A DNA stretch of 64,000 nucleotides. It comes from a virus. Of the stretch, positions 1 to 64,000 are shown piece by piece. Within the stretch, counting starts at the first letter, position 1. Each line of letters starts with the position of its first letter. The stretch is from positions 19,274-83,273 of IMG/VR virus record IMGVR_UViG_3300031999_000009; one strand, written 5' to 3'. The notes under the pieces were generated by a model. That model made no database searches, was not told the origin of the DNA, and saw only the letters and a program-made list of their open reading frames with translations. Made by a program: the position numbers and the translations under genes.

Positions 1-34
1 TCACGGCACGCGCCACCATGGATCAGAACTTCTA

Positions 35-538
35 ATGGGCATCCTCCTGACCTTCTCCGTGACCGGCGCCGAATCGGTGCAAAAGGGCCTGGCGGCTATT
101 CAGGCGGCCGTGCAAGACCTGACGCCGTTCTGGAAAGACGTGTTCGCGCCGAAGTATTTCGCGCTTGTGCAGGACCAGTTCAACACCGGTGGTCGCCCGC
201 GCGGCGAAGGTGGTCGGTTCAGTGGTGGCGCGTGGGCTCGCTTGTCACCGAAGTATGCAGCCTGGAAGAAAGTGCACTATCCAGGCGCGAAGATTCTGCA
301 GCGCACGGGCGATTTGCAGGAATCGCTTCGGTGGAACGGCAACGACCTCGGCAACGGTGGGATCTTCGACGCGCAGCCCTCGTTCGTGATTGCCGGCACG
401 TCGGTGCCGTATGGCCGGTATCACCAGGATGGCACGGGCTCGATGCCGGCGAGGCAGTTCATGCCGCAGCCTGATCCGGCAGTGTTCGCGCCGCTGATGC
501 TGAAGTGGATTCTGAAGGCGCAGGCCGGTGCAGCTTGA
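35..538 (+). CDS. Phage virion morphogenesis / tail completion (neck) protein
   Basis: 167 aa; W-x-x-LSPKY...ILQRTGDL...YGRYHQ-x-G...MPARQF pattern typical of HK97 gp10/Mu gpG-like neck proteins; lies upstream of the tail genes. Confidence 0.75.
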   Translation: MGILLTFSVTGAESVQKGLAAIQAAVQDLTPFWKDVFAPKYFALVQDQFNTGGRPRGEGGRFSGGAWARLSPKYAAWKKVHYPGAKILQRTGDLQESLRWNGNDLGNGGIFDAQPSFVIAGTSVPYGRYHQDGTGSMPARQFMPQPDPAVFAPLMLKWILKAQAGAA

Positions 539-1005
539 ACCACATTACGCAGGCGAAGCGCAAGCTGCGGGATTTGTTCCTGTTGCAGCTTCCCGGCAAG
601 TTGGCGGCAGCGGACGGTGCCGCGGCCGACGGGATTTCGACACCGGTGCCCTACGAGATTCACACGACGGACAAAGTGGATCTCGGCGGGATGCCATCGC
701 TCGAGTTGATCGTAACGGATTCGTCGCCGACCAAGGACAGCTACGCGCAGATTGTCAGGCACCGCGTCGTGGTTGGCGTCTCGCTCGGTGGCGACACCGA
801 GGAAGTCATATCGGCACAGATCGAACGCTACATCTGGGCGTTGCGGCAAATCTGTCGGGACACGCACTTGACGCCTATCGAGGGCACGGGGCCGCTGGAC
901 ACCGGTGGCGAGCAATACACGCCGTTGCAGCAGCGCCCAGGAACGGTGGAATCGCCCTTCGTGAAAGGCGCATTCATCGAAGTCTTTGTCACGACTGTTG
1001 AGTAG
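535..1005 (+). CDS. Putative tail terminator / head-tail joining protein
   Basis: TTG start overlaps the previous stop (TTGA); ~156 aa; assigned mainly by position between neck and tail tube genes. Confidence 0.45.
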   Translation: MNHITQAKRKLRDLFLLQLPGKLAAADGAAADGISTPVPYEIHTTDKVDLGGMPSLELIVTDSSPTKDSYAQIVRHRVVVGVSLGGDTEEVISAQIERYIWALRQICRDTHLTPIEGTGPLDTGGEQYTPLQQRPGTVESPFVKGAFIEVFVTTVE

Positions 1006-1013
1006 GAGAAACC

Positions 1014-1352
1014 ATGGCGCTTCTGACACCGTTGGTTCCCGTCATCACCGGCCCACTGCTTGGCGCAGTGGCCGCGGCTGGCGGTGGTGATTCGTTCTCC
1101 AACACGGGGAAAGAGCTGTTTTACGTCAAGAACGCCAGCGGCGGCGCCATCACCGTGACGTTCGACTCGCCTGCCACATGCTCGTTCGCAGGCGCGGCCC
1201 TCGCCGCGCATGACAACTCGGTCAGCGTTGGCGCGGCCGAGGAGCGTCTCATTGGCCCGTTCCCGGCGGTGCGCTTCAACGATGGCAGCGGCAACGTCAT
1301 CGTCACTTACTCGGGCGTCACGTCGCTGACGGTCGCCGTCATCCGGCCATAA
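1014..1352 (+). CDS. Small virion protein, paralog A
   Basis: AGGAG RBS; GGDSFSNTG...IGPFP..RFNDG; clearly similar to the next ORF. Confidence 0.6.
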   Translation: MALLTPLVPVITGPLLGAVAAAGGGDSFSNTGKELFYVKNASGGAITVTFDSPATCSFAGAALAAHDNSVSVGAAEERLIGPFPAVRFNDGSGNVIVTYSGVTSLTVAVIRP

Positions 1353-1362
1353 GGGGACATTC

Positions 1363-1725
1363 ATGGCAATTCTTGCAGTCCAAAAGCCCGTCCTGGCTGG
1401 CGCCACGCTGTCACTCGCAGCGGCGGCGGCCGGTGGGGACTCGTTTCCGAACACCGGGGTCGAGTATTTCCAGATCCTGAACTCCCACGCGACGTTGCCG
1501 CGCACGGTGACGTTCGATTCGCCTGGCACGTGCAATTTCGGGTTGGCTGCGAATGCCGCGCACGACATGGCGGTCGTGGTGCCTGGCGTGAGCGGCGCCC
1601 CCGCCAATCGCGTGGTCATTGGACCCTTTCCTGTGGGCCGCTTCAACGACGGCAACTCCAGGGTTCAGGTCACCTACAGCGATGCGGCTGCGGATCTCAC
1701 GGTCGCCGTGCAAGGGGCGGCGTAG
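1363..1725 (+). CDS. Small virion protein, paralog B
   Basis: GGDSFPNTG...IGPFP..RFNDG; tandem paralog of 1014..1352. Confidence 0.6.
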   Translation: MAILAVQKPVLAGATLSLAAAAAGGDSFPNTGVEYFQILNSHATLPRTVTFDSPGTCNFGLAANAAHDMAVVVPGVSGAPANRVVIGPFPVGRFNDGNSRVQVTYSDAAADLTVAVQGAA

Positions 1726-1727
1726 TC

Positions 1728-2009
1728 ATGCCGTTCTACCGTGTCCGCGACGGTCATCGACTCGGCCACAACGGTCAGACGTTGGAAGCCGGGACGGTGA
1801 TCGAGGTGTCGACCTACATCGGTCGCGAAGTCGCGGAGAAGTTGGAGCCATGCACTGCGGAAGGTGAAGGGCTTGGCCACCTGTCACCTGCCGATTTGCT
1901 GGTGGCGCAAGCGGCTCCGCACGAGCGAGCGTCGTTGATGCCACCGGCTGCGGTGCCCACGATAACCAAGGCGAAGGCTCCGGTCGAGACGGACTCGATC
2001 AAGTCGTAA
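1728..2009 (+). CDS. Hypothetical protein (structural operon)
   Basis: ATG at 1728 (MPFYRVRDG...), tightly packed between neighbours. Confidence 0.5.
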   Translation: MPFYRVRDGHRLGHNGQTLEAGTVIEVSTYIGREVAEKLEPCTAEGEGLGHLSPADLLVAQAAPHERASLMPPAAVPTITKAKAPVETDSIKS

Positions 2010-2035
2010 CGCGCCAAGTCTGACGGAGACGATAC

Positions 2036-2614
2036 ATGGCTCAATCACCAGCAAACATCCACATTGGCGCTGCGAGACTCTTCCTGGGCATCACAGCGCC
2101 GGCGACCGGCACGCCTCCGACGCTGATGACGCACACGGATGGTGTGCCAGCGACGGGCATCGAGGCCGGCTACACGCAGGACGCGGCGACGTTCACCTAC
2201 AAGCAGAACAAGCAAGAGGTGACCGCCGAGCAGTCGCTGAACCCGGTTGACGTCTTCGTGCTGAACGAAGAAATCTCGATCGAGTTCACTGCGATGGAAC
2301 ACGTCTACAACACGCTGAAGACGGCGTTCGACAACGTCGGCACGGTGGATGACGTGAACAAGTCGCTGTTCTACGGCGGCGATGGCGCCGGCCTCGTCAG
2401 CGTGACGACGCAGGCGGTCATGCTGTCCTCGCGTATCCGCACGGCGCCCACCAAGTTCGAGATCCTGGTGCTCTACCGGGTCTACAACATGGAAGGCATC
2501 ATCATGCCGTATGCGCGGACGACGCCGGCCGTCTACAAGATCATGCTCAAGGGCCTGGTCGACACCACGAGGAACGCGGGCGACCGTTCGTTCCAGTGGT
2601 TCAAAGAGAAGTAA
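2036..2614 (+). CDS. Major tail (tube) protein
   Basis: 192 aa; N-terminal NIHIGAARLF and GYTQD-like motif, beta-rich; upstream of chaperone and tape measure genes. Confidence 0.7.
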   Translation: MAQSPANIHIGAARLFLGITAPATGTPPTLMTHTDGVPATGIEAGYTQDAATFTYKQNKQEVTAEQSLNPVDVFVLNEEISIEFTAMEHVYNTLKTAFDNVGTVDDVNKSLFYGGDGAGLVSVTTQAVMLSSRIRTAPTKFEILVLYRVYNMEGIIMPYARTTPAVYKIMLKGLVDTTRNAGDRSFQWFKEK

Positions 2615-2625
2615 GCTCTCCTCGT

Positions 2626-2658
2626 GGTGGCCGGCGTGGATGCCGGCCACCGTCTTTC
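2626..2658 (+). terminator. Probable intrinsic terminator or stabilising hairpin after the tail tube gene
   Basis: GGTGGCCGGC (2626-35) pairs with GCCGGCCACC (2642-51), 6-nt loop; followed by a weak U-tract (GTCTTTC). Confidence 0.5.
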
Positions 2659-2726
2659 GTCCTGAGCAGCTCAGCTCTTTCTGGGCATTTCGGGTTGATT
2701 CGCCGCCCGAATAAAGGAGTCAGTTC

Positions 2727-3092
2727 ATGGGTATCACCAACAAGCAGCGTGGTCGGCAGATTTTCGAGGGCGGCGCATCGACGCAGCCTCAGAAGGCATA
2801 CGCGGCGGATGGCGCGATCAGCGCGCACCGCGACGAAATCGCGTTGCTCACGAAGGCAGGCGTCGGCGCCTACACGCTGGCCGCGCCCACGCGTGACAAC
2901 ATCCGCCTGACGATCATCAACCGGACAGCCAACGCGCATGTGGTGACGGCGACCGGCCTGCTCGATGATGGCGTGGTCGGCGGCTCGAAGAACACCATCA
3001 CCATGCCCGCGTTCGCTGGCGGGTCCGCCGAGCTCGTCTCGCATGGCGGCAAGTGGAACACGGTGGCGCTCAAGGCTTCCGTCGTCGCGTAA
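2727..3092 (+). CDS. Hypothetical virion protein
   Basis: AAGGAG RBS; 121 aa, Ala/Gly/Thr-rich. Confidence 0.5.
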   Translation: MGITNKQRGRQIFEGGASTQPQKAYAADGAISAHRDEIALLTKAGVGAYTLAAPTRDNIRLTIINRTANAHVVTATGLLDDGVVGGSKNTITMPAFAGGSAELVSHGGKWNTVALKASVVA

Positions 3093-3104
3093 TAGAGGAG
3101 CCAC

Positions 3105-3527
3105 ATGGCAGCCAGCACCATCAAAGCGTCGGCCGTGCAGGCCGGCGCTGGAACTGTTCTCGGATCGGCGATTGCGCTGAATCCAGCAATTACCTCCGGG
3201 CGGTTCGTCCTCGACGTGACCGCCGCGGCGACGCTTGCTGGGGACACGCTCGACGTGTTCGTGCAGACCTCCAGCGACGGTGGCGTGACCTACGACGACT
3301 TCGTGCACTTCACGCAGGTGCTGGGCAACGGCGGCGTGAAGACCTTCATCGCGCAATGGTCACGTGACATTGCGCCGACGTCAGCGCTGCACGCACGGCA
3401 AGATGGCGTGGTGTCGGCTGGCGTGTTGCAAGGCGCGCTCGGGTCATTCATTCGCGCGAAGTCGGTGACGGTTGGCACGGGCAGTTTCACGTTCGCGGTG
3501 ACGGCAGACCTGCTGCGCCAGAGGTAG
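3105..3527 (+). CDS. Hypothetical virion protein (beta-sandwich, decoration-like)
   Basis: GAGGAG RBS; LDVTAA...LDVFVQTSSDGG.TY.D pattern common in small phage structural proteins. Confidence 0.5.
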   Translation: MAASTIKASAVQAGAGTVLGSAIALNPAITSGRFVLDVTAAATLAGDTLDVFVQTSSDGGVTYDDFVHFTQVLGNGGVKTFIAQWSRDIAPTSALHARQDGVVSAGVLQGALGSFIRAKSVTVGTGSFTFAVTADLLRQR

Positions 3528-3530
3528 GCG

Positions 3531-4058
3531 ATGGGCACGCATCGACGGAGCGCCCGCGCTCTCCTCGACGTGCCTGCTGGCTGGGCAGTCATGCGGCAAA
3601 GCATGATTGTCCTCACCGACGCCCAAATTAAAGCTCTCCCAACAACAGGCATTGAAGTGGTTCCCGCTCGTTCGGGGATCACGCACATCGTTTCGCCTCC
3701 CTTGAGCCAGTGGTGGGTGGACACAACGGCAGGTGTTTACGCGACAGCCGCGGCGGCATCGTGGTCGTTGTTGGTCGGCCCCAACGAAGTGACTGGCTCC
3801 GCGTTGGTGCGGAACGCGCTACAGGCGGCGGGCATTTTCGGGCACCATTTCATCAGCGATGGCGATAACGGGGTTGGAGCGTTCAGCGGCACATTTGTCA
3901 GCAACTTCCACCCTTTCAGCGAGCGCGTCAACCAGCCGGTCCTCATTCGCGACTTCTTCGGCACCGTGGCAAACTACACGGGAGGGCACGCATCGAACCG
4001 GGCGCGCATTTGCGTGGCTTACCTCAGTTTCGACGAGACGCTCGGCGTCTACGTCTGA
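3531..4058 (+). CDS. Hypothetical virion-associated protein
   Basis: 175-aa ORF in the operon. Confidence 0.45.
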   Translation: MGTHRRSARALLDVPAGWAVMRQSMIVLTDAQIKALPTTGIEVVPARSGITHIVSPPLSQWWVDTTAGVYATAAAASWSLLVGPNEVTGSALVRNALQAAGIFGHHFISDGDNGVGAFSGTFVSNFHPFSERVNQPVLIRDFFGTVANYTGGHASNRARICVAYLSFDETLGVYV

Positions 4059-4074
4059 TGTTCCACGTGAAACA
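4059..4074. promoter_or_regulatory. parS: parS-like site 1
   Basis: TGTTCCACGTGAAACA matches the chromosomal ParB/Spo0J consensus TGTTNCACGTGAAACA; intergenic. Confidence 0.75.
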
Positions 4075-4094
4075 ATCGCGTTAGACTGGTCCTT

Positions 4095-4700
4095 GTGACC
4101 TTCGTCTTCCGCAACGGCGTCGTTCTTCCCGTCCCACCAGGCTACGCCGAAGACCCTGACCACCAGGCGCTTGTCGCCAAGCTATCCACCACGAACAGCT
4201 ACGCAGAAGCCGTAGCGGTCCTTGGGGGCGCCCCACTTTCGTCATGGCTCGCGGCCGACCTGCTCACCGGCGCGCCATGGGCTCGCCGCTTCTTGAACAC
4301 CACGGCACGGCTGTGGTCACAGGACAGGAAACTGGCCGAATCGGGCATCCGCGCCATGATGCGCGTGCTGTCGGGGCAAGAATCGAAGGCTGGGCGGCAC
4401 CGAACACTGCCGTTGACGCCGGCTGAACAGACTCTGGCGACCTCGGCCGTGGCCGCCTGGCGCGTATTGGTGGATGCCGCCTGGTCTACAGACCGCCCCG
4501 GACTGGCCCAGGCGCTCGCCAGGCACGCGAACGCCAGGTTCAAGCTCTCCAAGGCCCACGGGAAGGCGCTCGTGGCCCTGACGAGGCGCAGGCGGCTCAG
4601 ACGCGCCGACGTGGTCGTGGCCTTGGCCTCGTGGGAAACGGGGATACCCGCCAGGCGCCTTGGACCTCCACAAGCCGTCGCCGACCTGATCTACGGCTGA
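4095..4700 (+). CDS. Hypothetical basic, probably helical protein inserted in the tail operon
   Basis: 201 aa, Ala/Arg/Leu-rich, unlike its structural neighbours; weak RBS. Confidence 0.4.
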   Translation: MTFVFRNGVVLPVPPGYAEDPDHQALVAKLSTTNSYAEAVAVLGGAPLSSWLAADLLTGAPWARRFLNTTARLWSQDRKLAESGIRAMMRVLSGQESKAGRHRTLPLTPAEQTLATSAVAAWRVLVDAAWSTDRPGLAQALARHANARFKLSKAHGKALVALTRRRRLRRADVVVALASWETGIPARRLGPPQAVADLIYG

Positions 4701-4715
4701 TACCGCCGGCGGTAT
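4700..4715. repeat. Perfect 16-bp palindrome ATACCGCCGGCGGTAT, copy 1
   Basis: Identical copies at 33326, 54375 and 60501. Confidence 0.9.
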
Positions 4716-4809
4716 GGCTGGCAACAATTCTCGGGCAATTTCCGCCCACCCTTTCTTGCTCGACAATGAGGCTCTCAATGTCTGAGACGATTATGTCGAA
4801 GGAGAAGGT

Positions 4810-5328
4810 ATGAGCGACTTGAAGCTGCTGAACGCGCGGGCCCTGCGGCGAGAGAACGAAATCGAGGTTGACCTCGGCGATGGCACGATGGTCAAGGCAC
4901 GAAAGATGGACATGACGCTGCTCGTGTTCGAGGGCCTCGTGCCGATGCCGATGCTGTCGGCGGTGCAGCGGATGTTCGACGATCCTGACGCGACGCCCAC
5001 GGAGCAGGTCGAGAAGCTCGGCGACCAGGGGAAGCCCATGGTCGATCTTCTGCGCCGGCATGCGTCGATCGTCACGATCCAGCCGAAGATTTCCGTGGAG
5101 GACACGAACGATCCGGACACAATCCCGGCCTCCTATCTGAACATCCAACAACTCATGGCGATTTGGACTGCGACCGCTGTTGTGCCGACCTTCGGCACCA
5201 GCCAAGCCACGCGATTTCGTGGAGGAGCAGTCCCCGATGATGCTCCTGATGCACCAGCTGTCGAAGTCATACCAACGGGCACCGAGCTCGTGGTTGGTGG
5301 GCGACTCGTCGAATATATCGGTCAGTGA
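4810..5328 (+). CDS. Tail assembly chaperone (gpG-like)
   Basis: AAGGAG RBS; lies before the tape measure gene; overlapped by a second frame running to 5449. Confidence 0.7.
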   Translation: MSDLKLLNARALRRENEIEVDLGDGTMVKARKMDMTLLVFEGLVPMPMLSAVQRMFDDPDATPTEQVEKLGDQGKPMVDLLRRHASIVTIQPKISVEDTNDPDTIPASYLNIQQLMAIWTATAVVPTFGTSQATRFRGGAVPDDAPDAPAVEVIPTGTELVVGGRLVEYIGQ

Positions 5329-5449
5329 GCAGGCGTTCGCGCTGGATTTCGATGCGGCGTGTCTGCACCTGGGTCTTGACGCCGAGCGAAAACTCAAAGA
5401 AGGTCAGAACAAGAACACGCGCACGATTCGGCGCGTGATGGGGCGCTAA
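5216..5449 (+). CDS. Tail assembly chaperone frameshift extension (gpGT-like, +1 frame)
   Basis: In-frame TTT CGT at 5215-5220; +1 frame reads FVEEQSPMMLL...RRVMGR and stops 5 nt before the tape measure start. Confidence 0.6.
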   Translation, partial: FVEEQSPMMLLMHQLSKSYQRAPSSWLVGDSSNISVSEQAFALDFDAACLHLGLDAERKLKEGQNKNTRTIRRVMGR

Positions 5450-5454
5450 GACCA

Positions 5455-8400
5455 ATGGCTGACGACGAAGTTCTTATCAAGATCGCGGCCGACATCGCGT
5501 CGGCGGTCGAAGGACTCAGCACGCTCACTGAAAAGATGAGCGAGGTCGTCGGCCAGATCACGGACGTCGGCGCCAAGTCCGAAGAGGCCGAGGGCGCAAC
5601 CAAGTCGTTCTGGGAAACCTGGGTCGGCGGGGCTGAGAACGGCACGACGGCGAGCGTGCTCTGGGGCGAGCAGATGTCCCAGGCGTTCGACACGCTGAAG
5701 GAGGGGGTCGGCAACGCCATCAAAGCGTTGCCGAACCTCGTCGCCAATTCGGCGGCGGTTGGCGACGAGCTCTTCACGATGTCGAACCGGCTGAACATCG
5801 CCGTGGGCAGCATTGGCGAGCTGGAATACATCGCTGGGCAGAGCGGGGCGTCGATGCAGGGCATGGCCCGCACGATTCAGACGCTGGGCACGTCCCTGTC
5901 GGACGTGGAAGGCAAGTCAGCGAAGGCTATTTCTGCGCTCGGCCTGAGCGTATCTGACCTCAAGAAACAGAAGCCAGAGGAGGCGTTCTACCAGATTCTC
6001 GACGCCATCAAGCAGACCGTCCCCGTTGCGGACCAGAGCGCGAAGGCGATGGAAATCTTCGGCGGTCGGTTCCGTGCGAACACGATGCTGCTGAAAGAGG
6101 ACATCGCGGGACTCCGCGCGTCCTACAAACAGCTCGGCATGGCCGGCGAGGATCTGAACAAGCTGGCCGTCGAGGGCGATCGTTACTCGGACAACCTGAA
6201 GAACATCCAGCTGGTGCAGGACAGTTGGAAGAACAGCATCGCGAACGCGTTGCTGCCGACTATCAACGACCTCCTCGAAACGATGCCCGGCCTCGGCGGC
6301 GCGGTGCTGACGCTCGGCGAGGGGTTCATGTCGACCGCTTCCAGCGTGCTTCCGCTACTGGGCAACGTCGCGCTCCTGAAGGGTAGCGGCTTGGCGACGT
6401 GGGCCATGGAAGCGGCGAGCGCGATCCCTGGCGTGACCACTGCCGCCACAGCCTTGAAGGGATCGCTTGGGTTCCTCGGCTCGGCGGTGGCGGTCGTTGG
6501 CGTGGCGTTCGCGGCCTGGGAAATCGGCAAGTGGATCTCGAACCTGCAACTCTTCAGTGGTGAGCTGAAGACGATGTCGCAGTGGGTCGAGTATGCCGGC
6601 GCCAAGACCCTGCAGTTCTTCGGGATTGCCGAGAAGACCAGTGATGCCGACCTAAAGCTTGCAATCTCCTCGCGCGCGGCCGGCGAGGCGCACAAGGACC
6701 AAGCTAAGGCCACGGCAGAGGTTGGTGCCGCTGCGGTCAAGGCGGTTGACGGATTCGCACAACTCAACGCTGCCACGGCGAAGACGAAAGCTGAATACGA
6801 CGCGCTTCTGCCTACGCAGCGCGCGTCCATCAAAGCAGCGATTGAGCAAGGCGTCTCACTCAAGGACATCCACGACGCCACGCAAATCTCGACGGACGCT
6901 CTCACGCTCTTCAAGCAGGAAATGGAGAAGGCGAAGAAGGTATCCGACTCCGGCCCTCTCGGGAAATTCCTCAAGGAAGTGACGGACATGGCGCCGGCTA
7001 TGAAGGCGGCCCTGGCGTCAGGCGCCAACATGTCGTTGGTCGTCGAGCAATTCGGGAAAGCCGCCGACGATGTCGTGAAGAAGGCCACCCTGATCCCTGG
7101 TGCGCTGGAGAAGGTGCCAGTAGAGGTCAGGAAGATCGCGGATGAGTTCCAGAAAGCTGAACTCGCGAAAGTGATGGAGGGCATCCACAAGAAAACCATT
7201 GAGTTGGCGGCGGCGTTCCAAGAGAAGTTGCGCAAGGCTGCTGAAGAGACGATGAAGGCGATCAACGCCTCTGTGCTGGCCGCCTACACGAACATCGTCA
7301 AGATTGACGACGCGCTGGCGATCAGCGCCAAGACTGGCTCGGAGAAGCGCCTCGCCATCATCGCGAAGGCGCAACAGGACGAAGAGAACATCGCCAAGGG
7401 CCGGTATGGCGTAAGCGACGCGCTGCGAGAGAAAGAGCTCGACGCCATCAAGCGCAAGTATGACGAACAGCGAGCGCTGTCCGAGAAATACACCGGCGAC
7501 GTCGTGCGCGATGCGGAACTGCGCGGCATCAAGACCAAGGCTGAAGCCGAGAAGGAGCTTGCCGTAGAGCAGAAGGTGCTCGCCGACATGCTCGCTGCGC
7601 GTGGAGAGTTCACCTACAAAGATATCGAGAAACAGAAAGAAACCGTCAAGTCTGCCGAGGTTGCGGCCGGCAAGATGAAGGTCGACTGGGGCACGGCGCT
7701 TGACTCGATCAACGCGTCGTTCACGCAGATGGCCACGATCGCTGGTGGCTCCTTCGGCGGCATCTTGAAGGGCGTCGCTGAAGTTTCAAGCGGACTGGGC
7801 GTGATGAAGTCGTCGTTCGGCAGCGCGATCGGGATGTTCAAGGGCGCTGGCGGGCTCGGAGGCATTGCTGGCTCGTTCAAGAATTTGAGCGGTGGCGTCG
7901 GCGGATTGATTGGCGGGATCACCAAGGGCCTCGGGACCGTCATGCCGATGGCTGGCGCGATCATCGCTGGCGTCGGCAGCGCGATCAAGGTTGGCAAGAA
8001 GCTCTTCGACGTGTTCAACAAAAGCGCGGGCGAGAAGGCAGCCAAGGAGGTTGGTAAGAACTTCGGCACGACAATCACCGAGGAAGCGGGTAACGCGATC
8101 GCGAAGACCGCGAAGGACATGTTCAAGGGCGACCGCTTCGCCGCGTCGATCTACGAGATGAACTCCATCATCCAGACGGCCGGTGGCATCACCGAGAAGA
8201 ACTTCTCGCAGATGACCGCTCGCCTGCGTGACGTGTTCTCGATGGTCGAGACTGGGAAGTTCACCGTCGAGCAGGCAACGAAGGTGCTTGAGGAGAACTT
8301 CGGCGCGTTCGCCGACTACGTCACGAGTTCTGGCAAGGTTGCCTCGAAGGAATTCACCGACATCATCGCGCTCAACGCGAAGTTCGGCACGCAGTCCAAG

Positions 8401-9684
8401 CAGGTCATGGACTTCGTGGCTGGCCAGACGTCTCGTCTGGGCGGCGCGCTGGCCAAGATGGCCGGCTCGATGGATGAGAACGCCGAATCTGTCGCGAGGT
8501 TCGAGCGTCTGGCGGTGGCCGGATTCAACGCCGCAATCTCCGCGGGCGTGCCGTATCTCGACGCCATCGATCAGATGGGCCCGGCTCTCGACAAAATCTC
8601 TGAGAAGAACAAGAAGCTCGGACTCGCCGGCGGCGCCGCCATCCAAGAACTGCTGAAGTTCCGCGAGGTGGTGAACGCCAACAAGGATCTGGTCGAGTCG
8701 GCCGGCGCGTTGAACGAGGTCATGTTGGCGTTGTCCAACACGGGCGCCTTGAACGCGGAGACGATGGCCGACCTTGAGGCGCAGGGCTCCTCGACCTTCG
8801 CGCAGTTGACCGCGGCTGGGTTCACGGAGCAGCAGGCCCTGCAGCAGATGAAGGGCTATCTCGAGAACGTGCGTGACGCACACGAACGTCTCGGCCTTCC
8901 GATCGACGAGAACACGCAGAAGATGCTCGATCAGGCGACTGCGAGTGGCGTGCTGAAAGAGCAGGAGATGTCGACGAACGACGTCATGATGCAGGGACTC
9001 GGCGCTATCATCAAGGCGCTGGGCGGAGACTTGCCCGCGTCGTTCAAGAAGATGACCGATTCCGCGGTGGCCTCAGCCAACACCGTCGCTGGATCGATGA
9101 CCGGCACGGTCGGCGGAGCCGTCAAGGCCACCTCCGACCAGATCAAGGCGACCCCGTGGCAGGAATACGCCACGAAGGGTGTTGCGGCCGGGAACATCAC
9201 ATCCTCCGCCGTGAACAAGACGGCCAACGCGGTGGATGCCGTCGGCAACCAGCTGGAGAACACGGACTGGAGTGGGTGGGCTGACGAGCTCGTTTCGGCG
9301 GCCAACGCGGCCCAGGAAGCGGTGGACGGCGTCTCCTTGGGCCACTCGCCAGGCGGCCTGAAGGAGATCCCGCTCAAGATCAAGGACGCGATGGCGGCGT
9401 TCAAGGACTTCGAACACATCGGTGTTGGATCAGCCGAAGAAGTCCAGAAAAGCGTGGACGCGTTGAGCAGCGCTCATGCGAACATTGGCATCGCAGGTGA
9501 TGCAGCCGGTGGGGCGGCGACTGCAGGTGGCGGCGGCGGTGGCGAGACGTTCCACATCACCATCCAGGCGCTCGATTCCGCAGGAGTCGACGGCCTCACG
9601 GAGACGAAACTCATCCCCGCTATCGTGAAAGCGTTGCGGAAGGGTGGCCGCAACCTGAGCGACGTTCAAGGGGTCATCCAGTAA
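5455..9684 (+). CDS. Tape measure protein
   Basis: 1409 aa, Ala/Gly/Lys-rich helical composition; late GHSP motif; canonical position. Confidence 0.92.
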   Translation: MADDEVLIKIAADIASAVEGLSTLTEKMSEVVGQITDVGAKSEEAEGATKSFWETWVGGAENGTTASVLWGEQMSQAFDTLKEGVGNAIKALPNLVANSAAVGDELFTMSNRLNIAVGSIGELEYIAGQSGASMQGMARTIQTLGTSLSDVEGKSAKAISALGLSVSDLKKQKPEEAFYQILDAIKQTVPVADQSAKAMEIFGGRFRANTMLLKEDIAGLRASYKQLGMAGEDLNKLAVEGDRYSDNLKNIQLVQDSWKNSIANALLPTINDLLETMPGLGGAVLTLGEGFMSTASSVLPLLGNVALLKGSGLATWAMEAASAIPGVTTAATALKGSLGFLGSAVAVVGVAFAAWEIGKWISNLQLFSGELKTMSQWVEYAGAKTLQFFGIAEKTSDADLKLAISSRAAGEAHKDQAKATAEVGAAAVKAVDGFAQLNAATAKTKAEYDALLPTQRASIKAAIEQGVSLKDIHDATQISTDALTLFKQEMEKAKKVSDSGPLGKFLKEVTDMAPAMKAALASGANMSLVVEQFGKAADDVVKKATLIPGALEKVPVEVRKIADEFQKAELAKVMEGIHKKTIELAAAFQEKLRKAAEETMKAINASVLAAYTNIVKIDDALAISAKTGSEKRLAIIAKAQQDEENIAKGRYGVSDALREKELDAIKRKYDEQRALSEKYTGDVVRDAELRGIKTKAEAEKELAVEQKVLADMLAARGEFTYKDIEKQKETVKSAEVAAGKMKVDWGTALDSINASFTQMATIAGGSFGGILKGVAEVSSGLGVMKSSFGSAIGMFKGAGGLGGIAGSFKNLSGGVGGLIGGITKGLGTVMPMAGAIIAGVGSAIKVGKKLFDVFNKSAGEKAAKEVGKNFGTTITEEAGNAIAKTAKDMFKGDRFAASIYEMNSIIQTAGGITEKNFSQMTARLRDVFSMVETGKFTVEQATKVLEENFGAFADYVTSSGKVASKEFTDIIALNAKFGTQSKQVMDFVAGQTSRLGGALAKMAGSMDENAESVARFERLAVAGFNAAISAGVPYLDAIDQMGPALDKISEKNKKLGLAGGAAIQELLKFREVVNANKDLVESAGALNEVMLALSNTGALNAETMADLEAQGSSTFAQLTAAGFTEQQALQQMKGYLENVRDAHERLGLPIDENTQKMLDQATASGVLKEQEMSTNDVMMQGLGAIIKALGGDLPASFKKMTDSAVASANTVAGSMTGTVGGAVKATSDQIKATPWQEYATKGVAAGNITSSAVNKTANAVDAVGNQLENTDWSGWADELVSAANAAQEAVDGVSLGHSPGGLKEIPLKIKDAMAAFKDFEHIGVGSAEEVQKSVDALSSAHANIGIAGDAAGGAATAGGGGGGETFHITIQALDSAGVDGLTETKLIPAIVKALRKGGRNLSDVQGVIQ

Positions 9685-10487
9685 TGTCGAACTTCCTCTA
9701 CACACGTCCGACTGAGCGCTTGGCCGGGACGTTGGCGGTGAACTCAGGCGTTGTCGACTCGGCCTATTTGCCGGCGAACCTCGACGACGGATTCCCGCAC
9801 AAGCCCGCGAAGCTGACGGGCACGACCGGGTCATGGACTCGCGATCTCGGGTCCGCGCTGCAGGTTGACTTCTGCGCGGTCTTCCATCACAACTTAGCGG
9901 CGGCCGTCGACTTGCGACTGCAGGGCCACACGTCTGATGCGTGGGGCGGGCCAGACGTGAACCTGGCGTTCACTGTGGTCGCTGCGCACGCGGATGGCTT
10001 CACCAAGAACGTCTACATCGACTTGACAGGGTTGCTATCGGCAGCAGGACGCACCAAGCGCTGGTGGCGGTTGCTTGTCAATTCCGCGAACACGTCTGCC
10101 GTCGCCGTGGGCGAGTGGGCCATGTATTCAGCCGTCCGCAACTTCGGTGTTCGCAACATCAGCAAGGGGTCCGATCGCACGACGCGTCGTCCTGCGCTGA
10201 CGCACGAGACAGAGCTCCTGGTCAAGCGGTCCTACGACCTCGGCACGACCATCCGCGGGGTCAAAGTGACCGCTGAGTCCACCGACCTGACGCTCGCGGA
10301 CATTGACGCCTGGCATCGCTCCTCGTCCGGCGGCGTGAAGCCGTTCACGATCGTGCCGAACAAGGACGAAGACGAGCCGTGGTTCGTGACGTTCCAGGCC
10401 GAGGATCTGGCGTGGAAGCGCGAGAACCGCAACTACAATCCGCTGAGCCTTGAGTTTCAAGAGGTGTCGCGCGGGCTGACACTCTGA
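9684..10487 (+). CDS. Distal tail (Dit-like) protein
   Basis: TAATG-coupled to the tape measure gene; 267 aa ending LEFQEV. Confidence 0.6.
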   Translation: MSNFLYTRPTERLAGTLAVNSGVVDSAYLPANLDDGFPHKPAKLTGTTGSWTRDLGSALQVDFCAVFHHNLAAAVDLRLQGHTSDAWGGPDVNLAFTVVAAHADGFTKNVYIDLTGLLSAAGRTKRWWRLLVNSANTSAVAVGEWAMYSAVRNFGVRNISKGSDRTTRRPALTHETELLVKRSYDLGTTIRGVKVTAESTDLTLADIDAWHRSSSGGVKPFTIVPNKDEDEPWFVTFQAEDLAWKRENRNYNPLSLEFQEVSRGLTL

Positions 10488-10494
10488 GGTAAAG

Positions 10495-11229
10495 ATGTCC
10501 AACGTCGCTACGCACATTTTCGTGTCGGTGGGCCCGGACGGGGCCGACGCGACGCAGATCCAGCCACTTCGCGATTGGAACGAGGGCCACAAGTTCGGTG
10601 GCGGTTCGAACAACCAGTTCCTCCAGCGCGATACCGGCGACGCGACGTATGGGGCCAAGTGGAGCACGGGCCTGACCTACGACGGCACGACGCTGTCGAT
10701 TGCCAGCGCCATCGCCATCGCCGGCAACACGAACAACACCATCACGGGCACGGTGGCTGGCGCCTACACGACCACCATCACGAACTCCTCAGCGAACGCG
10801 GCGGCCTATGCCGGGCTCGCGCTGACCACGAACTCGGTGTCGCCGTCGTTGCTGCGGGCGATGTCCTCGGCCTTCACGCCGGTGAACGGCGCTCGCGCGG
10901 ATGGCGCACAGTGGATCAACGCTGCGGGTGCTGGCGGCCTGGACCTGGCCGCAGGCCACGCCAGCGGAGTTATCACGTTTTGGACGAACGGCGCGGAACG
11001 CCTCCGCATCACGGCAGCTGGCCTGCTCACGTTCGGTGGCACGTCGAACGCGTTCCCCGCCTTGAAGCGGTCCAGCGCCGACGTGCAGGTGCGACTGGCT
11101 GACGACTCGGCTTACGCCACGTTGGATTGCCTGGGGTTGAAGGCCAGCGGCGCAGCCGGTGCGAGCTTTGGTCCAGCGGCGGTGGCGTCGATTACGGTGG
11201 TGAACGGTATTGTGACGGCGATTTCGTAG
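10495..11229 (+). CDS. Tail fibre-like minor virion protein
   Basis: F.TNGAERLRITAAG fibre repeat motif; C-terminal ITVVNGIVTAIS. Confidence 0.6.
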   Translation: MSNVATHIFVSVGPDGADATQIQPLRDWNEGHKFGGGSNNQFLQRDTGDATYGAKWSTGLTYDGTTLSIASAIAIAGNTNNTITGTVAGAYTTTITNSSANAAAYAGLALTTNSVSPSLLRAMSSAFTPVNGARADGAQWINAAGAGGLDLAAGHASGVITFWTNGAERLRITAAGLLTFGGTSNAFPALKRSSADVQVRLADDSAYATLDCLGLKASGAAGASFGPAAVASITVVNGIVTAIS

Positions 11230-11248
11230 ACAAAGGAGACGATGACGA

Positions 11249-11635
11249 ATGAAGAGGGAACTGACGTTCGAAGCGGATCACGGCAAGTTGTTCGAGTCGC
11301 TACACCTCGCGTTGCGCCTTGGCCGGAGCAATCAGCAGTCCGCCCCCGGCAAGGCCACTCTGCGCGCCGAGCGTGACATCTACCGCACGTTCGAGGCCAT
11401 CTCCATGCCTGACCCGAAGAAACAGGAGGTCCGGTGCACGTGCGGGCGCGTGGTGTTCGAGCAGGACACCAAGGCTCGCGTGTTGCGGCCAGCTGGCGGC
11501 ACCGTCGTGCTGACTCAGGCCGAGGTTGAACTCCTGCAGGACCGCATCGACAAGGGCTTCTGGAGCGGCGACACCGGATTCGACATGGCCGATGCGTTGG
11601 ACTTCCTCGGCACGGCGAGGGAACGAAAGGATTAG
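11249..11635 (+). CDS. Hypothetical protein (possible fibre chaperone)
   Basis: AAGGAG RBS; 128 aa following the fibre gene. Confidence 0.45.
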   Translation: MKRELTFEADHGKLFESLHLALRLGRSNQQSAPGKATLRAERDIYRTFEAISMPDPKKQEVRCTCGRVVFEQDTKARVLRPAGGTVVLTQAEVELLQDRIDKGFWSGDTGFDMADALDFLGTARERKD

Positions 11636-11636
11636 C

Positions 11637-12800
11637 GTGGGCTTCTACGGCGGCCAGAACGGTGGTTACGATCCGGTTGGCTTCTTCACTGAAGGAGAGG
11701 TGTCCCTTCCTGAGACGGGCACGTTCCTGACGTGGGTCGAGTTCACCGACAGCGCGGATGCGACGAACGTCTGGTCGATGCAGGCGCTGGTTGACCCGTC
11801 CACCTACTACGGCGGTTTCAAGGAGCCTCGCGTCATCGAGATGGGAGCCCTGGTGCGTGCGTTGTCCGACATCAACGGCACGTATCAGGGCGCTGACTTC
11901 CAACTCGTGCTGTCCGACAACGACCGCCTGGTGCGTGGGAAACTCAAGGCGTCCTCGACGAAGTTCTTCCTGAATCGGTCCTTGGTCGTGCGGATGATCG
12001 ACGACGCATCCCGCCGCGAGGGATTGACGCCGAGAACCATCATGCGCGGGCTCGTGGCTGATTACCGCCCACTGCCAGACCTCAAGTTCTCCCTGGGTGC
12101 GCAAGACGTCATCACGCGTCGCTTCTCGTCACAAATCGCGTCGCAGAGCCAGGTGCCGAAGCGCACGATCACGTTGGATGACTTCCCCGAGGCTCCACCT
12201 GACACGGTGGGCAAGCCCGTGCCGATCATCTACGGCGTGGTGTCTGACGAGAACGAGCAAAGCGTCATCGTCGGCACGCAGCCCAAATTCGTTGCGACCG
12301 GGAACATGACCTACACGAACCATGGCACCGCCGGCACGTGGAACGTGACCTACGTGGTGACACTCGTGGGCGATGAGACGGCCTACCCGCCGTGGGCGGG
12401 CGAGAACCAGCAGGACGAGCGCGTGATTGGCACGCTCGTCATCCCGAACTGCATTGGTCCGAACGAATTCGTGCAGGGCTCTCGCTACACGACGATCGAA
12501 TGGGACCAGCCATTCGGGTTCGCGACGAAAATCTATGGCCGCTTCAAGGATGGGAACAGCTTCAAGGGTGGCACGTTCGGCTACATGGCCTACGTGCCGA
12601 AATACATCACTGAGGGCGTGCTCGCGACCGACCGCGTGATCTTCCTTGAGGGGTGGTTCAACGCTTCGCAGGACCAGTTCCAGCCACCGACGAACAACAT
12701 GTATGTCTCGGGGACGTTCGCGGCGGGGAACACGGTGCTGGTCGACAACGCCAGGGGAGTCATTCAGCCGATCTACGTCGGCCCCAAGCGGTTCAAGTAG
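11637..12800 (+). CDS. Baseplate hub / tail tip protein, N-terminal part
   Basis: GKPVPIIYG motif typical of tail-tip (lambda gpJ-like) hub proteins; ends abruptly at PIYVGPKRFK. Confidence 0.6.
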   Translation: MGFYGGQNGGYDPVGFFTEGEVSLPETGTFLTWVEFTDSADATNVWSMQALVDPSTYYGGFKEPRVIEMGALVRALSDINGTYQGADFQLVLSDNDRLVRGKLKASSTKFFLNRSLVVRMIDDASRREGLTPRTIMRGLVADYRPLPDLKFSLGAQDVITRRFSSQIASQSQVPKRTITLDDFPEAPPDTVGKPVPIIYGVVSDENEQSVIVGTQPKFVATGNMTYTNHGTAGTWNVTYVVTLVGDETAYPPWAGENQQDERVIGTLVIPNCIGPNEFVQGSRYTTIEWDQPFGFATKIYGRFKDGNSFKGGTFGYMAYVPKYITEGVLATDRVIFLEGWFNASQDQFQPPTNNMYVSGTFAAGNTVLVDNARGVIQPIYVGPKRFK

Positions 12801-15800
12801 ATGGCGCGCATCGGAGCGTTCGGCCCACTTGTGGGTTACGACTCAGCAGACTGCGGCGCTAGCGGTTTCACGGCTGGAAACAGCGGCGCGCCCATGCCTC
12901 GCAACTCTCACGACGGCACGGGTATGGGCTACGCGCTTCGCTCCTACAGCAATAGCTTGATGTCGCCTCGCTATGGCGACAACGGCGTGACTCAGGTCGC
13001 CAAGCTTGCCGCTTACACACGCTTCTGGATGCGGATTCGCCGGTATCCGCGCGCGATTCCTACGGACCTTGTCGGAGAGTGTTCGTTCTTCGGTTGGCAA
13101 GGTAACCAGCAGGGCGGGCCAATGGCGACGCTCTACCTCACTCCTGGTGGCCAGATTCGCGTGATGAACGAGGGAAACGCCCTCGCAGCGAACTACAACT
13201 CCATGTATCTGTCGCCACCCGTTCCGCTGAACGAATGGTTCAAATACGAAGTCGCAGTCATCCCCTCGCACAACGCCGGCGTCATCAAGTTTCGCGTGAG
13301 CCGTGAAGACGGCACCTACCTATTCGACGCAGGGAACCTCGGCAGCAGCCTGCTTGAAGAAGGGATCAACGCCTGGAACGGTGTCACCAGCCAGCAAGTC
13401 GTCATCACGACGTTCGGTCGCCACGTCGGGTCGACGAATTTGGGGTGCGACCTCGACCTATCGCATGGGGCATGGGATGACGCTGATTTCCCTGTCGACT
13501 CAAGGATGTCGCTCGTTCCAGTGGTCGGGTTGGGCACGTATAACTTGTGGACCGGCGGTCGTCCCGACTGGCAGGCCCGTAACATGCAGAGCGGCAGCGG
13601 TGGCGCTGAGCAAGTATCCACGACAGCTGCGGCTGACTTCAACAACCGCCAGAGCTACCGACTGAAGAATCTGCGCGAGTGTGGAATCACAGGGAATATC
13701 TACCACTGGCGGATCGCGCTCAACAACACCGCAGGCGGCGCCAGCGGTGCGATTCGCTACTTCATCCGCATCAACGGCACCATTTACGAGACGCCAACGC
13801 TGAACACGGCAGGGTCGCCGCTGAACTGGCAATCATGGACCTTTTCCGGTGTCGTTATCACTCCAGACGACGATCTCGAAATCGGTGTCGGCGGCGGCAG
13901 CGCTGGCACGATGGGGATGGGCGGCATGTGCCTGCTTGTCGACCACGACTCACCTATCACCGAATTCGCTGGTGGCGACTTCGAGATCCAGAATGTGTCT
14001 TGGGTTGGCACTGGAGGGGCTGGCCAGTCGGTGACGTTGCCGTTCATTCCCCACATGCTTCTGTGGTGGCCGCGCACGGACGTGACGATCGGTAGCGGGA
14101 GCTATCCACCCGGAGGCATGTGGTGGGACACGCTGTCTGGGTGCCACGACCAGGCGTCTCCTGGCCCTCGCCGTGACCAGATCAGGGTCTTCGAAGACCG
14201 CGAGGCGCAGACGGCCACGCTCTCGATCGTGGGCAACTACACCCACATGAACGCGGCAGGCATCACGTATGACTGCCTTTGCGTGCGCGATCCACAGAAC
14301 CGTATTCACGCGCGCGGAAACATCTCCCAGCGCGCGCAGACGATTCCCGTGAATACCGACGATGCGGATTATCCCATCAACGCCGGCACGTCCACGCCAG
14401 AGTTGTTCAGCGTGTTCGCGCCGGAAGCGATGTTTCTCTATGGGGAGTCTGACAACACGTCCCTGACGGCCTACTTTCGCGGGCTGAAGCAATCGGGCGA
14501 TGCCACGTTGCCGTGGGGCCCCGCCGTCGCCGTGACGGACGTGATTCAGGCATTGACCGCCAGTGGGTGGCAAGCTGGCACGCTTGCTTACCAGACGAAT
14601 CAGATTGACGGCGTATTCATCGGGTTTCGCACGAATTCGTTCCAGACGTCGAGTCCATTCGCGATCGCGTTCTATCAGGGAGACGCGAGCGGCGGTGGGC
14701 TGGCGCCTGGGATCAATCGCACGATCCCGCTGGCGCTGGGCGGGAAAGTTCCAGAATGGGTCGTCGTCTTTCCCCCCACAAGCGCGCAGCGTTACATGAA
14801 GAGCGCCTTCACGCTCGGCAAGATTGTCGCCTCCTACAGCGAGTCCAACAAGGACAGCGCGGAGACGCTGAACGCTGCGGGCTTCACGCGGACGGCCCAG
14901 ACGTTCCAGACATCAAACCCTGCTGGATCAGTTGAGAAGATCACGTTCTATCTCAAGAAGACCGGCGTGCCGACTGGCACGATGCGGGCGAAGGTGTGGT
15001 TGACCAGCGCTGGAGCGCCGACCGGCGCACTCCAGATCGCATTGAGCGCCACCGTGGACGTGTCAACGCTTTCTGACTCAGCGTTCGCGCTCGTGGACTT
15101 CACGTTTCCGTCAGACGAGAAGATCGTCCTCCTCAACAACACCACCTATGCCGCGGTTCTCGAGTATCTCGGTGGCGATGCGTCGAACTACGTCGAGGTC
15201 GGACAAGACGCCAGCGCTCCTGCCGCGACTGGGTCCAAATACAACTGGAACGGTGCGGTCTGGGCCATTGACACCGAAGATCTGTGCTTCTACGTGTATC
15301 TCGAGAGTGCTCGTGTCTGGGCCGCGGCCGGTGACACGACGAACGCGATCGTTGACTTGGTCGCGGACGGCGTGGTTGTCAACAACTCGCTGAACGATGG
15401 CGTGCTGCAGGGCTCCTACCCTGAGTCCAACTTCGCGGCCTCTACCGAGAAGCTCGACGGCAGCCCCACGGCGACCGCCCAGACCTTCACGTCGGCTTCG
15501 TCGGGAGAGCTCGCCTCTGCGATGTTCTACCTCAAGAAGACTGGTCTGCCACTGGGCACCTATGCGGCAAAGCTCTATGCGACGGTCGCTGGCGTGCCGA
15601 CCGGCGCCGCGCTGGCGACGAGCGACGCGCAGTTGGCTGGCGATCTCGACAACACCAACTACGAGATGATTCGTCTCACGTTCACTGGCGCGAACCGGAT
15701 CACGCTTGCTGCGGCGACCGTCTACGCCATCGCGATTGAATATACCGGCACGGCGTCCGACTACATCGACGTCGCCCAGGACAACACGGCCCCGACCCAC

Positions 15801-17219
15801 GCGGGCGTCAAATACAATTTCACGGGGGCGTGGGCGAGCGATACCCCAGACCTGATCTTCTACCTGTTTACAGCCAGCGCCGGCTGGTATACCGCCCTGG
15901 CGTGGACGACCGGGCTCGACGCCTTGGGCGTGCTGCCGGACGGTCTGTGGCACAAGTTCTTGGTTGCTGGCCACGCGTGCAAGTCGATCGACTCATGGTA
16001 TGTCGGTGGCATCAGGCAACCGACGTTCAGCGCCCAGGGCGACCCGGACACGGAAGCCTATTTCCTGATTCCCGGCTATTCTGCCTACGACAACGCCTTC
16101 GGCACGAACGTCACGACCGAGACGATCAATGGTCGCCTCTACACGGTGTGCTATGTGAAGGAGGGCGGGAACAGCCCGATCGACGTCGAGAGCATCCGAA
16201 ATGGGTCGACACCGTTCTCGTTGAACGTGCAGGGCATTGAAGACGTGGGAAACGGGACTGGCACGGTCATCTCGCGTTCCTTCGACATCTACAAGCACGC
16301 GATGCAGAACTGGGTCTTCGGAGACTACCAAGCGGGGGCCTGGCTGTCGACGCCGACGTTTCCTGATTCTGAGGGTGTCCTGTTGATGCGCGAGGAGAGC
16401 TTCAGCGAGGCGTCCGCGCTCTCCGCCCGTCGCGTCGGTGGAGGTTACGTTGGCGCCGGAGGGTTCGGGCTCGACGGCAATTTCATGTCGGTGCGCGAGG
16501 CCGTCCGCGTCCTGAACGTGTCCTGTGACTGCGACTCCGGGCTCAATCGCCTGTGCCAGTTCTTCGTCTCCATGACCGACGACGCGGCGGCTGTGCTTAC
16601 AGCTAGCCCCGTCTTCGTGGACGCGGATGATGTGAAGCGCGGATCGTTCTCTGTTGATGACGATTTCGCGAATCACTTCAACGTGGTGCCCTTCGCTTAC
16701 GCGAAGGACTACGTGTCCGGGTCGAAGACGCCGTGGCGTGGGGTTGATGAAGCTCGCGACCAGGCGTCCATTGACGGCTACGAAGACACACTGACCATGC
16801 CCGTTCAAGAGCTGGGCTTCGTGCGTGATCAAGTCACCGCCTCGGATATTGCACATCGGAAACTGCTGCGCCACAAAGATCCGCCGCGTCGCGTGCAGTT
16901 CACGACGCCTGTGCAGGGCTACAACGCGGAGCTCGGAGACGTTCGCCTGCTCTCTCACTACGAAGGTGTCGGCGCGACCGGGTGGAGTCGCCAGCCTCTG
17001 CGCGTGCATCGCCACGCCGCCAACCTGAACGACGACACGGTGCAGTTCGAGTGCTACGACTTGAGTCGTCTGTTCGAGTCGGCGTTCATCCTCGGCAACG
17101 AGGTCGTGCTGAACCCATCGTGGGCGGCAGCCCCGCCGCTGGATCGCGTCTATGGCTACTTGGCTGACGAGACAACTGAGGTCTTCTCAGACGGCGAACC
17201 TGGGAAGCGAGTGCGCTGA
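12801..17219 (+). CDS. Tail tip / receptor-binding protein paralog 1 (variable N-terminal domains + conserved hub-like C-terminus)
   Basis: 1472 aa; last ~430 aa (GLWHKFLVAGHA...YGYLADE...PGKRVR) shared with the next two ORFs. Confidence 0.75.
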   Translation: MARIGAFGPLVGYDSADCGASGFTAGNSGAPMPRNSHDGTGMGYALRSYSNSLMSPRYGDNGVTQVAKLAAYTRFWMRIRRYPRAIPTDLVGECSFFGWQGNQQGGPMATLYLTPGGQIRVMNEGNALAANYNSMYLSPPVPLNEWFKYEVAVIPSHNAGVIKFRVSREDGTYLFDAGNLGSSLLEEGINAWNGVTSQQVVITTFGRHVGSTNLGCDLDLSHGAWDDADFPVDSRMSLVPVVGLGTYNLWTGGRPDWQARNMQSGSGGAEQVSTTAAADFNNRQSYRLKNLRECGITGNIYHWRIALNNTAGGASGAIRYFIRINGTIYETPTLNTAGSPLNWQSWTFSGVVITPDDDLEIGVGGGSAGTMGMGGMCLLVDHDSPITEFAGGDFEIQNVSWVGTGGAGQSVTLPFIPHMLLWWPRTDVTIGSGSYPPGGMWWDTLSGCHDQASPGPRRDQIRVFEDREAQTATLSIVGNYTHMNAAGITYDCLCVRDPQNRIHARGNISQRAQTIPVNTDDADYPINAGTSTPELFSVFAPEAMFLYGESDNTSLTAYFRGLKQSGDATLPWGPAVAVTDVIQALTASGWQAGTLAYQTNQIDGVFIGFRTNSFQTSSPFAIAFYQGDASGGGLAPGINRTIPLALGGKVPEWVVVFPPTSAQRYMKSAFTLGKIVASYSESNKDSAETLNAAGFTRTAQTFQTSNPAGSVEKITFYLKKTGVPTGTMRAKVWLTSAGAPTGALQIALSATVDVSTLSDSAFALVDFTFPSDEKIVLLNNTTYAAVLEYLGGDASNYVEVGQDASAPAATGSKYNWNGAVWAIDTEDLCFYVYLESARVWAAAGDTTNAIVDLVADGVVVNNSLNDGVLQGSYPESNFAASTEKLDGSPTATAQTFTSASSGELASAMFYLKKTGLPLGTYAAKLYATVAGVPTGAALATSDAQLAGDLDNTNYEMIRLTFTGANRITLAAATVYAIAIEYTGTASDYIDVAQDNTAPTHAGVKYNFTGAWASDTPDLIFYLFTASAGWYTALAWTTGLDALGVLPDGLWHKFLVAGHACKSIDSWYVGGIRQPTFSAQGDPDTEAYFLIPGYSAYDNAFGTNVTTETINGRLYTVCYVKEGGNSPIDVESIRNGSTPFSLNVQGIEDVGNGTGTVISRSFDIYKHAMQNWVFGDYQAGAWLSTPTFPDSEGVLLMREESFSEASALSARRVGGGYVGAGGFGLDGNFMSVREAVRVLNVSCDCDSGLNRLCQFFVSMTDDAAAVLTASPVFVDADDVKRGSFSVDDDFANHFNVVPFAYAKDYVSGSKTPWRGVDEARDQASIDGYEDTLTMPVQELGFVRDQVTASDIAHRKLLRHKDPPRRVQFTTPVQGYNAELGDVRLLSHYEGVGATGWSRQPLRVHRHAANLNDDTVQFECYDLSRLFESAFILGNEVVLNPSWAAAPPLDRVYGYLADETTEVFSDGEPGKRVR

Positions 17220-20200
17220 TGGCCCGCATTGCGGTCTGCGGATTCGAAATTCCATCGGCCGGCGCCGAGGCTTTGCAGGCTGGCGCGCAGGGCGCCGGAG
17301 ACAATGGTCGGTGTGGCGGTGTCGCGTTCACGATGGACAACATCCGGGTTGGCAGCAGCCGAAACTACCGGGTGGACTTCAACAACATCGGGACTATCTA
17401 CGTTCGTTTCTATATTCGATTCCGAGAATACCCGGTCGCAGGGACTGGCGCTCCAGTCGCGACGACTGGCACTGTCATCTTCGTGGCGGACGGATCGATC
17501 GAGGGAGGGGCCGGCGAGTTCTACATGACCGCTGAGTATGGTGGATCGCTGAAATGTTGGTCGGATGGGAACGCGGCAGCTCCGACACAAATGGGCGCCT
17601 CCACCCAGACGATGGCGCTCAACAAGTGGTATCGGGTCAATCTGACGCTCGCGTGGGGGAACGGCTCGGTTAATTCGGGCTCTGCCATTGTGGCCATCAC
17701 AGACCCAGACGACCTGGACCACCCCACGTCGACGCTGCACAGAAACGGCGCCAACGTGAACGGTATCAATTCGAATGGCACCATCACCGGGATCTACATG
17801 GGGTCGCAAAGCTCGACGCTTCCCGTCAACGGGGGCAAGATCGACTTTGACGACCTTGTTGTGGATAACGCCAGCGCACCGGGCCCAGGGTTCATCACGC
17901 TGTGTCGAATTGTTGGCCAGGGTTCTTACAATGGATGGGGAGCCCCAGACTATCGAGGGATGAGAAAGTTCCCCATCGACACCATCGCTCCATTCGGCTG
18001 TTCGACAACCACTGCTGGCGACCGCGTTTCGTTCCAAGTGGAGTCGCCAGGCGCGGCGCTCGGCGTGACTGGCACGATCAATGTGCTTCGCATGATTGCC
18101 CACGGCTCGCTCTCTAAATCCAACTGGCGGCTGATACTCCGCGCTAACGGCGTGGAGTCTTCGTCTCCGCTTCAGGCTGCGTCGCCTACGGGCAATTGGA
18201 AGAGCATCCTGACAGGCCAATTCCAAGGTGGTTGGTGGTTCGACGGGCCCATCGCCCCCGGTGGCACTTACGAAGTAGGCATAGATGGTGGCGATACTCC
18301 CGCTGGGTCGGATTCTTGCCAATTCCTCGGCCTCATCGTCGAGCATTCCTCGCCGGATTGGACACCGCCGATTGAGACTGGCGACATCCAGATCAAACGC
18401 GGAAGTTTCGTTGGCACTGGCGCGAACTTCATCGACGTGGCCATCGGGTTCGCCACGCCTGCTCGACCCACGGCGATCTTCGCTCGAATTTCATCTGGCG
18501 ACACAGGGGCATTCTGGTGTCAGGCGAATGGTCGCCGCGGCGAATACTCCACGCGCTTTAATGATGGCAACACGCTGGCCGGCATTGCACACGTCGATAC
18601 AGACGTGTTCACACTGGCGAAGCTGAACGGCCTGAACAATCTTGGCGCCACGATTTACTGGCTGGCAATTTCCGACCCGGAGAAGCGGATGGTCGAGTCC
18701 GTCACGCGTGACTCGACTGGCGATGACACTGACAACGACGTCGTCAAGCTGACTCAACCAGGCTTCGTGATTGAGGCCATGATCGCGACGGGTCAGTCCG
18801 ACGTGGTGACGACCACGTTTTCGCATTACAAAGGGTTGCAGCATGGTGATCTCAGTAGCCATTTGAACCAGAACCTGGCCCCGCAGGCCGATGCGATTCA
18901 GAGAATGGGCACTGGAGAGTTCGAGCTCGGCCTCCTGTCAGGCTTTGGGAGCTTCAACGTCACGCGCGTCCCAGCGATGTGCTTTCGCCGCGCTGGTGTG
19001 TTCTACGTGAACACCCTCTGCGAGATCGGTAGCTACGTCGGCGACAACACCATTGGACGGGTCATCCCGTTCACGTGGAACGCGACCGCTCTTGGCATGC
19101 TGTTGGTGGTCCCGTCCGTGGTGACGACGAAGCGCGCGCTGCGATGGGGGATGGCCGCCACCAACAACGAATGGAACGCCACGGGCGCCTTCGCCACGGG
19201 CATCACGGCGGCTGACCATACAGGATTCACGGTCAGCACCGTCACGAATAATTTCAATGCGACCGGCGTGACGTATCACTACTTGGCCTTTGCCGACGGT
19301 GTCGACGCGGCGCCGTTCGTGCCGTTCCTGCCCGCCGGCGTCTGGCACGAGTATTTGGTTGCCGGCCACGCGGTGAAGTCCATCGACTCGTGGTATGTGG
19401 GCGGCGTGCGCCAGGAGATCGCGAGCGCGGAAGGCGACCCCGATCTCGATGCCTATTTCCTCATCCCTGGATATTCAGCCTGGTCTGCAGTCTTCGGTGC
19501 TGGCGCCGCGCCTCGACAGGTCGTTCGAAACGGGCATACCTACACGCTGATCTACGTGAAAGAGGGCGGCGTCAGCCCGCTCGACATCGAAGCGATCCGT
19601 GGAGGCACGACGCCGATCACGCTCAACGTGCAGGGGGTCGAGACGGTTGGCGACACCACGGGCACGGTGATTCAGGACTCGCTCGATATCTACAAGCACC
19701 TGATGCAGAACTGGATCTTTGGCGACTACCAAACGGGCGCATGGTTGGCGACGCCGACGTTCCCAGATAGCGACGGGTTGCCCATGATGTTCGAGCCGAG
19801 CTTCGACGCCGCCAAGACGCTCGCGTCAAGCCGCGTGGGCGGAGGCTATGTGGGCGCGGGAGGGTTCGGGCTCGAGGGCGCCTTCATCAACATCCGAGAA
19901 GCCATCCGTGTGCTGAATCTGTCGTGCGACGTTGACGCTGGCCTGAACCGCCGCTGCCAGTTCTTCGTGGCTATGACCGACGATTCTGCGACGGCGTTGA
20001 ACTATTCCCAGGAATTGGTTGACGCGAATGATGTCGTGCGTGGGTCGCTGGACGTCTTAGACGACTTCTCCAACCACTTCAACATCATCCCGTTCGTCTA
20101 CGCCCGCGACTACGTGGGCGGGTCCAACACGCCCTGGCGCGGCACCGACGAAGTGCGCTCGGCTGAGTCGATTGTCACCTACGAAATGTCACTCGTGATG

Positions 20201-20617
20201 ACGTCGCAGGAATTGGCCTTCGTGCGCGACCAGGCGACTGCCATCGACATTGCCAGGCGGAAGTTGATCCGACACAAAGACCCGCCTCGGACGGCACGAT
20301 TCCGCATGCACGTGGGCGGCAACAACGTCGATCTCGGAGACGTCAGACTCCTGACGCACTACGGCGGGATCGGCGGGTCTGGCTGGTCGCAGCAGCCCCT
20401 GCGCGTGCAGCGTCACACGGTGGCGCCTGACAATACCGTTGAGTTCGAGTGCCTTGACTTGAGCCGCCTGTTCGAAGCCGTCTTCATTCTCGGCGACGAG
20501 CTGGTGTTGCCATCGTCCTGGCCGGCGGCCTCGACCGCGCAGCGACTCTATGGCTACTTGGCCGACGAGCTCACGGCCGAATTCTCCACCGGCGATCCCG
20601 GAAAGCGGGTGCGGTAG
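17219..20617 (+). CDS. Tail tip / receptor-binding protein paralog 2
   Basis: 1132 aa; MARI start; GVWHEYLVAGHA...PGKRVR C-terminus. Confidence 0.75.
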   Translation: MARIAVCGFEIPSAGAEALQAGAQGAGDNGRCGGVAFTMDNIRVGSSRNYRVDFNNIGTIYVRFYIRFREYPVAGTGAPVATTGTVIFVADGSIEGGAGEFYMTAEYGGSLKCWSDGNAAAPTQMGASTQTMALNKWYRVNLTLAWGNGSVNSGSAIVAITDPDDLDHPTSTLHRNGANVNGINSNGTITGIYMGSQSSTLPVNGGKIDFDDLVVDNASAPGPGFITLCRIVGQGSYNGWGAPDYRGMRKFPIDTIAPFGCSTTTAGDRVSFQVESPGAALGVTGTINVLRMIAHGSLSKSNWRLILRANGVESSSPLQAASPTGNWKSILTGQFQGGWWFDGPIAPGGTYEVGIDGGDTPAGSDSCQFLGLIVEHSSPDWTPPIETGDIQIKRGSFVGTGANFIDVAIGFATPARPTAIFARISSGDTGAFWCQANGRRGEYSTRFNDGNTLAGIAHVDTDVFTLAKLNGLNNLGATIYWLAISDPEKRMVESVTRDSTGDDTDNDVVKLTQPGFVIEAMIATGQSDVVTTTFSHYKGLQHGDLSSHLNQNLAPQADAIQRMGTGEFELGLLSGFGSFNVTRVPAMCFRRAGVFYVNTLCEIGSYVGDNTIGRVIPFTWNATALGMLLVVPSVVTTKRALRWGMAATNNEWNATGAFATGITAADHTGFTVSTVTNNFNATGVTYHYLAFADGVDAAPFVPFLPAGVWHEYLVAGHAVKSIDSWYVGGVRQEIASAEGDPDLDAYFLIPGYSAWSAVFGAGAAPRQVVRNGHTYTLIYVKEGGVSPLDIEAIRGGTTPITLNVQGVETVGDTTGTVIQDSLDIYKHLMQNWIFGDYQTGAWLATPTFPDSDGLPMMFEPSFDAAKTLASSRVGGGYVGAGGFGLEGAFINIREAIRVLNLSCDVDAGLNRRCQFFVAMTDDSATALNYSQELVDANDVVRGSLDVLDDFSNHFNIIPFVYARDYVGGSNTPWRGTDEVRSAESIVTYEMSLVMTSQELAFVRDQATAIDIARRKLIRHKDPPRTARFRMHVGGNNVDLGDVRLLTHYGGIGGSGWSQQPLRVQRHTVAPDNTVEFECLDLSRLFEAVFILGDELVLPSSWPAASTAQRLYGYLADELTAEFSTGDPGKRVR

Positions 20618-23600
20618 ATGGCTCGCATCCTCACGTCTGGCTTTGAGCTGTCAGGCACGGGAGGGTCTGGCGAGGGCTGGGGCTTCGCCCGCGCGAGCGA
20701 CAACGTCACGTCTGGGCGGCTCGGTGGTCGCTGTGCTGCGCTGTCCGGTTACAGTTCCGGTGTTGCTGGCGTGGTGGGGTCGAGTAACTCGTTCAACACC
20801 CAGGCGCAGGAGTTCTGGATTCGGTTCTACCTCTACGTCGACACGCTTCCAGGGCCAGGCGGCTTGCGCATCCTCGGCGGCTTCGGCTCTGGCGATCCCG
20901 GATCTGAGCATGCTTGGTATTTGGTGCTGACTTCCGCCGGAAGGCTGGATGGCTACAACGACGGCGCTGACGTGCGCACCAAGATCGGAACAGGCTCGTC
21001 CGTGCTCAGCGTTGGCCGGTGGTATCGGATCAACGTCCACGTCCGATTCAGGGATCGGGTCGGGAACAACTCCAACAATCTGTCAGTGACGATTGACGGC
21101 GGGCTCGACTGGAGTGTTTCTACTACTGGCGCCCTGAGTGGCGGGTTGAACTTCTGGACGGTGAACCAGGACACTTCAACCGCTTCCACGTTCGGCACCG
21201 GGCTGTCGATCAACCCATTCAACGCCACGGACGCAGAACGCGACGGCGGCTTCGTGCTGATCGACGATCTCGTTGCTGACAACGCTTTCATTCCGGGCGC
21301 TGGTGGCGTCACGCTCTTGCATGTGACGGGGCAGGGCACCGACAACGCCTGGACGACATCTGGAGACTGGCGAAACGTGGTGGCGGCTCCTCCACGCAAG
21401 GGCCAGAACCTGTCGAATAGCACAGCGTCTGCGTTGGCGACGACTTTCACCATCGAAAGTATGGCCAGCAAAGGCTTGGCTGGCGTCACGATCAAGTCCG
21501 CTCGCCTACTTCTGGCTGGGCGACCTATCCGGGCTAACTGGAGCTATCGACTTCGAAGGAACGGCGCGGTAATTGACAGTCCGCTGACTGGCGCCGGCAT
21601 TGAAGGTTGGTTCACGAAGTCGCCCGGTGATATTGGGAGTGGCACGAGCGGTTGGTTTCTCGACGTCGGCACGGTCCCGCTGTCCACGACAGACGTGCTT
21701 GAGATTGGCGTCGTTGACGGACCCGCCGGCGCTGGCACCTCGTTTCTTTACGGCGCCTACCTGGTGGTCGATTGGGAGGGCGCCGACCCGGCAACGTCCG
21801 TGCTGAACGGCACAATCAAAACCGTGTCCGGAACCTACGTGGGCAACGGCACGTCGCAGCTCGTTGCGTTCGCCGATCCTACGTTCAAGCCCACGCTGTT
21901 GTTCATTGCCGGCGACAATAACGGGGCCGGCGACCGGGTCATCTGGTGCGATGGCTGGGGCGCGGAGGGCGACGGCGCCGTGCGCTGGTCCACTTCAGAT
22001 TCCTCGGTTGCCGATCTTGTGCGCGCGACGACCGGCAGCTTCAGTGTCAAGGGTGCATCGAACTCACTCAACCAGTCCGCCGAGACGTATCGGTATTTCG
22101 CTGTTCGCGATGAAGCCGGACGGTTCACGCGGAGCGGCATGCGCGCGGTGAACGTCTTCGGTGGCACTGGCGACAATTGGAACGTGCCGCTTAATGTCGG
22201 GCTTGTGGCCCCGTCGTTCCGTGTGGATGCCCTGCTGGCTTATGGACAGTTTTTCGGAGTGTCCAACCAGGTGCTCTACCGAGACACATTCTACACAGGC
22301 GATTCGTCGTCGGTGATGGCGACAAACACCTCGCCTGTAGCTGACGGAATCCAATCGCTCGGCATCAACACGTTCCAGATGGGCAAGCTCCACACGGTCG
22401 GTGGCAGCACAGACACCACGGCCTGGCTCGCCATGAGCAACCAGGCGAGCTTGTTCACGCTGCGTCGCTTGTTGACGGTCGGAACCTACACAGGAGACGG
22501 CTCCGGCGCTCGCGTGATTCCAGTCGCCGGCTTGGATGTAAATCCGTCCTTCCTGTTCGTGGTCCCAGAAAGCGCCGGGCTGCGCTACTACCGTTTCTTC
22601 GCCGATGGCGCTGGCGCGAACTCTCGTGACTGGATCGCCGGCAACGCCGTCGCCACCGCCATCACCGCGTTCGATACGGTGGCGCAGTTCAGCGTGTCGT
22701 CGACGCTGAACGTCGCAGGCACGGTGTATCACTACGTGATGTTCGGCGAGGGCGATGACCCCAGCGGCGTCCCGCCAGAGGGGTTGTGGCACGAATTCCT
22801 CGTGTGTGGTCACGCGGTGAAGGCGGTCGAGTCCTGGTATATCGGCGGTGTGCGCCAAGAGGTCGCGAGCGCGGAAGGCAGCCCCACGGACGCCTATTTC
22901 CTTGTGCCGGGCTATTCCGCGTGGAACGTGGCATTCCCCGGTGTGACCACCGTGACGCGAAACGGTCGGCGTTACACCGTGATCTACCTGAAGGAAGGCG
23001 GCACGAGCCCACTCGACGTGGAGGCGATCCGCGCGGGCGATACTCCGCTCACAGTGAACGTCCAAGGCATTGAGGACGTGGGCGACGGTAGCGGCGCGCT
23101 CGTGACCAACGCCATGGCGGCCTACCGGCACGCGATGCAGAACTGGGTCTTGGGAAACTACCAGGCTGGAAGCTGGCTCGCTTCGCCGACGTTTCCAGAC
23201 TCAGAGCTCGTCTCCATGATCGACGAGGTGAGCTTCACGGTCGCTGACGAAGCCGCACAACTGCGCCTTCCTGGTGGCTACGTGGTCGCCGGCGCGGTGG
23301 GGTTCGACGGCAACTTCGTCAGCGTTCGTGACTTCGTGCGGCAATTGAACGCGTCGTTCGATGTCGACTCTGGCCTGAACAGACGTTGCCAGTTCTTCGT
23401 GTCGATGATCGACGATTCCGTCAGCGGACTGACGCCACAGCTTGAATTGAGCGACGTGGCTGATGTGCTGAGGGGGTCGTTCGAGGTTGACGACGACTTC
23501 GCTGCGCAGTTCAACATCATCCCGTATCGCCTGCGCCGCGAATACGTCTCAGGCGCGGACCCGGAGTGGCGTCTCTCCGCCGAGGCTCGGTCAGGGGAGT

Positions 23601-24052
23601 CGATCGCGAACTACGAGGGTGAGTTTTCGTTCCCCGTCATCGACATGCACATGACCCGCGATCCGGCCACGGCGGCCGACATCGCGACTCGGAAGCTTCT
23701 GCGTCACAAGGATCCGCCCCGACGCGTGAAGTTCCGACTGTCTGCCCCCGGCCTCAACCTCGAGATCGGAGACGTGCGCGCCTTGACACATTTCGGCGGG
23801 GTTGGCCCGGCAGGCTGGAGCCGTGTGCCGGTGAGAATTCACCAGCTGGCTGCCAATCTGGCCGATAATACCGTCTCTATCGAAGGCTACGATATGTCAC
23901 GCCTCTTCTCGACGGTCTTCATCCTGGGCGACGAAGGCACGTTGAACCCTGCGTGGACCACGGCGACACTGCCTGAACGCGTGTATGGTTACTTGGCGGA
24001 CGAGGTGACGGGTGATTTCAGCAACGGCGATCCGGGGAAGCGAGTGCGCTGA
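20618..24052 (+). CDS. Tail tip / receptor-binding protein paralog 3
   Basis: 1144 aa; MARI start; GLWHEFLVCGHA...PGKRVR C-terminus. Confidence 0.75.
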   Translation: MARILTSGFELSGTGGSGEGWGFARASDNVTSGRLGGRCAALSGYSSGVAGVVGSSNSFNTQAQEFWIRFYLYVDTLPGPGGLRILGGFGSGDPGSEHAWYLVLTSAGRLDGYNDGADVRTKIGTGSSVLSVGRWYRINVHVRFRDRVGNNSNNLSVTIDGGLDWSVSTTGALSGGLNFWTVNQDTSTASTFGTGLSINPFNATDAERDGGFVLIDDLVADNAFIPGAGGVTLLHVTGQGTDNAWTTSGDWRNVVAAPPRKGQNLSNSTASALATTFTIESMASKGLAGVTIKSARLLLAGRPIRANWSYRLRRNGAVIDSPLTGAGIEGWFTKSPGDIGSGTSGWFLDVGTVPLSTTDVLEIGVVDGPAGAGTSFLYGAYLVVDWEGADPATSVLNGTIKTVSGTYVGNGTSQLVAFADPTFKPTLLFIAGDNNGAGDRVIWCDGWGAEGDGAVRWSTSDSSVADLVRATTGSFSVKGASNSLNQSAETYRYFAVRDEAGRFTRSGMRAVNVFGGTGDNWNVPLNVGLVAPSFRVDALLAYGQFFGVSNQVLYRDTFYTGDSSSVMATNTSPVADGIQSLGINTFQMGKLHTVGGSTDTTAWLAMSNQASLFTLRRLLTVGTYTGDGSGARVIPVAGLDVNPSFLFVVPESAGLRYYRFFADGAGANSRDWIAGNAVATAITAFDTVAQFSVSSTLNVAGTVYHYVMFGEGDDPSGVPPEGLWHEFLVCGHAVKAVESWYIGGVRQEVASAEGSPTDAYFLVPGYSAWNVAFPGVTTVTRNGRRYTVIYLKEGGTSPLDVEAIRAGDTPLTVNVQGIEDVGDGSGALVTNAMAAYRHAMQNWVLGNYQAGSWLASPTFPDSELVSMIDEVSFTVADEAAQLRLPGGYVVAGAVGFDGNFVSVRDFVRQLNASFDVDSGLNRRCQFFVSMIDDSVSGLTPQLELSDVADVLRGSFEVDDDFAAQFNIIPYRLRREYVSGADPEWRLSAEARSGESIANYEGEFSFPVIDMHMTRDPATAADIATRKLLRHKDPPRRVKFRLSAPGLNLEIGDVRALTHFGGVGPAGWSRVPVRIHQLAANLADNTVSIEGYDMSRLFSTVFILGDEGTLNPAWTTATLPERVYGYLADEVTGDFSNGDPGKRVR

Positions 24053-24429
24053 TGGTTGTGTATGAGATCGCCGACGGAGCGGACGATGCCAGACGCGCCG
24101 TCCTTGAATCCCTGACGCCGATGCACCTCATTCACGGCTACCGCACGGTCGAGGAGCTCAGCGCGTTTCTGGACGCTGGCTTGGGCGACATGCGCCGCGC
24201 ACAATTGAACGCCCAAATCCCAGCCGACATGCCGATCGCCTTGACTCGGGTCTGGCTGTTCTACGTGGACCGCGCGGCGGTGGACGTGTGCGCACTGCGG
24301 ATGGCGCCTGGCGCCCGCTGCGAAGCGTGGGCCCAGCCGACTGGATGGACCGAATTCTACAAGCGCATCGACGAGCTTCGCGCGATGGCGCGCCGTTACG
24401 ATCCGGCATTCACGCCGGTTCACGCATGA
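24052..24429 (+). CDS. Hypothetical protein
   Basis: TGATG-coupled, 125 aa. Confidence 0.5.
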   Translation: MVVYEIADGADDARRAVLESLTPMHLIHGYRTVEELSAFLDAGLGDMRRAQLNAQIPADMPIALTRVWLFYVDRAAVDVCALRMAPGARCEAWAQPTGWTEFYKRIDELRAMARRYDPAFTPVHA

Positions 24430-24436
24430 GGGCACC

Positions 24437-24964
24437 ATGCCGCTGACCTGGAGTGTGATTTCCGCGTTCGTGCTGGACCAAGTGTTCGGCTACCAATCGG
24501 CCAACAAGTTCCGCGAGAACCTGATCATCTTGGCTGCGCGCCGTCCTGGTCGACACCTGGGTGGGTCGCGGTTCTATCCGAACAACCTTGCCATCTCGCT
24601 GCGTGGCCAGGTGCGGGCCAAGTCCTGCACGCTGGGCCCGAGCGACTGCTTCGACTACGTGGACGTCGAGATCGACGGCACGGACCAGGCTGGAATCACT
24701 TACCAAGCCGCGGTGCAGGTGCGTGTGGCAGATCCGCTGCAGAGCATCACGCCGAAGATTCGGAACGTCACGGCGGGGAGCGATGCTGGTGTCGGCGTGG
24801 CATGCACCGCCACGGCGCCAGACTATTCAGGCGCCAACCAGCAGCAAACGATCGCGTTGAACCTCGTCACGGGGTTGAACAAGTATCGGTTGCAGTTCAC
24901 CCAAGGCTCGGTCAGCTACGATACGTGGATGACCGGCGAAATCGAGAGCTTCGCCACCTTATAA
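24437..24964 (+). CDS. Putative minor tail protein
   Basis: 175 aa; N-terminal W...ANKFRENL pattern seen at the start of fibre/baseplate proteins. Confidence 0.45.
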   Translation: MPLTWSVISAFVLDQVFGYQSANKFRENLIILAARRPGRHLGGSRFYPNNLAISLRGQVRAKSCTLGPSDCFDYVDVEIDGTDQAGITYQAAVQVRVADPLQSITPKIRNVTAGSDAGVGVACTATAPDYSGANQQQTIALNLVTGLNKYRLQFTQGSVSYDTWMTGEIESFATL

Positions 24965-24974
24965 GGAGTAGACG

Positions 24975-25547
24975 ATGCCAGCACGCGATTACATGGAAAC
25001 GCTGATTACCGCCGGGACTGATGGCACAGCCCTGACGGCAGCAGCGAGAAACTCTGCGCTCCCAGCCGCGGCGATCGTCACGCTTCCGCCCAACTTCTTC
25101 GACTTCATTGGCAAACAGGTGCTGCTCAAGGCCAGCGGCAAGGTCAGCGTGGTCATCACCACGCCAGGCACGCTGCGGTTCGACGTGAACTTCCTCGATT
25201 CGGCCGCGGCGAACGCCATCGTGTCCGACACGGGGGCGATTCTGGGCAACATCGTGGCCAAGACGGACACGCCGTTTTATCTCGAATTGCTCTTGACCTG
25301 TCGCGCCATCGGCACCTCCGCGAACATCATGACCGGTGGCTACCTGTTCACAGCCGCGACGATCCTGACGGCGGCGATTGCGACTGGCCCTGGCCCCGGC
25401 GGCTCACTTTACCCGTGGAACGCGGCGCCCGTGGTCGGCGCGAACTTCAATTCGACGCTGGCGCAGCAAGTCGACCTCCGGTTCACGCAGACCGTGGCGA
25501 CCGGTTCGCTGACCCTCCAGCAGTATTCGCTGATCAGGATGAACTGA
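24975..25547 (+). CDS. Putative virion protein
   Basis: TAAGGAG RBS; 190 aa, Ala/Thr/Gly-rich. Confidence 0.5.
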   Translation: MPARDYMETLITAGTDGTALTAAARNSALPAAAIVTLPPNFFDFIGKQVLLKASGKVSVVITTPGTLRFDVNFLDSAAANAIVSDTGAILGNIVAKTDTPFYLELLLTCRAIGTSANIMTGGYLFTAATILTAAIATGPGPGGSLYPWNAAPVVGANFNSTLAQQVDLRFTQTVATGSLTLQQYSLIRMN

Positions 25548-25594
25548 GGCTTTCGCAGTAGTTTACGGATGTTCTCCTGTTCGCTAGGCTGGCC

Positions 25595-25603
25595 TGTTAG
25601 AAT
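25595..25603 (+). promoter_or_regulatory. Possible extended -10 promoter for the lysis cassette
   Basis: TG-T-TAGAAT in the intergenic gap, upstream of a GGAGG RBS. Confidence 0.35.
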
Positions 25604-25621
25604 CATCACTCGGAGGCTGAA

Positions 25622-25957
25622 ATGATTGAGCCACCGTCCACAAAGGAACCGATGTCCATAGAGTTCAATGTGCAGACGTTCCTGTCGGAAATGCGGAAGG
25701 AACTGCGCGAGGACCATCGTCTCTTGGTGGCCCGCGTGGACGATGGCTTCGCTGAAGTCACGGCGACCGCGCGCGCCGTCCGCGACGAGCTGGTCAACCA
25801 CACATCTGAGGACTACAGGACAGCGCAGGCGCTTGATATCCGCCTTCAGCCCATCGAATCAGCCCTGAAGAACGTCAAGTGGATGACGCGCACCATCGTC
25901 GCCGCCGTTGTTCTTGGCGCGATAGATTTGCTGTTCCATTGGAAGGGCACTCCGTGA
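25622..25957 (+). CDS. Holin/antiholin-like membrane protein
   Basis: Coiled-coil-like N-terminus plus one C-terminal hydrophobic helix; directly before the endolysin. Confidence 0.45.
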   Translation: MIEPPSTKEPMSIEFNVQTFLSEMRKELREDHRLLVARVDDGFAEVTATARAVRDELVNHTSEDYRTAQALDIRLQPIESALKNVKWMTRTIVAAVVLGAIDLLFHWKGTP

Positions 25958-26433
25958 CCTTCGATGGAGTGTTCGACAGATTGATCGGACATGAAGGCGG
26001 CTACGTCAACAACCCGAACGACCCAGGCGGGGAGACGAACTGGGGCATCAGCAAGCGAGCCTACCCGAACATCGACGTCAAGGCGCTCACGCGCGACGGC
26101 GCGAAAGTCATCTATCGGCGTGACTTCTGGGATCGCCTCAAGGCCGACGGGTTCCACGATGGCGTGGCCTACCAGCTCTTCGACTTCGCAGTCAATTCGG
26201 GTATCGAGACGGCCGTCCGCTACTTGCAACGCGCCGTTGGCGTGGCTGACGACGGACACTGGGGCCCCGCCAGTGCCGCCGCCGCGACGGCTTTGTCTGA
26301 GTCGGACACGATCATGCGGCTCAATGCCGAGCGTCTCGACTTCATGACCAAGCTCAAGAACTGGCCCGATGCCAGCCGTGGGTGGGTCCGTCGCATCGCT
26401 GGAAACTTGCGTTACGGCGCTGAGGACTCGTAG
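25954..26433 (+). CDS. Endolysin, glycoside hydrolase family 108
   Basis: HEGGYVNNPNDPGGETNWGIS catalytic motif, FDFAVNSG, and C-terminal RGWVRR peptidoglycan-binding motif. Confidence 0.92.
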   Translation: MTFDGVFDRLIGHEGGYVNNPNDPGGETNWGISKRAYPNIDVKALTRDGAKVIYRRDFWDRLKADGFHDGVAYQLFDFAVNSGIETAVRYLQRAVGVADDGHWGPASAAAATALSESDTIMRLNAERLDFMTKLKNWPDASRGWVRRIAGNLRYGAEDS

Positions 26434-26443
26434 ACTCAGCCTC

Positions 26444-26695
26444 ATGTCTGAGCAAGACCTCATGGCGTGGTTCGCCGCGCACCCTTTCATCCGGAACGAG
26501 CTTCTGTTGATCCTTGGGGCGGTCAGCGCCATCGCCAAGAAGGACTGGGAGTCGTTCAAGAAACACCAAGCGGGAGAGCCCACGGCGACGTTCAACTGGC
26601 GAGTGGCTGGTTGGCAATACCTTCAGGGCGTGATCATCGGCGGTGTGCCACCGATTGTCGCCGAAATCTGGCACATCCTCGGAGGCGTAGCGTGA
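26444..26695 (+). CDS. Putative holin
   Basis: 83 aa with two hydrophobic segments; follows the endolysin. Confidence 0.45.
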   Translation: MSEQDLMAWFAAHPFIRNELLLILGAVSAIAKKDWESFKKHQAGEPTATFNWRVAGWQYLQGVIIGGVPPIVAEIWHILGGVA

Positions 26696-27147
26696 AGCGA
26701 TTGATTCCTCTCCTGTTGGTGCTCAGCCTGGTCAGCGCGACTGCCTGCACGGCTGGGCGCGTCATCTCGGGCTCTGGCATCCCCGCTACGGTGAGCACTG
26801 AGGGCAAGCTGGCTATCCAGGCCCGCGCGGTGATTGCCGCGTCTGAGGGCGTCCTGGCGGCCACAGAAGCCGCCGTGAACGCGAAGCTGCTCACCCCCGC
26901 CCAGGGGCTTCCCGTCGCGCAGGCGACCCAGCAGGTCGGCAAAATGGGCGACCGGCTGGCCGTTGTGCTTCGCATCTACGAATCGGCGACTGGTGGTGCT
27001 CGCGCTCAGGCGGCCACTGAAGCCATCAAATTGTTGACCGACATGGCGGGGTCGATGACGTCCCTGCCCGATGCCGTCCGCGGCGTGGTCGCAGCGCCGC
27101 TCGCGTCCATGCTTGAGCTTGTGGCTGGCCTGAAGTCGGCCCTGTAG
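26692..27147 (+). CDS. Lipoprotein (possible spanin-like lysis protein)
   Basis: MKRLIPLLLVLSLVSATA-C lipobox-like signal; helical body. Confidence 0.55.
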   Translation: MKRLIPLLLVLSLVSATACTAGRVISGSGIPATVSTEGKLAIQARAVIAASEGVLAATEAAVNAKLLTPAQGLPVAQATQQVGKMGDRLAVVLRIYESATGGARAQAATEAIKLLTDMAGSMTSLPDAVRGVVAAPLASMLELVAGLKSAL

Positions 27148-27154
27148 GAGACAC

Positions 27155-27412
27155 ATGCCTGACATCGACGCAATTCTCGGCGCAGCGTCCGCAGCTTCGC
27201 CCCTCATAGGGATGGTGCCGATCGTCGGCCAAGCCCTGCCACTGGCGCTTCAGATCATCGGGCTCTACCGCAAGACGCGCGACGGCATCGAGGCGATGAA
27301 TCCTGGCACGTCCGGCATGATGACGGATGCCGAGCTCTTCGACGCACTCCAGAAGGATTCTCAAGCGCTCGAGGCGCACTCAGCCGCGCTGATCGCCAAG
27401 TGGTCTGCTTGA
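27155..27412 (+). CDS. Hypothetical membrane-associated protein
   Basis: AGGAG RBS; 85 aa. Confidence 0.5.
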   Translation: MPDIDAILGAASAASPLIGMVPIVGQALPLALQIIGLYRKTRDGIEAMNPGTSGMMTDAELFDALQKDSQALEAHSAALIAKWSA

Positions 27413-27429
27413 TCCTGTAGAATCGCAGG

Positions 27430-27897
27430 ATGCGAAAAATCCTGCTTCTACTCTTGCTACTGCCAGGGACGGCGGTTGCTCAGACGTCGTCGCCGGCACT
27501 TCCGAACAGTGTGGACGTGATGATCATTCCCGCCGTCGGCGACCCGGTCACGATACCGCCGATCGCCACCAGGAACACCGTCATCGCGGCGGCCACGAAC
27601 TGCAACCTGGCCGCCTCGCCGCCAGGTGGTGCTGGCACACTGGTGAATCCTACAATCGCAGAGTTCGACGATCCCTTCACCACCGGGCGCGTGTGCCGAG
27701 TGCCGTTGCCGACTGGACTCCCGGTTGGCAATGGATATCGCGGCGTGGCGGTCATGATCGCCAACACGTGCGACGTGGGTGGTGTGCCGACGGCGAATTG
27801 CCGCAGCCCGAGGTCTGCGGTGGCCATTCCCCCTTTCAACGTGCAGCTGATCCTAACGGCCCCTGCGTCCCCGACCAATCTGGGAATCAGACCGTAA
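27430..27897 (+). CDS. Secreted protein with signal peptide
   Basis: MRKILLLLLLLPGTAVA-Q; four Cys; C-terminal PASPTNL. Confidence 0.6.
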   Translation: MRKILLLLLLLPGTAVAQTSSPALPNSVDVMIIPAVGDPVTIPPIATRNTVIAAATNCNLAASPPGGAGTLVNPTIAEFDDPFTTGRVCRVPLPTGLPVGNGYRGVAVMIANTCDVGGVPTANCRSPRSAVAIPPFNVQLILTAPASPTNLGIRP

Positions 27898-28309
27898 AGT
27901 TGGTCGTCGGTGACTGGACGCGCGTCGCGGCGCCGGGCAACAATGGCCGCGTCACCTACAGTCTTCTGACGAGCACGAGCGCCGTGATTGAGTTGATCGT
28001 GAAGCTCGACGGCGTTCAACAGGATCGGTTGACAGGCTCTGACCTGCGGAAAGTGGCCGGCTCATACTTCCAGCTTCCGCTCCGTCGTGGAAGCTACGCG
28101 CTCACCGTGGAAGCCAAGGATGGCATCTGCACGGACGGCTCGACTCGACCGATGACGGTGGTCGTGCAGTGATCTCGTTCGCCGCTGGTATGCTGGTGGT
28201 TGCGCTCGCGTTCTTCGTGTGGGATCGTAGATTCCGTCACCGGCGCTCGTCTGGCCCGCACGAGACGCTGATTATTCACATCGGGCCAGTTTCAGAACAG
28301 GAGCGTTAG

Positions 28310-28624
28310 ATGTTGATTCTCACAGACACGCAGAAGTGCTCGCTTGCGGTCGAGCCGCGCAACTCCAAGGGCAATCTCGCCCCCGTTGACGGTGTTCCGC
28401 AGTGGTCGTCGTCGAACCCCGCCGTGGCTGACGTGCAGCCGTCGGCGGACGGCCTCACCGCCGTGGTGGTGGCTGGCGCGACGGGCAGCACGCAGATCAG
28501 CGCGACGGTGGATGCGGACCTGGGCACCGGCGTGCGCAGCATCAACGCTGTGCTCGATGTCACGGTTGCGGCGAGCGAAGCCGTGACGCTCGGCATCTCG
28601 GCTGGCGTTCCCGAGGCTCAGTAA
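28310..28624 (+). CDS. Ig-like (Big_2) domain protein
   Basis: WSSSNPAVADV...G.TQISAT motif; AGGAG RBS. Confidence 0.7.
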   Translation: MLILTDTQKCSLAVEPRNSKGNLAPVDGVPQWSSSNPAVADVQPSADGLTAVVVAGATGSTQISATVDADLGTGVRSINAVLDVTVAASEAVTLGISAGVPEAQ

Positions 28625-29004
28625 GACGGCATCGGGAGAGGCTGCATCCGGCAGAAGGGGGCCAAGCGGCCCGCTGGGACTGCCGGGCCCCATGCAGTCT
28701 CTCTCGTGCTAAGCTGGCGACTTTGGTGACGGAGGAGGAAACGACGATGGAAGATACGCTTCAAGGATTGTCCTATCTGCCGGATGTGTCCGGTCGCCGC
28801 TTTGGCACGGTCGACTTCGGCTATGACCGCATCAACAAACTCCGCGAGGAATACACCGCGCTCCTGGCGCTGGCGTCGTTGGTGTTGGGCGCACCGCCCG
28901 AGTCGTTGACGGCCGTCCAGATCGCCAACTGCATCGGACTCCTGCAGTCCGGCGCCCTTGTGATTTCCCGCCCGTAAAAGAATTCCAGAATTCTTCCGTG
29001 CGCC

Positions 29005-29033
29005 TTGACTTCTGCCAGGATTGATAGTATCAT
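29005..29033 (+). promoter_or_regulatory. Early promoter P1 (TTGACT-N17-TATCAT)
   Basis: sigma70-like hexamers with 17-bp spacing; one of eight copies; AT-rich upstream element. Confidence 0.85.
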
Positions 29034-29231
29034 CGTCCTAGATGAAGCACGTCCAATGACGGACGGCTAGGAGGTGCCACATGGGAAAGCGCAGCGAGGT
29101 TTGCGCCTGCGGCGTGAAGGTCAAGGTTCATGCGCGTCGCAGCCGCCGGAATCAGCTCCCCGGCGTGAAGACCGATCGGTTCGGCGTTCCCCGTCCTGGT
29201 GCTGGTCGCCGCGTGAAGAAGGAGGTCGCTC

Positions 29232-29492
29232 GTGGCTGACGACATGTCGGCGCGGCTCCTGGCCGCCGTTCACAAGCTGGAGGAGATCGCCCAGTCTCCG
29301 TCAGACCCGTTTCTTGACGCCGCCTTCAGGGAAGAGGCGACGCGCGTCCTGGCTCCGTTCTTCCATGTCGAACTCGATGCCGCCACTGGCGAGTGGGGCA
29401 CGCGGATGGACGTCGAATTCCAGAAAGCCTATGAACAGCAGGTTATCTACCCGGAATTGCTCAAGACCTTCTCGTCGAAGGTGAAGCATTGA
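29232..29492 (+). CDS. Hypothetical protein
   Basis: AGGAGG RBS, GTG start. Confidence 0.5.
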   Translation: MADDMSARLLAAVHKLEEIAQSPSDPFLDAAFREEATRVLAPFFHVELDAATGEWGTRMDVEFQKAYEQQVIYPELLKTFSSKVKH

Positions 29493-29839
29493 GAGTCGGG
29501 TTCACGGGCACACGCGCGGGCATGTCGTCGAAGCAACTCGATGCGTTCGCCGCCGTCTTGAAAACCTATGCGATTGACGAATTCCACCACGGAGGCGCGC
29601 GTGGCGCTGACACCGAGGCGGATGCGGCCGTGAAGCTGATCGCCCCGCTTGCCGCTGTTCACGTGCTCAGGCCCAAGGGCCGCGGCGACGAGTTGGCTCG
29701 GAATCGCGTAATCGTGTCGCGCGTCGATGTGCTGATCGCGGCGCCACTTCAGGACGAGGAAATCACGCGAAGTGGCACGTGGGCCACGATTCGCTACGCA
29801 CGGGCGGCTGGAAAGCCCGTGATTCAGTTGCCGCGATGA
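29489..29839 (+). CDS. SLOG-superfamily (YspA/DprA-like) protein
   Basis: GFTGTR...HHGGARGAD...ARNRVIV...SGTWATIRYARAAGKPV. Confidence 0.75.
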   Translation: MRVGFTGTRAGMSSKQLDAFAAVLKTYAIDEFHHGGARGADTEADAAVKLIAPLAAVHVLRPKGRGDELARNRVIVSRVDVLIAAPLQDEEITRSGTWATIRYARAAGKPVIQLPR

Positions 29840-30279
29840 CGATTCTGCCGACACATACGTGCTTCGACGACGCTATGGAGGTCGTCAACTTGCTGCTGAA
29901 GGAGGGCGACGCCGGTCGTATCGACAAGGCCAGGCTGGTGCATGGGATCTGCCTCGCGCCAGACGGCCCACTGGCCGGCACGCCGTTCGCGCACGCTTGG
30001 GTAGAAGACGGCACCGCGTGTATCCAAGCCGGCATGCTGAACGGCGAAAAGGTGTTCTTCGGCGTTGAGCGGGAAGAGTATTTGCGCTCCATGCGCGTGC
30101 AGGCGAGCACGTCGTATACGCTCTTGGAGGCGTGCGTGCAGAACCTCGCGAGTTTCCACTTTGGGCCGTGGGAACCTGCATATCTGGCCATCATTCGTCC
30201 AGGCGATCGGACGATTTTCTCGGAGGACGACCATGGGCGCGACGGCGGGAGCGAACAAGGACCGGAAGCTGCTTCTTGA
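29836..30279 (+). CDS. Hypothetical protein (Cys...HAWVE; possible transglutaminase/papain-like fold)
   Basis: CFDDA...LVHG...HAWVE motifs. Confidence 0.4.
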   Translation: MTILPTHTCFDDAMEVVNLLLKEGDAGRIDKARLVHGICLAPDGPLAGTPFAHAWVEDGTACIQAGMLNGEKVFFGVEREEYLRSMRVQASTSYTLLEACVQNLASFHFGPWEPAYLAIIRPGDRTIFSEDDHGRDGGSEQGPEAAS

Positions 30280-30553
30280 GAAGCGGCGCCTGATTCGGTG
30301 CGGCCACTGCCGTTACCATCGGGTCGAGAACCAGGGTCGACAGGCCAGGCCGGATCGCTACAAGGACCGGAGGCGCACGTGAGGTTGCGCTACTGCACGA
30401 ACTGCGGCGCAGACACGCGGTGGCCTCGGTGGTGCGGTGACTGTTGGCGCATGGTGTGGAAAACCGTGCTGGTGCAACTGGTGGCCGCAGCGGTCACGTG
30501 GTTGGTTGGTCGCTGATTCTGAATAATTATTCACGAATTCGCGTCTGCTGCCG

Positions 30554-30582
30554 TTGACTTCCGGCAGCGTTGATAGTATCAT
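30554..30582 (+). promoter_or_regulatory. Early promoter P2
   Basis: TTGACT-N17-TATCAT; upstream of the AAA ATPase operon. Confidence 0.85.
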
Positions 30583-30603
30583 TTGGTGGTAGAGGAGACA
30601 CAC

Positions 30604-30819
30604 ATGAAGCGACGTTCGATTGTGGAATTCGAGAAGACCCTGCTCGCATCTATCGTGGAAGAGAAGGCCACTCTCGCGGCGATGAACGACAATGCTGCGG
30701 TGGCGCAGCGAGCGATTTCTGATCAGTCTGTGCGCGTAGCCACTCTCGAAGGCGTGGCGTTGCAGCTGTCGAAGACGGAACCCACGGAAGAGGCCGCCGA
30801 GATCGCGCAGACCGAGTAA
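30604..30819 (+). CDS. Hypothetical coiled-coil protein
   Basis: GAGGAG RBS directly after P2. Confidence 0.5.
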   Translation: MKRRSIVEFEKTLLASIVEEKATLAAMNDNAAVAQRAISDQSVRVATLEGVALQLSKTEPTEEAAEIAQTE

Positions 30820-30874
30820 GGTTCGTTCACCCGGCGGCTGATTGACGGCCGCCAAGACAGAGGAGATGACGACG

Positions 30875-32452
30875 ATGGCGAAGAAGATCCCTCCCGTGCC
30901 TGACGACGTGACCGTCATTGCACCCGTGCCCACCGAGAAGCCGACCGCGGCTGAGAGCGCGCTTCTCCAGGCGTTCAAGGCTGCGCGCCGCGTCTCGACG
31001 CCGATCGTGGCGATCGAGACTCCTGACGCGGCGGCCACAATCGCCATGATTCGGAAGGTGCTGAACGACAAGGCACCGACGCTCTCGTGGGATTGTGCGC
31101 GCGGCCTGAAGGGCCTCAACGATCTCGGCAAGCAGGCGATGGCCAACCTCGGTATCGACCCGCAGCTCACCGTGAACGCCACGGAGACGTTGCTGGCGTG
31201 CGAGAACCTGCCCGAATTGTCGGTGGTGTTCATGCACAACTTCCACCGTCAGGTGAACGAGGCGTCAGTTATCCAGGCGCTCTGGAACCTGCGCGACGTG
31301 TTCAAGGTCAACAAGCGGATGATCGTGCCGTTGGGCTCGAGCTTCCAGATGCCGCCGGAACTGGCCGGCGACGTCATCACCCTCGACGAACCGCTTCCGA
31401 CCCGCGAGGAGCTGTCGGCGACGCTCGACCAGCAGCACAAGAACGCGGAGCTGCCGTTGCCGTCCGAGGAAGTCAGGGAAGCAGCGTTGGACGCCCTTGT
31501 GGGGTTGTCGAGCTTCACGGCGGAGCAGGTGGCGGCGATGTCGCTCACGAAGCAGGGCGTCAACGTCGCAAAGCTGTGGGAGCGCAAGGTCAAGGCCATC
31601 CAGAACACCGACGGCCTGCGCGTGTGGCAGGGACGCCCCGGCGACACGACGATGGACGAGCTGCGCGGCATCGACAACGTGGTCGAGTTCATGCGGAAGT
31701 TGGTGCACGCCGACGCGTTCGGCGCCATCGTCTTCATCGACGAGATGGACAAGGCGTTCGCGGGTGGCATGTCCGAGCACACCGGTGACTCGGGCGTCAG
31801 CAAGGATCAGGTCGGCACGGTGCTGAGCTACATCGAGGACACGGGCTCACTCGGCGTGTTGCTGGCCGGCGTGGCTGGCACGGGCAAGACCCAGCTGGCG
31901 AAGGCCACTGGCGTGGAAGCGGGCAAGCCGGTCATCGTGTTCGACCTCGGCGGGATGAAGGGCGGCACGGTTGGCCAGTCGGAGCGCACGATTCGCGCCG
32001 CGCTCAAGGTGGTGACGGCCACGGCGGAGGGCCGCGTGCTGTTCATCGGAACGGCGAACCGGACCACGCTGTTCACGCCAGAGCTCAACCGACGGTTCCC
32101 CGACCAGTTCTTCTACGACACGCCAGACGACGCCGGTCGCTCGGCAATCTGGCCTGTCTACGCGGCGAAGAACGGACTGACGGCCTCGCAGGCGCACGTG
32201 CCGCAGGGCTTCGACGCTGGGTGGACTGGCGCGGAAATCAAGCGCGCCTGTGAGCGGGCGGCCTTGTTCGGCTGCACGGTGGTCGAGGCGGCGCGGTTCA
32301 TCATCCCGTCCAGCGTGAGCGGCAAGCGCCAGATCGAGGCGCTCCGGCACGAAGCGGCTGGTCGGTTCCTGTCCGCCAGCTACGACGGGTTCTACCAGGT
32401 GCCGCAGGCGCCACAGGTGCCCGTCCAGCAGCGGTCGATTGAGGTGCAGTGA
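30875..32452 (+). CDS. AAA+ ATPase (Ycf46-like) with permuted motif order
   Basis: IVFIDEMDK (Walker B), GVAGTGKT (Walker A), VGQSE, TAN (sensor 1), PELNRRF (Arg finger), WTGAEI; degenerate N-terminal AAA-like domain. Confidence 0.88.
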   Translation: MAKKIPPVPDDVTVIAPVPTEKPTAAESALLQAFKAARRVSTPIVAIETPDAAATIAMIRKVLNDKAPTLSWDCARGLKGLNDLGKQAMANLGIDPQLTVNATETLLACENLPELSVVFMHNFHRQVNEASVIQALWNLRDVFKVNKRMIVPLGSSFQMPPELAGDVITLDEPLPTREELSATLDQQHKNAELPLPSEEVREAALDALVGLSSFTAEQVAAMSLTKQGVNVAKLWERKVKAIQNTDGLRVWQGRPGDTTMDELRGIDNVVEFMRKLVHADAFGAIVFIDEMDKAFAGGMSEHTGDSGVSKDQVGTVLSYIEDTGSLGVLLAGVAGTGKTQLAKATGVEAGKPVIVFDLGGMKGGTVGQSERTIRAALKVVTATAEGRVLFIGTANRTTLFTPELNRRFPDQFFYDTPDDAGRSAIWPVYAAKNGLTASQAHVPQGFDAGWTGAEIKRACERAALFGCTVVEAARFIIPSSVSGKRQIEALRHEAAGRFLSASYDGFYQVPQAPQVPVQQRSIEVQ

Positions 32453-32868
32453 TGGCAGCCGCACAAGCCGGTTGGACCGACTACGCCATCCTGCAGGCGT
32501 CCTCTGGCAACGGGAAGCAGTGGAAGGTGCAGGTCAACGTCGAGGGCTTGTTCCGGTGCAACTGCCCGTCGTTCATCTTCAGCAAGATGTCGCCCAAGAC
32601 GTGCAAGCACTGCAAGCGCTGTGAGGAGCAGCGGCTGACGGAAACGAAGGTCAAGCCGGTGGCTCGTCCGGCAATCGCGCCCTACTGGGACGAGGCGATG
32701 GGCTTCCTCGATAAGATGCTGACGCAGGCCAGCGCGTCCGTGACGGCCGCACAGAAGAAGGTCATGTGCGACGTCCTGGCGACCAAGCTGGCGCTGTTCA
32801 GGCCCATGGCGGCAGCGGTGGAAGTCACCGAGGTCGTGGGCATCCGGCGGATCACGTTCGACGACTGA
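32452..32868 (+). CDS. SWIM zinc-finger protein
   Basis: CNCPSF...CKH; ends RRITFDD. Confidence 0.7.
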   Translation: MAAAQAGWTDYAILQASSGNGKQWKVQVNVEGLFRCNCPSFIFSKMSPKTCKHCKRCEEQRLTETKVKPVARPAIAPYWDEAMGFLDKMLTQASASVTAAQKKVMCDVLATKLALFRPMAAAVEVTEVVGIRRITFDD

Positions 32869-32913
32869 TCGTAAATCACCCGGCATGCGCCGGGTTCACC
32901 AAGGAGCAGGCAG

Positions 32914-33321
32914 ATGGCGAGTCTCAACAAGGTTCAATTGATTGGCAATCTCGGGCGCGACGCAGAGCTGAAGTATCTCGCGTCCGGGGCAGCGGTGGCG
33001 ACCATCAACATGGCGACCACGGAATACTGGAACGACAAGGCTGGCCAGAAGCAGGAGAAGACCGAGTGGCACCGGGTCGTCATTTGGGGCAAGACCGCGG
33101 AGGGCCTGGCCGAGTATCTCGTGAAGGGCAAGCAGATCTACGTCGAGGGCCGGCTGCAGACCCGGCAGTGGGACGACAAGGACGGCAACAAGCGCTACAC
33201 GACCGAGATCCGTGGCGATCGGGTCATCCTGCTCGGTGGTGGCAAGGGCGGCGCGGCGCACCCGGCGGCTTCCGGTGAGGAGCCAACCGGCCAGATGCCG
33301 GACGACGACATCCCGTTCTAG
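32914..33321 (+). CDS. ssb: Single-stranded DNA-binding protein
   Basis: [13 protein letters not shown]...TEWHRVV...[14 protein letters not shown]...DDIPF. Confidence 0.97.
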
Positions 33322-33325
33322 GTCG

Positions 33326-33341
33326 ATACCGCCGGCGGTAT
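33326..33341. repeat. Perfect 16-bp palindrome, copy 2
   Basis: ATACCGCCGGCGGTAT, intergenic after ssb. Confidence 0.9.
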
Positions 33342-33346
33342 GAACA

Positions 33347-33362
33347 CGTTCCACGTGGAACA
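33347..33362. promoter_or_regulatory. parS: parS-like site 2
   Basis: CGTTCCACGTGGAACA with perfect palindromic core GTTCCACGTGGAAC; 5 bp from palindrome copy 2. Confidence 0.7.
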
Positions 33363-33376
33363 CTCTGGGAGACGAC

Positions 33377-33697
33377 ATGCTGCACTACAAGCTCGACACT
33401 GACGGACAGCCTGTCGCCTGCGATCTCTTGGAGTGGGCCACGTGGTTCGAGGGCGCCGGCGCCTCACGTATCGTCGCCCAGGACATGGTCGGTGACGTGC
33501 AGGTGAGCACGGTCTTCCTCGCGCTGGACCACGACTGGTCTGGCGCGGGGCCTCCCGTGCTCTGGGAGACGATGATCTTCGGCGGACGACACTCGGACTA
33601 CCAGCGCCGCTACTCGTCGCGTGAGGCGGCCGTGGCGGGCCATGTTGAGGCGCTGGCGCTGGCGTCTGTGACACGGAACATCGAGTTGGAGGACTGA
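33377..33697 (+). CDS. Conserved phage hypothetical protein
   Basis: VSTVFLALDH...WETMIFGG...RYSS; ends RNIELED. Confidence 0.65.
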   Translation: MLHYKLDTDGQPVACDLLEWATWFEGAGASRIVAQDMVGDVQVSTVFLALDHDWSGAGPPVLWETMIFGGRHSDYQRRYSSREAAVAGHVEALALASVTRNIELED

Positions 33698-33978
33698 TGA
33701 AACGGATCACGGTGACGTGGCAGGAGACGACCACCTACGCGGTGTCGATTGTCGTGCCGGACGACTACCCGGAGACACTCGAAGAGTTCGCCTCGCCTGA
33801 GTGGAGCGCCTACCCACCGAGCGGTGATGGCGAGGAAGACTGGTGGGCCCGCGTCGAGGAGCAGTCACCTGATTGGATCCGGACTGGGTGCATTGAAGTG
33901 ACCGACCGCACGCTCACGGACCTTGAGCTCGACACGGGGCCGGAGTCCGACCACAACCCCGCCGAGCCTCCGCTCTGA
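33697..33978 (+). CDS. Acidic hypothetical protein
   Basis: TGATG-coupled; 93 aa, D/E-rich. Confidence 0.5.
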   Translation: MKRITVTWQETTTYAVSIVVPDDYPETLEEFASPEWSAYPPSGDGEEDWWARVEEQSPDWIRTGCIEVTDRTLTDLELDTGPESDHNPAEPPL

Positions 33979-33992
33979 TTCCGAGGTGACTC

Positions 33993-34163
33993 ATGACTGT
34001 TGTCGACAACGTCGTTGCAGCCTACAGACTCGCGCTGACCGTGGCCTCCTCGCGTGAGGACGTGACGAACATCATCGCCGAATTGACCCAGAGCATCCGC
34101 GCGCTCGACGTCGTGCGCCTCGAAGGGATCGAACAGCGTCGGAAGATGGGCACGCCCGCGTGA
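33993..34163 (+). CDS. Small hypothetical protein (below ORF-track cutoff)
   Basis: GAGG RBS; 56 aa, MTVVDNVVAAYRLAL... Confidence 0.45.
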   Translation: MTVVDNVVAAYRLALTVASSREDVTNIIAELTQSIRALDVVRLEGIEQRRKMGTPA

Positions 34164-34344
34164 AATTATTCGGAGCCGCCTTGGTTGCCGCCCCGTTGCT
34201 TCTTCTCACGGCCTAGTGCGCGAGTCGGGATGGCGCGTGGCGATGGCCACGTGGTTGATCGTGTCCGCCGTGGTCGCGTCGATCTCTGTCGGCGCCTGGC
34301 TCCTCGCGCACTGAAATTAGTTAAAGATTTCGGGCGTGAGGGTG

Positions 34345-34373
34345 TTGACTCCTGCCGCGATTGATAGTATCAT
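34345..34373 (+). promoter_or_regulatory. Early promoter P3
   Basis: TTGACT-N17-TATCAT. Confidence 0.85.
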
Positions 34374-34409
34374 TGTCTTATGTTGATGGAGACGATGATG
34401 GAGACAAAC

Positions 34410-35192
34410 ATGACCACTTGGGAATTCCCGAGCACCACGACAAGCGAGATTCACACCGTCACCCTGGTCGACCCGCGCACGAAGTTTCTGACGTGCACCT
34501 GCACTGGTTTCAAGTATCGCCGCGACTGCTGGCACACCAAGGCGGTCGCCGAAAAGATTTCCCCGGCGGTGGCACCGGCTGACAACAAATTTCTTCGAGC
34601 CGCGCTCGACTATCACAAGATGGGCTACCACGTGATTCCGGTCGAGCCGAACGGCAAGCGGCCACTCGTGCAGTGGAAAGATTTCATGACCGTCAAGCCG
34701 ACGCTGGGCCAGATCAAGACCTGGTGGATGCGCACCCCGAACGCCAACGTGGCGATTGTGCTCGGCCAGAACCGGTTTGCGGTGGACCTGGACGGCGGCG
34801 CCGAAGCCGAAAAATTATTGGCGGACGCGGGCATCGAGCTTCCCGCCGACGCGCCCCGCAGCAAGACAGGCGGCGGCAATCACGTGTTCCTGTCCGCGCC
34901 CACGCCGCAACCTGACCGAATCGGTCTGCTGAAGGCGGCCGAGCCGCTGGCCGGCGCACTGCCCACGCCGAAGGGCAAGCTGCGCCACGCGCAAATCGAC
35001 ATCCGCGGCCTCGGAATAATTATCGCGGCCCCGTCCGTGCACCCGAGCGGTGCCGTCTACACGTGGCTGTCGCCGCTGACGGCCACGCCGCCGATGGCGT
35101 CGGACGCGCTGCTGGAGCTCATCGCCTACGTGCCTCCGCCGCCACCGAAGAAGCCGCGGGCGCCGCGCAAGGCAAAGGTCGTGGTGTCATGA
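34410..35192 (+). CDS. SWIM finger fused to a bifunctional primase/polymerase (Prim-Pol, AEP) domain
   Basis: CTCTGF...CWH, then G..VIPV...KRP...W...PNANVAI...AVDLD...TGGGNH...DIRG...APSVHPSG..YTW. Confidence 0.85.
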   Translation: MTTWEFPSTTTSEIHTVTLVDPRTKFLTCTCTGFKYRRDCWHTKAVAEKISPAVAPADNKFLRAALDYHKMGYHVIPVEPNGKRPLVQWKDFMTVKPTLGQIKTWWMRTPNANVAIVLGQNRFAVDLDGGAEAEKLLADAGIELPADAPRSKTGGGNHVFLSAPTPQPDRIGLLKAAEPLAGALPTPKGKLRHAQIDIRGLGIIIAAPSVHPSGAVYTWLSPLTATPPMASDALLELIAYVPPPPPKKPRAPRKAKVVVS

Positions 35193-35262
35193 AGAAAATA
35201 ATTCTCCTGGCCACCTTCTGCTGGCTCGTGCTGCTGCTCGGTCAATACGCGGGGCAGCACGG

Positions 35263-35490
35263 ATGGTAGTCGCGACCTACCCGTCGTCGACTGAGCCTGG
35301 CGTCACACACACCGTCACGGTGAAGACGCGCCCCGGCACCAGGCAGGTGGCGTTGAAGTGCACGTGTAAAGGGTTCACGCGCGCGGCGCGCTGGCACTCC
35401 TGCTGGCATGTCCGCGAGGTGGCTCAACGAAATAATTATTTGACCGTGGTCGGCGGCGAGCTGTTCGGCTACACACCGGAGGCCAAATGA
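35263..35490 (+). CDS. Stand-alone SWIM zinc-finger protein
   Basis: CTCKGF...CWH. Confidence 0.65.
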   Translation: MVVATYPSSTEPGVTHTVTVKTRPGTRQVALKCTCKGFTRAARWHSCWHVREVAQRNNYLTVVGGELFGYTPEAK

Positions 35491-36635
35491 CCTGGGAGTT
35501 TGCGTCGAAGTCTAGCAGTGCTGTTCACACCGTGACGCTCCACCCCTCTGGCGAACTCGTGTGCACGTGCAGCGGCTGGCGTTTCAAGAAGCCTGGCAAG
35601 CCACGTGAGTGCACGCACATGACGGGGCTCATCAAAAAGAATTCGTGGTCACGGGACGTGAAGGGCGACCTCGTGATCATCAAAGAATCCGTCGAAAATA
35701 GTCCGAATTCGGTCGTGCCTCTCTTGACTCCGCCTGTCGATGATAGTATCATTGTTCTTGTAGGAGGGACACCAACAATGAACACAACGATGACCACCCC
35801 CACTCAGACGGCCCCGGACGCGCAGCTTGCGGTGGGCATGACCACCCCGGTGAGCGGTGCGGCGTTCAACGAAAAATATGGCGACGGCACCTGGTCGATG
35901 GACGAGAAGCTCGACGGCCACCGGTGCTTGGTCGTGAAGCGCGGCGAGGACATCAAGTGCTGGTCACGCGGCGGCGCCGGTCGTGCCAGCCTCGAAAAGA
36001 AAGTGACCCCAGCCATCCTGTCCGCCATCGCGCAGATGCCCGACGGCATCTACGACGGCGAGCTGATGATTCCCGGCGGCAACTCATGGAACGTGGTGGA
36101 CCTGGCCAGGCAGCACGAGCTGGTGGTCATCCTGTTCGACGTGCAGGAGATTCTGGGCCAGAACGTGTGCAAGGAACCACAGTCCATGCGGCGCGACCTG
36201 CTCGCGCAGGCGGTGGCGCACGTGAAGACGGACGCGGTGCGGTTGGTGGCCAGCTTCACGCCGGAGTGGGCGGTCATCGAAAAGATTTGGGCCGAGGGTG
36301 GCGAGGGCGTCATCGTCAAAAAGAATTCTGCCCCCTACCGCCCCGGCTACCGGTCGGATGCGTGGGTCAAGGTGAAGCAGCTGATGTCGGTGGTCGGCGT
36401 CATTACCGGGTTCAAGGCTGGCTCGTTCGGTCCCCACTCAGTAACCTGCGTGACCCTGGACAGCGGCGTCAAAACCCAGGTCAAGACACTGGACACCGTG
36501 ACGCTGGCGGCGATCGAAAAAAATCCCGAATCTTTCCTCGGCCACCGACTGGTGATTCAGTGCCAGCAGGTGGTGGCGTCGAGCGGCTGCCCGCGTCATC
36601 CGATGTGGGACCACATGGCGGGAGACACGGAATGA
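35487..36635 (+). CDS. ATP-dependent DNA ligase with N-terminal SWIM finger (alternative internal start at 35778)
   Basis: CTCSGW...CTH; ligase motifs EKLDG, YDGEL, LFDV, EGVIVK, WVKVK, PRHP. Confidence 0.9.
   Translation: MTWEFASKSSSAVHTVTLHPSGELVCTCSGWRFKKPGKPRECTHMTGLIKKNSWSRDVKGDLVIIKESVENSPNSVVPLLTPPVDDSIIVLVGGTPTMNTTMTTPTQTAPDAQLAVGMTTPVSGAAFNEKYGDGTWSMDEKLDGHRCLVVKRGEDIKCWSRGGAGRASLEKKVTPAILSAIAQMPDGIYDGELMIPGGNSWNVVDLARQHELVVILFDVQEILGQNVCKEPQSMRRDLLAQAVAHVKTDAVRLVASFTPEWAVIEKIWAEGGEGVIVKKNSAPYRPGYRSDAWVKVKQLMSVVGVITGFKAGSFGPHSVTCVTLDSGVKTQVKTLDTVTLAAIEKNPESFLGHRLVIQCQQVVASSGCPRHPMWDHMAGDTE
35724..35752 (+). promoter_or_regulatory. Early promoter P4 (inside the ligase ORF)
   Basis: TTGACT-N17-TATCAT followed by AGGAGG and in-frame ATG at 35778. 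Confidence 0.8.
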
Positions 36636-36949
36636 AAAATAAATTCCGCGCACTGCTCGCCCACTTGCGGCATCGCCTGTTTCACGGTGAGCACCATCAC
36701 CTGCAGGAGCACGGCGACCGCGAAATATTTCTTCGATGCTCACTGTGTGGGCTTCGATCGCCAGGCGTGCTCCTGGGGCCAGGGCCTCGTCCGGCGCTGG
36801 CTGGCGACCCCGTCCGTGCCAAGGCTCTTGTCGCCTCTGTCTCGCGCATCGTGCCACCGCTCGTGGCCGCGCCAGTGACAGCAGACGAGATTCGGTGGTT
36901 GGTCCACGAAGACGAAGACGACTTTCCTTCGATGCGACAGGTTCATTAG
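36632..36949 (+). CDS. Hypothetical protein (His-rich, CxxC)
   Basis: ATGA overlap with the ligase stop. Confidence 0.45.
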   Translation: MKNKFRALLAHLRHRLFHGEHHHLQEHGDREIFLRCSLCGLRSPGVLLGPGPRPALAGDPVRAKALVASVSRIVPPLVAAPVTADEIRWLVHEDEDDFPSMRQVH

Positions 36950-36958
36950 GAGACGACG

Positions 36959-37417
36959 ATGAAGGTATCAGAGGTCGGCTTGCTCGACGAATGCTTCACG
37001 CACATCGCGGAAGACGGAAAGCAGACCAGCTACGCGGTCACCAAGCTGGTTGAGTATCTGGCCGCCCACAATTGGGAGAAGGTGGTGGTGCCCGTCGAGG
37101 AGTTCCACGCGGCCTACTGTGTCAACAACCGCGGTGTCGAGCCTGACCGCATCGCTCGCCTGCTTCAGTGCGTGCCGGCGTTGGTGCGGCCGATCGTGTT
37201 CATCCACATGCCGGACAACTCGCACCTGTTGGTGGATGGCACGCACCGCTACGTGGCGCTCTTCGGGCTGAATCGAACGGAAATCTTCGCGCACATGGTG
37301 CCGTGGGACATCGCTAAGGACTTCATCCTCGAGGACATTCCCAACACGACACCCGAGCGGTTGATGCAGCACTCGCACCTCTCGCAACTTCGCGAGCTTC
37401 TCGGGATCGATCGGTAG
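36959..37417 (+). CDS. ParB/Srx-like N-terminal domain protein
   Basis: PIVF...LLVDGTHRY motif. Confidence 0.6.
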   Translation: MKVSEVGLLDECFTHIAEDGKQTSYAVTKLVEYLAAHNWEKVVVPVEEFHAAYCVNNRGVEPDRIARLLQCVPALVRPIVFIHMPDNSHLLVDGTHRYVALFGLNRTEIFAHMVPWDIAKDFILEDIPNTTPERLMQHSHLSQLRELLGIDR

Positions 37418-37568
37418 ATGCCCACGCTGGTCATCACGATGGCAAATGGGTCCGTCCAGCGGCACAAGGGATGGACGCTGGAAATGGCCGAGCGGCTCAA
37501 GGCATCCTGGGCGCAGATCACCCCTCCACCGGTCTTCACGATCGCGTGGGAGGACATAGGAGACGACG

Positions 37569-37874
37569 ATGGCGGTTACAAAAGCGGCAAAGCTCGACGA
37601 CCTCAATCTCGGTGATTTCGTCTATGACATGCACGACGGTTTGCGCCCGTTGCGCGAGCGCTTCGGCATCATCTCCATGGTGCAGTGGCACCACTCCAGC
37701 GAAAACGTCCAGCCGTTCGTCGGGCCCAAAGGGTGGAAGTTTCCGAACAAGGAGCTGCGCGTGATCGGCTTCACGGATGAAGGCCACGCCGTGTGTGGCT
37801 TCACCTACGACGGTATCCGCAGCGGCATTCTGGTGCTGTCGGACTTGGTCACTGGCCCAGACCCGAGGGATTGA
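37569..37874 (+). CDS. Hypothetical protein
   Basis: AGGAG RBS; 101 aa. Confidence 0.5.
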   Translation: MAVTKAAKLDDLNLGDFVYDMHDGLRPLRERFGIISMVQWHHSSENVQPFVGPKGWKFPNKELRVIGFTDEGHAVCGFTYDGIRSGILVLSDLVTGPDPRD

Positions 37875-37986
37875 GCATGTCAAGGTTCGTGGGAGTTGTG
37901 ATCGGTGCGTGTTTCGTCGTGGGCTGCCTCGCGCTGGCGATCGCCTTCGCCGCGTGGTCCGTCCATCTGGCGTGGAGCCAATTTCA

Positions 37987-38292
37987 ATGACCTTCCAGGT
38001 CTGGCATCGTCGCCTTCCCACGTTCATGGAGAGCCGGCCGGAGGAACTTGTCGCCTTCCCGCAAGGGTGGCAGCACGTTGCTGACGTGGACGTGGACGCA
38101 TTGAACCAGGTCTTCGAGCGGACCAATAGCATCGACGCGCTGTGGACCGACAACCTGGAAGTGACGCTCCGCGTGGCTCCACCGCTTCGGTCGACGTCAG
38201 TCGGGGACGTGATCGTCGCGCCCAATGCGGTCGGCCTGAACGGACAGCCTGCCAGGCTTGAAATCGCGATGCTCGGTTACAAGGAGTTCTGA
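37987..38292 (+). CDS. YodL-like hypothetical protein
   Basis: VFERTN...RSTSVGDVIV motif. Confidence 0.5.
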   Translation: MTFQVWHRRLPTFMESRPEELVAFPQGWQHVADVDVDALNQVFERTNSIDALWTDNLEVTLRVAPPLRSTSVGDVIVAPNAVGLNGQPARLEIAMLGYKEF

Positions 38293-38293
38293 G

Positions 38294-39211
38294 ATGGTCA
38301 AGAACAGGAAGCGGGCCTACGCCGGCGTGCTGGACATTCCCGAGGGCGAGCAGAACGGCATCCGGATTCGCCACAAGCATCAACCGCCTGGCACTACGCT
38401 CCAGTCAGGCAACTTCCGCACGGCGTTGTTCGGCCAGAAATCGGAGAGCGTCACGTTCAAGGCCGCGACTATCTGGCACGAGCTGTCCGAGAAGGGCCAG
38501 GGCGTGTGGATGACGGACCTCCCGATCGAGCAGCGCCAGATGGACGAGCTCATCACCAAGGCCCGCGGACGGGTGCTGGTGGGCGGGCTTGGGCTGGGTT
38601 ACGCGGTGGTGGCGTTGTCGGCGATGCGCTCTGTTGAGGAAATCGTCGTGGTCGAGCGCAACCCTGACATCGTGGCGCTCGTGTGGGCGGCGACGGTCGC
38701 CAAGTGCCGCAAGGGCGTCCCCGTTTCCGTGGTGACCGAAGACTTGTTCGACTACTTGCTGTGGGCGACAGCCAAGCAGGAGAGGTTCGATTGGGGCCTC
38801 TTCGACATCTGGCAGGGCGACGGTGAAACGACCTTTCACCAGACCGTCGTGCCGCTGCGCGCCGCCGCCGCGCGTGTCGTTCGCGAGCTGGAGTGCTGGA
38901 ACGAAGACGTCATGCGCGGCCAGCTGATGATGGGCCTCCGGACGCGCCTGATGTTCCTGGGCGCAGCGGAAACGGCGAGTGTCGTGGGGTCTGATCTGAC
39001 GAAGGGCATGCCGACCCTCGAGTTCCTGTGCGAGCCGCACCAATCCATCTACACCGACTGGTCGGTGGCGTTCTGGCGCTGGTATCGCGAAAACGCTGGT
39101 GCCGCCAACATCGACGTGATGCTGGCACTTTACGCGTCCAGCTACGGTCGCCCAGAACGGGCAGCAACGCTAGCGCGATTCGAGGCACGCCATGAGCTTC
39201 AAGCTCGGTGA
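38294..39211 (+). CDS. Class I SAM-dependent methyltransferase (spermidine-synthase-like)
   Basis: WMTD.P.E...GRVLVGGLGLGY...VVERNPDIV...FD...DIW. Confidence 0.75.
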   Translation: MVKNRKRAYAGVLDIPEGEQNGIRIRHKHQPPGTTLQSGNFRTALFGQKSESVTFKAATIWHELSEKGQGVWMTDLPIEQRQMDELITKARGRVLVGGLGLGYAVVALSAMRSVEEIVVVERNPDIVALVWAATVAKCRKGVPVSVVTEDLFDYLLWATAKQERFDWGLFDIWQGDGETTFHQTVVPLRAAAARVVRELECWNEDVMRGQLMMGLRTRLMFLGAAETASVVGSDLTKGMPTLEFLCEPHQSIYTDWSVAFWRWYRENAGAANIDVMLALYASSYGRPERAATLARFEARHELQAR

Positions 39212-39677
39212 GTTGCTCGGATCGGAAGAGATTCACGTGCGCCTGGAGTGTGCGACTGGGAAGGCTCCCTTCGATAGTCGACAGGACGCCAACCGCGCCC
39301 TCAAGCGATTGCCTCGGTCTGGGCCCACGCGGATGACGGTGTTCCGATGCGGCTATTGCGAGAAGTATCACCTCGGCCACCGTCGAGGAGCAGTTCTGTG
39401 AGTAAACGATGCCCACGATGCGAGTCGCCGGACCCGGCACGGCATCCCGCCATGCAGTTCGAGGGGGAAGTGCAAATCTGTGAGCACCCTTGGCACGGCA
39501 TACCAATCGACACGAGCACGAAGCGATTGGGAGCCCAGGCCAGAGCGGCCGAGGAGGGGAAGTGAGGGGACCAACTCCTCGGCGTCTTGGGCGCCACAAT
39601 CCCCGGCGCACGATACTGTTGCGACATCGACTCACGACATCCCTGTGGGGTCTTGGCCGCGAGCGAGGAGGAGAACG

Positions 39678-40112
39678 ATGAGTGCCAAGAGAAAGGTTCA
39701 GATTCCGTCCATTGGCGACCTGTTGGTGCTCGCCGCACCGTGGCAATTCCACGTGGTGAATGAGCATCGGAACGCCACGCTTGTCGCTCACATGGGGAAA
39801 ACAGTGCCAGGCCGGTCCTATTACCCGCTGGGCGTCACCCAAGCCGCGTCATGGCACCCGTTGCCTTCGACGCTCTGGTGCACGATCCCCTCCGGCGCCG
39901 TGCTCCGCGTCTCGCGTATCTACATCCGCGCTGGTGCGGCCGCCTACGACTCAGTGACGTTCTGGTGGAAGCCATCGCCGAAGGCGAAATCGGTTCGATT
40001 CTTCGCTCGACTGCCAGATGTGAACAAGATGTCGGTGCGCTCTGATGCCTGGACCGCCCGAGACGAGGCCGACCCGGTCCTTGGTGCCCGAGCGATCGAA
40101 TTGGAGGAGTGA
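39678..40112 (+). CDS. Conserved phage hypothetical protein
   Basis: GAGGAG RBS; IP.IGD...EHRN...RIYIR...YDSVTF...RFFA; ends RAIELEE. Confidence 0.6.
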   Translation: MSAKRKVQIPSIGDLLVLAAPWQFHVVNEHRNATLVAHMGKTVPGRSYYPLGVTQAASWHPLPSTLWCTIPSGAVLRVSRIYIRAGAAAYDSVTFWWKPSPKAKSVRFFARLPDVNKMSVRSDAWTARDEADPVLGARAIELEE

Positions 40113-40481
40113 TGACATGCGTGAACTGCGGTAAGAATGAGGCGCCGCTGGTGATTTGCGACCAGTGCCGCCAGTCCTATCCCGGCGACCCGCAGGTGCT
40201 CGAAATGATGGTGCACGCGTTCCAGCTGTATCGCGTGCCTGTCCTTGAGGCGTCCCCGGCTCCGTCGTGGCCGAAGAAGGTCGATCCGCAATGAGCTTCA
40301 TTCGCGTGCTCTGGGCACAGCGCGGCGGCCACATCCATTGTCGCGTGTTCGTTTCGAAGACGGAGGACGGCCCAGGCCATGCGTCCGGCAATCTCGTGTT
40401 CGACGTAGACGAGTGGCCCTGGGTGGCCCGCCGACTTGCGTATGTGGCTGGGATGGTTGTCGTTCACGAAGGAGACAACAC

Positions 40482-41714
40482 GTGAGCTTCGTCCTGCGCG
40501 ACTACCAAGAAAACGCCGTATCGCGAGGCGTGCAATTCTTGAAGTCTGGCACTGGCGGCGGCTTGGTCGTGCTGCCGACCGGTGCTGGCAAGTCGTTGGT
40601 CATCGCCGGCATCGCCAGTCGCCTGGATGGTCCGTGCCTGATTTTCCAGCCGTCGCGCGAAATCCTCCAGCAGAACGCAACGAAGTTGCTGGCGTATGGC
40701 TACGAGCCGTCCGTCTACTCCGCGTCGATGGGCGTGAAGGAGGTTGGCCACATTACGCTGGCGACCATCGGAAGCGTGAAGGCGCGACCGGACTTGTTCG
40801 ACGCCTTCCCCTACATCATGGTGGATGAGGCCCACCTGGTGAATGCCAAGTCCGGCATGTATCAGGAGTTCATCGAGTCCATGGGCGACGTGCGCGTCCT
40901 GGGGTTGACGGCAACGCCGTTCCGACTGTCGACCGATGGCTACGGTGGTTCGCAGTTGAAGTTTCTGACACGCACCAGGCCGCGCTTCTTTCACACGGTC
41001 GTGGCCTATGCCCAAATCCCAGACCTGATCCAGCGCGGCTATCTGTTCAAGCCGGAATACCAGGCCGTGACTGGCTTCACGGCCTCGGCTTTGAAGCTGA
41101 ACACGACAGGCGCGGACTACACGGACGATTCCGTGAAGCGCCATTTCAACCAGATCGGCTTCGCTGACCGCCTGCGCCGCATCGTCCTGCGTCTCTTGGA
41201 AGTGGGGCGCCGGAATGTGCTGGTCTTCACGCGGTTCGTAGATGAGGCCGAAGCGCTGGCGCGCACCGTGCCTGGCACGGCCGTCGTGACGGCAGCTACG
41301 AAGTCGCACGAGCGCGAGCAAATCATCGCAGACTTCAGGTCTGGCGTGATCAAGGTGGTGGCGAACGTCGGCGTGCTGGGCTTGGGCTTCGACTTCCCTG
41401 AGCTGGAGACGGTGGTGCTGGCCAGGCCGACCGTTTCGCTGGCGCTCTACTATCAGCAGGTCGGGCGCCTGCTGCGACCACACCCCGCGAAGACGTCCGC
41501 GTGGGTGGTGGACATGGTTGATCAGGTCCGTCAGTTTGGGCCGATCGAAAACTTGTGGCTTCAACCAGGCGGACCCAGTGGGATGCTCTGGGAGATGGTG
41601 ACGCGCACGGATGGCGTGACGAAGCCGTTGACGAACACGTATTTCGGTGGCGATCCGACGGGACGACGAAAGAAGTGGGATCGCAAGCGGAAGTGGGGAA
41701 CCAATGGACGTTGA
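40482..41714 (+). CDS. SF2 DEAH helicase (RadD/YejH-like)
   Basis: LRDYQ, LPTGAGKS, DEAH, GLTATP, GFDFP, ARPT, QQVGR. Confidence 0.93.
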   Translation: MSFVLRDYQENAVSRGVQFLKSGTGGGLVVLPTGAGKSLVIAGIASRLDGPCLIFQPSREILQQNATKLLAYGYEPSVYSASMGVKEVGHITLATIGSVKARPDLFDAFPYIMVDEAHLVNAKSGMYQEFIESMGDVRVLGLTATPFRLSTDGYGGSQLKFLTRTRPRFFHTVVAYAQIPDLIQRGYLFKPEYQAVTGFTASALKLNTTGADYTDDSVKRHFNQIGFADRLRRIVLRLLEVGRRNVLVFTRFVDEAEALARTVPGTAVVTAATKSHEREQIIADFRSGVIKVVANVGVLGLGFDFPELETVVLARPTVSLALYYQQVGRLLRPHPAKTSAWVVDMVDQVRQFGPIENLWLQPGGPSGMLWEMVTRTDGVTKPLTNTYFGGDPTGRRKKWDRKRKWGTNGR

Positions 41715-41940
41715 GCAGGCAGATTCGTCGCATGAGAAATGGGCAGACACAGCCGAATTGGTGGCCGAGAACCCGGCCGCGGCCACCGCGAAGTCGTTGC
41801 GGTTGGCGTTGGCGTATCTGTCGTATCGGCGGGCGGCGCTCATCTTGAACGCGCGCCGCAAGAAGCGAGAGCCCTCCGAAAAGAAGTTGGCAGCGATCGA
41901 CGCGCGGTTGCAGCACTACGCCGAATTGCTTCAGAAATAG
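41704..41940 (+). CDS. Hypothetical protein
   Basis: 78 aa overlapping the helicase stop. Confidence 0.45.
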   Translation: MDVEQADSSHEKWADTAELVAENPAAATAKSLRLALAYLSYRRAALILNARRKKREPSEKKLAAIDARLQHYAELLQK

Positions 41941-41964
41941 TCAAAGAATTCGGAGACGAAGGTG

Positions 41965-41993
41965 TTGACTCCTGCGCCCTTTGATAGTATCAT
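41965..41993 (+). promoter_or_regulatory. Early promoter P5
   Basis: TTGACT-N17-TATCAT. Confidence 0.85.
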
Positions 41994-41999
41994 TATTCT

Positions 42000-42410
42000 T
42001 GTAAGGAGGGGTGGGCGGCCGGAGGGGCTGTCACCGCGCCGGGTCAGAAGAGGGCCCGAACGCTCACCCACTTTGACAACTGAATCAGTCCAACGTGACC
42101 GGGCCCGAGTGGGTCGGGTTGCAGGAGACGGCCGACATATCCGGTAGGGACGCCAGCGCCGGACACACTAAGGCCGGGAGACATCTCCCCTGTAGGAACG
42201 CTGAAGTTACGTTGGACTGATTGGGTTGTCGGGGACACACGCCGGCGCGCGCAAGGGCAAGCGATTCCGCACGGACAAGCACTTCCGGGCGTTGCCCGAT
42301 ACGAAGGCGCCCTGTATCGGGAAAGGCGACGGCGGCCTTGACGACCCGCACTCTGCGTCGGATGTTAGGTTCAAGTAATTGGACCCATGCACGAAAGGTC
42401 CGACGCGCAC
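42000..42410 (+). ncRNA. Candidate structured ncRNA or long leader
   Basis: No convincing CDS after P5; 14-bp perfect long-range helix 42083-96/42209-22 extended by G-U pairs, plus several further stems. Confidence 0.6.
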
Positions 42411-42420
42411 TTTGGAGGCG

Positions 42421-42798
42421 ATGATGACGACTCAGTTCACGCTCATTCAGTTCACGCTCCTCACCAAGCAACGCCGCCGTATCGTCCGCCAGGAACCGTG
42501 CTGGCTGGCGACGGCGTCGTTCGCTGACGGGCCAGGGATGAAGGTCAAGAAGATGACCACCACGCGAGATATCCAGAAGGCGGCTCGCTTCAGTCTCGTG
42601 ACTGCGCACAACATCGCGGTCCAGTTCTCACACCTGCCGGCATCGCTGGTTCGACCGGACGGGTCGGTCCTCGAGGCCGAGTCGTCTGCGGTGCAGGCGG
42701 AACAGCGTCGGCGACACGACGAGCACCACCGCCTGAAGCGGGACATGAACCGAGACTTGAACGCCCTGTTCGAGTCGGCTGCGGAGATGCTGCGATGA
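42421..42798 (+). CDS. Hypothetical protein
   Basis: GGAGG RBS at the end of the structured leader. Confidence 0.55.
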   Translation: MMTTQFTLIQFTLLTKQRRRIVRQEPCWLATASFADGPGMKVKKMTTTRDIQKAARFSLVTAHNIAVQFSHLPASLVRPDGSVLEAESSAVQAEQRRRHDEHHRLKRDMNRDLNALFESAAEMLR

Positions 42799-42943
42799 GC
42801 AAGACCAGCGACTGGGCCATCCGCGTGCTGAACGAGGAGCCGCCCTTGAACAAATACGAGCGCGTGGTGCGCTACGACGCGTCGATGCTCAGGATGCAAC
42901 GCATCTGGGCCTACCTTCTGAAAAGAAAGATGAGGCTCTACCG

Positions 42944-43270
42944 ATGAAGCGCACACGCGCCAGTCTGCAGTTGGCCGAACTTCGGAAGCTGCGTGAGATT
43001 GCCCACGAGTGCCTCGAAGGTCGCGCCTGCCCATTCTGCGGCGAGCCGCTGCTGACGACCACCAACATCTACGCACCTGGTGACGGGATGGCGTCCCCCA
43101 TCAATGCGGACCTCACACTGCATCACCGCGACGGCAACCACGCGAACAACGCGAAGACGAACCGCGTGTGGGCACACCGGCGTTGCCACAAGTCGTTCCA
43201 CATGACCGAGCGCCATTTGGCCCGAAAGAAAGCATCGAATTTAGGCAAAGAATTAGCCCACACAGCTTGA
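42944..43270 (+). CDS. HNH endonuclease
   Basis: CPFC...LHHRDGNHANN..TN...HRRCH...H. Confidence 0.8.
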   Translation: MKRTRASLQLAELRKLREIAHECLEGRACPFCGEPLLTTTNIYAPGDGMASPINADLTLHHRDGNHANNAKTNRVWAHRRCHKSFHMTERHLARKKASNLGKELAHTA

Positions 43271-43295
43271 CTCGCTGCCGGATTGATAGTATCAT
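43267..43295 (+). promoter_or_regulatory. Early promoter P6 (upstream of Ku)
   Basis: TTGACT-N17-TATCAT. Confidence 0.85.
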
Positions 43296-43357
43296 CGTTT
43301 GGTAAGGTGATGACGACCACTTCGGCAACCACGGTGACTACGAAGGAGACGACGACA

Positions 43358-44158
43358 ATGGCCATGCGCTCAATCCTCAACTTGAACATCAGCCTCGGAA
43401 TGTTCGGCTTCCCGGTCAAGGTTTACAAGGCAGTGAACGACCCCGCGGAGGGCATCTCGTTCCGCCAGGTGCACGCAGCGTGCGGCACCCCGATCAACCA
43501 GGTGAAGCGCTGCTCCTGCTGCAACGTCGACGTGACGCAGGCGGAGCTGGTCAAGGGCTACGAGCAGCCCGGTGGCCCGATGCTGATCTTCCAAGAGGAC
43601 GAGATCAAGGCCCTCAAGCCCGAGGCGATGGGCACGGTCAAGGTCGACGGCTACCTCGCCGCTGACGAAATCGACCCCTGTTACCAGGACGGCCCCATCT
43701 ACTACTTGTCACCTGACCGCGGCACCAACAAGAAGGGCGACTGCGACACGTTCACCACCTGGCGCGACGCGCTGGCTGGCCGGTGGGCCATCGGCAAGGT
43801 CGTCATGTATGGCCGCGAGCACGTGGTGGCGATTCGCAGCGTCGACCGCCTCTTGGCGATGCACTTCATTCGGACCCACTCGGAGATTCGCAACGTGTTC
43901 GACGTGCCGGCCTACGACACGGTGCCGGAGACGAGCAAGAGCGAATACGCCGAGCTGATGGGCCAGCTCATTCGCAAGTCCACCATCGCGTTCGACGACG
44001 TGGTGCTGGAGTCTGACGCCTACACGGACTCGGTGAAGGCGCTGATCGAGTCGCGCAAGGCAGGCCAGCCCGCTCCGGCGCAGGCTGAGTTCAAGCCCGC
44101 GTCCACCGGTGGCGACCTGCTCGCGATGCTGAAGGCGTCATTGGCGGCTCAGGCGTGA
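43358..44158 (+). CDS. ku: Ku protein (DNA end binding)
   Basis: ISLG...PVKVYKA...ISFRQVH..CG..I....C..C....LVKGYE...IDP.Y...YYL.P...DLLAMLKASL. Confidence 0.9.
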   Translation: MAMRSILNLNISLGMFGFPVKVYKAVNDPAEGISFRQVHAACGTPINQVKRCSCCNVDVTQAELVKGYEQPGGPMLIFQEDEIKALKPEAMGTVKVDGYLAADEIDPCYQDGPIYYLSPDRGTNKKGDCDTFTTWRDALAGRWAIGKVVMYGREHVVAIRSVDRLLAMHFIRTHSEIRNVFDVPAYDTVPETSKSEYAELMGQLIRKSTIAFDDVVLESDAYTDSVKALIESRKAGQPAPAQAEFKPASTGGDLLAMLKASLAAQA

Positions 44159-44224
44159 TCAAGATGGTAAACCCGCAACTGGGAGCAGGTGCGCCCTGTT
44201 CCCCTCTCTCTCTGGAGGAGGACC

Positions 44225-44695
44225 ATGTCAGAACCGATCGGGATTGCACCGAAACGAAAGTTCACTGTCAACCAGTTCGATCTCGCGAATGCAATTCCTA
44301 ACTGCCCGGCGCACTGCGCCATTGCGCTCGCTATTGAGCGGACCTATGGCGCAACGAATGTGAGGGTCGGTAGCACCAGGGACGGCCGGATCGCTTTCAC
44401 CATCGGAAACAAGCGTTACGTTTACCCGGGCATTCCCCGTGCGGCGATCGAGTGTCAGTATCTCGTTGACGCCGGACAGGCCAACCGCGTAGCTCCATTT
44501 ACCGTGAATCTTGAGCACGGCTTCGTTCACAAAGTTGGGCAAAGCCCCTCCAGCAACCCAAAGCGGAAGCGCCGTGGTCACTGGCAGCGGAAGGCGTCGC
44601 GGAGCCCGCGTGGCGTGCCCTACTCTCGGACGCTAAGGCGCGAGCTCGAACAGCGACAACTCGAGGCTCTTTCCACTGGGACACACGTCAGATGA
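44225..44695 (+). CDS. Hypothetical protein
   Basis: GGAGGAGG RBS; basic C-terminus. Confidence 0.5.
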   Translation: MSEPIGIAPKRKFTVNQFDLANAIPNCPAHCAIALAIERTYGATNVRVGSTRDGRIAFTIGNKRYVYPGIPRAAIECQYLVDAGQANRVAPFTVNLEHGFVHKVGQSPSSNPKRKRRGHWQRKASRSPRGVPYSRTLRRELEQRQLEALSTGTHVR

Positions 44696-44985
44696 TCATC
44701 AAAATCATTCCGTCCGACGGGAAGCCCCCGACCAAGGTGGCCGACGCCGAGCTGCACTTCCGTGTCGAGGATGGCGTGCTGTCCGGCCTGAAGCTGATTG
44801 GATTCGGGGTCTGGCGCCGCGGCAACGGCGAGCACACCGTCACCTTTCCCGCGCGGCAGTATTCCGTCAACGGGGAGCGCCGGAGCTTCGCGCTCCTGCG
44901 TCCGATCGAGCATGTCGGCGCACAGAACACCATCCGCGACGCCATCCTCATGGCCTACGCAGAATCCGAAGGGAGCGTGAAATGA
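44692..44985 (+). CDS. SpoVG-like nucleic-acid-binding protein
   Basis: A.A.LHF...GLKL.GF.VW....VTFPAR....IRDAIL.AY pattern. Confidence 0.5.
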   Translation: MIIKIIPSDGKPPTKVADAELHFRVEDGVLSGLKLIGFGVWRRGNGEHTVTFPARQYSVNGERRSFALLRPIEHVGAQNTIRDAILMAYAESEGSVK

Positions 44986-46109
44986 GTCACTTTTCCGTGT
45001 TGGTCATCGGCGAGGACCACGAGGCGCAGCTCGCGCCGTTCCACGAGTTCGAGTGCACGGGACGCGTCGACGAATACGTGCAGACCGTGGACAAGACCGA
45101 GGAAGCGCGAGCGACCTACGTCAAGGACACCACGCGCATGCTGAAACTCGTGGACGGCACGCTCGTGAGTCCCTACGTCGGAGGGAACTACAACCCAGGC
45201 TACCTGCGTCCGCCGACCATCGAGGAGCGCGAGGCCATCCAGAAGGCTGGCCCTCTTGGACTCGGCGGCAAGCCTCCGTTCGAAACGGTGGGCTACGGCG
45301 ACAGCGTGCGCGTCGTGCAGTTCCCGGCCGGCGCCGAAGACATCCAGGTGCCGACCGTGGATCACGAGTCGTTCGCCGAGTGGGCAGCGGGCTACTACGG
45401 GGCGCCCATCGCGCACGGCATGTCGGAGGTTGACCTCGATGACACGCACAAATACGGCTACACGCTCGTCGAGGTCGACTCGGTGCCCTCGGTGCAGGTG
45501 TTCGACCGGACCAACCCGAACCGGAAGTGGGATTGGTATTCGGTCGGCGGTCGCTGGACGGGCTACTTCAAGGTCAAGGCGGGCGCGGACGCCGCCGTTG
45601 GTGATCCCGGCATCCTGACGGAGCCGGCTGAGAAAGGGTGGGCCGACGTCTGCCTCAAGGGCGACATCGACATCGTCGGAATGCGCGCCGAAGCCATGGC
45701 CACCGCCGCCGAGAACTTCGACCGCATCCACGCCATCCTTGACGACCGACCGCTGATCGAGCCGTGGGACCACGTGCGCGTGCGCTTCACCGAGCAGGGT
45801 ATCGACGCGGCTCGCAAGTTCTACAACGCCCAGGAGGGGCTCGTGGCCTTGCGTGAGGCCAAGGAGAGTGTTTGGAACATCGAGCCCTTCCTTGTGCAGC
45901 GGGACGAGTTCATCGAGACGGCGCGGCAGAACGCGCTCGTGCCGTTCGCGCTCGTGATGGACGGCCAGTGGTTCGAGTCCGGCTCGATGGGGTGGTGGGG
46001 CATGGTGTCTGACGAGAAGAACCAGGCCGAGTGGATGGCGATGGTGAACCAGCTCCTCGACGGCTTGCCGGACGGCACGCTGATCACAGCCGTGGACTGT
46101 CACATATGA
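44982..46109 (+). CDS. Conserved phage hypothetical protein
   Basis: MSHFSVLVIG...NPN.KWDWY.VGGRW...G.MGWWG...VDCHI. Confidence 0.7.
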   Translation: MSHFSVLVIGEDHEAQLAPFHEFECTGRVDEYVQTVDKTEEARATYVKDTTRMLKLVDGTLVSPYVGGNYNPGYLRPPTIEEREAIQKAGPLGLGGKPPFETVGYGDSVRVVQFPAGAEDIQVPTVDHESFAEWAAGYYGAPIAHGMSEVDLDDTHKYGYTLVEVDSVPSVQVFDRTNPNRKWDWYSVGGRWTGYFKVKAGADAAVGDPGILTEPAEKGWADVCLKGDIDIVGMRAEAMATAAENFDRIHAILDDRPLIEPWDHVRVRFTEQGIDAARKFYNAQEGLVALREAKESVWNIEPFLVQRDEFIETARQNALVPFALVMDGQWFESGSMGWWGMVSDEKNQAEWMAMVNQLLDGLPDGTLITAVDCHI

Positions 46110-46672
46110 GCGGCGGGGCACGCGGGCATTCGGTGGGCGGCGCCGTGCGAGGGTATCGAATCTTCGAGTGGTCCGGGCCCGATGTGGATAACGGCAGTCG
46201 GAAGCCGTTTTCCACGGCCGCGGAGGGCTCCTTCGACAAGGAGTGGCACGCGACACTCGCTGACGCGCAGGCGTGGATCGCCGCCGCGCCAACGCTGACG
46301 AAGTTGCGAGTGGAGTTCACCGCCTACGTCGTCGCTGGCAGCGCGACAGAAGACGAGCTGGAAGAGTGGGTGCGGTTCAACCTTCACGCCACGGGGTCGC
46401 TCACGAAGAGCCCCGTTTCTGAGAAGGAGCTCGAGGCGGTCGACGTCTCCGTCGACATCGAGGACTGTCGATGATGAAGTTTCGCGTCGTGGCGCATCGC
46501 ACGGCCGTCTACGAAGTCGAGGCCGAAACGAGCGAAGAGGCCATCGACCTCATGATCGGCGGCGCAGGTGACGAAGTGGATGGGTCCACCGAGGACATCA
46601 AAGCGATACCGATCTGCGGCAACTGCGACGCTGACCTCGTAGACGGTCGGTGTCCACAGTGTGGAGACAAGG

Positions 46673-47152
46673 ATGGCTGATTTCACGGGCACGCTCCTCT
46701 CGACCGGCTTCCGCGCGAAGGACAACTCGGCCTTCTTGACCGACCCGGAGGCGCAGCGCGCCATGGACCACATCGTGAAGGGCGAGGGCGGGTTCTTCGA
46801 CTGCCACGATGGGTGGTGGGCGTTCGGGTGGTATGGCCAGTATCCGGGGTCCGTCCTGCAGTTGACCTGCCAAACCTGCGACGGCGAAGGCGCCACGTGC
46901 TCAGAGTGTGACGGCGAGGGAAACGTCGAGGTTGACCTGACCGACATCGTGCAGCGCCACATCCACGATGACGACATTTGCGCGATCGCCGTCAGCGGCA
47001 ACGAGAAGCTCCGCTACAACGGTGGCACCACGGCCTACGTGTCGACCAAGGGCACCGTCTACGTCGATGGTGGCGCCGAGTGGGGCACGCACCTCACCCG
47101 CGCGGATCTCAAGGGGATCGCGGAGAAGATGAAGAAGCTGGAGGACTTGTGA
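46673..47152 (+). CDS. Hypothetical protein with a DnaJ-type CxxCxGxG zinc finger insert
   Basis: CQTCDGEG..CSECDGEG. Confidence 0.55.
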   Translation: MADFTGTLLSTGFRAKDNSAFLTDPEAQRAMDHIVKGEGGFFDCHDGWWAFGWYGQYPGSVLQLTCQTCDGEGATCSECDGEGNVEVDLTDIVQRHIHDDDICAIAVSGNEKLRYNGGTTAYVSTKGTVYVDGGAEWGTHLTRADLKGIAEKMKKLEDL

Positions 47153-47490
47153 CTCAACACATCGTCTTGGTGCCCATCGACGGTTCGCGCCCCTCGCAGG
47201 TCATCGCCCGAGGGTCAGGCGTTGTGTGCGAGAGAACCGCCTGGGAGGCCGGCGGGAAAGTGAAGGCTTACTACGAGGGCAATCTCTACGGGTCCGAGAA
47301 CATGGTGCGCTTCGAGGACCGCGTGCTTCACGCCTCTGGGCGACTGGCGCGGCACTATCCGACGGTGGCGTTCGGCGTGTGGGACAGTTCGGACTTCGTC
47401 GCGGCTGGCACGTTCGACTTCTCCGATGACTTCAAGCAGCGGCACCTGGAAATCACGGACGTGTTCGCGCTGGCGCGGTGGTCGCTGTGA
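47149..47490 (+). CDS. Hypothetical protein
   Basis: GTGA-coupled at both ends. Confidence 0.45.
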   Translation: MTQHIVLVPIDGSRPSQVIARGSGVVCERTAWEAGGKVKAYYEGNLYGSENMVRFEDRVLHASGRLARHYPTVAFGVWDSSDFVAAGTFDFSDDFKQRHLEITDVFALARWSL

Positions 47491-47873
47491 AGTTCGACCC
47501 GGCCATCTTCAAGCAGCGCGCGCCGTGTGCTGACTGTCCGTTCCGTCGCGAGGGTGGCGTGCGGCACAGCCTGCGGATGATGGCCAGCTACATCAGCTAC
47601 TTCATCGGGCCTGTGCCCGCGACGTTCCCGTGTCACAAGTCGGTGCCCAAGTCTGACCCGAGGAACAAGTGGTCGGCGTGGCAGGACGGTCAAGTGATCT
47701 GCGCGGGTGGGCTGATCTTCGCGCTCAAGCAGCAGCACTGCAACAAGCTCATGACGGCGGGCTTGATGAGTGGGGCCTACGACCCGGCGCAGCACCTGGA
47801 GGTGGACGCCGTATTCAACACGCCGGCTGAGATGCTGGCGTCAGCGGAGGGTGACGATGCGGACAAGGGATGA
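47487..47873 (+). CDS. Cys-rich protein (DUF6283-like)
   Basis: PCADCPFR...FPCHKS...ICAG. Confidence 0.55.
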   Translation: MKFDPAIFKQRAPCADCPFRREGGVRHSLRMMASYISYFIGPVPATFPCHKSVPKSDPRNKWSAWQDGQVICAGGLIFALKQQHCNKLMTAGLMSGAYDPAQHLEVDAVFNTPAEMLASAEGDDADKG

Positions 47874-48315
47874 CAAGACCATGGCGGCGCTGATTCCGCG
47901 CCGGCTCTACATCATTCGGTCGAGGAATCTGCTGGCCGGCGTGTGGAATCCGGAGCTTCGCGGGTTCATGGGCGTGCGGACCAAGTTCGACCACCGCTTC
48001 CTGGCAGTCGAAAACCACACTGAGACAGGCCCGCCCTTTGGCACCGCGTGGGAGCTGGAAGACACGGGGATCGACCTGCCGCCAGACATCGGCATGCACC
48101 AGAGCGAGCCGACGGCCTGCGAGCACTGCCGTCAGCCTGTGCGGTGGTCAGGTCCGCCCGCGCCTGCGCCATGGGTCCACGAGGAGCCTGCCTACGATGT
48201 CGGTTGCACGGCCTCGCCGCAGTCGAGACAGAACGAGCCGCTCTACCAGTGGCTGGAAGCTCAAGAGGCCGCACTTGGCGAGGAGCGCCTCGAGAATCCG
48301 AAGAGGAACGTATGA
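47857..48315 (+). CDS. Hypothetical protein
   Basis: SRNL..GVW...GF.G.RTKF motif; CxxC. Confidence 0.5.
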   Translation: MRTRDDKTMAALIPRRLYIIRSRNLLAGVWNPELRGFMGVRTKFDHRFLAVENHTETGPPFGTAWELEDTGIDLPPDIGMHQSEPTACEHCRQPVRWSGPPAPAPWVHEEPAYDVGCTASPQSRQNEPLYQWLEAQEAALGEERLENPKRNV

Positions 48316-48671
48316 GGTTGCCTGACGCCATCGAGCGCGACCTCCAGGCCATCGAGGCCGAGTATTTCTCACGCGGTGGACAGCAGGCGGGGACGCCACG
48401 GTTGCGCGCCCTTCGCGCGTCTCTTCAGATTGCGTTCCAGCAATTGCACTACCAGTATGGATTCGTTCCGACGGCCGTGCTGTCCGGGTCCGAGGCGCGG
48501 CTGGTGCTGGAGGCCATCGACAGCCATCTCTACTGGCAGTTGGCCGAGTCGAACAACCGGAACAATGGGGACGTGATCGCGGACACGGAGGAGATGCGGC
48601 CCTTCCGCGAGCTGGAAGCCAGGCTTGAGAACAATCTTCGCGGGTTCGACGCCGTAAAGATTCCCAAATAA
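48312..48671 (+). CDS. Hypothetical protein
   Basis: GAGG RBS, ATGA overlap. Confidence 0.45.
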   Translation: MRLPDAIERDLQAIEAEYFSRGGQQAGTPRLRALRASLQIAFQQLHYQYGFVPTAVLSGSEARLVLEAIDSHLYWQLAESNNRNNGDVIADTEEMRPFRELEARLENNLRGFDAVKIPK

Positions 48672-48685
48672 ATAGTCCACAGGGC

Positions 48686-48714
48686 TTGACTCGCTGCCCG
48701 ATTGATAGTATCAT
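48686..48714 (+). promoter_or_regulatory. Early promoter P7
   Basis: TTGACT-N17-TATCAT; next ORF ATG at 48721 could be leaderless. Confidence 0.85.
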
Positions 48715-48720
48715 TCTCTT

Positions 48721-48969
48721 ATGGTCAACAGCACACGTAAGCTCTCATTGGTTAGCAGGCGCATCCTGGGCATTCGCGAGGACGAGCTCGCGCCCGAGGT
48801 GCCACCTGCGCAGTGGGGTGTGCGGATGAACAACGTCCCGGTCTTCATGGGGCCGAACCTGCACTGGGTGGATGTCACTCGCGCATTTCGGTTCGACTCC
48901 CCCGAGCTTGCCCAGTCCTACGCGGACAACATGGGTTACTCGGACGTCGTCACAGTGGAGGCGTTGTGA
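48721..48969 (+). CDS. Hypothetical protein (possibly leaderless)
   Basis: ATG 6 nt after the -10 box of P7; no RBS. Confidence 0.4.
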   Translation: MVNSTRKLSLVSRRILGIREDELAPEVPPAQWGVRMNNVPVFMGPNLHWVDVTRAFRFDSPELAQSYADNMGYSDVVTVEAL

Positions 48970-49211
48970 GCGAGCACACCTTCCGCATCGAGGACGGGCA
49001 CTTGCGCTTCGTCTACGACGACGCGGTGGCGGAGCTACTCGACGAGGGCACGGTGGCGGTCTGCCGTGTCAGCCACGTGGAGCCAGCAGAGGGCGGCGGA
49101 TGGACGGCCGACATGAGTCCGGTGGATGGTCCCGTGTTGGGGCCGTTCCAATTGAGGCAGCAGGCGCTCGACGCCGAGCGTGCCTGGTTAACGAAAGAGA
49201 GGGGATTGTGA
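48966..49211 (+). CDS. Conserved hypothetical protein of the AAA/DUF1257/DUF2997 module
   Basis: R.SHVEP...W.AD.SPV.GP.LGPF..R..AL.AE.AWL. Confidence 0.6.
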   Translation: MSEHTFRIEDGHLRFVYDDAVAELLDEGTVAVCRVSHVEPAEGGGWTADMSPVDGPVLGPFQLRQQALDAERAWLTKERGL

Positions 49212-49651
49212 GTCACGTAGCAGACGTCGATATCAAGTTCCGCGACTTGGCCGCCTGCGCAGCCGCAGCGAAGGCCCTGGGCGGGGAGTTCATGGAGGGC
49301 CAGCGGACGCACAAGTGGTATGGCCGGTTCATGAACGACTGGAACTCGCAGGACGCCGCGGCGAAGCGGCGCGACCCGAAGACCTTCGGGAAGTGCGACC
49401 ACGCCATTCGGTTCCCCGGCGTGGACTACGAGATTGGGCTCTGCAAGGAGCCCGATGGCACCTTCACCGCCGTCTACGATTCGTGGGGCAGCGGTCAGGG
49501 CATCGTCAAGGCGTGCGGCGGCCTGAAGCTGCCGTTCCTGGCGAACGAATACGCGGCGGCGGTCACGACGCGGATGCTGGCTCGGAAGGGGTTCCGGGTC
49601 ACGCGCACGGTCGACAAGCAGGGCGCAATTGTCCTGAAGGCGGTGAACTGA
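49208..49651 (+). CDS. DUF1257 (Ycf35)-like protein
   Basis: MSHVA.VD....DL....AA...LG...YEIGL......D.W...Y......ARKGF.V. Confidence 0.65.
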   Translation: MSHVADVDIKFRDLAACAAAAKALGGEFMEGQRTHKWYGRFMNDWNSQDAAAKRRDPKTFGKCDHAIRFPGVDYEIGLCKEPDGTFTAVYDSWGSGQGIVKACGGLKLPFLANEYAAAVTTRMLARKGFRVTRTVDKQGAIVLKAVN

Positions 49652-49818
49652 TGGCGTCTCTCACGGTGCGGATTGTCGACGGCGAGGCGGTGGTTACCGC
49701 GGACGGATCGCCGACGTCCTGCAAGGCGGCTCACGACGTGGAGGCGGCGCTCGGGAAGGTCACGAAGTCTGTGGCCACGGGCACCAAGGCCGAGACGACC
49801 AAGCTGGTGCAGAAGTGA
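49651..49818 (+). CDS. DUF2997-like small protein
   Basis: 55 aa; I.DG...V...G...SC......EAALG; TGATG-coupled. Confidence 0.55.
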   Translation: MASLTVRIVDGEAVVTADGSPTSCKAAHDVEAALGKVTKSVATGTKAETTKLVQK

Positions 49819-50126
49819 ACCGGGGCCCCGAGCCGGCTTCGAATGTCGTGCTGATGTGCGCGGAGCACGCGTCGAAGCCGGACCCCAAGTGGCATGGATG
49901 GCCCTTGGCGAAATACGTGGGACTCCACGTCAAGCGGTCCTTCCCGATCGCTGGGCGCGTCGGGAACGAGCACATGTGGGTGCGCGTCAAGTTCGTAACG
50001 CCCATAGGGCAGCTGACGGGCGTCCTCGACAATGATCCGCAGTTCGACGTCGGCGTGATGTGCGGCGACATGGTCACCTTCGACGTGACCGACATCGAAG
50101 ACGTGATAGTATCAAAGGAAGGGTGA
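49815..50126 (+). CDS. DUF2314-like hypothetical protein
   Basis: EHMWV.V.....G.LDNDP......GD.V.F...DIED. Confidence 0.5.
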   Translation: MNRGPEPASNVVLMCAEHASKPDPKWHGWPLAKYVGLHVKRSFPIAGRVGNEHMWVRVKFVTPIGQLTGVLDNDPQFDVGVMCGDMVTFDVTDIEDVIVSKEG

Positions 50127-50131
50127 CGACG

Positions 50132-51082
50132 ATGACGGCGACGACGATTTCATCCGGCGAACTAGTTGCGGCCAAGACCATCTGCCTCGCGCTCAAAGTG
50201 GGCAGCTTCGGCAACACGAAGCAAGCCTCCCTTGCGGGGGTGCAGTGGGACGTGAACCAGGGCGCCGCGGACGATGACCCCAGCTCCCACCAGCCAGACA
50301 AGACGCTGCTGCGGCTGTCGAAGACCCTGCTCGATTCGCCAGAACTGACGGCGGTCAAGAAGGCCGACCGCGAGCTGGCCGTGGCCATTCGCACCATGGC
50401 GTTCTCGTCGCTGTTCAAGGGTGGCGTCTACATGCTGCCGTTGGCGATGGTGCCCACCGCAGAGGAGTTGCTGAAGGGTGCGATTGCTCGGCGCACGGTG
50501 TTGGTCGAGGCGGCCTGCGCGGCTTACCAGACCCGCATCGACGAAACGGCCGAGCGCCTGGGCGTGACGTTCAACGCGGGCGACTACCCGAGCCCAGAAC
50601 GCTTCCGGGCGTGTTTCTACCTCGAATACTCCTACGTGACATTCGAGACACCGTCACGGTTGAAGGCCGTCAGCGCCGCGTTGTTCCAGGCCGAGACGGA
50701 GAAGGCTCGCGTCCGGTTGGAGTCCGTCGCCGAGGAGTGTCAGCAGACGATGCGCGCTGGGCTCCTGTCGCTGGTCGATCACCTGGCCGAACGGTTGACG
50801 CCGTCCGACGATGGCAAGGCGAAGCGCCTGTCGAACAGCACCATCGGCAACCTGAACGATTTCCTCGCGACGTTCGAGCTTCGGAACGTGACCGACGACG
50901 CCCAACTCGGCGACATCGTTGCGAAGGCTCGTCAGGTCATGCAGGGCCTGGATCACAAGTCGCTGAAGAGCGATGACCTGATTCGGCAGAAGGTCGTGGC
51001 TGAACTGTCCGCCTTGACGGCCGCACTGGACCCGCTGATTGTCGAGAAGGGCACCCGGTCCATCTCGTTCGAGGATGAGTAA
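50132..51082 (+). CDS. DUF3150-like helical protein
   Basis: SK.LLD...G.Y.LP...F...DYP...R..F; ends RSISFEDE. Confidence 0.55.
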   Translation: MTATTISSGELVAAKTICLALKVGSFGNTKQASLAGVQWDVNQGAADDDPSSHQPDKTLLRLSKTLLDSPELTAVKKADRELAVAIRTMAFSSLFKGGVYMLPLAMVPTAEELLKGAIARRTVLVEAACAAYQTRIDETAERLGVTFNAGDYPSPERFRACFYLEYSYVTFETPSRLKAVSAALFQAETEKARVRLESVAEECQQTMRAGLLSLVDHLAERLTPSDDGKAKRLSNSTIGNLNDFLATFELRNVTDDAQLGDIVAKARQVMQGLDHKSLKSDDLIRQKVVAELSALTAALDPLIVEKGTRSISFEDE

Positions 51083-51260
51083 CGTGGCCGGGCTGGCCTG
51101 TATCGACTGCTCCATGCAGGCGTTGGCGGACGGGAAGCCCGTGCCCTATTTCTACGAGACGGCCGAAGAGCACATGGCTCGCGTGCATCCGGACCTAGAG
51201 CTGACGCGCCTCAACCGGGCAAAACTCGAGCGCCAGCTGCGCGAGAAACTGAAGTGACAG

Positions 51261-51701
51261 ATGCCACTGCAACCAACGGCGTCGACGTGGGTCATGAAGG
51301 ACCAGGACGGCGTGCCACACTTCGTGCGCGTCGTCGACATGACCGACACGCACCTCTGGCGCTGGGTCCGCTTCTTCAGGCGGAAGTGGCGAGACAAGGG
51401 GTTCAACGGATCGGACGAGGCGCTCGATCAGGCCATTCGACAGAGCATCGTCACGGCGCCGGCGATCTACGCCGAAGCCTTCAAGCGGAAGGTCGTGCCA
51501 GGTTTGGCCGACCCCGCTCCGAAGGCCCAGCCGAAAGTGCTCCAGCTGTTGTCTCTTGCTTCCTTGATCTCCGTGATGGCTCCACCCGTTGTGGCGCCCA
51601 AGAAGAAACGTCCTCGGTCGGTGGCGACGGTGGCGAAGGCGACGGTGGCGAAGGTCGAAGCTGCTCCAGGCAAACGCCGCATCACTTTAGACGAGGATTA
51701 A
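51261..51701 (+). CDS. Hypothetical protein
   Basis: W..KD.....DMTDTHL motif; ends RRITLDED. Confidence 0.55.
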   Translation: MPLQPTASTWVMKDQDGVPHFVRVVDMTDTHLWRWVRFFRRKWRDKGFNGSDEALDQAIRQSIVTAPAIYAEAFKRKVVPGLADPAPKAQPKVLQLLSLASLISVMAPPVVAPKKKRPRSVATVAKATVAKVEAAPGKRRITLDED

Positions 51702-51703
51702 CG

Positions 51704-51904
51704 ATGTCGAACACCAAGAACGACGCGGCCGTGCTTCCAGGGCAAGTCTCTCTGTTCAGAGGGAAGGTCCGGGCGCCGGTCAGCATCACGTTGACGCCAG
51801 AACACCACGCGAAAGTGAACCGAAACATGCGCCGTCTCGGTGTCACGAGGGCCGACTTGATTGGCCTGCTGATTGAGAAGTATGCAGACGGCGTGAAGAT
51901 CTAG
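51704..51904 (+). CDS. Ribbon-helix-helix-like DNA-binding protein
   Basis: 66 aa; PVSITLT strand followed by two helices (GVTRADLIGLLI). Confidence 0.5.
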   Translation: MSNTKNDAAVLPGQVSLFRGKVRAPVSITLTPEHHAKVNRNMRRLGVTRADLIGLLIEKYADGVKI

Positions 51905-52117
51905 GAGCTCGCTGTGAATCGAACGCGTTGGTCTGACAGAGGCGAAGGCCGTGGGTCGCAACGCGCGAGTGGATCGGCTGGGGCCCACCGCCAGACGAAG
52001 GCCCGTGCACGGGCTGACGCACAGCGAGGGCTCGGTGAGGTCTAAAGCCTTGGAGCTCCACCAGTGACCTACCCTGTCACGGGTGCGTGACAACATGTGG
52101 AGATGGAGACGACGACG

Positions 52118-53311
52118 ATGCAATCAGAACTGATCGTAGGCGAGGAAGTTGGCTTGGTTCGGCGCCAGGCCAAGGACGTGGTGCTGATGCCGGTCATGGA
52201 CGTGCCGCAAGCCCTGAAGCGGTTGGAGCAACTGCAGGAGTTCTGCGCGTCCTATCTGCAGGAGAGCAAGGACGGTGGCGGAGACGGTGGCGACTACGGC
52301 GTAATCCCAGGCGCGGGGAAGAAGAAAGTCCTCCTCAAGTCCGGAGCGGAGAAGCTCTGCGACGTCTACGGCCTGGCTGACCGCTACCGCATCCTGTCGA
52401 AGATCGAGGACTTCGAGCACGGACTGTTCGACTACACCATCGAGTGCACACTGGTGCGCAAGACCGACGAGATGTTCGTCGGGAGCGGCCTCGGGTCGTG
52501 CAGTTCCTACGAGGCCAAGTATCGCTGGCGTGATTCTCAGCGGAAGTGCCCGCAGTGCCAGGCTGAAGCCATCATCAAGGGCAAGGAAGAATTCGGCGGC
52601 GGCTTCCTCTGCTGGGCCAAGAAGGGCGGTTGCGGCGCGAAGTTCTCCGCGACGGACCCGGCAATCATCGACCAGAAGGTGGGACGCACCGAGAACCCTG
52701 ACCTGAACGACTCCAAGAACACCGTCCTGAAGATCGCCAAGAAGCGCTCCAAGATCGACGCGGTCATCGGCGTGACGCAGTCGTCTGGTATCTTCACGCA
52801 AGACCTTGAGGAACACGAATACGTGGCCCCTCCGGTCGAGCCCGCCGCCGCGGTTCCGGCGGCGACGCCGGATTCCTCGGCCGGTCGCCAGGCTGGCGAG
52901 ACGCACGCCGAGAAGATTGCGCGCGTGAAGGCAGAGGCCGAGGCTGCGAAGTCCGCTGCGCCGGTTCATGCTCCCGCTCCCGCTCCGGTCGAGCCTGCTG
53001 CCAAGCCTGCTGCCGCCAAGCCGACCGTGGAGGCATCCGCTGATGGGTCGACGCTCGTCACTGGCATCAACGTGCGGAATGGGCCGATGGTTGTCAAGGA
53101 CGGCAAGACGGTGCCCTCGTGGGGTCCGCTCTACATCATCGCCTTCGGTTCGAAGGTGTCTGCTCCAGACGGCGTGATGGTGACAGACGCCACGACCTTC
53201 GACCAGAAGATCGCGGCCGCGGCGGAGTTGGCCCGAGACGAGAAGCGTGCTGTGACGCCGACGCTGGAGGCCGGCAAACGGAAGGGCAGCTACAACTTGG
53301 TGTCCTTGTAG
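52118..53311 (+). CDS. Putative single-strand annealing / recombination protein
   Basis: DYGVIPG...LLKSGAEKL...NTVLKIAKKR..IDAV...SGIFTQDLE; Zn-finger insert; Pro/Ala linker; near an exonuclease. Confidence 0.6.
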   Translation: MQSELIVGEEVGLVRRQAKDVVLMPVMDVPQALKRLEQLQEFCASYLQESKDGGGDGGDYGVIPGAGKKKVLLKSGAEKLCDVYGLADRYRILSKIEDFEHGLFDYTIECTLVRKTDEMFVGSGLGSCSSYEAKYRWRDSQRKCPQCQAEAIIKGKEEFGGGFLCWAKKGGCGAKFSATDPAIIDQKVGRTENPDLNDSKNTVLKIAKKRSKIDAVIGVTQSSGIFTQDLEEHEYVAPPVEPAAAVPAATPDSSAGRQAGETHAEKIARVKAEAEAAKSAAPVHAPAPAPVEPAAKPAAAKPTVEASADGSTLVTGINVRNGPMVVKDGKTVPSWGPLYIIAFGSKVSAPDGVMVTDATTFDQKIAAAAELARDEKRAVTPTLEAGKRKGSYNLVSL

Positions 53312-53323
53312 GAGGCGACTGCG

Positions 53324-53785
53324 ATGGCTTTGACGGAGACGAAGTTTCAGTTCACGGACACGATGGCGACGGGATCGTGTCTCCCAGCAGACGTGCAAGC
53401 GATGAATCGCCGCGGTAACTTTGCGGGGTTCAAGATGCCGTTCGAATTCGCTCGCCAGCTGAACCTGTTGATGGAGCCTGACCCTGAAGAATCACAGCGG
53501 GTGCGACTCGTCGACGATGCGGGTCAGCGATGGCGAGTGGTCTGCTCAGGTCCAGGCGCGGATTTCAGTCTGGAGGCGAGCGTCAACAAGGGCGCCGGCC
53601 GATCCTCGGACGATGAGCGCCTGGCGCATGACCAGTCCAGCTTGCGGGGCTACATCTTGTGCGACGTGGCGGACTGGCCAGAAGTGCACGTCGTCATCCG
53701 CAACAAGGCGCATTTGATCGGCGTGAAGCAAGTGCTCCGGAGCACGTTCATGGCCTGGTTCTATGGAACGGCGTTACCTTTCTGA
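53324..53785 (+). CDS. Hypothetical protein
   Basis: AGGAGG RBS; 153 aa. Confidence 0.5.
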   Translation: MALTETKFQFTDTMATGSCLPADVQAMNRRGNFAGFKMPFEFARQLNLLMEPDPEESQRVRLVDDAGQRWRVVCSGPGADFSLEASVNKGAGRSSDDERLAHDQSSLRGYILCDVADWPEVHVVIRNKAHLIGVKQVLRSTFMAWFYGTALPF

Positions 53786-53799
53786 CGTAACATGCCGCG

Positions 53800-54375
53800 G
53801 TGCCTCTGGAGCGCCTCGCGGTTCGCTATCGGTCGACGTCTGGCACGCCGCTGATCTCGGTCACGCAGGTGCTGACGTTGGCCGGTCGCATCGACACGAC
53901 TTGGTTCACGGAAGAGGCGGCCAAGCGCGGGCAGCTGGTGCACGACTTGACCGAGGTGTTCGACCGGGGCGACCCGTTGGATATCCCGCCAGGGCTCGAA
54001 GGCTACATGGACGCCTACGCCAGTTTCGTGGCGATCGTGCGGCCGGTCTACTCCGCCAGCGAAATCGAGGTGTGGAACGGAGCCTTGGGGCTTGGCGGAC
54101 GGATCGACAGGATCTGCGCAGAGCTGTTCGGCGCGCCTGGCGTGCTCGACTTCAAGACCGGCGACCCCATGCCATGGCATGGGCAGCAGTTGGCCGCCTA
54201 CAACGTCCTGCGGCCCACAGGCGCACGGTGGGCGTGCTATTTGAGCAAGACAGGCCAGTATCGGCTGAGGGCCTACAACGACCCAATTGACCACCGTCGG
54301 TTCATGTATGATCTGGCCCGCACGCGGGGCACGGTGGAGGCGGATGGGAACCATTGGGTAAGGATCGCCGCGTGA
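53800..54375 (+). CDS. PD-(D/E)XK exonuclease
   Basis: SVTQVL...RG..VH...E...GRIDR...VLDFKTG...QLAAY; start codon uncertain. Confidence 0.8.
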   Translation: MPLERLAVRYRSTSGTPLISVTQVLTLAGRIDTTWFTEEAAKRGQLVHDLTEVFDRGDPLDIPPGLEGYMDAYASFVAIVRPVYSASEIEVWNGALGLGGRIDRICAELFGAPGVLDFKTGDPMPWHGQQLAAYNVLRPTGARWACYLSKTGQYRLRAYNDPIDHRRFMYDLARTRGTVEADGNHWVRIAA

Positions 54376-54390
54376 TACCGCCGGCGGTAT
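54375..54390. repeat. Perfect 16-bp palindrome, copy 3
   Basis: ATACCGCCGGCGGTAT immediately after the exonuclease stop. Confidence 0.9.
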
Positions 54391-54418
54391 GGATACGACG
54401 GTTGCGGAGGAGACGACT

Positions 54419-55267
54419 ATGGCGAGAACCACCAAGAGCGACGAAGTCTACGAGCCTGAACCCGCCGCGCTAGTCCGCGCGGTCGATGCCGAACTCGACA
54501 TCAAACTGACCAGCCAGGCGGCGGTCGAAGTGCTCGCACAGGCTCTCCGCGGAGCCGCTTTCGAATTCGACCCCGACGACCTCGTCACGATCGCGACGGC
54601 AGAAGCCCTCAAAGTCGTGGACGCAGACGAATACGCCCAAGGCTACGAGCTGCTTCACGAGCTGGGCGCCCTCGAGACTCGTGTAACTAGCCACTACGGG
54701 CGATTCGACAAGCCGCTCAACTTCCTGATCGGCGTCGTGCGGAAGGTGAAGAGTCCGCAGGTGGCGCAAGTCACGCCTGTCAAGCAAACCCTGTCCAAGC
54801 GACTCGGCACCTGGAAGGCAGAGCAGGACGAGCGCGATCGACAGGAAGCGCGGCGTCAGCAGGAGGTTGCCGATGCCGCCGCCAGGGCTGGCCAGGAAGC
54901 GAAAGCCGCCACGCTGGAGCGCGTGGCGCAGGTCGAGCCCGATCCCAAGTTGGCGGAGTCCTTCAAGAAGGAAGCCGAGATGGTGCGCTCGGTGGACGTG
55001 CATGCCGCACCGGTCGAAGTGCAGAAGACCGCGCCCACGATCGTCGGTGGTTACACCAGAGCCACATGGAAGTGCGAGTTCGTCAACCTGAAAGAGTTGC
55101 TGCAGGCGTATGTCGAGGGACGGTGCTTCCTCGACGAAGAGGCCATCAAGGACGGGCTTCAGCAGTCGATGGATCGCCAGGCGGTCAGCTTGACGACGAA
55201 TCTTGGCAAAGCCTTCCCCGGCACCCAGGCGGTGCCGTCCTACGGCGCGGTGGCGAGGAAGCGGTGA
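54419..55267 (+). CDS. Coiled-coil protein of the recombination cluster
   Basis: GGAGGAG RBS; long charged helix, then R.TWK.E...PG. Confidence 0.55.
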   Translation: MARTTKSDEVYEPEPAALVRAVDAELDIKLTSQAAVEVLAQALRGAAFEFDPDDLVTIATAEALKVVDADEYAQGYELLHELGALETRVTSHYGRFDKPLNFLIGVVRKVKSPQVAQVTPVKQTLSKRLGTWKAEQDERDRQEARRQQEVADAAARAGQEAKAATLERVAQVEPDPKLAESFKKEAEMVRSVDVHAAPVEVQKTAPTIVGGYTRATWKCEFVNLKELLQAYVEGRCFLDEEAIKDGLQQSMDRQAVSLTTNLGKAFPGTQAVPSYGAVARKR

Positions 55268-55971
55268 AGCGGCACCTGATTCCTGGCCATCGCGCTCGCG
55301 TGGCGGAACTACTTGCCCTCAATCCAGAGCGCACAAACTGGTCTATTGGGCACGAGGTTGGTGTCTCGGCAAGCTTCGTGGCTGACAGCCGGACCCAGTT
55401 AGGCATGAAGACCACTGACGAGCTTCGCGTCGAGCACGTCGAGCTGCTTCTGAGCCAAGGCAAGGCGACGTATGAAATTGTTAAGTTAGCGAAGACCAGT
55501 CCAGGCCGCGTCGTGGAGATCCGGAAGATGCGTGCGGATCGTGGATTGGTCGACCCCACCGCCGCCTCGCTGAAGCTGAAGGCCATGGCGACGATGGCAG
55601 CCGATGGTTATAACTCCGAGCAGATCTCCGAGGCGCTAGGTGTGGAGCCTGAACGCGTGCGTCTCAGATGCCGTCAAGAAGGGATCGATGTTCCTGGCGA
55701 CATTCACGCTGGCCAAAAGCGCAAGGTCAACGGTAATCGCGTCATGCACCACATCGTGGAGGACGCTGACGACTTGACGTCAGACGTCAAACTGATCGAC
55801 TTCACGACGCTCGACAAAAACGAGGTTCCTGGCTGGCTAAAGATGCTACGAGGATCTCGTCGGAAACTGACGCAGCTGATCGATCGGTTGCAAATTTATG
55901 GAGGCGGCAACGGCAATGACCAAGACCAAGACGCAGGCGCTCCCGAATCATCCAGAGGTGGCGCAGCCTAG
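55264..55971 (+). CDS. Multi-HTH DNA-binding protein
   Basis: NWSIGHEVGVSASFV, TYEIVKLAKTSPGRV and SEQISEALGVEPERV HTH-like segments. Confidence 0.55.
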   Translation: MKRHLIPGHRARVAELLALNPERTNWSIGHEVGVSASFVADSRTQLGMKTTDELRVEHVELLLSQGKATYEIVKLAKTSPGRVVEIRKMRADRGLVDPTAASLKLKAMATMAADGYNSEQISEALGVEPERVRLRCRQEGIDVPGDIHAGQKRKVNGNRVMHHIVEDADDLTSDVKLIDFTTLDKNEVPGWLKMLRGSRRKLTQLIDRLQIYGGGNGNDQDQDAGAPESSRGGAA

Positions 55972-56773
55972 ACATACATCGAAGGTCCGCGGCGTCCCGA
56001 TTCACCAAATGCGCGTCCCGCCTGTCCACATTACGCAACGTCCGTTCAGGAAGGCGCACGGCGACAGGCTGGCTGCGAACTTGGATCTCGAGCTCCTTGG
56101 TCTACCAGTGATCAACTACCGTGACGGGATTTACTGGGTCGTAGAAGGACAGCATCGTGTCTACGCACTTCGCCAGCGTGGCTTCGACGGCGACATGCTC
56201 GACTGTCAGGTCTACAACAATTTGTCGGACGAGGAGATGGCGAACCGTTTCCTCGGCGGCGCTGACACCTTGCCATGCAACCCCTACGACAAGTTCTTCA
56301 TTTCCATCACAGGTAAGCACGTGCGCGAGTGCGAGGTGCAGCAATGTGTCGAAGATCTCGGCTTGAAGGTGAGCAAAGGCAAGTCCGAGACGTCCCTGGG
56401 ATGCGTATCAACCCTTTGTCGCATTTACGATCGGTTCGGCTTGTCTGTCCTACGGCATGTGCTGCAGGCGCTGAAGTTGGCCTTCCCAGGCGATAAGAAT
56501 GCGTTCGAGTCCGCATTGGTGGACGGCCTCGCGCTCGTCTACGGTCGCTATAGTTCCAGTGTGCGCGATGACGAAATGTCGGTGCGCCTGATGACGATCC
56601 ATGGTGGCCCACGCGGTCTTCTGCGTCGGGCTGAAAACCAGCGCGAGCGCACTGGCGGTCAGAAGCCTCAGTGTGTGGCGGCCGTCATCGTCGAGGTCTA
56701 CAACAAAGGGGTGGGGTCTAAATCCAAGGTTCGCTTGCCGTCGTGGTGGAAGGAGATCTCGTCGAATGCGTGA
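55916..56773 (+). CDS. ParB-like (DUF6551-like) protein
   Basis: QRP...G.PVIN.R.G.YWVVEGQHR..AL...YNKG. Confidence 0.65.
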   Translation: MTKTKTQALPNHPEVAQPRHTSKVRGVPIHQMRVPPVHITQRPFRKAHGDRLAANLDLELLGLPVINYRDGIYWVVEGQHRVYALRQRGFDGDMLDCQVYNNLSDEEMANRFLGGADTLPCNPYDKFFISITGKHVRECEVQQCVEDLGLKVSKGKSETSLGCVSTLCRIYDRFGLSVLRHVLQALKLAFPGDKNAFESALVDGLALVYGRYSSSVRDDEMSVRLMTIHGGPRGLLRRAENQRERTGGQKPQCVAAVIVEVYNKGVGSKSKVRLPSWWKEISSNA

Positions 56774-56978
56774 AGAGTTAGTGGATCATCCTGCGCACTA
56801 TGGAGGCGCCGACAATCCCTACGAGGCGATCAAAGTGATCGAGGCGTGGGGCCTCGGGTTCAGCCTTGGCAACGCCGTGAAATACATCAGTCGTGCTGGC
56901 AAGAAAGGTTCTCGCCTCGAGGACTTGAAGAAGGCGCAGTGGTATCTGACGAGGGAGATTGAGCGATGCCAGTCCTAA
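56766..56978 (+). CDS. DUF3310 family protein
   Basis: VDHPAHY...GFSLGNAVKYISRAGKK...EDLKKAQWYL.REI. Confidence 0.9.
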   Translation: MREELVDHPAHYGGADNPYEAIKVIEAWGLGFSLGNAVKYISRAGKKGSRLEDLKKAQWYLTREIERCQS

Positions 56979-57211
56979 AGATCGTGCTCGAAGAACCGGC
57001 GTGGCCAGACTTGGCTGCGAAGGACGTGATCCACACGAAAGACCCGATCGGCGTCACAGTGTTGAAGGGCGGCATGGAATCAGGAAAGCCGAGCGTCGCT
57101 TTCCGCATTGACCTTCCTGACGGAACGGTCATTCTCGCCGAGACATCACTGGCGTTGTTTCTCACCGCTGCGGATGCCTTCAAGGCTCGCTATGGAGATC
57201 CGCGGTCATGA
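56966..57211 (+). CDS. Hypothetical protein
   Basis: GGMESGKPSV..RIDLPDG...AETS. Confidence 0.55.
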   Translation: MPVLKIVLEEPAWPDLAAKDVIHTKDPIGVTVLKGGMESGKPSVAFRIDLPDGTVILAETSLALFLTAADAFKARYGDPRS

Positions 57212-57963
57212 GAACACAAGTCCTAGACCACGGCTACGTCGAGCTCGTCGAACACTGGGGCTCTGACGAGCGCATCATCGAAGCGGCGCGGATGTCCACC
57301 GGGAAAGGGTTCCTCGGGTGGGGCGCTGGCGGTAACTGCGAAATCAAACCGGCCTCCTCGCGGATCTGCGAAAACGGCACGTCGGCGTGCGTGGTCAGGC
57401 ACGAGGGTGACGAGAAACTGCTCCGGCGTCTCTGGAACGACAAGCACGCCACGCCCTTCGAGATGGCCGGCATGACGATCGAAGTGCAGGCGCCCATCTT
57501 CGTGTTCCGTGAGTGGCATCGGCACCGAACGCAGAGCTACAACGAGTTGTCGGCTCGGTATACGCCCGTCCCAGACGTGAACTACATGCCCAGCGTAGAG
57601 CGTTTGATGGTGAACGCGAACACGACGAACCGTCAAGCGAACCGCGTGGCCGACGCGCCTCCACTGACGGAGTTTCACGCGCGAGCGTTTCAGCTCAATC
57701 TTGGGAAGTCCTACATCGAAGCCGAGGCGCAGTATCAGCGCGCGCTGGCTGATGGCGTGCCGAAAGAGCTGGCGCGCTGTTTCATGCCCGTCGGTCGCTA
57801 TTCACGGATGCGCGCCTCAGCGAACTTGCGCAACTGGTTGGGGTTTCTGACGTTGCGTCTCTCAAAGGACGCGCAGTGGGAAATCAGACAATACGCGACA
57901 GTCGTGTCGGCAACCGTGGAGTCTCTCTTCCCGCGCACGTTCGACTTGTTTTCCAAAACCTAG
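57208..57963 (+). CDS. thyX: FAD-dependent thymidylate synthase
   Basis: AARMS, H.TPFE, RHR..SYNELSARY, KELAR, NLRNW, AQWEIR. Confidence 0.95.
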   Translation: MRTQVLDHGYVELVEHWGSDERIIEAARMSTGKGFLGWGAGGNCEIKPASSRICENGTSACVVRHEGDEKLLRRLWNDKHATPFEMAGMTIEVQAPIFVFREWHRHRTQSYNELSARYTPVPDVNYMPSVERLMVNANTTNRQANRVADAPPLTEFHARAFQLNLGKSYIEAEAQYQRALADGVPKELARCFMPVGRYSRMRASANLRNWLGFLTLRLSKDAQWEIRQYATVVSATVESLFPRTFDLFSKT

Positions 57964-58192
57964 TCCCTGTCAAGTCTCCTTGTGCCACTCGCGATCTGGT
58001 TGTCCCAGATGTAGTGGCTTGTTCCTTTCCTGCTGATCTCGTAAAGTCCATGAGCGCTGGGGCGGCGGTGGCGGCGGTGGATTTCTTCACATCCGTTTCT
58101 CTCTCGCACGCCACGAACGTGTGAGGGGCCCCAGCGCATACCTTTCGTGGAGGTATTGGACTATGAGTTTCTCTGTGGCGGCGGCGACGTAG

Positions 58193-60358
58193 ATGGGCGT
58201 AGCGCTCGATCGAATCCTCAGCAAGTTGAACGGCGTCAAGCCTATCTCCGGCGGATGGGTGGCTCGCTGTCCTGCTCACGAAGACCACGTGCAAAGCCTC
58301 CAAGTATCCGAGCGTTCGGATCTCAGTGTGGGCTTACATTGCCACGCCGGGTGCGCCAAGGACTCCATCACTGGCGCCATCGGCCTGTCGTTCGGCGATC
58401 TCTTCGAACCCAAGGACGACGACGACAAGCAGATCGTCTCGGTCTTCGATTACCGATCGTTCGACGGAAAATTGCTCTACCAGTCCGTGCGGTTCTATCC
58501 GAAGGAGTTCAGGCAGCGGCAGCCGCAAGGGTCCGACTGGACTTGGAGCATGGCCTCGCTGAAAGGGCAGCATGTGCCCTACCGCTGGCCGGAACTGAAG
58601 GGCCACAACGTCGTCGTCGTCGTTGAAGGCGAGAAGGACGTTGACCGCCTGTGGGCGCTGGGGATCGCCGCAACGACCAATATCGGCGGCGCCAAGAAGT
58701 GGAGCACGAACGAGACGAAGTGTCTCACGCAAGCCGGCGTCAGCCGCATCATCATCCTGCCAGACAACGACGAGGCCGGAGCCGCCCACGCGGTCATCGT
58801 GGCGAAGTCTGTCAAGGCGGCCGGGATTGCGGTGAGCGTCATCGCCCTGCCTGACCTTCCTCCGCATGGTGACGTGAGCGATTGGTTGATGAACGGTGGC
58901 ACCAAGGAAGCGCTTCAAGACCTCTTGGCCGCCAAGCCTTACGTGTTGTCGCCGGGTCACGACCCGTCGCCGTTGCCCGCGTCGGTGATTCCTGACGACG
59001 AGCTCGACCTGACGCAATATCACCTGACAGACCTCGGTGCCGCTGAGACGCTCCGCGATCGGTTCAGCGACCGTCTCCGCTACGACCATCAACGTGAGCA
59101 ATGGTTGATGTGGGACGGACACTTCTGGGCGCCCGACTTGGACGAGGGTGCCTCGCGCGCGGCGAATGAGCACGTGCGCTTGCTGCAGCGTGACGCCTTG
59201 CGCATCCCTGACTACGTGCAGCGCAAGCAGTATCTCGACTTCGCCATGGGCCGTGAGAAGCGGGGCCCGCTTGTGGCGATGATGCAGCAGGCGTCTGCGT
59301 TGAAGCCGTTGGCGATCGTGGGCGACGCCTGGGATGCTGACGGCTGGACGCTCGGGTGTCCCAATGGCATCGTCGACCTTCGCACGGGTGCCTTGCGCGA
59401 TGGCGATCGGAGCGACTTCATCACCCTGCAGACCGGCGCACGCTATGAGCACGCCGATTGCCCGCGCTGGATGCAGTTCCTTGGGGAAATCTTCGACGGC
59501 AACCTGGACCTGATCGACTACATCTGGCGCGCTATCGGCTATTCCCTGACGGCGGACATGCGCGAGCAGTGCTTCTTCGTGATGTTCGGGTCGGGGTCCA
59601 ACGGGAAGAGTATTTTCATCGACGCGCTTGAGCACGTCTTCGGCACCTACGGGCACCGCGCCGACATGCGGATGTTCGCCGGCAATACCGCGGACGCGAG
59701 CAGCTTCCAGAATGCGGACTTCCGTGGCAAGCGGCTCGTGTTCGCCGCCGAGGTTCGCCCTGGCGCCCGCATGAACGAGCACATCCTGAAGCACTTCACG
59801 GGCGGCGAGACGCTCCGGGCCGAATACAAATACGGGCGCTCGTTCACCATCCGACCTGTGGGCAAGATTTGGTTGGGCGTCAACCACCGGCCGAAGGTGG
59901 CGGACGATTCCTTCGGCTTCTGGCGGCGCGTCCGCCTGGTGCCCTTCCTGCGGACCTTCACGGGCTCCTCAGAGGACCGTTCGCTTCGGGAGACGCTGAG
60001 GGCTGAGGCGCCGGGAATTCTATCCTGGGCGGTCCAGGGCGCCCTGGAATGGCAGCTCCGCGGCTTGGTCGCGCCAGCCATCGTTCAGGATGCGACCAAC
60101 GACTACCAGACAGGCGAAGACCCGTTGGCCGACTTCTTCGCCACGCGCACCAACGATGTTGAGGACAGCATCGTTCCGTTCGCCAAACTCTACGCTTCCT
60201 ACCGCGATTGGGCGACCAGTATGGGTATCTCAGACCGCGAGAAGCTGGCGGCCAAGGCATTCGTCAATTCGCTCCAGAGCCGGCCATATGAGCGTATCAA
60301 GCACAATAACGCCAATTGCTACAAGGGTTTAGAGTTAGTTTCGACTAATCTGTTTTAA
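58193..60358 (+). CDS. Primase-helicase (Zn finger + Toprim + D5/SF3 helicase)
   Basis: CPAHED...CHAGC; VEGEKD; PDND; GDVSDW; GSGSNGKS; NHRP...FWRR. Confidence 0.93.
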   Translation: MGVALDRILSKLNGVKPISGGWVARCPAHEDHVQSLQVSERSDLSVGLHCHAGCAKDSITGAIGLSFGDLFEPKDDDDKQIVSVFDYRSFDGKLLYQSVRFYPKEFRQRQPQGSDWTWSMASLKGQHVPYRWPELKGHNVVVVVEGEKDVDRLWALGIAATTNIGGAKKWSTNETKCLTQAGVSRIIILPDNDEAGAAHAVIVAKSVKAAGIAVSVIALPDLPPHGDVSDWLMNGGTKEALQDLLAAKPYVLSPGHDPSPLPASVIPDDELDLTQYHLTDLGAAETLRDRFSDRLRYDHQREQWLMWDGHFWAPDLDEGASRAANEHVRLLQRDALRIPDYVQRKQYLDFAMGREKRGPLVAMMQQASALKPLAIVGDAWDADGWTLGCPNGIVDLRTGALRDGDRSDFITLQTGARYEHADCPRWMQFLGEIFDGNLDLIDYIWRAIGYSLTADMREQCFFVMFGSGSNGKSIFIDALEHVFGTYGHRADMRMFAGNTADASSFQNADFRGKRLVFAAEVRPGARMNEHILKHFTGGETLRAEYKYGRSFTIRPVGKIWLGVNHRPKVADDSFGFWRRVRLVPFLRTFTGSSEDRSLRETLRAEAPGILSWAVQGALEWQLRGLVAPAIVQDATNDYQTGEDPLADFFATRTNDVEDSIVPFAKLYASYRDWATSMGISDREKLAAKAFVNSLQSRPYERIKHNNANCYKGLELVSTNLF

Positions 60359-60500
60359 TTGCGTTTAACTCACAACAATAGTGACCAATGACGTAACGGC
60401 AGTTTGGCGGAGATTTTCTATACTCTTCTCTCATAGAGACTTTCTAGAAAGAGTAGATATGTTATTATTCTCAGTTCCTGGACTTGGTCCAAGGAGGCCC

Positions 60501-60516
60501 ATACCGCCGGCGGTAT
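60501..60516. repeat. Perfect 16-bp palindrome, copy 4
   Basis: ATACCGCCGGCGGTAT; flanking bases inverted relative to the other copies. Confidence 0.9.
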
Positions 60517-60531
60517 CGACTGGAGGTGCCG

Positions 60532-60936
60532 ATGTCTGCGCACGATTGGGAGCGGGAAGAGTGGAAATGCGAGGCCGTCCGATGCCGTCACATCGCGGTG
60601 CCGGACGTCGGGGAATCAGAACGCGTGCTGGTCGCGGACGTGTTGGCTAGGAAGGCGTGGTTTCCGGTGGCCGGCCTGTTCATCCTTCGGGATGGAGATG
60701 CCGTGCAGTATGTGGGACTGGCGTCAAACCCCTTGCGGCTTCGGCTGACGGTGGCGATCTCGTCTGGCAAGACGTGGACGAAGGCCGATTACCGCACATG
60801 GACCGTGACGTTGCAGCGCGCCCCTTCAGATTATCCAGACGACCTCGCGCTAGAACGGCGGATCATCGCCGAGCACGCGCCACCGTTCAATGTTCTTGGG
60901 CGTCCACGGCGCGAAATGCGCGCCATCGTGCAGTGA
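60532..60936 (+). CDS. GIY-YIG-like nuclease
   Basis: GLF.L.....YVG....LR.RL...LE..II....PPFN. Confidence 0.6.
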   Translation: MSAHDWEREEWKCEAVRCRHIAVPDVGESERVLVADVLARKAWFPVAGLFILRDGDAVQYVGLASNPLRLRLTVAISSGKTWTKADYRTWTVTLQRAPSDYPDDLALERRIIAEHAPPFNVLGRPRREMRAIVQ

Positions 60937-60990
60937 ACCAATAACTCAGGGTAAGATTCACCGCGCGCAATATTTGAGGAGGCGGCGACG

Positions 60991-61215
60991 ATGGCAACGC
61001 TCAAGGGCACGATCAAGTCACTGAAGAAGGCCGAGGGTTTCGGGTTTATTACCCACACTGCCACCGGCATCGACCATTTCTTCCACCGCACAGGACTCTT
61101 CAACCACCCGAACCCGCCGATTCCCTTCGCGGATTTGCGTGAAGAGCTGCCCGTGGAATTCGAGGCTGAGGAAGGCCCGAAAGGACTCCGCGCCGTCGAG
61201 GTTCGACCACTTTAA
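60991..61215 (+). CDS. Cold-shock domain protein
   Basis: GFGFI (RNP1), FFH (RNP2), GPKGLRA..V. Confidence 0.9.
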   Translation: MATLKGTIKSLKKAEGFGFITHTATGIDHFFHRTGLFNHPNPPIPFADLREELPVEFEAEEGPKGLRAVEVRPL

Positions 61216-61229
61216 CGACGGAGGCGGCG

Positions 61230-61463
61230 ATGGAAATCCGGCGGCTTTCCCCTCACGACATCGCTCAGCAACAGGCGGGATCTACGCGTATCGCGCCTGG
61301 AATTTGGATGGACGCCTCTGGCGGCGTGCACTTCAGTGTGCCCGAGTTGCTCGAGATGGTCGACCTCGAAGACAACGCGACGAACCGCGAAGCCGTGGTG
61401 CGCATCGCCACCGAGATCGCGCTCGCTCACAACCTGAAGGCCATCCGCCAGGAAGTGCAGTGA
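61230..61463 (+). CDS. Hypothetical protein
   Basis: GGAGG RBS; 77 aa. Confidence 0.5.
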   Translation: MEIRRLSPHDIAQQQAGSTRIAPGIWMDASGGVHFSVPELLEMVDLEDNATNREAVVRIATEIALAHNLKAIRQEVQ

Positions 61464-61622
61464 ATCCGCTTCCGCCCATGCCGACCCCTGCCGATTACGA
61501 GGCATGCGTGCTCGCCAACGCCGACAAGGAAAATCCTCACGCCTGGTGCGCGTGGGTGCAGGCGTCTCGCTGGATCGGCCTCGCCATGAAACTCTCAGAC
61601 GGTCCCCCACCGGAGCCTGCGA

Positions 61623-62090
61623 ATGATCTTCATCGGGGTTGACGTGGGCGCGGCCGGCGGTATCGCGTTGATTGACGCGACGGGATCAATGCTGCGCGCG
61701 GTGCACATGCCGGAGACGGACGTCGACATCCTGTCCGTGTTGGAACACGCCCGCGGGCTTGGATGGCATCATGGCGACCCGGAGGCGTCAGGCTGCCGCG
61801 CTGTGCTGGAGAAGGTGCACGCCTCGCCGCAAATGGGCGTGGTGTCGGCGTTCAGCTTCGGCGGCGCCTATCGGTCGGTGCGCATGGCGCTGGCCGCGAA
61901 GGAAATCCCATTCGACGAGGTGTCTCCGATGAAGTGGCAGCGTCGGATGGAGTGCCTATCCGGCGGCGACAAGAACGTGACGAAGGCCCGCGCGCAACAA
62001 CTCTTCCCCGGCGTGAAGGTGACGCACGCCATCGCCGATGCGTTGTTGCTGGCGGAGTTCTGTCGGCGCACCCAAATGGATCTCTCGTGA
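61623..62090 (+). CDS. RuvC-like Holliday junction resolvase
   Basis: IGVDVG..GGIA...LEKV...F.FG...P.KW...K...ADALLLA. Confidence 0.8.
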   Translation: MIFIGVDVGAAGGIALIDATGSMLRAVHMPETDVDILSVLEHARGLGWHHGDPEASGCRAVLEKVHASPQMGVVSAFSFGGAYRSVRMALAAKEIPFDEVSPMKWQRRMECLSGGDKNVTKARAQQLFPGVKVTHAIADALLLAEFCRRTQMDLS

Positions 62091-62096
62091 GGGACG

Positions 62097-62531
62097 ATGA
62101 GCAAGATCGCGCAGGAGATGCAGCGCCTCGCCGACGAAATTTTCAAGAGGAAGACCGCGCCCTCTCGGGAGGATCGCAAGGACGAGAAGAAAAAGTCCCA
62201 GACGGCAGTCATCACGTCGGTGCGCGCAGCAGTGTTCAAATTGGACAAGGCGTGCCTCTGCGGGAAATGCCAACCAGCGGAGACGGACGAGATGCACGAG
62301 GTGGTGCCGAGGTCCAAGACGCGCGGCCTGCCGCCGAACGTGCGGTTCAGCACTTCGAACTGCGTCCGTCTGAGCCGGCGCTGCCACGCGAAGGTGACGG
62401 GAGAGTTGGGACACGGGAAGCGGCTGACGATCACGTTCGCGGACCCCGTGGAGGGAGCCAACGGATTGGTGACGCTGATATGGAAGGACGGAAAGTCCAA
62501 GACGTATCGCCGCCTTCAGCCGGTGTCGTAA
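62097..62531 (+). CDS. Degenerate HNH/NinG-like protein
   Basis: CLCG...HE..PRS...N...L...CH. Confidence 0.5.
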   Translation: MSKIAQEMQRLADEIFKRKTAPSREDRKDEKKKSQTAVITSVRAAVFKLDKACLCGKCQPAETDEMHEVVPRSKTRGLPPNVRFSTSNCVRLSRRCHAKVTGELGHGKRLTITFADPVEGANGLVTLIWKDGKSKTYRRLQPVS

Positions 62532-62811
62532 CTGAACCGAAATGGAAGCGCGACCCGGCTGGCCGAAAGCTTGTGCGCGTCAACCGTCACTATTGGATAG
62601 ATCCGGGCACGAACTACCAGTTGGCGCACCTCGTGCCGAGTCCTATGCCGAAGGGCACCCATGAGGCCGACGCTGTCTGTGAAGCGCCGCCGAATAAGCC
62701 GCTTCTGTGGCCGCTTGTTGGGATCGGCGTTCCTGCGGTCCCGCTCAACCGCGCCTGCGCTCGGTGCCTCGATTTGATGCCAAAACATAGTGTCGTTATC
62801 TGAGGTCTGAC

Positions 62812-63426
62812 ATGGATGAATTTGACGAGACGGAAGCACCAGTTTGCACGCACGGTCCCTTTCTCCTGATGAAGACAGGCGCGCAGGTGCCCGACAATGT
62901 CGTGCCGTTCGACATCTGGCAAGCCGCGGTCGTGTGGTGCATGGAGGTCGAGAAGGCGTCACCGTTCTGGGTGGGCGACCTGCAGCTGTATGGCGAGCAC
63001 TACGGAGAAGACGCCTCACAGGTGTTGGACGGCACCGACTACGCGTTGCAGTCCATCCGCAACGCGCGCTACACCTGTAAGGCCATCCCGCCTGAGCGCC
63101 GCCGAGCTGACGTGCCGTTCTCGCACCACCAGGAGATCGCTTCGTTGCGCGTGCCTGGCACGGCGACGACGGAGAATCCAGGTGGCGTGCCCGATGTCCC
63201 TGCTCAGACGTTCTGGCTCGATAAGTGTGAACAGGAGAACCTGACGCGTGACCAGCTGCGCGTGCAGCTCAAGGCGGCGAAGGCGACGGCCGCCGGCCAG
63301 CAGGTCGAGCTGTGGCTGATGGTCAAGTGCTCCACGGTTGATGCTCAGGAAGAACTCGCCGATCGGTTGCGACTCGAAGGCTACAGCGTGAAGCTGCAGG
63401 CGAAAGACGTCCACGTCCACACATAG
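62812..63426 (+). CDS. Hypothetical DNA-binding protein (LmbU-like N-terminus)
   Basis: FWVGD...YGE.YGE...RR..VPFSHH.E.A. Confidence 0.55.
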   Translation: MDEFDETEAPVCTHGPFLLMKTGAQVPDNVVPFDIWQAAVVWCMEVEKASPFWVGDLQLYGEHYGEDASQVLDGTDYALQSIRNARYTCKAIPPERRRADVPFSHHQEIASLRVPGTATTENPGGVPDVPAQTFWLDKCEQENLTRDQLRVQLKAAKATAAGQQVELWLMVKCSTVDAQEELADRLRLEGYSVKLQAKDVHVHT

Positions 63427-63435
63427 GAGGTCACA

Positions 63436-63636
63436 ATGGCAAAGAAGTCGACCAAGCGGAACCCGCAAGACGCCACTCTTCGCAATACCAGGGCTGCGCT
63501 GAAGCGCCACCGTGAGCTGGCCTCGCGTGTCGTCACGCTGGAAACCCGTCTCGATGCACTGTTCGGTGCTGTGTGGGAAGGACGGAACCGCCTGGCGTTG
63601 GGGCTCAACGCGCCCCGTCGTCCCAGCGCAAAATAA
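63436..63636 (+). CDS. Small basic hypothetical protein
   Basis: AGGAGG RBS; 66 aa. Confidence 0.5.
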   Translation: MAKKSTKRNPQDATLRNTRAALKRHRELASRVVTLETRLDALFGAVWEGRNRLALGLNAPRRPSAK

Positions 63637-63669
63637 CTCATATTTCGGCAAAGAATTCCCGCATGGCGC

Positions 63670-63698
63670 TTGACTTCTGCGCCCTTTGATATTATCAT
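63670..63698 (+). promoter_or_regulatory. Early promoter P8
   Basis: TTGACT-N17-TATCAT (TGATATTATCA variant). Confidence 0.85.
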
Positions 63699-63750
63699 TG
63701 TTCTTGTAAGGTGATAGGCGCTTCCGATGACGGAAGGCCACTAGGAGGCA

Positions 63751-63960
63751 ATGATGGCTACGACGATGACGACGACGATGACGGCGACGATGACGGCGAC
63801 CCAGGACGAGGTTCAGGACGCCAACCGACGCATGCTGACGCAACTCCGGAAGTTCGGCGTTCCTGTTCAACCCTTCCCCGCGCGCACCCGCACCCCGATC
63901 ACGCTCCACTTCGGTGGGGCCGTCGGCGCCGTGCAGCTCACCGTATCGGAGGTCAAGTAA
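63751..63960 (+). CDS. Hypothetical protein with Met/Thr-repeat N-terminus
   Basis: AGGAGG RBS; ACG/ATG tandem codons. Confidence 0.5.
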   Translation: MMATTMTTTMTATMTATQDEVQDANRRMLTQLRKFGVPVQPFPARTRTPITLHFGGAVGAVQLTVSEVK

Positions 63961-64000
63961 TGAAATGGCTTGACGACGAAAGCAACGTCTGGAAATACCG

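What the first reader, a model, noticed from the sequence alone, without database searches (positions are those of the whole stretch)
11637..24052. Split tail-tip hub: one N-half gene plus three paralogous C-halves with different adhesin cargo
Seen: ORF 11637..12800 has the hub motif GKPVPIIYG and stops at PIYVGPKRFK. The next three ORFs all start MARI, diverge over 700-1040 aa (similar domain order, very low identity), then share a highly similar ~430-aa C-terminus beginning G[LV]WH[KE][FY]LV[AC]GHA (from ~15940, ~19335, ~22780) and ending YGYLADE...PGKRVR. Established: siphophage hub/Tal proteins are normally single-gene homotrimers. Inference: exactly three C-half paralogs suggests a heterotrimeric tip displaying three receptor-binding arms at once, or alternative tips giving mixed host-range progeny without an invertase.
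Basis: partly seen in the sequence, partly recalled or inferred. Interest (0 to 1): 0.8.

Follow-up and report, generated by a model that had tools for sequence, protein, structure and literature searches.

The report
Split phage tail-tip hub, three C-halves
An uncultured sediment phage has cut its tail-tip hub gene into one front half and three different back halves, each carrying its own large extra domain, so its particles may display up to three different host-binding arms.

Summary
ORF 11637-12800 (387 aa) is followed by three abutting genes. Their last ~430 aa are 55-65% identical and their first 700-1040 aa only 24-29%.

The split reading is supported. Of the 150 best representative relatives of the front half, 139 carry both halves in one protein, usually as cargo, N-half, C-half. 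All 14 split-type C-halves form one clade (100/100). Stand-alone N-halves lie on contigs of the same lengths as split C-halves.

The C-half is a remote relative of the lambda gpJ / TipJ hub core (Pfam Phage-tail_3). The whole block sits where relatives have one fused gene, between a Dit-like gene and two conserved downstream genes.

Five of six relatives' contig sizes show only one C-half protein, so one C-half type is enough. Three copies occur here and in one close relative.

Whether the three mix in one tip, form a fixed 1:1:1 trimer, or give three particle types is open. I favour non-obligate mixing (about 0.4).

The cargo fold is unknown, so "adhesin" is inference. My literature searches found no description of this arrangement. 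The scan had noted only this same stretch before.

The parts
9684..10487 (+). 267-aa Dit-position gene directly after the tape measure gene (5455-9684); conserved upstream neighbour of the hub gene in relatives
   Evidence: tblastn found homologs at 26-41% identity in all 14 viral loci L002-L015 and in both genome loci L023 and L024; the two short metagenome fragments L016 and L017 gave no hit. In several loci the homolog abuts the fused hub ORF (ORF lists). Only PHROG 8610, of unknown function, matched.
10495..11635 (+). Two small genes (244 aa, rich in G/A/T; and 128 aa) between the Dit-like gene and the N-half. Their role is unknown. They may be lineage-specific.
   Evidence: ORFs. No tblastn match in any of the 18 related loci. 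No Pfam, PHROG or NCBIfam hit.
11637..12800 (+). N-half of the split hub protein (387 aa, GTG start preceded by AAGGA, TAG stop directly followed by the ATG of C1)
   Evidence: Homologous to an internal or N-terminal segment of 139 of 150 fused representatives. Stand-alone orthologs P0175, P0176, P0177, P0034, P0178 and P0179 all end YVG.KRF..
12801..15932 (+). C1 cargo (about 1044 aa). It includes two tandem ~140-aa modules at about 14886-15311 and 15468-15881.
   Evidence: The modules are 46% identical, E 5.5e-33. The cargo is 41-45% identical to that of P0008, P0009, P0011 and P0013, and 86% to P0007. No family was recognised.
15933..17219 (+). C1 C-half (hub core, about 428 aa); its TGA stop overlaps the ATG of C2 (TGATG)
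   Evidence: It groups with P0007 and P0008 at 95/94 support.
17219..19303 (+). C2 cargo (about 695 aa)
   Evidence: It is 29% identical to the C3 cargo and 25% to the C1 cargo, and 89.5% identical to P0005.
19304..20617 (+). C2 C-half (437 aa); TAG stop directly followed by the ATG of C3
   Evidence: ESM Atlas features are nearest to TipJ-family / Phage-tail_3 clusters, score 0.93.
20618..22774 (+). C3 cargo (about 719 aa)
   Evidence: It is 36-42% identical to the N-terminal cargo of the fused hubs P0039, P0044, P0117, P0015, P0022 and P0023.
22775..24052 (+). C3 C-half (about 425 aa)
   Evidence: Weak Pfam Phage-tail_3 match at residues 1008-1059: 17.5 bits, below the cut-off of 23.
24052..24964 (+). 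Two conserved downstream genes (125 aa and 175 aa). They follow the hub gene in fused relatives and the last C-half gene in split relatives.
   Evidence: tblastn hits in L005-L008, L011, L016, L017 and L023 at 35-73% identity. No family was recognised.

Best explanation
The four genes are one tail-tip hub protein of the gpJ/TipJ (Phage-tail_3) kind that has been taken apart. In most relatives one polypeptide reads cargo, N-half, C-half. In one clade the N-half is a gene of its own and the cargo is joined directly to the C-half. This phage has three such cargo-C-half genes. I propose that the single N-half protein complements any of the three C-halves non-covalently. On this view the trimeric tip is built from three N-halves plus three C-halves drawn from the pool of C1, C2 and C3, and the paralogs are interchangeable and co-assemble without a fixed order. 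Most particles would then carry two or three kinds of cargo arm. The mix would be set by relative expression from one translationally coupled mRNA. SHOWN: the split, its single origin, homology of the C-half to the gpJ hub core, the position in the tail module, and intact orthologs of all four genes in a second phage. INFERRED: that the halves bind, that the assembly is trimeric, that the cargo binds receptors, and that the paralogs mix. The split-hub part alone I put at about 0.85. The mixing part brings the whole statement to about 0.4.
For: Fused relatives: 139 of the 150 listed representatives have the N-half and C-half in one protein, and so do 19 of the 30 hits to the C-half. All 14 IMG/VR loci and both GTDB loci have one fused copy. 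The junction falls in a ~10-aa variable linker. Single origin: the 14 split-type C-halves form one clade at 100/100 on a long stem. Stand-alone N-halves lie on contigs of the same lengths as split C-halves: 20987, 9754, 14740, 108058, 28212 and 13544. Hub identity: Phage-tail_3 matches 5 of 13 family members, best E 1.6e-6. P0023 scores 27.2 bits against a cut-off of 23, inside the part that is 40% identical to the C-half. hhalign of the C-half profile against an 11-sequence gpJ profile gives E 1.5e-4 over gpJ 269-491. Against lambda gpJ alone it gives E 7.7e-4 over 333-524, which matches lambda's own Phage-tail_3 at 330-498. The ESM Atlas score is 0.93 to TipJ clusters. Synteny is TMP, Dit-like gene, hub, then two conserved genes. 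All three paralogs are kept: a relative has N-half 97%, C-halves 89-94% and cargos 78-89% identical, all as full-length proteins. There is one N-half gene for three C-halves. Stop and start codons abut (TAGATG, TGATG, TAGATG), and only the N-half has a clear Shine-Dalgarno sequence. As precedent, T6SS VgrG paralogs, which share the gp27-like hub fold, form heterotrimers (passages in PMC8668125; the fold link is from a passage in PMC7296036).
Against: No structure could be predicted, so neither the N-half/C-half contact nor the trimer is shown. The window's own proteins do not reach Pfam's cut-off, and the gpJ link is remote (hhalign probability 35-51%). The N-half matches nothing known, neither gpL nor the gpJ N-terminus, so it may be a peripheral domain rather than part of the ring. 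Five of six relatives' contig sizes show one C-half only, so homotrimers work and mixing is not needed. The C-halves differ at 35-45% of positions, which is enough to have made them mutually incompatible. If the cargos are themselves trimeric, 24-29% identity would forbid mixed trimers. The cargo has no recognised binding domain.
Confidence: 0.42

Rival explanations
1. Three kinds of homotrimeric tip. Each particle gets three copies of one C-half plus three N-halves, so a burst contains three particle classes with different specificity. This would be bet-hedging without an invertase.
For: Relatives seem to work with one C-half gene. Only one C-half protein is on record for contig sizes 108058, 28212, 14740, 13544 and 9754. 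In L016 a C1-like gene is followed at once by the genes that here follow C3. The C-halves are only 55-65% identical and sit on long separate branches. The cargos are very different and could trimerise on their own.
Against: All three are made in the same cell from abutting genes and share one N-half. Keeping them apart needs evolved incompatibility, for which there is no evidence.
Confidence: 0.22
2. Obligate 1:1:1 heterotrimer. Every tip holds C1, C2 and C3 once each in a fixed cyclic order, giving a tip with three unlike arms.
For: There are exactly three paralogs for a three-fold structure. The same three are kept in a second phage. C2 and C3 branch as deep as whole phage lineages, so the set is old. 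Phage heterotrimers of paralogs exist: Mysterious gp35/36/37 (passages in PMC13252515) and T1 gp48/gp49 (passages in PMC11945409).
Against: Single-C-half relatives show the ancestral state is a homotrimer. No interface analysis was possible. Three may simply be the current copy number. One short split-clade protein with almost no cargo (P0173, 471 aa) shows other layouts exist.
Confidence: 0.15
3. Only one paralog builds the central hub. The others are spare cassettes, are made at low level, or dock elsewhere on the tip through the same C-terminal module.
For: C1 is the copy orthologous to the single C-half of relatives: it groups with P0008 at 95/94, and its cargo type is shared with P0008, P0009, P0011, P0013 and L016. 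The downstream genes lack clear ribosome-binding sites, so C2 and C3 may be made in smaller amounts.
Against: C2 and C3 are full-length and conserved in a second phage. Their C-halves (89% and 94% identical) are more conserved than, or as conserved as, their cargos (89.5% and 78%), as expected for working proteins. A hub core domain has no known second docking site.
Confidence: 0.12
4. The shared C-terminus is not a hub part but an independent anchoring module of three fibre or spike proteins, and the N-half is a separate adaptor.
For: The link to gpJ is remote. The window's own proteins stay below Pfam's cut-off. No solved structure matches by sequence. The N-half has no known relatives outside this family.
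Against: In 139 of 150 relatives both parts are one protein. In several loci that protein directly follows the Dit-like gene, the usual place of the hub. P0023 passes the Phage-tail_3 cut-off. Three independent routes point to gpJ/TipJ. No other hub candidate lies in the module.
Confidence: 0.07
5. Assembly artefact: strain variants of one gene were strung together.
For: The source is a metagenome contig. Logan's contigs for the probable source run break at 17117, near the C1/C2 junction.
Against: The copies are only 66-77% identical in DNA. Their cargos differ in length and sequence. Contigs of a second sample bridge both junctions. A related phage has orthologs of all three.
Confidence: 0.02

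Closest known systems
Lambda tip: gpL + gpJ (TipJ family, Pfam Phage-tail_3)
   Same: It sits in the tail module after the tape measure and the distal tail gene. The C-half aligns with gpJ 269-491, which includes Phage-tail_3 at 330-498. In lambda the hub domains are also divided between two genes: gpL has HDI, and gpJ has HDII-ins, HDII, HDIII and HDIV (passage in PMC11101478).
   Different: gpJ carries its fibre and receptor-binding domain at the C-terminus. Here the protein ends about 80 aa after the core and the large variable part is N-terminal. The N-half resembles neither gpL nor the gpJ N-terminus. Lambda has one J gene, not three.
RcGTA megatron g15 with hub protein g13
   Same: In megatron a large N-terminal part (adhesin-like 47-229, peripheral 230-744) precedes the central hub domain (745-984). 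The trimer forms the baseplate core, and the hub fold is shared between two proteins (passages in PMC7296036). The fused relatives here have the same order, cargo before hub core.
   Different: Megatron is one chain and one gene, with a C-terminal fibre-binding domain. Sequence relation to it was not tested here because I had no sequence at hand.
T6SS VgrG paralog sets
   Same: Several paralogs of a gp27-like trimeric hub/spike, each with its own cargo, occur in one genome. Heterotrimers are reported for V. cholerae and argued for A. dhakensis (passages in PMC8668125). This is the best analogy for how the system may work.
   Different: It is a different machine, and the cargo is C-terminal or bound. 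VgrG is not split into halves. This is not a membership claim.
Heterotrimers of paralogous phage structural proteins (Mysterious gp35/36/37; T1 gp48/gp49)
   Same: They show that neighbouring paralogs can form defined heterotrimers in virions (passages in PMC13252515 and PMC11945409).
   Different: Those are accessory baseplate or capsid cement proteins, not the central hub.
Multi-tailspike phages with a conserved anchor and variable heads (for example CBA120 or K1-5; recalled, not checked here)
   Same: Several receptor-binding proteins share one conserved attachment module and differ in the rest.
   Different: There the conserved module is N-terminal and docks on an adaptor, and each spike is a separate homotrimer. 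Here the conserved module is itself the hub core.

Membership tests
gpJ / TipJ hub proteins (Pfam PF13550 Phage-tail_3) | The window's own proteins reach the Pfam gathering score for Phage-tail_3 | tested here: not met
   Only C3 matches, at 17.5 bits against a cut-off of 23 (E 0.0041). C1, C2 and the N-half give no match. NCBIfam gives no match for the window's proteins.
gpJ / TipJ hub proteins (Pfam PF13550 Phage-tail_3) | Homology of the C-half to a bona fide Phage-tail_3 domain, through family members and profiles | tested here: met
   P0023 scores 27.2 bits (above 23) at residues 1259-1432, inside the stretch 1082-1499 that is 40% identical to the C2 C-half. 5 of 13 members match. hhalign gives E 1.5e-4 (probability 51%) to a gpJ profile over 269-491 and E 7.7e-4 to lambda gpJ 333-524. 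ESM Atlas scores 0.93. The relationship is remote but consistent.
gpJ / TipJ hub proteins (Pfam PF13550 Phage-tail_3) | Gene lies after the tape measure and distal tail genes | tested here: met
   The order is TMP 5455-9684, Dit-like gene 9684-10487, then the block. The same order with one fused gene occurs in L002-L015, L023 and L024.
gpJ / TipJ hub proteins (Pfam PF13550 Phage-tail_3) | C-terminal central fibre with receptor-binding domain, as in lambda gpJ | tested here: not met
   The C-halves end about 80 aa after the aligned core. None of lambda's fibre domains was found.
gpJ / TipJ hub proteins (Pfam PF13550 Phage-tail_3) | Trimer that closes the tail tube | not testable with these tools
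Lambda-type two-gene hub (gpL + gpJ) | A gpL-like HDI / iron-sulfur partner protein | tested here: not met
   hhalign of the family profile against lambda gpL gives E 0.5. No Pfam or NCBIfam match was found for the N-half or for the 244-aa and 128-aa genes. gpL was a single-sequence template, so a distant relation is not excluded.
RcGTA megatron-like architecture | Large N-terminal decoration before the central hub domain in one chain | tested here: met
   This holds for fused relatives only: for example P0023, P0015 and P0039 have cargo at 1 to about 700, then the N-half, then the C-half. It is not met in the window, where the chain is cut. Sequence homology to megatron was not tested.
Split form of this family (N-half gene plus cargo-C-half gene) | Stand-alone N-half ending YVG.KRF., and a C-half protein without an N-half, in the same genome | tested here: met
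   This is shown for the window. For the relatives it is inferred from equal contig lengths.

The most novel reading that the evidence does not exclude
The tip is an obligate asymmetric heterotrimer. Three copies of the shared N-half hold C1, C2 and C3 once each in a fixed order, so every particle presents three different receptor-binding arms on a structure that is three-fold symmetric in all solved siphophage tips. The split of the hub gene would be what made this possible, because the common N-half keeps the ring interfaces constant while the C-halves diverge.
Probability: 0.15. Interest if true: 0.85.

Novelty: new variant of a known kind. Interest (0 to 1): 0.62.

Why it matters
The central hub of a long-tailed phage is treated as a symmetric homotrimer of one gene product. 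Here a natural lineage has cut that protein at a linker, moved the variable domain onto the back half, and multiplied the back half. If the halves reassemble, this is a natural example of split-protein complementation in a virion. It would also be a modular way to change or widen what the tail tip binds: swap or add a cargo-C-half cassette and keep the N-half. If the paralogs mix, one burst yields particles with combinatorial tips. That bears on how host range is broadened without inversion systems or extra side fibres, and it gives a template for engineering tail tips of laboratory phages. The family has 637 representative proteins at E <= 0.001 and no match at E <= 1e-3 to the three family proteins searched (P0003, P0030, P0033) among 50,697 deposited phage records. 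It is therefore also an unstudied hub type.

Tried and rejected
Structure: structure prediction and complex prediction were closed, so fold search could not be used. No fold claim is made. Sequence searches of the PDB with three family profiles found only chance-level hits.

A viral-contig scan with C2 alone found nothing. The genome-contig scan with the split-type profile found nothing. The metagenome scan gave only two short fragments.

Families: PHROGs gave nothing for the four proteins, and NCBIfam gave nothing for them.

Cultured phages: tblastn of C2 and of P0030 gave no match. P0033 gave one unrelated hit covering 14% of it.

N-half identity: it showed no similarity to lambda gpL (E 0.5) or to a gpJ-family profile (E 0.057 with a nonsensical alignment). 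I tested the idea that the N-half and C-half are internal repeats, like the two tube-like hub domains. It was rejected (E 0.16-0.26).

A viral-contig scan with lambda J returned only 98-100% identical copies, which were useless for a profile. I built the gpJ profile from ten named phage records instead.

Cargo identity: Pfam gave no hit in the window's cargos, and among 15 cargo-bearing proteins only scattered hits. ESM Atlas scores of 0.87-0.88 are below the level that counts.

Stop-codon readthrough: the N-half and C1, and likewise C2 and C3, are in one frame separated by a single TAG. However, the genome's 8 tRNAs include no suppressor, and TAG ends other genes too. The idea was dropped.

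Recombination between the repeats: the DNA copies are 66-77% identical with no long exact stretch. Laid contigs of four runs show no joint between equivalent positions. There is only one low-depth joint (18634 to 23517, depth 2.4, 36 foreign letters between, side 21) in X4, which I take for a chimera.

Expression: no RNA holder was listed.

Earlier notes of the scan concern only this same stretch.

Papers: searches found no paper that describes a hub gene split into halves with multiplied C-halves. I saw listings and abstracts, and passages of PMC11101478, PMC7296036, PMC13252515, PMC11945409 and PMC8668125. Supplements were not opened.

Full report
WHAT IS THERE. The window is bases 19274-83273 of an 83,273-base IMG/VR virus record, classed linear with an estimated completeness of 68%. 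It has 62% G+C. The phage occurs in sediment metagenomes.

On the + strand the tape measure gene (5455-9684) is followed by a 267-aa gene, then 244-aa and 128-aa genes. Next come ORF 11637-12800 and three large abutting genes, 12801-17219, 17219-20617 and 20618-24052.

The 387-aa protein contains GKPVPIIYG and ends PIYVGPKRFK. The three large proteins start MARI and end PGKRVR.

- Their last ~430 residues are 55-65% identical.
- Their first 700-1040 residues are 24-29% identical but still alignable.
- C1 has an extra ~340 residues holding two tandem ~140-aa modules that are 46% identical.

The genome has one N-half and three C-halves and no further copy.

Logan contigs of the probable source run cover the block in two pieces without a difference. 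Contigs of a second sample bridge the C1/C2 and C2/C3 junctions.

IS IT A SPLIT GENE? Yes. An exhaustive HMMER search with the N-half found 637 representative proteins at E <= 0.001. Of the 150 listed, BLASTP finds the C-half in the same protein in 139. The other 11 are N-half only.

- Two of these 11 (P0034, P0035) end YVGPKRF., like the window's protein.
- Nine stop inside or just after the N-half core. I did not examine them further; they may be cut at contig ends.

The search with the C-half gave 30 proteins. Ten are cargo plus C-half without an N-half, and two of those ten are the window's own. Nineteen also contain the N-half by BLASTP. One (P0033) shows N-half motifs by eye only.

The usual order is variable N-terminal part, then N-half, then an insertion, then C-half. 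P0023, P0015, P0039, P0044 and P0117 even carry a cargo 36-42% identical to the C3 cargo in front of the N-half.

In fused proteins the join reads ...VP.IYVG, about ten variable residues, then W..FL..GHA.... The window's N-half stops five residues after YVG, and its C-halves become conserved six to eight residues before the W. The cut therefore lies in a linker and no conserved sequence is lost.

All 14 IMG/VR loci and both GTDB loci that encode a relative have one fused copy.

ONE ORIGIN, AND HOW MANY C-HALVES? Two trees of the C-half were built.

- The first has 67 rows and used the quick method. Rows with under 380 aligned residues or under 36% identity were left out, as was the alternative-start copy P0006.
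- The second has 23 rows and used the careful method.
- In both, all split-type C-halves form one clade with 100 or 100/100 support on a long stem.
- Inside the clade the order is unresolved. Only C1 with P0007 and P0008 is supported (95/94). C2 and C3 each sit with their ortholog on deep branches.

Stand-alone N-halves at 57-97% identity are on record for contigs of 20987, 9754, 14740, 108058, 28212 and 13544 bases. These are the same lengths as the contigs of P0005+P0010, P0008, P0012, P0009, P0011 and P0013. I take each pair to be one contig.

Only the 20987 size shows more than one C-half protein. The other five show one, in the searches for lengths of 622-1981 and 30-621 residues.

In the metagenome fragment L016, a C1-like gene is followed at once by homologs of the two genes that here follow C3.

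So the split system seems to run with one C-half in most relatives. The triple is a feature of this phage and one close relative, in which all four proteins are full length:

- N-half 97% identical;
- C-halves 92%, 89% and 94% identical;
- cargos 86%, 89.5% and 78% identical.

C3's cargo is nearer to the cargos of fused hubs of other phages (up to 42%) than to those of C1 or C2, while its C-half is nearest to C1 and C2. Cargo modules have therefore been exchanged between hub genes.

WHAT IS THE PROTEIN? No library names the window's proteins, and no solved structure matches by sequence. The tie to known biology comes through the family.

- Phage-tail_3 matches 5 of 13 members.
- It passes Pfam's cut-off in P0023, inside the part homologous to the C-half.
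- The family profile aligns with lambda gpJ 333-524 at E 7.7e-4.
- The C-half profile aligns with an 11-sequence gpJ profile over gpJ 269-491 at E 1.5e-4, probability 51%.
- Lambda's own Phage-tail_3 is residues 330-498.
- The language-model search puts the C-half next to TipJ-family clusters.

According to passages of PMC11101478, gpJ provides hub domains HDII to HDIV, while gpL provides HDI. According to passages of PMC7296036, the RcGTA megatron has adhesin-like and peripheral domains in front of its central hub domain, which resembles T4 gp27 and VgrG.

The gene position fits. The 267-aa gene after the tape measure is conserved in all 16 full-length related loci, and in several of them the fused hub ORF abuts it. 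The two genes after C3 are conserved after the hub gene. The block N-half+C1+C2+C3 therefore stands where relatives have one hub gene.

Unlike gpJ, the proteins end soon after the core. The only large variable parts are N-terminal.

The N-half resembles nothing known, neither gpL nor the gpJ N-terminus. It is not a repeat of the C-half. Whether it is part of the ring or a peripheral domain is open.

HOW IT MOST LIKELY WORKS. The split, its single origin, the hub-core homology, the position, and the conservation of all four genes are shown. The rest is inferred.

I infer that the N-half binds the C-half where the covalent link used to be, and that three such pairs form the tip. I also infer that the cargo, now hanging on the new N-terminus of the C-half, is the receptor-binding or surface-binding arm.

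With one N-half gene and three C-half genes made from abutting, probably translationally coupled reading frames (TAGATG, TGATG, TAGATG; a clear AAGGA only before the N-half), the default is that the three C-halves compete for the same partner and co-assemble. Random mixing at equal supply would give the following shares (simple arithmetic):

- 2 in 9 tips with all three arms;
- 6 in 9 tips with two kinds;
- 1 in 9 tips with one kind.

I put this reading at about 0.4. Separate homotrimeric tips get 0.22, a fixed 1:1:1 heterotrimer 0.15, only one paralog in the hub 0.12, not a hub 0.07, and artefact 0.02.

For mixing speak the shared partner and the precedent of VgrG heterotrimers (passages in PMC8668125). 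Against it speak the working single-copy relatives, the 35-45% divergence of the C-halves, and the possibility that the cargos trimerise on their own.

ORIGIN (speculative). Two short resemblances may mark the events.

- The N-half begins LP..G..LTWVEF and the C-half begins LP.G.WH.F. A deletion between these two W.EF sites in a cargo-N-C gene would give cargo-C in frame.
- All stand-alone N-halves end KRF plus one residue (K, R, V or L), directly before the next gene's ATG. The C-halves end KR[VL]R before the next ATG. This is as if the N-half gene were an N-C gene that lost the body of its C-half.

Complementary losses in a tandem duplicate would explain the layout. I did not test this.

COMPARISON AND NOVELTY. 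The nearest known systems are as follows.

- The lambda gpL/gpJ and RcGTA g13/g15 tips have the same kind of hub core and the same place in the module. Their hub fold is already shared between two genes, and in megatron the decorations are N-terminal.
- For the mode of action, sets of VgrG paralogs with different cargo are the closest analogy.

What is different here is the cut between the N-half and the C-half, the transfer of the cargo to the C-half, and the three C-half genes. Seven full-text searches found no description of such a hub. The deposited phage collection holds no relative of the three family proteins I searched at E <= 1e-3.

I class it as a new variant of a known kind. It would become a more basic novelty if the tip proved to be an obligate asymmetric heterotrimer.

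LIMITS. There are no structure predictions and no gene contexts for the Logan relatives. There is no expression or virion data and no known host; two fused relatives sit in MAGs labelled Acetobacteraceae and Acidobacteria, which is weak evidence. The link to gpJ is remote.

Noticed in passing
window 12798-12803 and 20615-20620: The N-half and C1, and likewise C2 and C3, lie in the same reading frame separated by a single TAG directly followed by ATG. Readthrough of TAG would give N-half-cargo-C-half in one chain. No suppressor tRNA is encoded, and TAG also ends other genes.
   Followed up: partly
window 12783-12800, 17202-17219, 20600-20617: The N-half ends PKRFK, and all stand-alone orthologs end KRF plus one residue. 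The C-halves end GKRVR. Both tails stand directly before an ATG-GCN-CGC (MAR) start. This may be a remnant of the C-half's end left on the N-half gene, or a functional basic tail.
   Followed up: partly
window 14886-15311 and 15468-15881: There are two tandem ~140-aa modules (46% identical, E 5.5e-33) in the C1 cargo, with the motif FYLKKTG.P.GT. The same module type occurs in L016. No Pfam family matched.
   Followed up: partly
window 10495-11635: A 244-aa G/A/T-rich protein and a 128-aa protein lie between the Dit-like gene and the N-half. They have no counterpart in any of 18 related loci. They could be an extra small fibre and its helper.
   Followed up: partly
window 24052-24964: Two small genes (125 and 175 aa) always follow the hub gene or genes in this family, at up to 73% identity, and have no known family. 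They are candidates for further tip or assembly proteins.
   Followed up: partly
own genome G000:C1:368-1900 (outside the window): ARAGORN finds 8 tRNA genes (Met, 4 x Leu, Tyr, Ser, Gln) and a tmRNA gene with tag AQEAFELPIAA at the left end of the virus record.
   Followed up: no
protein P0022 (1851 aa, ENA): A fused relative has a further ~235-aa insertion inside the C-half, between C-half positions 154 and 161. The precomputed Pfam hits Laminin_G_3 and Laminin_G_2 are on record for this protein, but their position was not determined. The hub core therefore tolerates large insertions.
   Followed up: no
protein P0173 (471 aa, contig of 2086 bases): This split-clade C-half (57% identical to C2) has only about 40 residues in front of it. 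That is a C-half almost without cargo, if the gene call is complete.
   Followed up: partly
window 18634 / 23517, run X4: One low-depth contig (2.4) joins the C2 cargo to the C3 C-half, with 36 unrelated letters between. I took it for a chimera, not a recombinant.
   Followed up: partly
window 12801 versus 12894: The protein collection holds C1 as a 1441-aa product (P0006) that starts 31 codons downstream. The MAR start, conserved in paralogs and in fused relatives, argues for 12801.
   Followed up: partly

What the first reader, a model, noticed from the sequence alone, without database searches (positions are those of the whole stretch)
31650..32120. AAA+ ATPase with swapped internal segments: Walker B precedes Walker A
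Seen: after the helix RGIDNVVEFMRKL the protein reads AIVFIDEMDKAFAGG...SGVSKDQVGTVLSYIEDT (Walker B plus its following helix, ~31720-31845). It then reads GVLLAGVAGTGKTQLAKA...FDLGGMKGGTVGQSERTIRAALKVV (Walker A, strand 2, pore loop, ~31855-32015), then VLFIGTANR...PELNRRF (sensor 1, Arg finger). Established: classical AAA-clade and Ycf46-like ATPases run Walker A, pore loop, Walker B, sensor 1, Arg finger. Here two adjacent blocks are exchanged in one open frame with all catalytic motifs intact and no second Walker B at the normal position. This is a non-circular permutation. Inference: a rewired but probably active P-loop fold.
Basis: partly seen in the sequence, partly recalled or inferred. 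Interest (0 to 1): 0.9.

Follow-up and report, generated by a model that had tools for sequence, protein, structure and literature searches.

The report
Phage AAA ATPase with swapped core blocks
A phage gene encodes an ATP-driven AAA motor in which the Walker B strand-helix unit comes before the Walker A unit, and hundreds of relatives inherit this order, so a very conserved enzyme core has been naturally rewired.

Summary

- **The gene.** ORF 30842..32452 (+, 536 aa; likely start 30875) encodes a tandem AAA ATPase: a degenerate D1 and a catalytic D2.
- **The swap.** In D2, the Walker B strand, pore loop 2 and helix α3 (residues 291-336) lie before the Walker A, pore loop 1 and α2 block (337-397). 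Sensor 1 and the Arg fingers follow.
- **How widespread.** All 265 database homologues and all 160 fetched loci keep this order. All 121 normal-order relatives (Mycobacterium phage Catdawg gp97 family, phrog_8638) read A then B, with clean block boundaries.
- **Not an assembly error.** Contigs from other samples bridge all three junctions.
- **Fold.** AlphaFold is confident (pLDDT 93.8). Covariation within the permuted family alone recovers exactly the four strand neighbours of the normal 5-1-4-3-2 sheet, so the fold is rebuilt with new connections.
- **Catalytic residues.** D/E300-E301, K349, N406 and R418 are invariant or nearly so.
- **Lineage differences.** The family lacks the aromatic pore-loop residue. 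It is linked to a DUF3150-like partner in 137 of 160 loci, against 0 of 80 normal-order loci.

No paper describing this order was found. This scan had already reported the same family on another genome (e1-5768253). ATPase activity and cellular function are untested.

The parts
30842..32452 (+). ORF of the permuted tandem AAA ATPase (536 aa from TTG; likely true start ATG 30875, 525 aa)
   Evidence: the 95%-identical homologue P0002 starts at MAKKI
30959..31546 (+). D1: degenerate AAA-like domain in normal strand order, with no Walker A or B; residues 40-235
   Evidence: AF2 secondary structure; whole model aligns to p97/Cdc48 D1D2, Z 18.3, rmsd 4.6, 396 aligned; phrog_8638 N-terminal match 37-288
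31547..31711 (+). D1-D2 linker and helix α0 of D2 (residues 236-290; RGIDNVVEFMRKL)
31712..31849 (+). Block B, moved ahead: strand β3 with Walker B, pore loop 2 and helix α3 (residues 291-336)
31727..31744 (+). Walker B IVFIDE (I296-E301)
   Evidence: D300 is D in 406 and E in 4 of 410; E301 in 410 of 410
31850..32032 (+). Block A: β1, P-loop, α1, β2, pore loop 1, α2 (residues 337-397)
31868..31891 (+). Walker A GVAGTGKT (G343-T350)
   Evidence: K349 in 409 of 410, S/T350 in 410 of 410; the G before K is G in only 201 of 410
31955..31975 (+). Pore loop 1 MKGGTVG (372-378), lacking the aromatic residue
   Evidence: position 376 is L/I/H/T/V in the permuted family and Y/F in 119 of 119 normal-order relatives
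32033..32401 (+). Block C: β4 with sensor 1 (N406, nt 32057-32059), α4 with Arg fingers R417/R418 (nt 32090-32095), β5 and the helical lid (residues 398-520)
32432..32449 (+). Conserved C-terminal tail RSIEVQ (R531 invariant in A2)
50132..51082 (+). DUF3150-like partner gene (316 aa). It is 17.7 kb away here, but usually 0.1-3 kb downstream of the ATPase in related elements.

Best explanation
The gene encodes a phage tandem AAA ATPase. It has an inactive D1 of normal order and a catalytic D2 of the classical AAA type. In D2 one secondary-structure unit (strand β3 carrying Walker B, pore loop 2 and helix α3; 46 residues) has changed places in the chain with the unit before it (β1, P-loop, α1, β2, pore loop 1, α2; 61 residues).

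Shown here:
- The swap is clean and inherited, and in this sample it arose once.
- Covariation places β3 between β4 and β2, as in every AAA+ protein. The three-dimensional core is therefore the usual 5-1-4-3-2 sheet, reached through three new connections: α0 to β3, α3 to β1, and α2 to β4.

Inferred:
- The Walker B acids sit beside the P-loop lysine.
- The protein hydrolyses ATP in a ring, with R417/R418 acting on the neighbouring subunit.
- It remodels a protein or a protein-DNA complex early in infection, together with DUF3150-like, DUF1257-like and DUF2997-like partners.
- The swap arose by partial tandem duplication of blocks A-B, followed by loss of the outer copies.
For: 1. Order. N-B-A-C is seen in 265 of 265 homologues and 160 of 160 loci. 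N-A-B-C is seen in 121 of 121 Catdawg-type relatives, with abutting block boundaries, and in 79 of 79 scorable normal-order viral loci. BLASTP of P0001 against Catdawg gp97 shows two reciprocal gaps of about 45 residues.
2. Fold. The AF2 model has pLDDT 93.8 and pTM 0.87, with exactly five D2 strands: 295-299, 337-343, 364-367, 399-405 and 421-425. D2 superposes on Vps4 (6oo2_C: Z 16.7, rmsd 2.4 A, 209 aligned within 256..513) and on p97 D2 (3cf0_A: Z 15.8, rmsd 2.8, 205 aligned). About one block length is left unaligned, as expected for a sequential aligner.
3. Covariation in the 410 permuted sequences alone (Neff 302). Of 24,976 pairs, 295-395 ranks 2, 302-403 ranks 3 and 297-401 ranks 17. 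The four best-ranked of the ten strand pairs are β3-β4 (17), β1-β5 (45), β3-β2 (183) and β1-β4 (289), which are exactly the canonical neighbours. The other six pairs rank 522-3214.
4. Selection. E301, N406 and R418 are present in 410 of 410 sequences, K349 in 409 of 410, and D300 is D or E in 410 of 410. Four members carry inteins; in two of them the insert sits in the P-loop.
5. Single clan. The 410 permuted sequences separate from the 119 normal-order sequences with support 0.93 on a branch of length 1.67.
6. Context. The gene lies among SSB, primase-polymerase, ligase and helicase genes.
Against: - No coordinates of the model could be read, so the distance between D300/E301 and K349 was never measured. 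The sheet position of β3 rests on covariation and on indirect structural alignment.
- The covariation analysis has a modest Neff (about 300 for 230 columns) and could not be benchmarked against a structure.
- AF2 may lean towards the canonical AAA fold it has learned.
- In 209 of 410 members, the glycine before the P-loop lysine is A, S, C or T. The aromatic pore-loop residue is absent in the family. Both could mean weakened or changed activity.
- No ATPase, oligomer or expression data exist. The tree is unrooted and sampled around two queries, so 'single origin' holds only for this sample. The duplication-loss route has no intermediate form to support it.
Confidence: 0.8

Rival explanations
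1. Assembly or chimera artefact: the order arises from a misjoined metagenomic contig.
For: The genome is a metagenome-derived IMG/VR record estimated at 68% complete.
Against: The same order is present in 265 of 265 homologues and 160 of 160 independent loci, including an isolated phage (Tunturi_3) and a complete Nitrospira moscoviensis chromosome. Contigs of runs X2, X3 and X4 bridge the three junctions with 0 differences.
Confidence: 0.01
2. The DEMDK block is not part of the D2 active site. It would belong to the degenerate D1 or form a separate element, leaving D2 as an ATP-binding module without a working Walker B.
For: The block lies on the D1 side of the P-loop in the chain. Coordinates of the model were not available to measure distances.
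Against: In the model, D1 already has five strands and a lid of its own. In the top 100 full-length couplings, block B pairs 19 times with D2 blocks A and C and once with the whole N-terminal part. This is despite N offering more pairs (10% of all pairs against 7.5%). Residues 302/303 couple to G403, next to sensor 1, and 297 couples to 401. D/E300-E301 are invariant.
Confidence: 0.04
3. The fold is rebuilt, but the protein is a weak or non-hydrolysing nucleotide switch or scaffold rather than a translocating motor.
For: The glycine before the P-loop lysine is replaced in 209 of 410 members. The aromatic pore-loop residue (Y/F in 119 of 119 normal-order relatives) is L/I/H/T/V here, and the preceding lysine (118 of 119 in the relatives) is S or G.
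Against: The Walker B glutamate, sensor 1 Asn and one Arg finger are kept in 410 of 410 sequences, and the second Arg in 389 of 410. That is the pattern of a hydrolysing AAA site. Two members carry an intein in the P-loop, a site type that inteins favour in essential motifs (the preference is recalled knowledge).
Confidence: 0.13

Closest known systems
Normal-order phage AAA ATPases of the Mycobacterium phage Catdawg gp97 type (phrog_8638, 'AAA-ATPase' of cluster-O-like mycobacteriophages)
   Same: Same two-domain plan: a degenerate D1 and a catalytic D2. All four block HMMs built from the permuted family match (N, A, B, C). Shared sequence features include IDExEK, the GDxGVS helix, TAN, PE..R..RF, and a C-terminal R-x-[LI]-[DE]-hydrophobic tail. 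Catdawg gp97 matches phrog_8638 in one piece at E 7.7e-287.
   Different: Block order is N-A-B-C there and N-B-A-C here. The normal-order proteins have an aromatic pore-loop residue and a strict GK[ST]. No DUF3150-like partner lies within 8 kb in 0 of 80 normal-order loci, against 74 of 80 and 63 of 80 permuted loci. Identity is about 25%.
Classical-clade AAA ATPases with tandem rings (Cdc48/p97, NVL, Rix7, Afg2/Drg1) and Vps4/spastin single rings
   Same: Best structural matches are p97 7lmz_C (Z 18.3 over both domains) and Vps4 6oo2_C (Z 16.7, rmsd 2.4 A, for D2). PDB sequence hits reach E 1.6e-11. Walker A, Walker B, sensor 1 and two Arg fingers are all present.
   Different: All of these read Walker A, pore loop 1, Walker B, sensor 1. 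Here D1 has no nucleotide motifs and D2 is block-swapped. Sequence alignments to them skip or double-use residues 378-402.
Circularly permuted P-loop GTPases (YlqF/YjeQ type; recalled, not tested here)
   Same: A natural reordering of nucleotide-binding motifs within a P-loop fold that keeps activity.
   Different: Those are circular permutations, which can be explained by duplication and trimming of the ends, and they occur in TRAFAC GTPases. This case exchanges two internal neighbouring blocks in an ASCE/AAA+ core, with both termini unchanged.
Non-circular permutation of the HK97 capsid fold in Bordetella phage BPP-1 (PMC3863775; seen only as title and term count in the listing)
   Same: A natural non-circular permutation of a conserved fold in a phage protein.
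   Different: It is a structural protein, not an enzyme active-site core, and an unrelated fold.

Membership tests
AAA+ classical clade (Pfam PF00004 AAA) | Score above the Pfam gathering threshold | tested here: met
   46.8 bits against a cutoff of 21.2, E 5.2e-12, but in 3 stretches; the best is 339-402 on model positions 1-63 of 131
AAA+ classical clade (Pfam PF00004 AAA) | Walker A GxxxxGK[ST] | tested here: met
   GVAGTGKT at 343-350. K349 is kept in 409 of 410 family members, but the preceding G is kept in only 201 of 410.
AAA+ classical clade (Pfam PF00004 AAA) | Walker B hhhhDE | tested here: met
   IVFIDE at 296-301; E301 in 410 of 410
AAA+ classical clade (Pfam PF00004 AAA) | Linear order: Walker A, pore loop 1, Walker B, sensor 1, Arg finger | tested here: not met
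   Walker B (296) precedes Walker A (343)
AAA+ classical clade (Pfam PF00004 AAA) | Sensor 1 Asn and second region of homology with two Arg | tested here: met
   N406 in 410 of 410, R418 in 410 of 410, R417 in 389 of 410
AAA+ classical clade (Pfam PF00004 AAA) | β-sheet order 5-1-4-3-2 with a helical lid | tested here: inconclusive
   Supported indirectly. The four canonical strand neighbours are the four best-coupled strand pairs. D2 superposes on Vps4 at 2.4 A rmsd. Model coordinates could not be inspected.
AAA+ classical clade (Pfam PF00004 AAA) | Aromatic-hydrophobic-Gly pore loop 1 | tested here: not met
   Position 376 is T here and L/I/H/T/V across the family; it is Y/F in 119 of 119 normal-order relatives
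phrog_8638 (Catdawg gp97-type AAA ATPase) | End-to-end match to the family profile | tested here: not met
   P0001 matches at E 1.4e-39 but in 4 stretches, the best being 37-288 on 17-290 of 568. Catdawg gp97 matches in 1 stretch, 1-558 of 568.
   No Ycf46-specific model appeared among the Pfam or NCBIfam hits. One homologue carries the source name 'SpoVK/Ycf46/Vps4 family AAA+-type ATPase' (P0079). The motif resemblance is recalled.
Hexameric ring AAA motor | Ring oligomer with Arg fingers acting on the neighbouring subunit | not testable with these tools

The most novel reading that the evidence does not exclude
This would be the first natural non-circular permutation inside the catalytic ASCE core of an AAA+ motor. 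It arose once and then spread to thousands of phage and prophage genes in Acidobacteriota, Nitrospirota, Armatimonadota and others. On this reading it is not a neutral rewiring. The new chain order ties pore loop 2 and helix α3 directly to the P-loop strand. It came together with loss of the aromatic pore loop, a relaxed P-loop and a dedicated DUF3150/DUF1257/DUF2997-like partner set. It also came with short C-terminal R-x-I-x-hydrophobic-acidic tails, shared by the ATPase, its partner and other early proteins, that would act as docking signals. Together these would form a new kind of AAA machine with a non-threading mode of action in phage early development.
Probability: 0.25. Interest if true: 0.9.

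Novelty: new variant of a known kind. Interest (0 to 1): 0.78.

Why it matters
- **A textbook constant is broken.** The order Walker A, then Walker B, then sensor 1 is treated as fixed across P-loop ASCE ATPases, and profile models and annotation pipelines build it in.
- **A large family is mis-modelled.** The family has at least 150 clusters at 50% identity, at least 429 IMG/VR contigs and 586 prokaryote-genome contigs. Its exchanged blocks mean that Pfam, PHROG and PDB searches align it only in pieces.
- **A natural experiment.** It tests how far chain connectivity can change while an AAA fold and active site persist. That bears on protein folding, on designing permuted motors, and on how non-circular permutations arise.
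- **It can be tested at the bench.** The isolated phage Tunturi_3 carries the gene (gp103) and its partner genes, and a normal-order sister family is available for comparison.

Tried and rejected
- **Model coordinates.** I looked for them in the script box so that I could measure the Walker B to P-loop distance, but none are provided. I used covariation instead.
- **Ring assembly.** After I named the protein as partner, the tool was reported not available. Oligomerisation therefore has no test here.
- **Viral structure library.** Fold search 'viral' was switched off.
- **Partner protein.** There is no Pfam or PHROG hit for the window copy. The PDB profile search gave nothing below E 0.036 and Foldseek gave nothing at E <= 0.001. 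VIA wide gave only generic four-helix-bundle matches on residues 176-309, with Z at most 9.4. Its fold and function stay unknown. DUF3150 kinship rests on 2 of 66 homologues with PF11348 and on Atlas clusters in which 12-20% of members carry it.
- **DUF1257 label for 49211-49651.** Only E 0.14, below the cutoff.
- **Expression.** No RNA holder was listed.
- **Literature.** Searches found no paper on an AAA or P-loop ATPase with Walker B before Walker A. In PMC7824862, read through 'find' passages only, the permutations mentioned concern methylases. In PMC11924767 (Tunturi phages), also read through 'find' passages only, 'ATPase' and 'AAA' occur 0 times in the main text. Its supplementary annotation tables could not be read and may name gp103. 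The library lacks most subscription journals.
- **Intermediate form.** A B-A-B-C form that would support duplication-loss was not seen among the sequences examined. Only the best 120 to 150 hits of each search are visible.
- **Combined covariation run.** The run mixed permuted and normal-order sequences and had 23 misnumbered D1 columns. I did not rely on it.
Full report
**The gene and the observation**

The window is part of an 83,273-bp IMG/VR virus record estimated at 68% complete. All long genes lie on the + strand. The ORF 30842..32452 (536 aa from a TTG; the close homologue P0002 starts at the ATG at 30875) sits among a single-strand DNA-binding protein (SSB), a primase-polymerase, a DNA ligase, a methyltransferase and a helicase.

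After RGIDNVVEFMRKLVHADAFG comes AIVFIDEMDKAF...GDSGVSKDQVGTVLSYIEDTGS (residues 291-336). Next comes LGVLLAGVAGTGKT...FDLGGMKGGTVGQSERTIRAALKVVTATAEG (337-397), then RVLFIGTANR...PELNRRF. A motif scan finds one Walker B (296), one Walker A (343) and one TAN (404), and nothing Walker-B-like after Walker A.

**The order is a family trait, not an artefact**

- The protein database search gave 617 relatives, of which the best 120 are listed at 42-95% identity.
- A profile search of 1.84 billion cluster representatives gave 3,324 proteins at E <= 1e-30. The best 150 are all near full length (one is a 366-aa fragment) at E <= 2e-158.
- All 265 of these proteins have the Walker B block 40-50 residues before the P-loop: 242 by regex and 23 by eye, because their motif is a variant or is interrupted by an intein.
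- IMG/VR holds at least 429 encoding contigs and the species-genome set holds 586. The latter are mostly Acidobacteriota, Nitrospirota (including the complete Nitrospira moscoviensis chromosome), Armatimonadota and Planctomycetota.
- All 160 fetched loci show the same order.
- Logan contigs of sediment metagenomes other than the possible source bridge each of the three junctions with no differences.

**Comparison with normal-order relatives**

Among cultured phages, Tunturiibacter phage Tunturi_3 gp103 (34% identity) has the permuted order. Mycobacterium phage Catdawg gp97 (25% identity) has the normal one.

BLASTP of the two shows two reciprocal gaps of about 45 residues. The window's residues 288-336 align to Catdawg 395-437, which lie after its P-loop, at 45% identity.

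I built HMMs from four column blocks of the permuted family: N (40-290), B (291-336), A (337-397) and C (398-520). All four match 121 of 121 Catdawg-type proteins, always in the order N-A-B-C and with abutting boundaries. In Catdawg these are A 341-397, B 399-438 and C 443-569. It is an exchange of two neighbouring blocks, which makes it a non-circular permutation.

phrog_8638 is the normal-order family. Catdawg gp97 matches it in one piece, while the permuted proteins match in four.

**Is the fold rebuilt?**

AlphaFold2 with 114 family sequences gives pLDDT 93.8 and pTM 0.87.
- D1 (about residues 40-235) has a normal β1-α1-β2-α2-β3-α3-β4-α4-β5 succession and a lid, but no nucleotide motifs.
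- D2 has exactly five strands, in the chain order β3 (295-299), β1 (337-343), β2 (364-367), β4 (399-405) and β5 (421-425).
- The whole model matches the D1D2 of p97, Cdc48, NVL and Rix7 (Foldseek E about 1e-12; VIA Z 18.3).
- D2 alone superposes on Vps4 (Z 16.7, rmsd 2.4 A, 209 aligned within 256..513) and on p97 D2. About one block length stays unaligned, as a sequential aligner must leave it.

- Among 24,976 pairs, 295-395 ranks 2, 302-403 ranks 3, 324-412 ranks 5 and 297-401 ranks 17.
- Of the ten possible strand pairs, the four best-coupled are β3-β4, β1-β5, β3-β2 and β1-β4. These are exactly the four neighbours of the canonical 5-1-4-3-2 sheet. The chance of picking exactly that set is 1 in 210.
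- The strong 295-395 and 294-396 couplings join the start of β3 to the end of α2. In normal-order proteins those two points are linked directly in the chain.
- In a full-length analysis, block B takes part in 19 of the top 100 couplings with D2 blocks A and C and in 1 with the whole N-terminal part.

So the DEMDK block belongs to D2 and occupies the β3 slot.

**Is it active?**

This is inference. Across the 410 sequences, E301, N406 and R418 are invariant. K349 is present in 409, D300 is D in 406 and E in 4, S/T350 is present in 410, and R417 in 389. Four members carry inteins; in two of them the insert sits in the P-loop.

Against full normality:
- The glycine before the lysine is G in only 201 of 410 members, against 119 of 119 normal-order relatives.
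- The aromatic pore-loop-1 residue (Y/F in 119 of 119) is L, I, H, T or V here.
- The preceding lysine (118 of 119 in the relatives) is S or G here.

**Origin**

On a block-wise alignment, the 410 permuted sequences form one clan apart from the 119 normal-order ones (support 0.93, branch length 1.67). This fits a single event, within the limits of sampling around two queries and an unrooted tree. A partial tandem duplication (A-B-A-B-C) followed by loss of the first A and the second B would produce the order. No intermediate was seen, so this route is inferred only.

**Context and function**

- A DUF3150-like protein (window 50132-51082, 316 aa) lies 0.1-3 kb downstream of the ATPase on the same strand in most related elements. 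By HMM it is present in 74 of 80 viral and 63 of 80 genome loci of the permuted family, but in 0 of 80 loci of normal-order relatives.
- In this phage it is 17.7 kb away, in a run with DUF1257-like (weak), DUF2997-like and DUF2314 (E 5.6e-6) genes.
- Its model is confident (pLDDT 90.9) but matches nothing informative.
- Tunturi_3 has the same module: gp102 is DUF1257-like, and gp96, annotated 'HNH endonuclease', is the DUF3150-like protein.
- The ATPase, this partner and four other + strand frames in the window end in R-x-[IVL]-x-hydrophobic followed by one to three acidic or amide residues (D, E, Q or N). That is 6 of 412 + strand frames, against 0 of 419 - strand frames. Normal-order ATPases end in R-V-L-D-L.

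I read the protein as a ring ATPase that remodels an early-infection complex with these partners. The target is unknown.

**Prior knowledge**

Seven literature searches found no description of this order. The nearest concepts are circularly permuted GTPases (recalled) and the non-circularly permuted HK97 fold of phage BPP-1 (listing only).

This scan had already noted the same family. A follow-up on another genome (e1-5768253) reached the same verdict, and first-reader notes exist for another genome (e1-5768248) and for this stretch in an overlapping window (e1-6122584). New here are:
- the covariation test of the sheet order;
- the junction-bridging contigs;
- the residue-level contrasts with the normal-order family;
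- the finding that the DUF3150-like partner is found beside the permuted lineage and not beside the normal-order relatives sampled.

Noticed in passing
window 32432-32449, 32842-32865, 33671-33694, 40086-40109, 51053-51079, 51675-51698: Six + strand frames (the ATPase, the SWIM-like protein just downstream, two hypotheticals, the DUF3150-like partner and a 146-aa protein) end in R-x-[IVL]-x-hydrophobic followed by one to three acidic or amide residues (D, E, Q or N). None of 419 - strand frames does. In the 160 related loci, 92 of 13,795 + strand frames carry the strict tag, against 9 of 15,507 - strand frames. Normal-order ATPases end in RVLDL (116 of 120 by a loose pattern). This may be a shared docking tail.
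   Followed up: partly
window 48966-51701, versus the ATPase at 30842-32452: The partner operon lies 17.7 kb from the ATPase here, but directly downstream of it in most related elements. It holds an SHVEP/GPVLGPF protein, a DUF1257-like protein (E 0.14 only), a small DUF2997-like protein, DUF2314 (E 5.6e-6), the DUF3150-like protein and a tagged 146-aa protein.
   Followed up: partly
homologues P0132, P0197, P0227, P0242 (810-896 aa): Four family members carry inteins: LAGLIDADG, HNH or Hint domains by Pfam. In P0197 and P0227 the insert sits inside the P-loop.
   Followed up: partly
L001 9690-10649 (Tunturi_3 gp96): This gene is annotated 'HNH endonuclease' in the record, but it matches the DUF3150-like partner profile at E 2.4e-83. 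The annotation is probably wrong.
   Followed up: partly
loci L084-L163 (prokaryote genomes), about 0.7 kb from the ATPase: A protein of about 200 aa with a GCxxGCxxCxNP motif, resembling radical-SAM activating enzymes (recalled resemblance), accompanies the ATPase in 43 loci: 39 prokaryote-genome contigs and 4 viral contigs. A SNF2-like helicase of about 750 aa lies upstream in 20 genome loci.
   Followed up: no
window 29779-30279: The 166-aa ORF upstream of the ATPase has a weak Transglut_core3 hit (E 0.0026, below the cutoff). The overlapping 116-aa ORF at 29489-29839 hits phrog_289, 'GTP-binding domain' (E 7e-9).
   Followed up: no
window 30959-31546 (D1): D1 keeps invariant residues of its own at the place of a P-loop (T60, D62, T66) and a WNLRD motif (148-152), although it lacks Walker motifs. 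It may bind something other than a nucleotide.
   Followed up: no

Follow-up and report, generated by a model that had tools for sequence, protein, structure and literature searches.

Which described systems use short C-terminal peptides as docking signals? C-terminal tails anchor proteasomal ATPases to the 20S ring and HslU to HslV; proteasome-activator tails take the HbYX form in PAN, Rpt, archaeal Cdc48 and Blm10 and the GQYL form in mycobacterial Mpa and Bpa. HbYX and GQYL peptides are defined by a Tyr in the penultimate position that follows a hydrophobic residue, right at the C-terminal end. The tails of T4 gp43, gp33 and gp55 bind the sliding clamp gp45, and the bacterial clamp motif is QL[SD]LF. 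The AAA ATPase Vps4 recognizes ESCRT-III MIM motifs, of which MIM1 is helical, through its MIT domain, and the tail of SspB binds the ClpX N-domain. A gene set of Ycf46 (AAA+), Ycf35 (DUF1257) and DUF2997 is found in cyanobacteria and plastids, and DUF3150 occurs on plasmids; the literature listings describe no function or shared tail for the Ycf46/DUF1257/DUF2997/DUF3150 set.

How does the phage locus compare? The window analyzed here is a 64,000-nucleotide stretch of the genome of an uncultured soil phage (IMG/VR record IMGVR_UViG_3300031999_000009, positions 19,274 to 83,273), in which several unrelated proteins and an ATPase end in Arg-x-Ile-x-Leu/Phe, or a close variant, usually followed by acids (Table 1). 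As in proteasome activators, a short peptide sits on the flexible end of an AAA+ ATPase and recurs on unrelated proteins, all of which may here, too, dock into one kind of pocket; the phage ATPase has a predicted Cdc48/p97 tandem-AAA fold. Judged by the consensus, however, the tails (...ITFDD, ...IELED, ...IEVQ) are not HbYX or GQYL peptides: they lack the Tyr, replace hydrophobic-Tyr-X with the Arg-x-Ile-x-Leu/Phe motif plus acids, and tolerate 0–12 residues past the core. With clamp-binding tails they share a C-terminal peptide common to unrelated phage proteins, and recruitment to a ring-shaped hub is a feature of clamp systems; the invariant residue, however, is an Arg with hydrophobics at i+2 and i+4, which does not fit the consensus QL[SD]LF, and the tail is a feature of an ATPase/DUF3150 module, not of polymerases. 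If the ATPase reads the tail, the arrangement would resemble MIM and SspB, where a C-terminal peptide delivers clients or adaptors to an AAA+ unfoldase. To our knowledge, Vps4 and ClpX do not themselves carry the recruiting peptide, whereas the phage ATPase ends in the same motif as its candidate clients. The alternating pattern of the tail also suggests an extended strand, unlike helical MIM1. Finally, as in the Ycf46/Ycf35/DUF2997 set, the same protein families adjoin each other.

Two further candidates were rejected. The PP1 docking consensus RVxF, [RK]-x(0,1)-[VI]-x-[FW], is fitted by RRITF and RSISF, but IELED, IELEE, ITLDED and IEVQ place Leu or Val where the consensus has an aromatic residue. 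An SSB tip is an acidic run followed by Ile-Pro-Phe-COOH; only the phage SSB ends this way, and the acids of the tags follow the hydrophobics. No match to a 20S/HslV-type peptidase (PF00227, E ≤ 0.01), a sliding clamp (PF00712) or a PPP phosphatase (PF00149) was found in the phage record, which is 68% complete by CheckV, so that gene absences carry little weight.

A shared C-terminal tail on unrelated phage proteins

The six C-termini reported in an earlier note on this DNA were re-read exactly as given there (Table 1). Are such endings more frequent than expected? Gene calling with a custom codon model over the whole 83,273-bp record yielded 116 proteins (24,396 aa), with six matches to the strict pattern R.I.[FL][DE][DE], five of which end 0–1 residue from the C-terminus. 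The sixth, RTITLDD, is internal (residue 176 of protein 11637–12800) and is not kept in the homologue, which reads KRLVTAAD there. When each protein was shuffled 2000 times, the motif fell within the last nine residues of 0.001 proteins on average (maximum 1), compared with five observed, and hits anywhere in a protein averaged 0.1, compared with six; the enrichment at C-termini that the note had proposed checking is thus borne out.

Table 1. Tailed proteins of the phage and their untagged neighbors (window positions)
Feature	Position	Strand	C-terminus and remarks
Tail-tip genes: N-half and three paralogous C-halves	11637..24052	+	end PKRFK or GKRVR; not counted as tagged
Cdc48/p97-like tandem-AAA ATPase (predicted), 536 aa	30842..32452	+	ends QQRSIEVQ; motif R-S-I-E-V-Q at 32432-32449
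138-aa Cys/His-rich protein, SWIM-like by eye	32452..32868	+	ends GIRRITFDD; tag R-R-I-T-F-D-D at 32845-32865
SSB	32914..33321	+	ends DDDIPF; untagged conserved module neighbor
106-aa protein, function not assigned	33377..33697	+	ends VTRNIELED; tag R-N-I-E-L-E-D at 33674-33694
144-aa protein, phrog_22676 (no assigned function)	39678..40112	+	ends GARAIELEE; tag R-A-I-E-L-E-E at 40089-40109
81-aa module protein	48966..49211	+	untagged
DUF1257-like protein, 147 aa	49208..49651	+	untagged; candidate reader
DUF2997-like protein, 55 aa	49651..49818	+	untagged; candidate reader; directly after DUF1257-like gene
DUF3150-like protein, 319 aa	50123..51082	+	ends GTRSISFEDE; tag R-S-I-S-F-E-D-E at 51056-51079
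135-aa protein with Pro/Ala/Val/Lys linker, function not assigned	51294..51701	+	ends GKRRITLDED; tag R-R-I-T-L-D-E-D at 51675-51698

Because the pattern was defined post hoc from the same data, we took a 122-kb relative (G001; 172 called proteins, 37,047 aa) as a replicate. All five of its matches to R.I.[FL][DEN][DE] lie 0–5 residues from the C-terminus, and for two of the five proteins the 83-kb phage has no tagged counterpart. Tails are kept among homologues (40–78% identity) while linkers diverge. Homologues of the SWIM-like protein in G001 and contig L005, 44% identical overall, end VRRITFDED and VRRITFDD, and the G001 homologue of the 106-aa protein (41% identity) ends TRRIDLD. The 135-aa protein aligns with its G001 homologue by BLAST over residues 5–67 only, yet both end tagged (ARRIDLNEE in G001). 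For the 144-aa protein, which has no homologue in G001, the PHROG match spans residues 6–119 only, placing the tail outside the family core. Copies of the tail also differ in their codons (CGG/CGA/CGC, TTC/TTG/TTA, GAC/GAG/GAT), so it is not a DNA repeat, and selection acts on the peptide. Overall, unrelated proteins share these tails as a genuine, selected peptide signal.

Two details of the earlier description need revision. The "SWIM protein" has a Cys/His pattern visible by eye and no Pfam match even at E ≤ 10, nor any PHROG match. The observation that no tail was seen on structural proteins does not extend to relatives of the phage: the fused 872-aa tail-tip homologue in G001 ends LRRIDLEDE and its counterpart in L005 ends QRRIDLDE. 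The PKRFK and GKRVR ends of the phage's own tail-tip genes might represent a shortened, basic version of the tag.

The ATPase/DUF3150 module in phages, a plasmid and Acidobacteriota

What are the proteins of the module? The ATPase matches Pfam AAA (E 5e-12) in its second domain only. Its AlphaFold2 (AF2) model (mean pLDDT 93.8) has NVL, p97, Cdc48 and Rix7 as best Foldseek matches, with both AAA domains included (E about 1e-12; alignments of 537–612 columns, TM 0.3–0.5), and so is predicted to hold two AAA-fold domains in one chain, as in Cdc48/p97-type tandem-AAA proteins. JGI names one ATPase homologue "SpoVK/Ycf46/Vps4 family". In 106 of 120 ATPase homologues the last 22 residues contain a tail core, R-x-[ILVMFA]-x-[hydrophobic or Ala], with only 1–2 residues past it in 83 of the 106, and the tail Arg (R531) is invariant in 114 sequences. 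That Arg is 21–26 residues past an upstream anchor, presumed to be a conserved G-R-F and regex-matched in 79/103. The ATPase ending had been described as a looser version of the tag; it is instead a family-wide ending, R-x-I-x-[LV]-[EQN] near the C-terminus.

The DUF3150-like protein itself gave no match to PF11348. Ten of its 81 homologues carry PF11348 in a precomputed column, a homologue from Acidobacteriota reaches 23.0 bits where 24.9 are required, and tblastn with homologue P0065 finds plasmid genes annotated DUF3150. The tail core is present in 67 of the 81, and its Arg (R312), invariant in 65 sequences, is among 18 invariant columns. The DUF1257-like protein (997 representatives at E ≤ 0.001) falls below the PF06868 cut-off (E 0.14; 12.9 versus 22.2 bits), but a profile from its relatives matches the annotated DUF1257 of a Candidatus Manganitrophus plasmid at 1e-47, an Acidobacteriota module protein matches PF06868 at 4e-10, and its nearest Atlas clusters are named DUF1257 (score 0.93). 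The DUF2997-like protein has no direct Pfam match; an iterated profile ties it to a 62-aa ORF annotated DUF2997 in the Manganitrophus record and also finds short ORFs at 42 of the 67 loci from Acidobacteriota.

These genes recur together. On the Manganitrophus plasmid, AAA, DUF1257, DUF2997 and DUF3150 are annotated in a row. Of the 67 Acidobacteriota loci, 52 have the ATPase gene upstream of DUF3150, 42 contain a DUF1257-like ORF and 42 a DUF2997-like ORF, and 47 carry an SSB downstream of DUF3150, mostly directly. Homologues of the 81-aa protein occur in G001, Tunturi_3, the Manganitrophus plasmid and one of eight distant viral loci. ATPase, DUF1257, DUF2997 and DUF3150 form a module in phages, the plasmid and the Acidobacteriota loci, and the tail system, which the plasmid and these loci carry too, is not peculiar to the 83-kb phage. 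The earlier note had named this module as one candidate, and the tails are indeed tied to it. The hosts of all the elements found are soil bacteria, mostly Acidobacteriota. This gene module is widespread and, judging from the literature listings, unstudied.

Do the tails of the two core proteins change together? ATPases ending RSIEV[QN] pair with DUF3150 proteins ending R-x-I-S-F-E-D, GRAFRxxE with GRKFRFNEE, KRMFREAT with RKFRFEEAA, and GKRVVNIKKGK with RAVKLPxKK, the acids being lost from both members of the last pair. ATPase and DUF3150 tails co-vary lineage by lineage. Other bearers vary between elements. An unrelated 847-aa protein of the plasmid ends KRKIRLSPGS, resembling the DUF3150 of the same element (KRKIRILPE...), and in three distant complete phages (G002–G004) the tail is on the ATPase, DUF3150 and one or two other proteins. 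Within 10 kb around the Acidobacteriota loci, no neighbor besides ATPase and DUF3150 has a clear tail. Copying onto accessory proteins thus appears, so far, in phages and one plasmid only.

A proposed docking peptide and its candidate readers

What could the tail do? We consider it slightly more probable than not that the motif is a docking peptide, with its invariant Arg, hydrophobics at i+2 and i+4 and usually acids thereafter, that would gather its bearers at a single binding site in the module. The tail is the ancestral C-terminal ending of two module core proteins, the Cdc48/p97-like ATPase and DUF3150, with DUF1257 and DUF2997 as their gene partners in a mobile-element module. In this reading, phages have transferred it to accessory proteins that vary from one phage to another: the SWIM-like protein and three others in the 83-kb phage, and the tail-tip protein in relatives. 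The ATPase itself is our preferred reader, tentatively. A groove on it would hold its own tail and accept tagged proteins in competition, so that these become clients or adaptors of the unfoldase. In the AF2 monomer, the ATPase tail has pLDDT 85 (residues 521–530) and 72 (531–536), compared with 48–73 for the N-terminal 30 residues, and the DUF3150 tail (311–319) is below 50. This contrast is an indirect, weak hint at the ATPase as reader; conserved tails can score moderate pLDDT without docking. Mutual information paired the acidic tail position most strongly with ATPase Lys362, but the association was not significant on phylogenetically independent pairs (4.2 changing the same way, 0 opposite, 12.8 unchanged; median p 0.125). 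Of the earlier proposal of a tag read by one hub, the shared peptide and its link to the module stand; the hub, degron and capsid-loading roles remain proposals.

Co-variation of the tails would fit any common reader equally, the DUF1257/DUF2997 pair or a host protein included. Next most likely after the ATPase, though unlikely in itself, is a DUF1257/DUF2997 receptor, onto which the ATPase would dock via its C-terminal tails, with DUF3150 and the accessory proteins using the same pockets. The pair are untailed partners of the tailed ATPase and DUF3150 in the phages, the plasmid and the 42 Acidobacteriota loci; a nearly invariant N-terminal Met-Ser-His in DUF1257-like proteins fits a functional N-terminus; and on a Cupriavidus plasmid, DUF3150 is untailed, lies beside a different ATP-binding protein and a VWA protein, and has no DUF1257 or DUF2997 within the annotated 24.7 kb. 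However, the moderate confidence with which the monomer model places the ATPase tail is easier to reconcile with a groove on the ATPase, and our search for DUF1257 gave no fold or solved relative. It is improbable that the tail addresses proteins to a host factor (a protease as degron, the sliding clamp or another hub) with module proteins merely frequent bearers. The lack of a clamp, proteasome-type peptidase or metallophosphatase gene in the phage record would suit this reading, weakly given its completeness, as would the shared soil-bacterial hosts. But tail dialects shift between elements of one phylum, and within an element the ATPase and DUF3150 shift jointly, as expected of an element-encoded reader rather than a conserved host hub, and the motif resembles neither QL[SD]LF nor the consensus of known ClpX and Lon tags.

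Packaging or assembly of tagged proteins into the particle would account for the tagged tail-tip proteins of G001 and L005; we regard such a virion-loading signal as very improbable, since the tail is conserved on ATPase and DUF3150 in the plasmid and in 67 chromosomal loci, where the identified neighbors are SSB and a radical-SAM protein, and most bearers lie in the presumed replication/early-type region of the phage. Scarcely credible, and largely refuted, is a nucleic-acid by-product (overlapping ribosome-binding sites or a DNA/RNA element at gene ends) or chance. In five of the six tailed genes, the Shine-Dalgarno site of the next gene, which starts within 10 nt, lies in the acidic codons (GGAGG/GAGGA-like sites, 5–12 nt before the downstream start), and genes with a close downstream neighbor more often end in two acids (10/56 versus 3/57). 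Against this, the SWIM-like gene is fully tagged despite a 45-nt gap and no GGAGG, codons differ among copies, homologues in other gene neighborhoods retain the tail, and shuffled proteins yield almost none. Shine-Dalgarno overlap could add to the acidity of the tails, while leaving R-x-I-x-[FL] unexplained.

Tails in the phage and its relatives

How widespread is the ending R-x-I-x-[FL]-[DE]-[DE] among the proteins of this phage, and is it a property of the peptide? Of the 83,273-bp virus record, the window covers the right-hand 64 kb, and nearly all genes of the phage lie on the + strand. Gene calling with a codon model built from the long open reading frames (ORFs) of the genome itself gave 116 genes encoding 24,396 residues, and the six C-termini listed in an earlier note were confirmed to the letter. 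The strict pattern R.I.[FL][DE][DE] matches six times in these residues, with five matches ending 0–1 residue from a C-terminus. In 2,000 within-protein shuffles, the motif fell within the last nine residues of a mean of 0.001 proteins (maximum 1), against 5 observed, which bears out the C-terminal enrichment that the note had proposed to check. An internal match, RTITLDD in the N-half tail-tip gene, is not kept in the homologue and was taken as chance.

Table. Features in this phage (window positions) and endings of the orthologues in G001, a 122-kb relative.
Feature	Position	G001 ending
Tandem-AAA ATPase	30842-32452	NRSIEVN
SWIM-like protein (SWIM-type segment)	32452-32868	VRRITFDED
106-aa protein	33377-33697	TRRIDLD
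144-aa protein	39678-40112	
DUF3150-like protein	50123-51082	NRHISFEDEDAVA
135-aa protein	51294-51701	ARRIDLNEE
Further SWIM-type segments	34380-35192; 35263-35490; 35487-36635	
Tail-tip N-half gene	11637-12800	
Stop/start junction, PKRFK-stop-MARIG	12798-12803	
Stop/start junction, GKRVR-stop-MARIL	20615-20620 (stop/ATG boundary at 20617/20618)	
DUF1257-like Met-Ser-His	49208-49216	
Sigma-70-like promoters	~30.5k; 34.3k; 41.95k; 43.3k; 48.7k	

A repeat at the DNA level, or a by-product of ribosome-binding sites, could in principle give rise to such an ending. In five of the six tagged genes, the acidic codons also harbour a Shine-Dalgarno-like site of a neighbour whose start lies downstream within 10 nt, and two-acid endings are somewhat commoner in closely followed genes (10 of 56 vs. 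3 of the 57 others). Overlapping Shine-Dalgarno sites may add to the acidity of the tail; they cannot produce R-x-I-x-[FL], and the SWIM-like gene carries the full tag despite a 45-nt gap behind it. Synonymous codons differ among the copies, indicating that conservation acts on the peptide rather than on any DNA or RNA element. On these codon differences and the shuffling result, we rejected a DNA-level origin.

The nearest named phage, Tunturiibacter phage Tunturi_3 (a cultured relative; host Tunturiibacter psychrotolerans X5P2), shares 31–34% protein identity, and closer relatives in IMG/VR share 69–78%. One of the latter, G001 (122,115 bp, 172 called proteins), was examined over its full length. 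Conservation among homologues, a point on which the earlier note had staked its reading, was found in five G001 orthologues (ATPase, SWIM-like, 106-aa, DUF3150-like, and 135-aa proteins), with diverged linkers ahead of the tail. The BLAST alignment of the 135-aa protein to its homologue covers residues 5–67 only, yet the tag ends both. All five matches to R.I.[FL][DEN][DE] in G001 lie 0–5 residues from a C-terminus. Two proteins of G001 are new bearers—a 237-aa protein and an 872-aa tail-tip protein—and the 144-aa protein has no homologue there; the set of accessory bearers thus turns over. Each of three distant complete phages (G002–G004) has the tail on its ATPase and DUF3150 protein, plus one or two additional bearers.

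The 872-aa protein is a fusion of the N-half encoded at 11637-12800 here and a C-half represented here by three paralogues of 1132–1462 aa, and the tail-tip protein of a second relative (contig L005) is likewise tagged. In these two relatives the tail is thus not confined to non-structural proteins, which suggests that a machine reading it would also act on virion parts. The four tail-tip genes of this phage end in PKRFK or GKRVR and were not counted as tagged. These two endings may represent a short, basic variant of the tag. At two tail-tip junctions, an in-frame stop (TAG in the first) is immediately followed by an ATG, possibly reflecting stop read-through or a recent split.

Family-wide conservation and co-variation

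Both constant bearers keep the family core, R-x-[ILVMFA]-x-[hydrophobic or Ala], over long distances. At E ≤ 1e-10, 471 homologues of the ATPase were found; among the best 120 of these (42–95% identity), 106 carry the core, typically as G-R-x-I-[ED]-[LV]-[ENQ], and in 83 of the 106 it is followed by just one or two residues. R531 does not vary across 114 sequences. The ATPase tail, which had been described as a looser version, is thus a canonical form. Its Arg lies 21–26 residues past an upstream anchor, assumed to be a conserved G-R-F, in 79 of 103 sequences. For the DUF3150-like protein we collected 81 homologues, down to 31% identity (PF11348 is matched by 10), and the core falls within the last 22 residues of 67, typically as T-R-x-I-[TS]-F-[DE]-[DE] or S-R-K-F-R-F-D-E. 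An alignment of 65 sequences has 18 invariant columns, the tail Arg among them, and this Arg stands exactly six residues past the last helix in 41 of 48 sequences. Judged from these sequence comparisons, the tail of this uncharacterised Cdc48-like ATPase module is a genuine docking-type peptide at the C-terminus, both conserved and transferable.

Table. Tails of the ATPase and DUF3150 proteins by group of elements.
Group	ATPase	DUF3150	Remark
This phage group	RSIEV[QN]	R-x-I-S-F-E-D	
Bryobacterales elements	GRAFRxxE	GRKFRFNEE	
Third group	KRMFREAT	RKFRFEEAA	
Terriglobia elements	RRV[MI]R[DE]L...PPSKSE	SRKFRFDE	
Two distant viral contigs	GKRVVNIKKGK	RAVKLPxKK	Acids lost from both tails

What reads the tail? 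The earlier note had proposed a tag system served by a single hub, a reading that is supported in part: its peptide survives as a conserved, transferable ending of the ATPase module, and the hub is a proposal. A conserved host protein could serve as such a hub. However, the tails of the two unrelated proteins co-vary within one element, as a shared, element-encoded reader predicts, which speaks against a conserved host hub. We lean towards docking of the tails at one common site of the module. Within this common-site reading, the ATPase is the tentatively preferred reader, and DUF1257/DUF2997 the less likely one.

In the AlphaFold2 monomer model of the ATPase, pLDDT is 85 for residues 521–530, 72 for residues 531–536, and 48–73 for the N-terminal 30 residues, whereas the DUF3150 tail (311–319) falls below 50 in its own model. 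This contrast in pLDDT is expected if the ATPase body has a groove for the tail, and it hints at one. Mutual information between ATPase tail and body ranks highest the pair formed by the acidic tail position and Lys362, just past the Walker A helix. Lys362 accompanies Glu/Asp at that position in 58 of 69 sequences and is otherwise mostly Ile/Val, a sensible charge pattern; tested on phylogenetically independent pairs, the association falls short of significance (median p 0.125; 4.2 pairs concordant, 0 discordant, 12.8 unchanged), leaving Lys362 as a lead only. A complex prediction, in which ATPase residues 1–520, the DUF1257-like and DUF2997-like proteins, and, as partner, the C-terminal 40 residues of the DUF3150-like protein were supplied as alignments, scored 0.01 against a mark of 0.32, a value that counts neither for nor against binding.

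The ATPase model (mean pLDDT 93.8) matches NVL, p97, Cdc48, and Rix7 across both AAA domains, of which Pfam recognises the second only. The DUF3150-like model (pLDDT 89.6) is mainly helical, and no known fold was recognised in it: Foldseek returned nothing at E ≤ 0.001, and the matches from VIA-align, over residues 179–312 with Z about 9, were all to generic four-helix bundles. Neither the DUF1257-like nor the DUF3150-like family gave a meaningful match in profile searches of solved structures, and the tagged accessory proteins have no Pfam and no informative PHROG match. No clamp, proteasome-type peptidase, or metallophosphatase was found in the phage record (68% complete by CheckV). Among 121 DUF1257-like proteins, Met-Ser-His at the extreme N-terminus hardly varies and, on sequence grounds, fits a functional N-terminus, either a metal site or a nucleophile exposed by loss of Met.

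A more ambitious reading, to which we give little credence, is that the tail is both address and switch, the programmable client signal of a phage-borne unfoldase module that includes DUF1257. With two hydrophobic residues as its anchor, the invariant Arg would extend into the ATPase, much as flexible peptides of ParB-type partners reach into ParA-type ATPases. Any protein acquiring the seven residues would become a client that turns on the Cdc48-like unfoldase, Met-Ser-His could mark an N-terminal nucleophile, and phages, plasmids, and Acidobacteriota elements would have in the module a new, programmable machine for remodelling or degrading proteins.

The nearest precedents for a shared docking tail come from other systems. 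Unrelated activators dock on the proteasome through HbYX/GQYL tails, the HslU tail docks on HslV, T4 proteins carry clamp-binding tails, and Vps4 is recruited by MIM-MIT. The principle is common to all of these, but motif, families, and receptor differ, and the tail does not carry the defining residues of those motifs. In the papers searched, titles and abstract openings mention no shared tail and no function for DUF3150, DUF1257, or DUF2997, and titles on Ycf46 and phage offered nothing relevant. If true, a movable seven-residue ending that marks proteins for one machine would give a simple guide to which phage proteins act together and a first functional clue for four families (this ATPase clade, DUF1257, DUF2997, and DUF3150) common in soil phages, plasmids, and Acidobacteriota, with the 471 ATPase homologues and 997 DUF1257-like representatives. 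The question can be addressed with peptides, and Tunturi_3 is in culture.

The module on plasmids and in Acidobacteriota

Annotated AAA ATPase, DUF1257, DUF2997, and DUF3150 genes are adjacent on a Ca. Manganitrophus plasmid, where they adjoin a JAB gene and a PRTRC cassette. The DUF3150 protein ends in KRKIRILPEAQEAVA and an unrelated 847-aa protein in AKRKIRLSPGS. Searched by tblastn against plasmids, the DUF1257 of this plasmid matched only three Manganitrophus records. In cyanobacteria, Ycf46 is accompanied by DUF1257 and DUF2997 and not by DUF3150. On two plasmids (CP114559.1 and NZ_AP025173.1), the DUF3150 gene lies about 10–12 kb or less from a PRTRC (ParB-related, ThiF-related) cassette, and on one of them a JAB gene is immediately upstream of the ATPase. 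Cupriavidus plasmid pMTS2 was set aside; its DUF3150 lacks such a tail and has a different ATPase and a VWA protein as neighbours.

Scanning a single genome for each species gave 67 loci, nearly all from Acidobacteriota and often several per genome (e.g., four each in MAG SPRUCE 387 and MFD05580.bin.1.127). The ATPase is upstream in 52 of the 67, at 40–43% identity to that of this phage in most of these, and a single-stranded DNA-binding protein (SSB) gene is downstream, mostly directly, in 47. Iterated profiles found DUF1257-like and DUF2997-like ORFs in 42 loci each, as well as in Tunturi_3 and the plasmid; one Acidobacteriota locus matches Pfam DUF1257 at 4e-10 and has a radical-SAM protein between module genes. 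The ATPase-DUF3150-SSB element includes a small radical-SAM/4Fe-4S protein (Pfam Fer4_12, 3e-26) beside DUF1257/DUF2997 and is possibly mobile. Within 10 kb in the 67 loci, no other ORF is clearly tagged, as screened on all ORFs, the gene caller having performed poorly there. Around gp97 of Mycobacterium phage Catdawg, an ATPase relative at 25% identity, 49 proteins show no clear shared tail, and profiles found no DUF1257-, DUF2997-, or DUF3150-like ORF in the same 24-kb stretch.

Two further patterns recur in the phage. Four neighbouring proteins, among them the tagged SWIM-like protein, begin with a similar Cys/His-rich (SWIM-type) segment; the group includes a prim-pol (Pfam SWIM 5.6e-5, Prim-Pol 2e-26) and a 382-aa protein with a G001 homologue, and the segment resembles another module shared among replication proteins. 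A sigma-70-like promoter that occurs repeatedly (TTGACA ... TAGAAT), visible as recurrent reverse-strand ORFs containing 'MILSI/GVNT', probably marks early transcription units.
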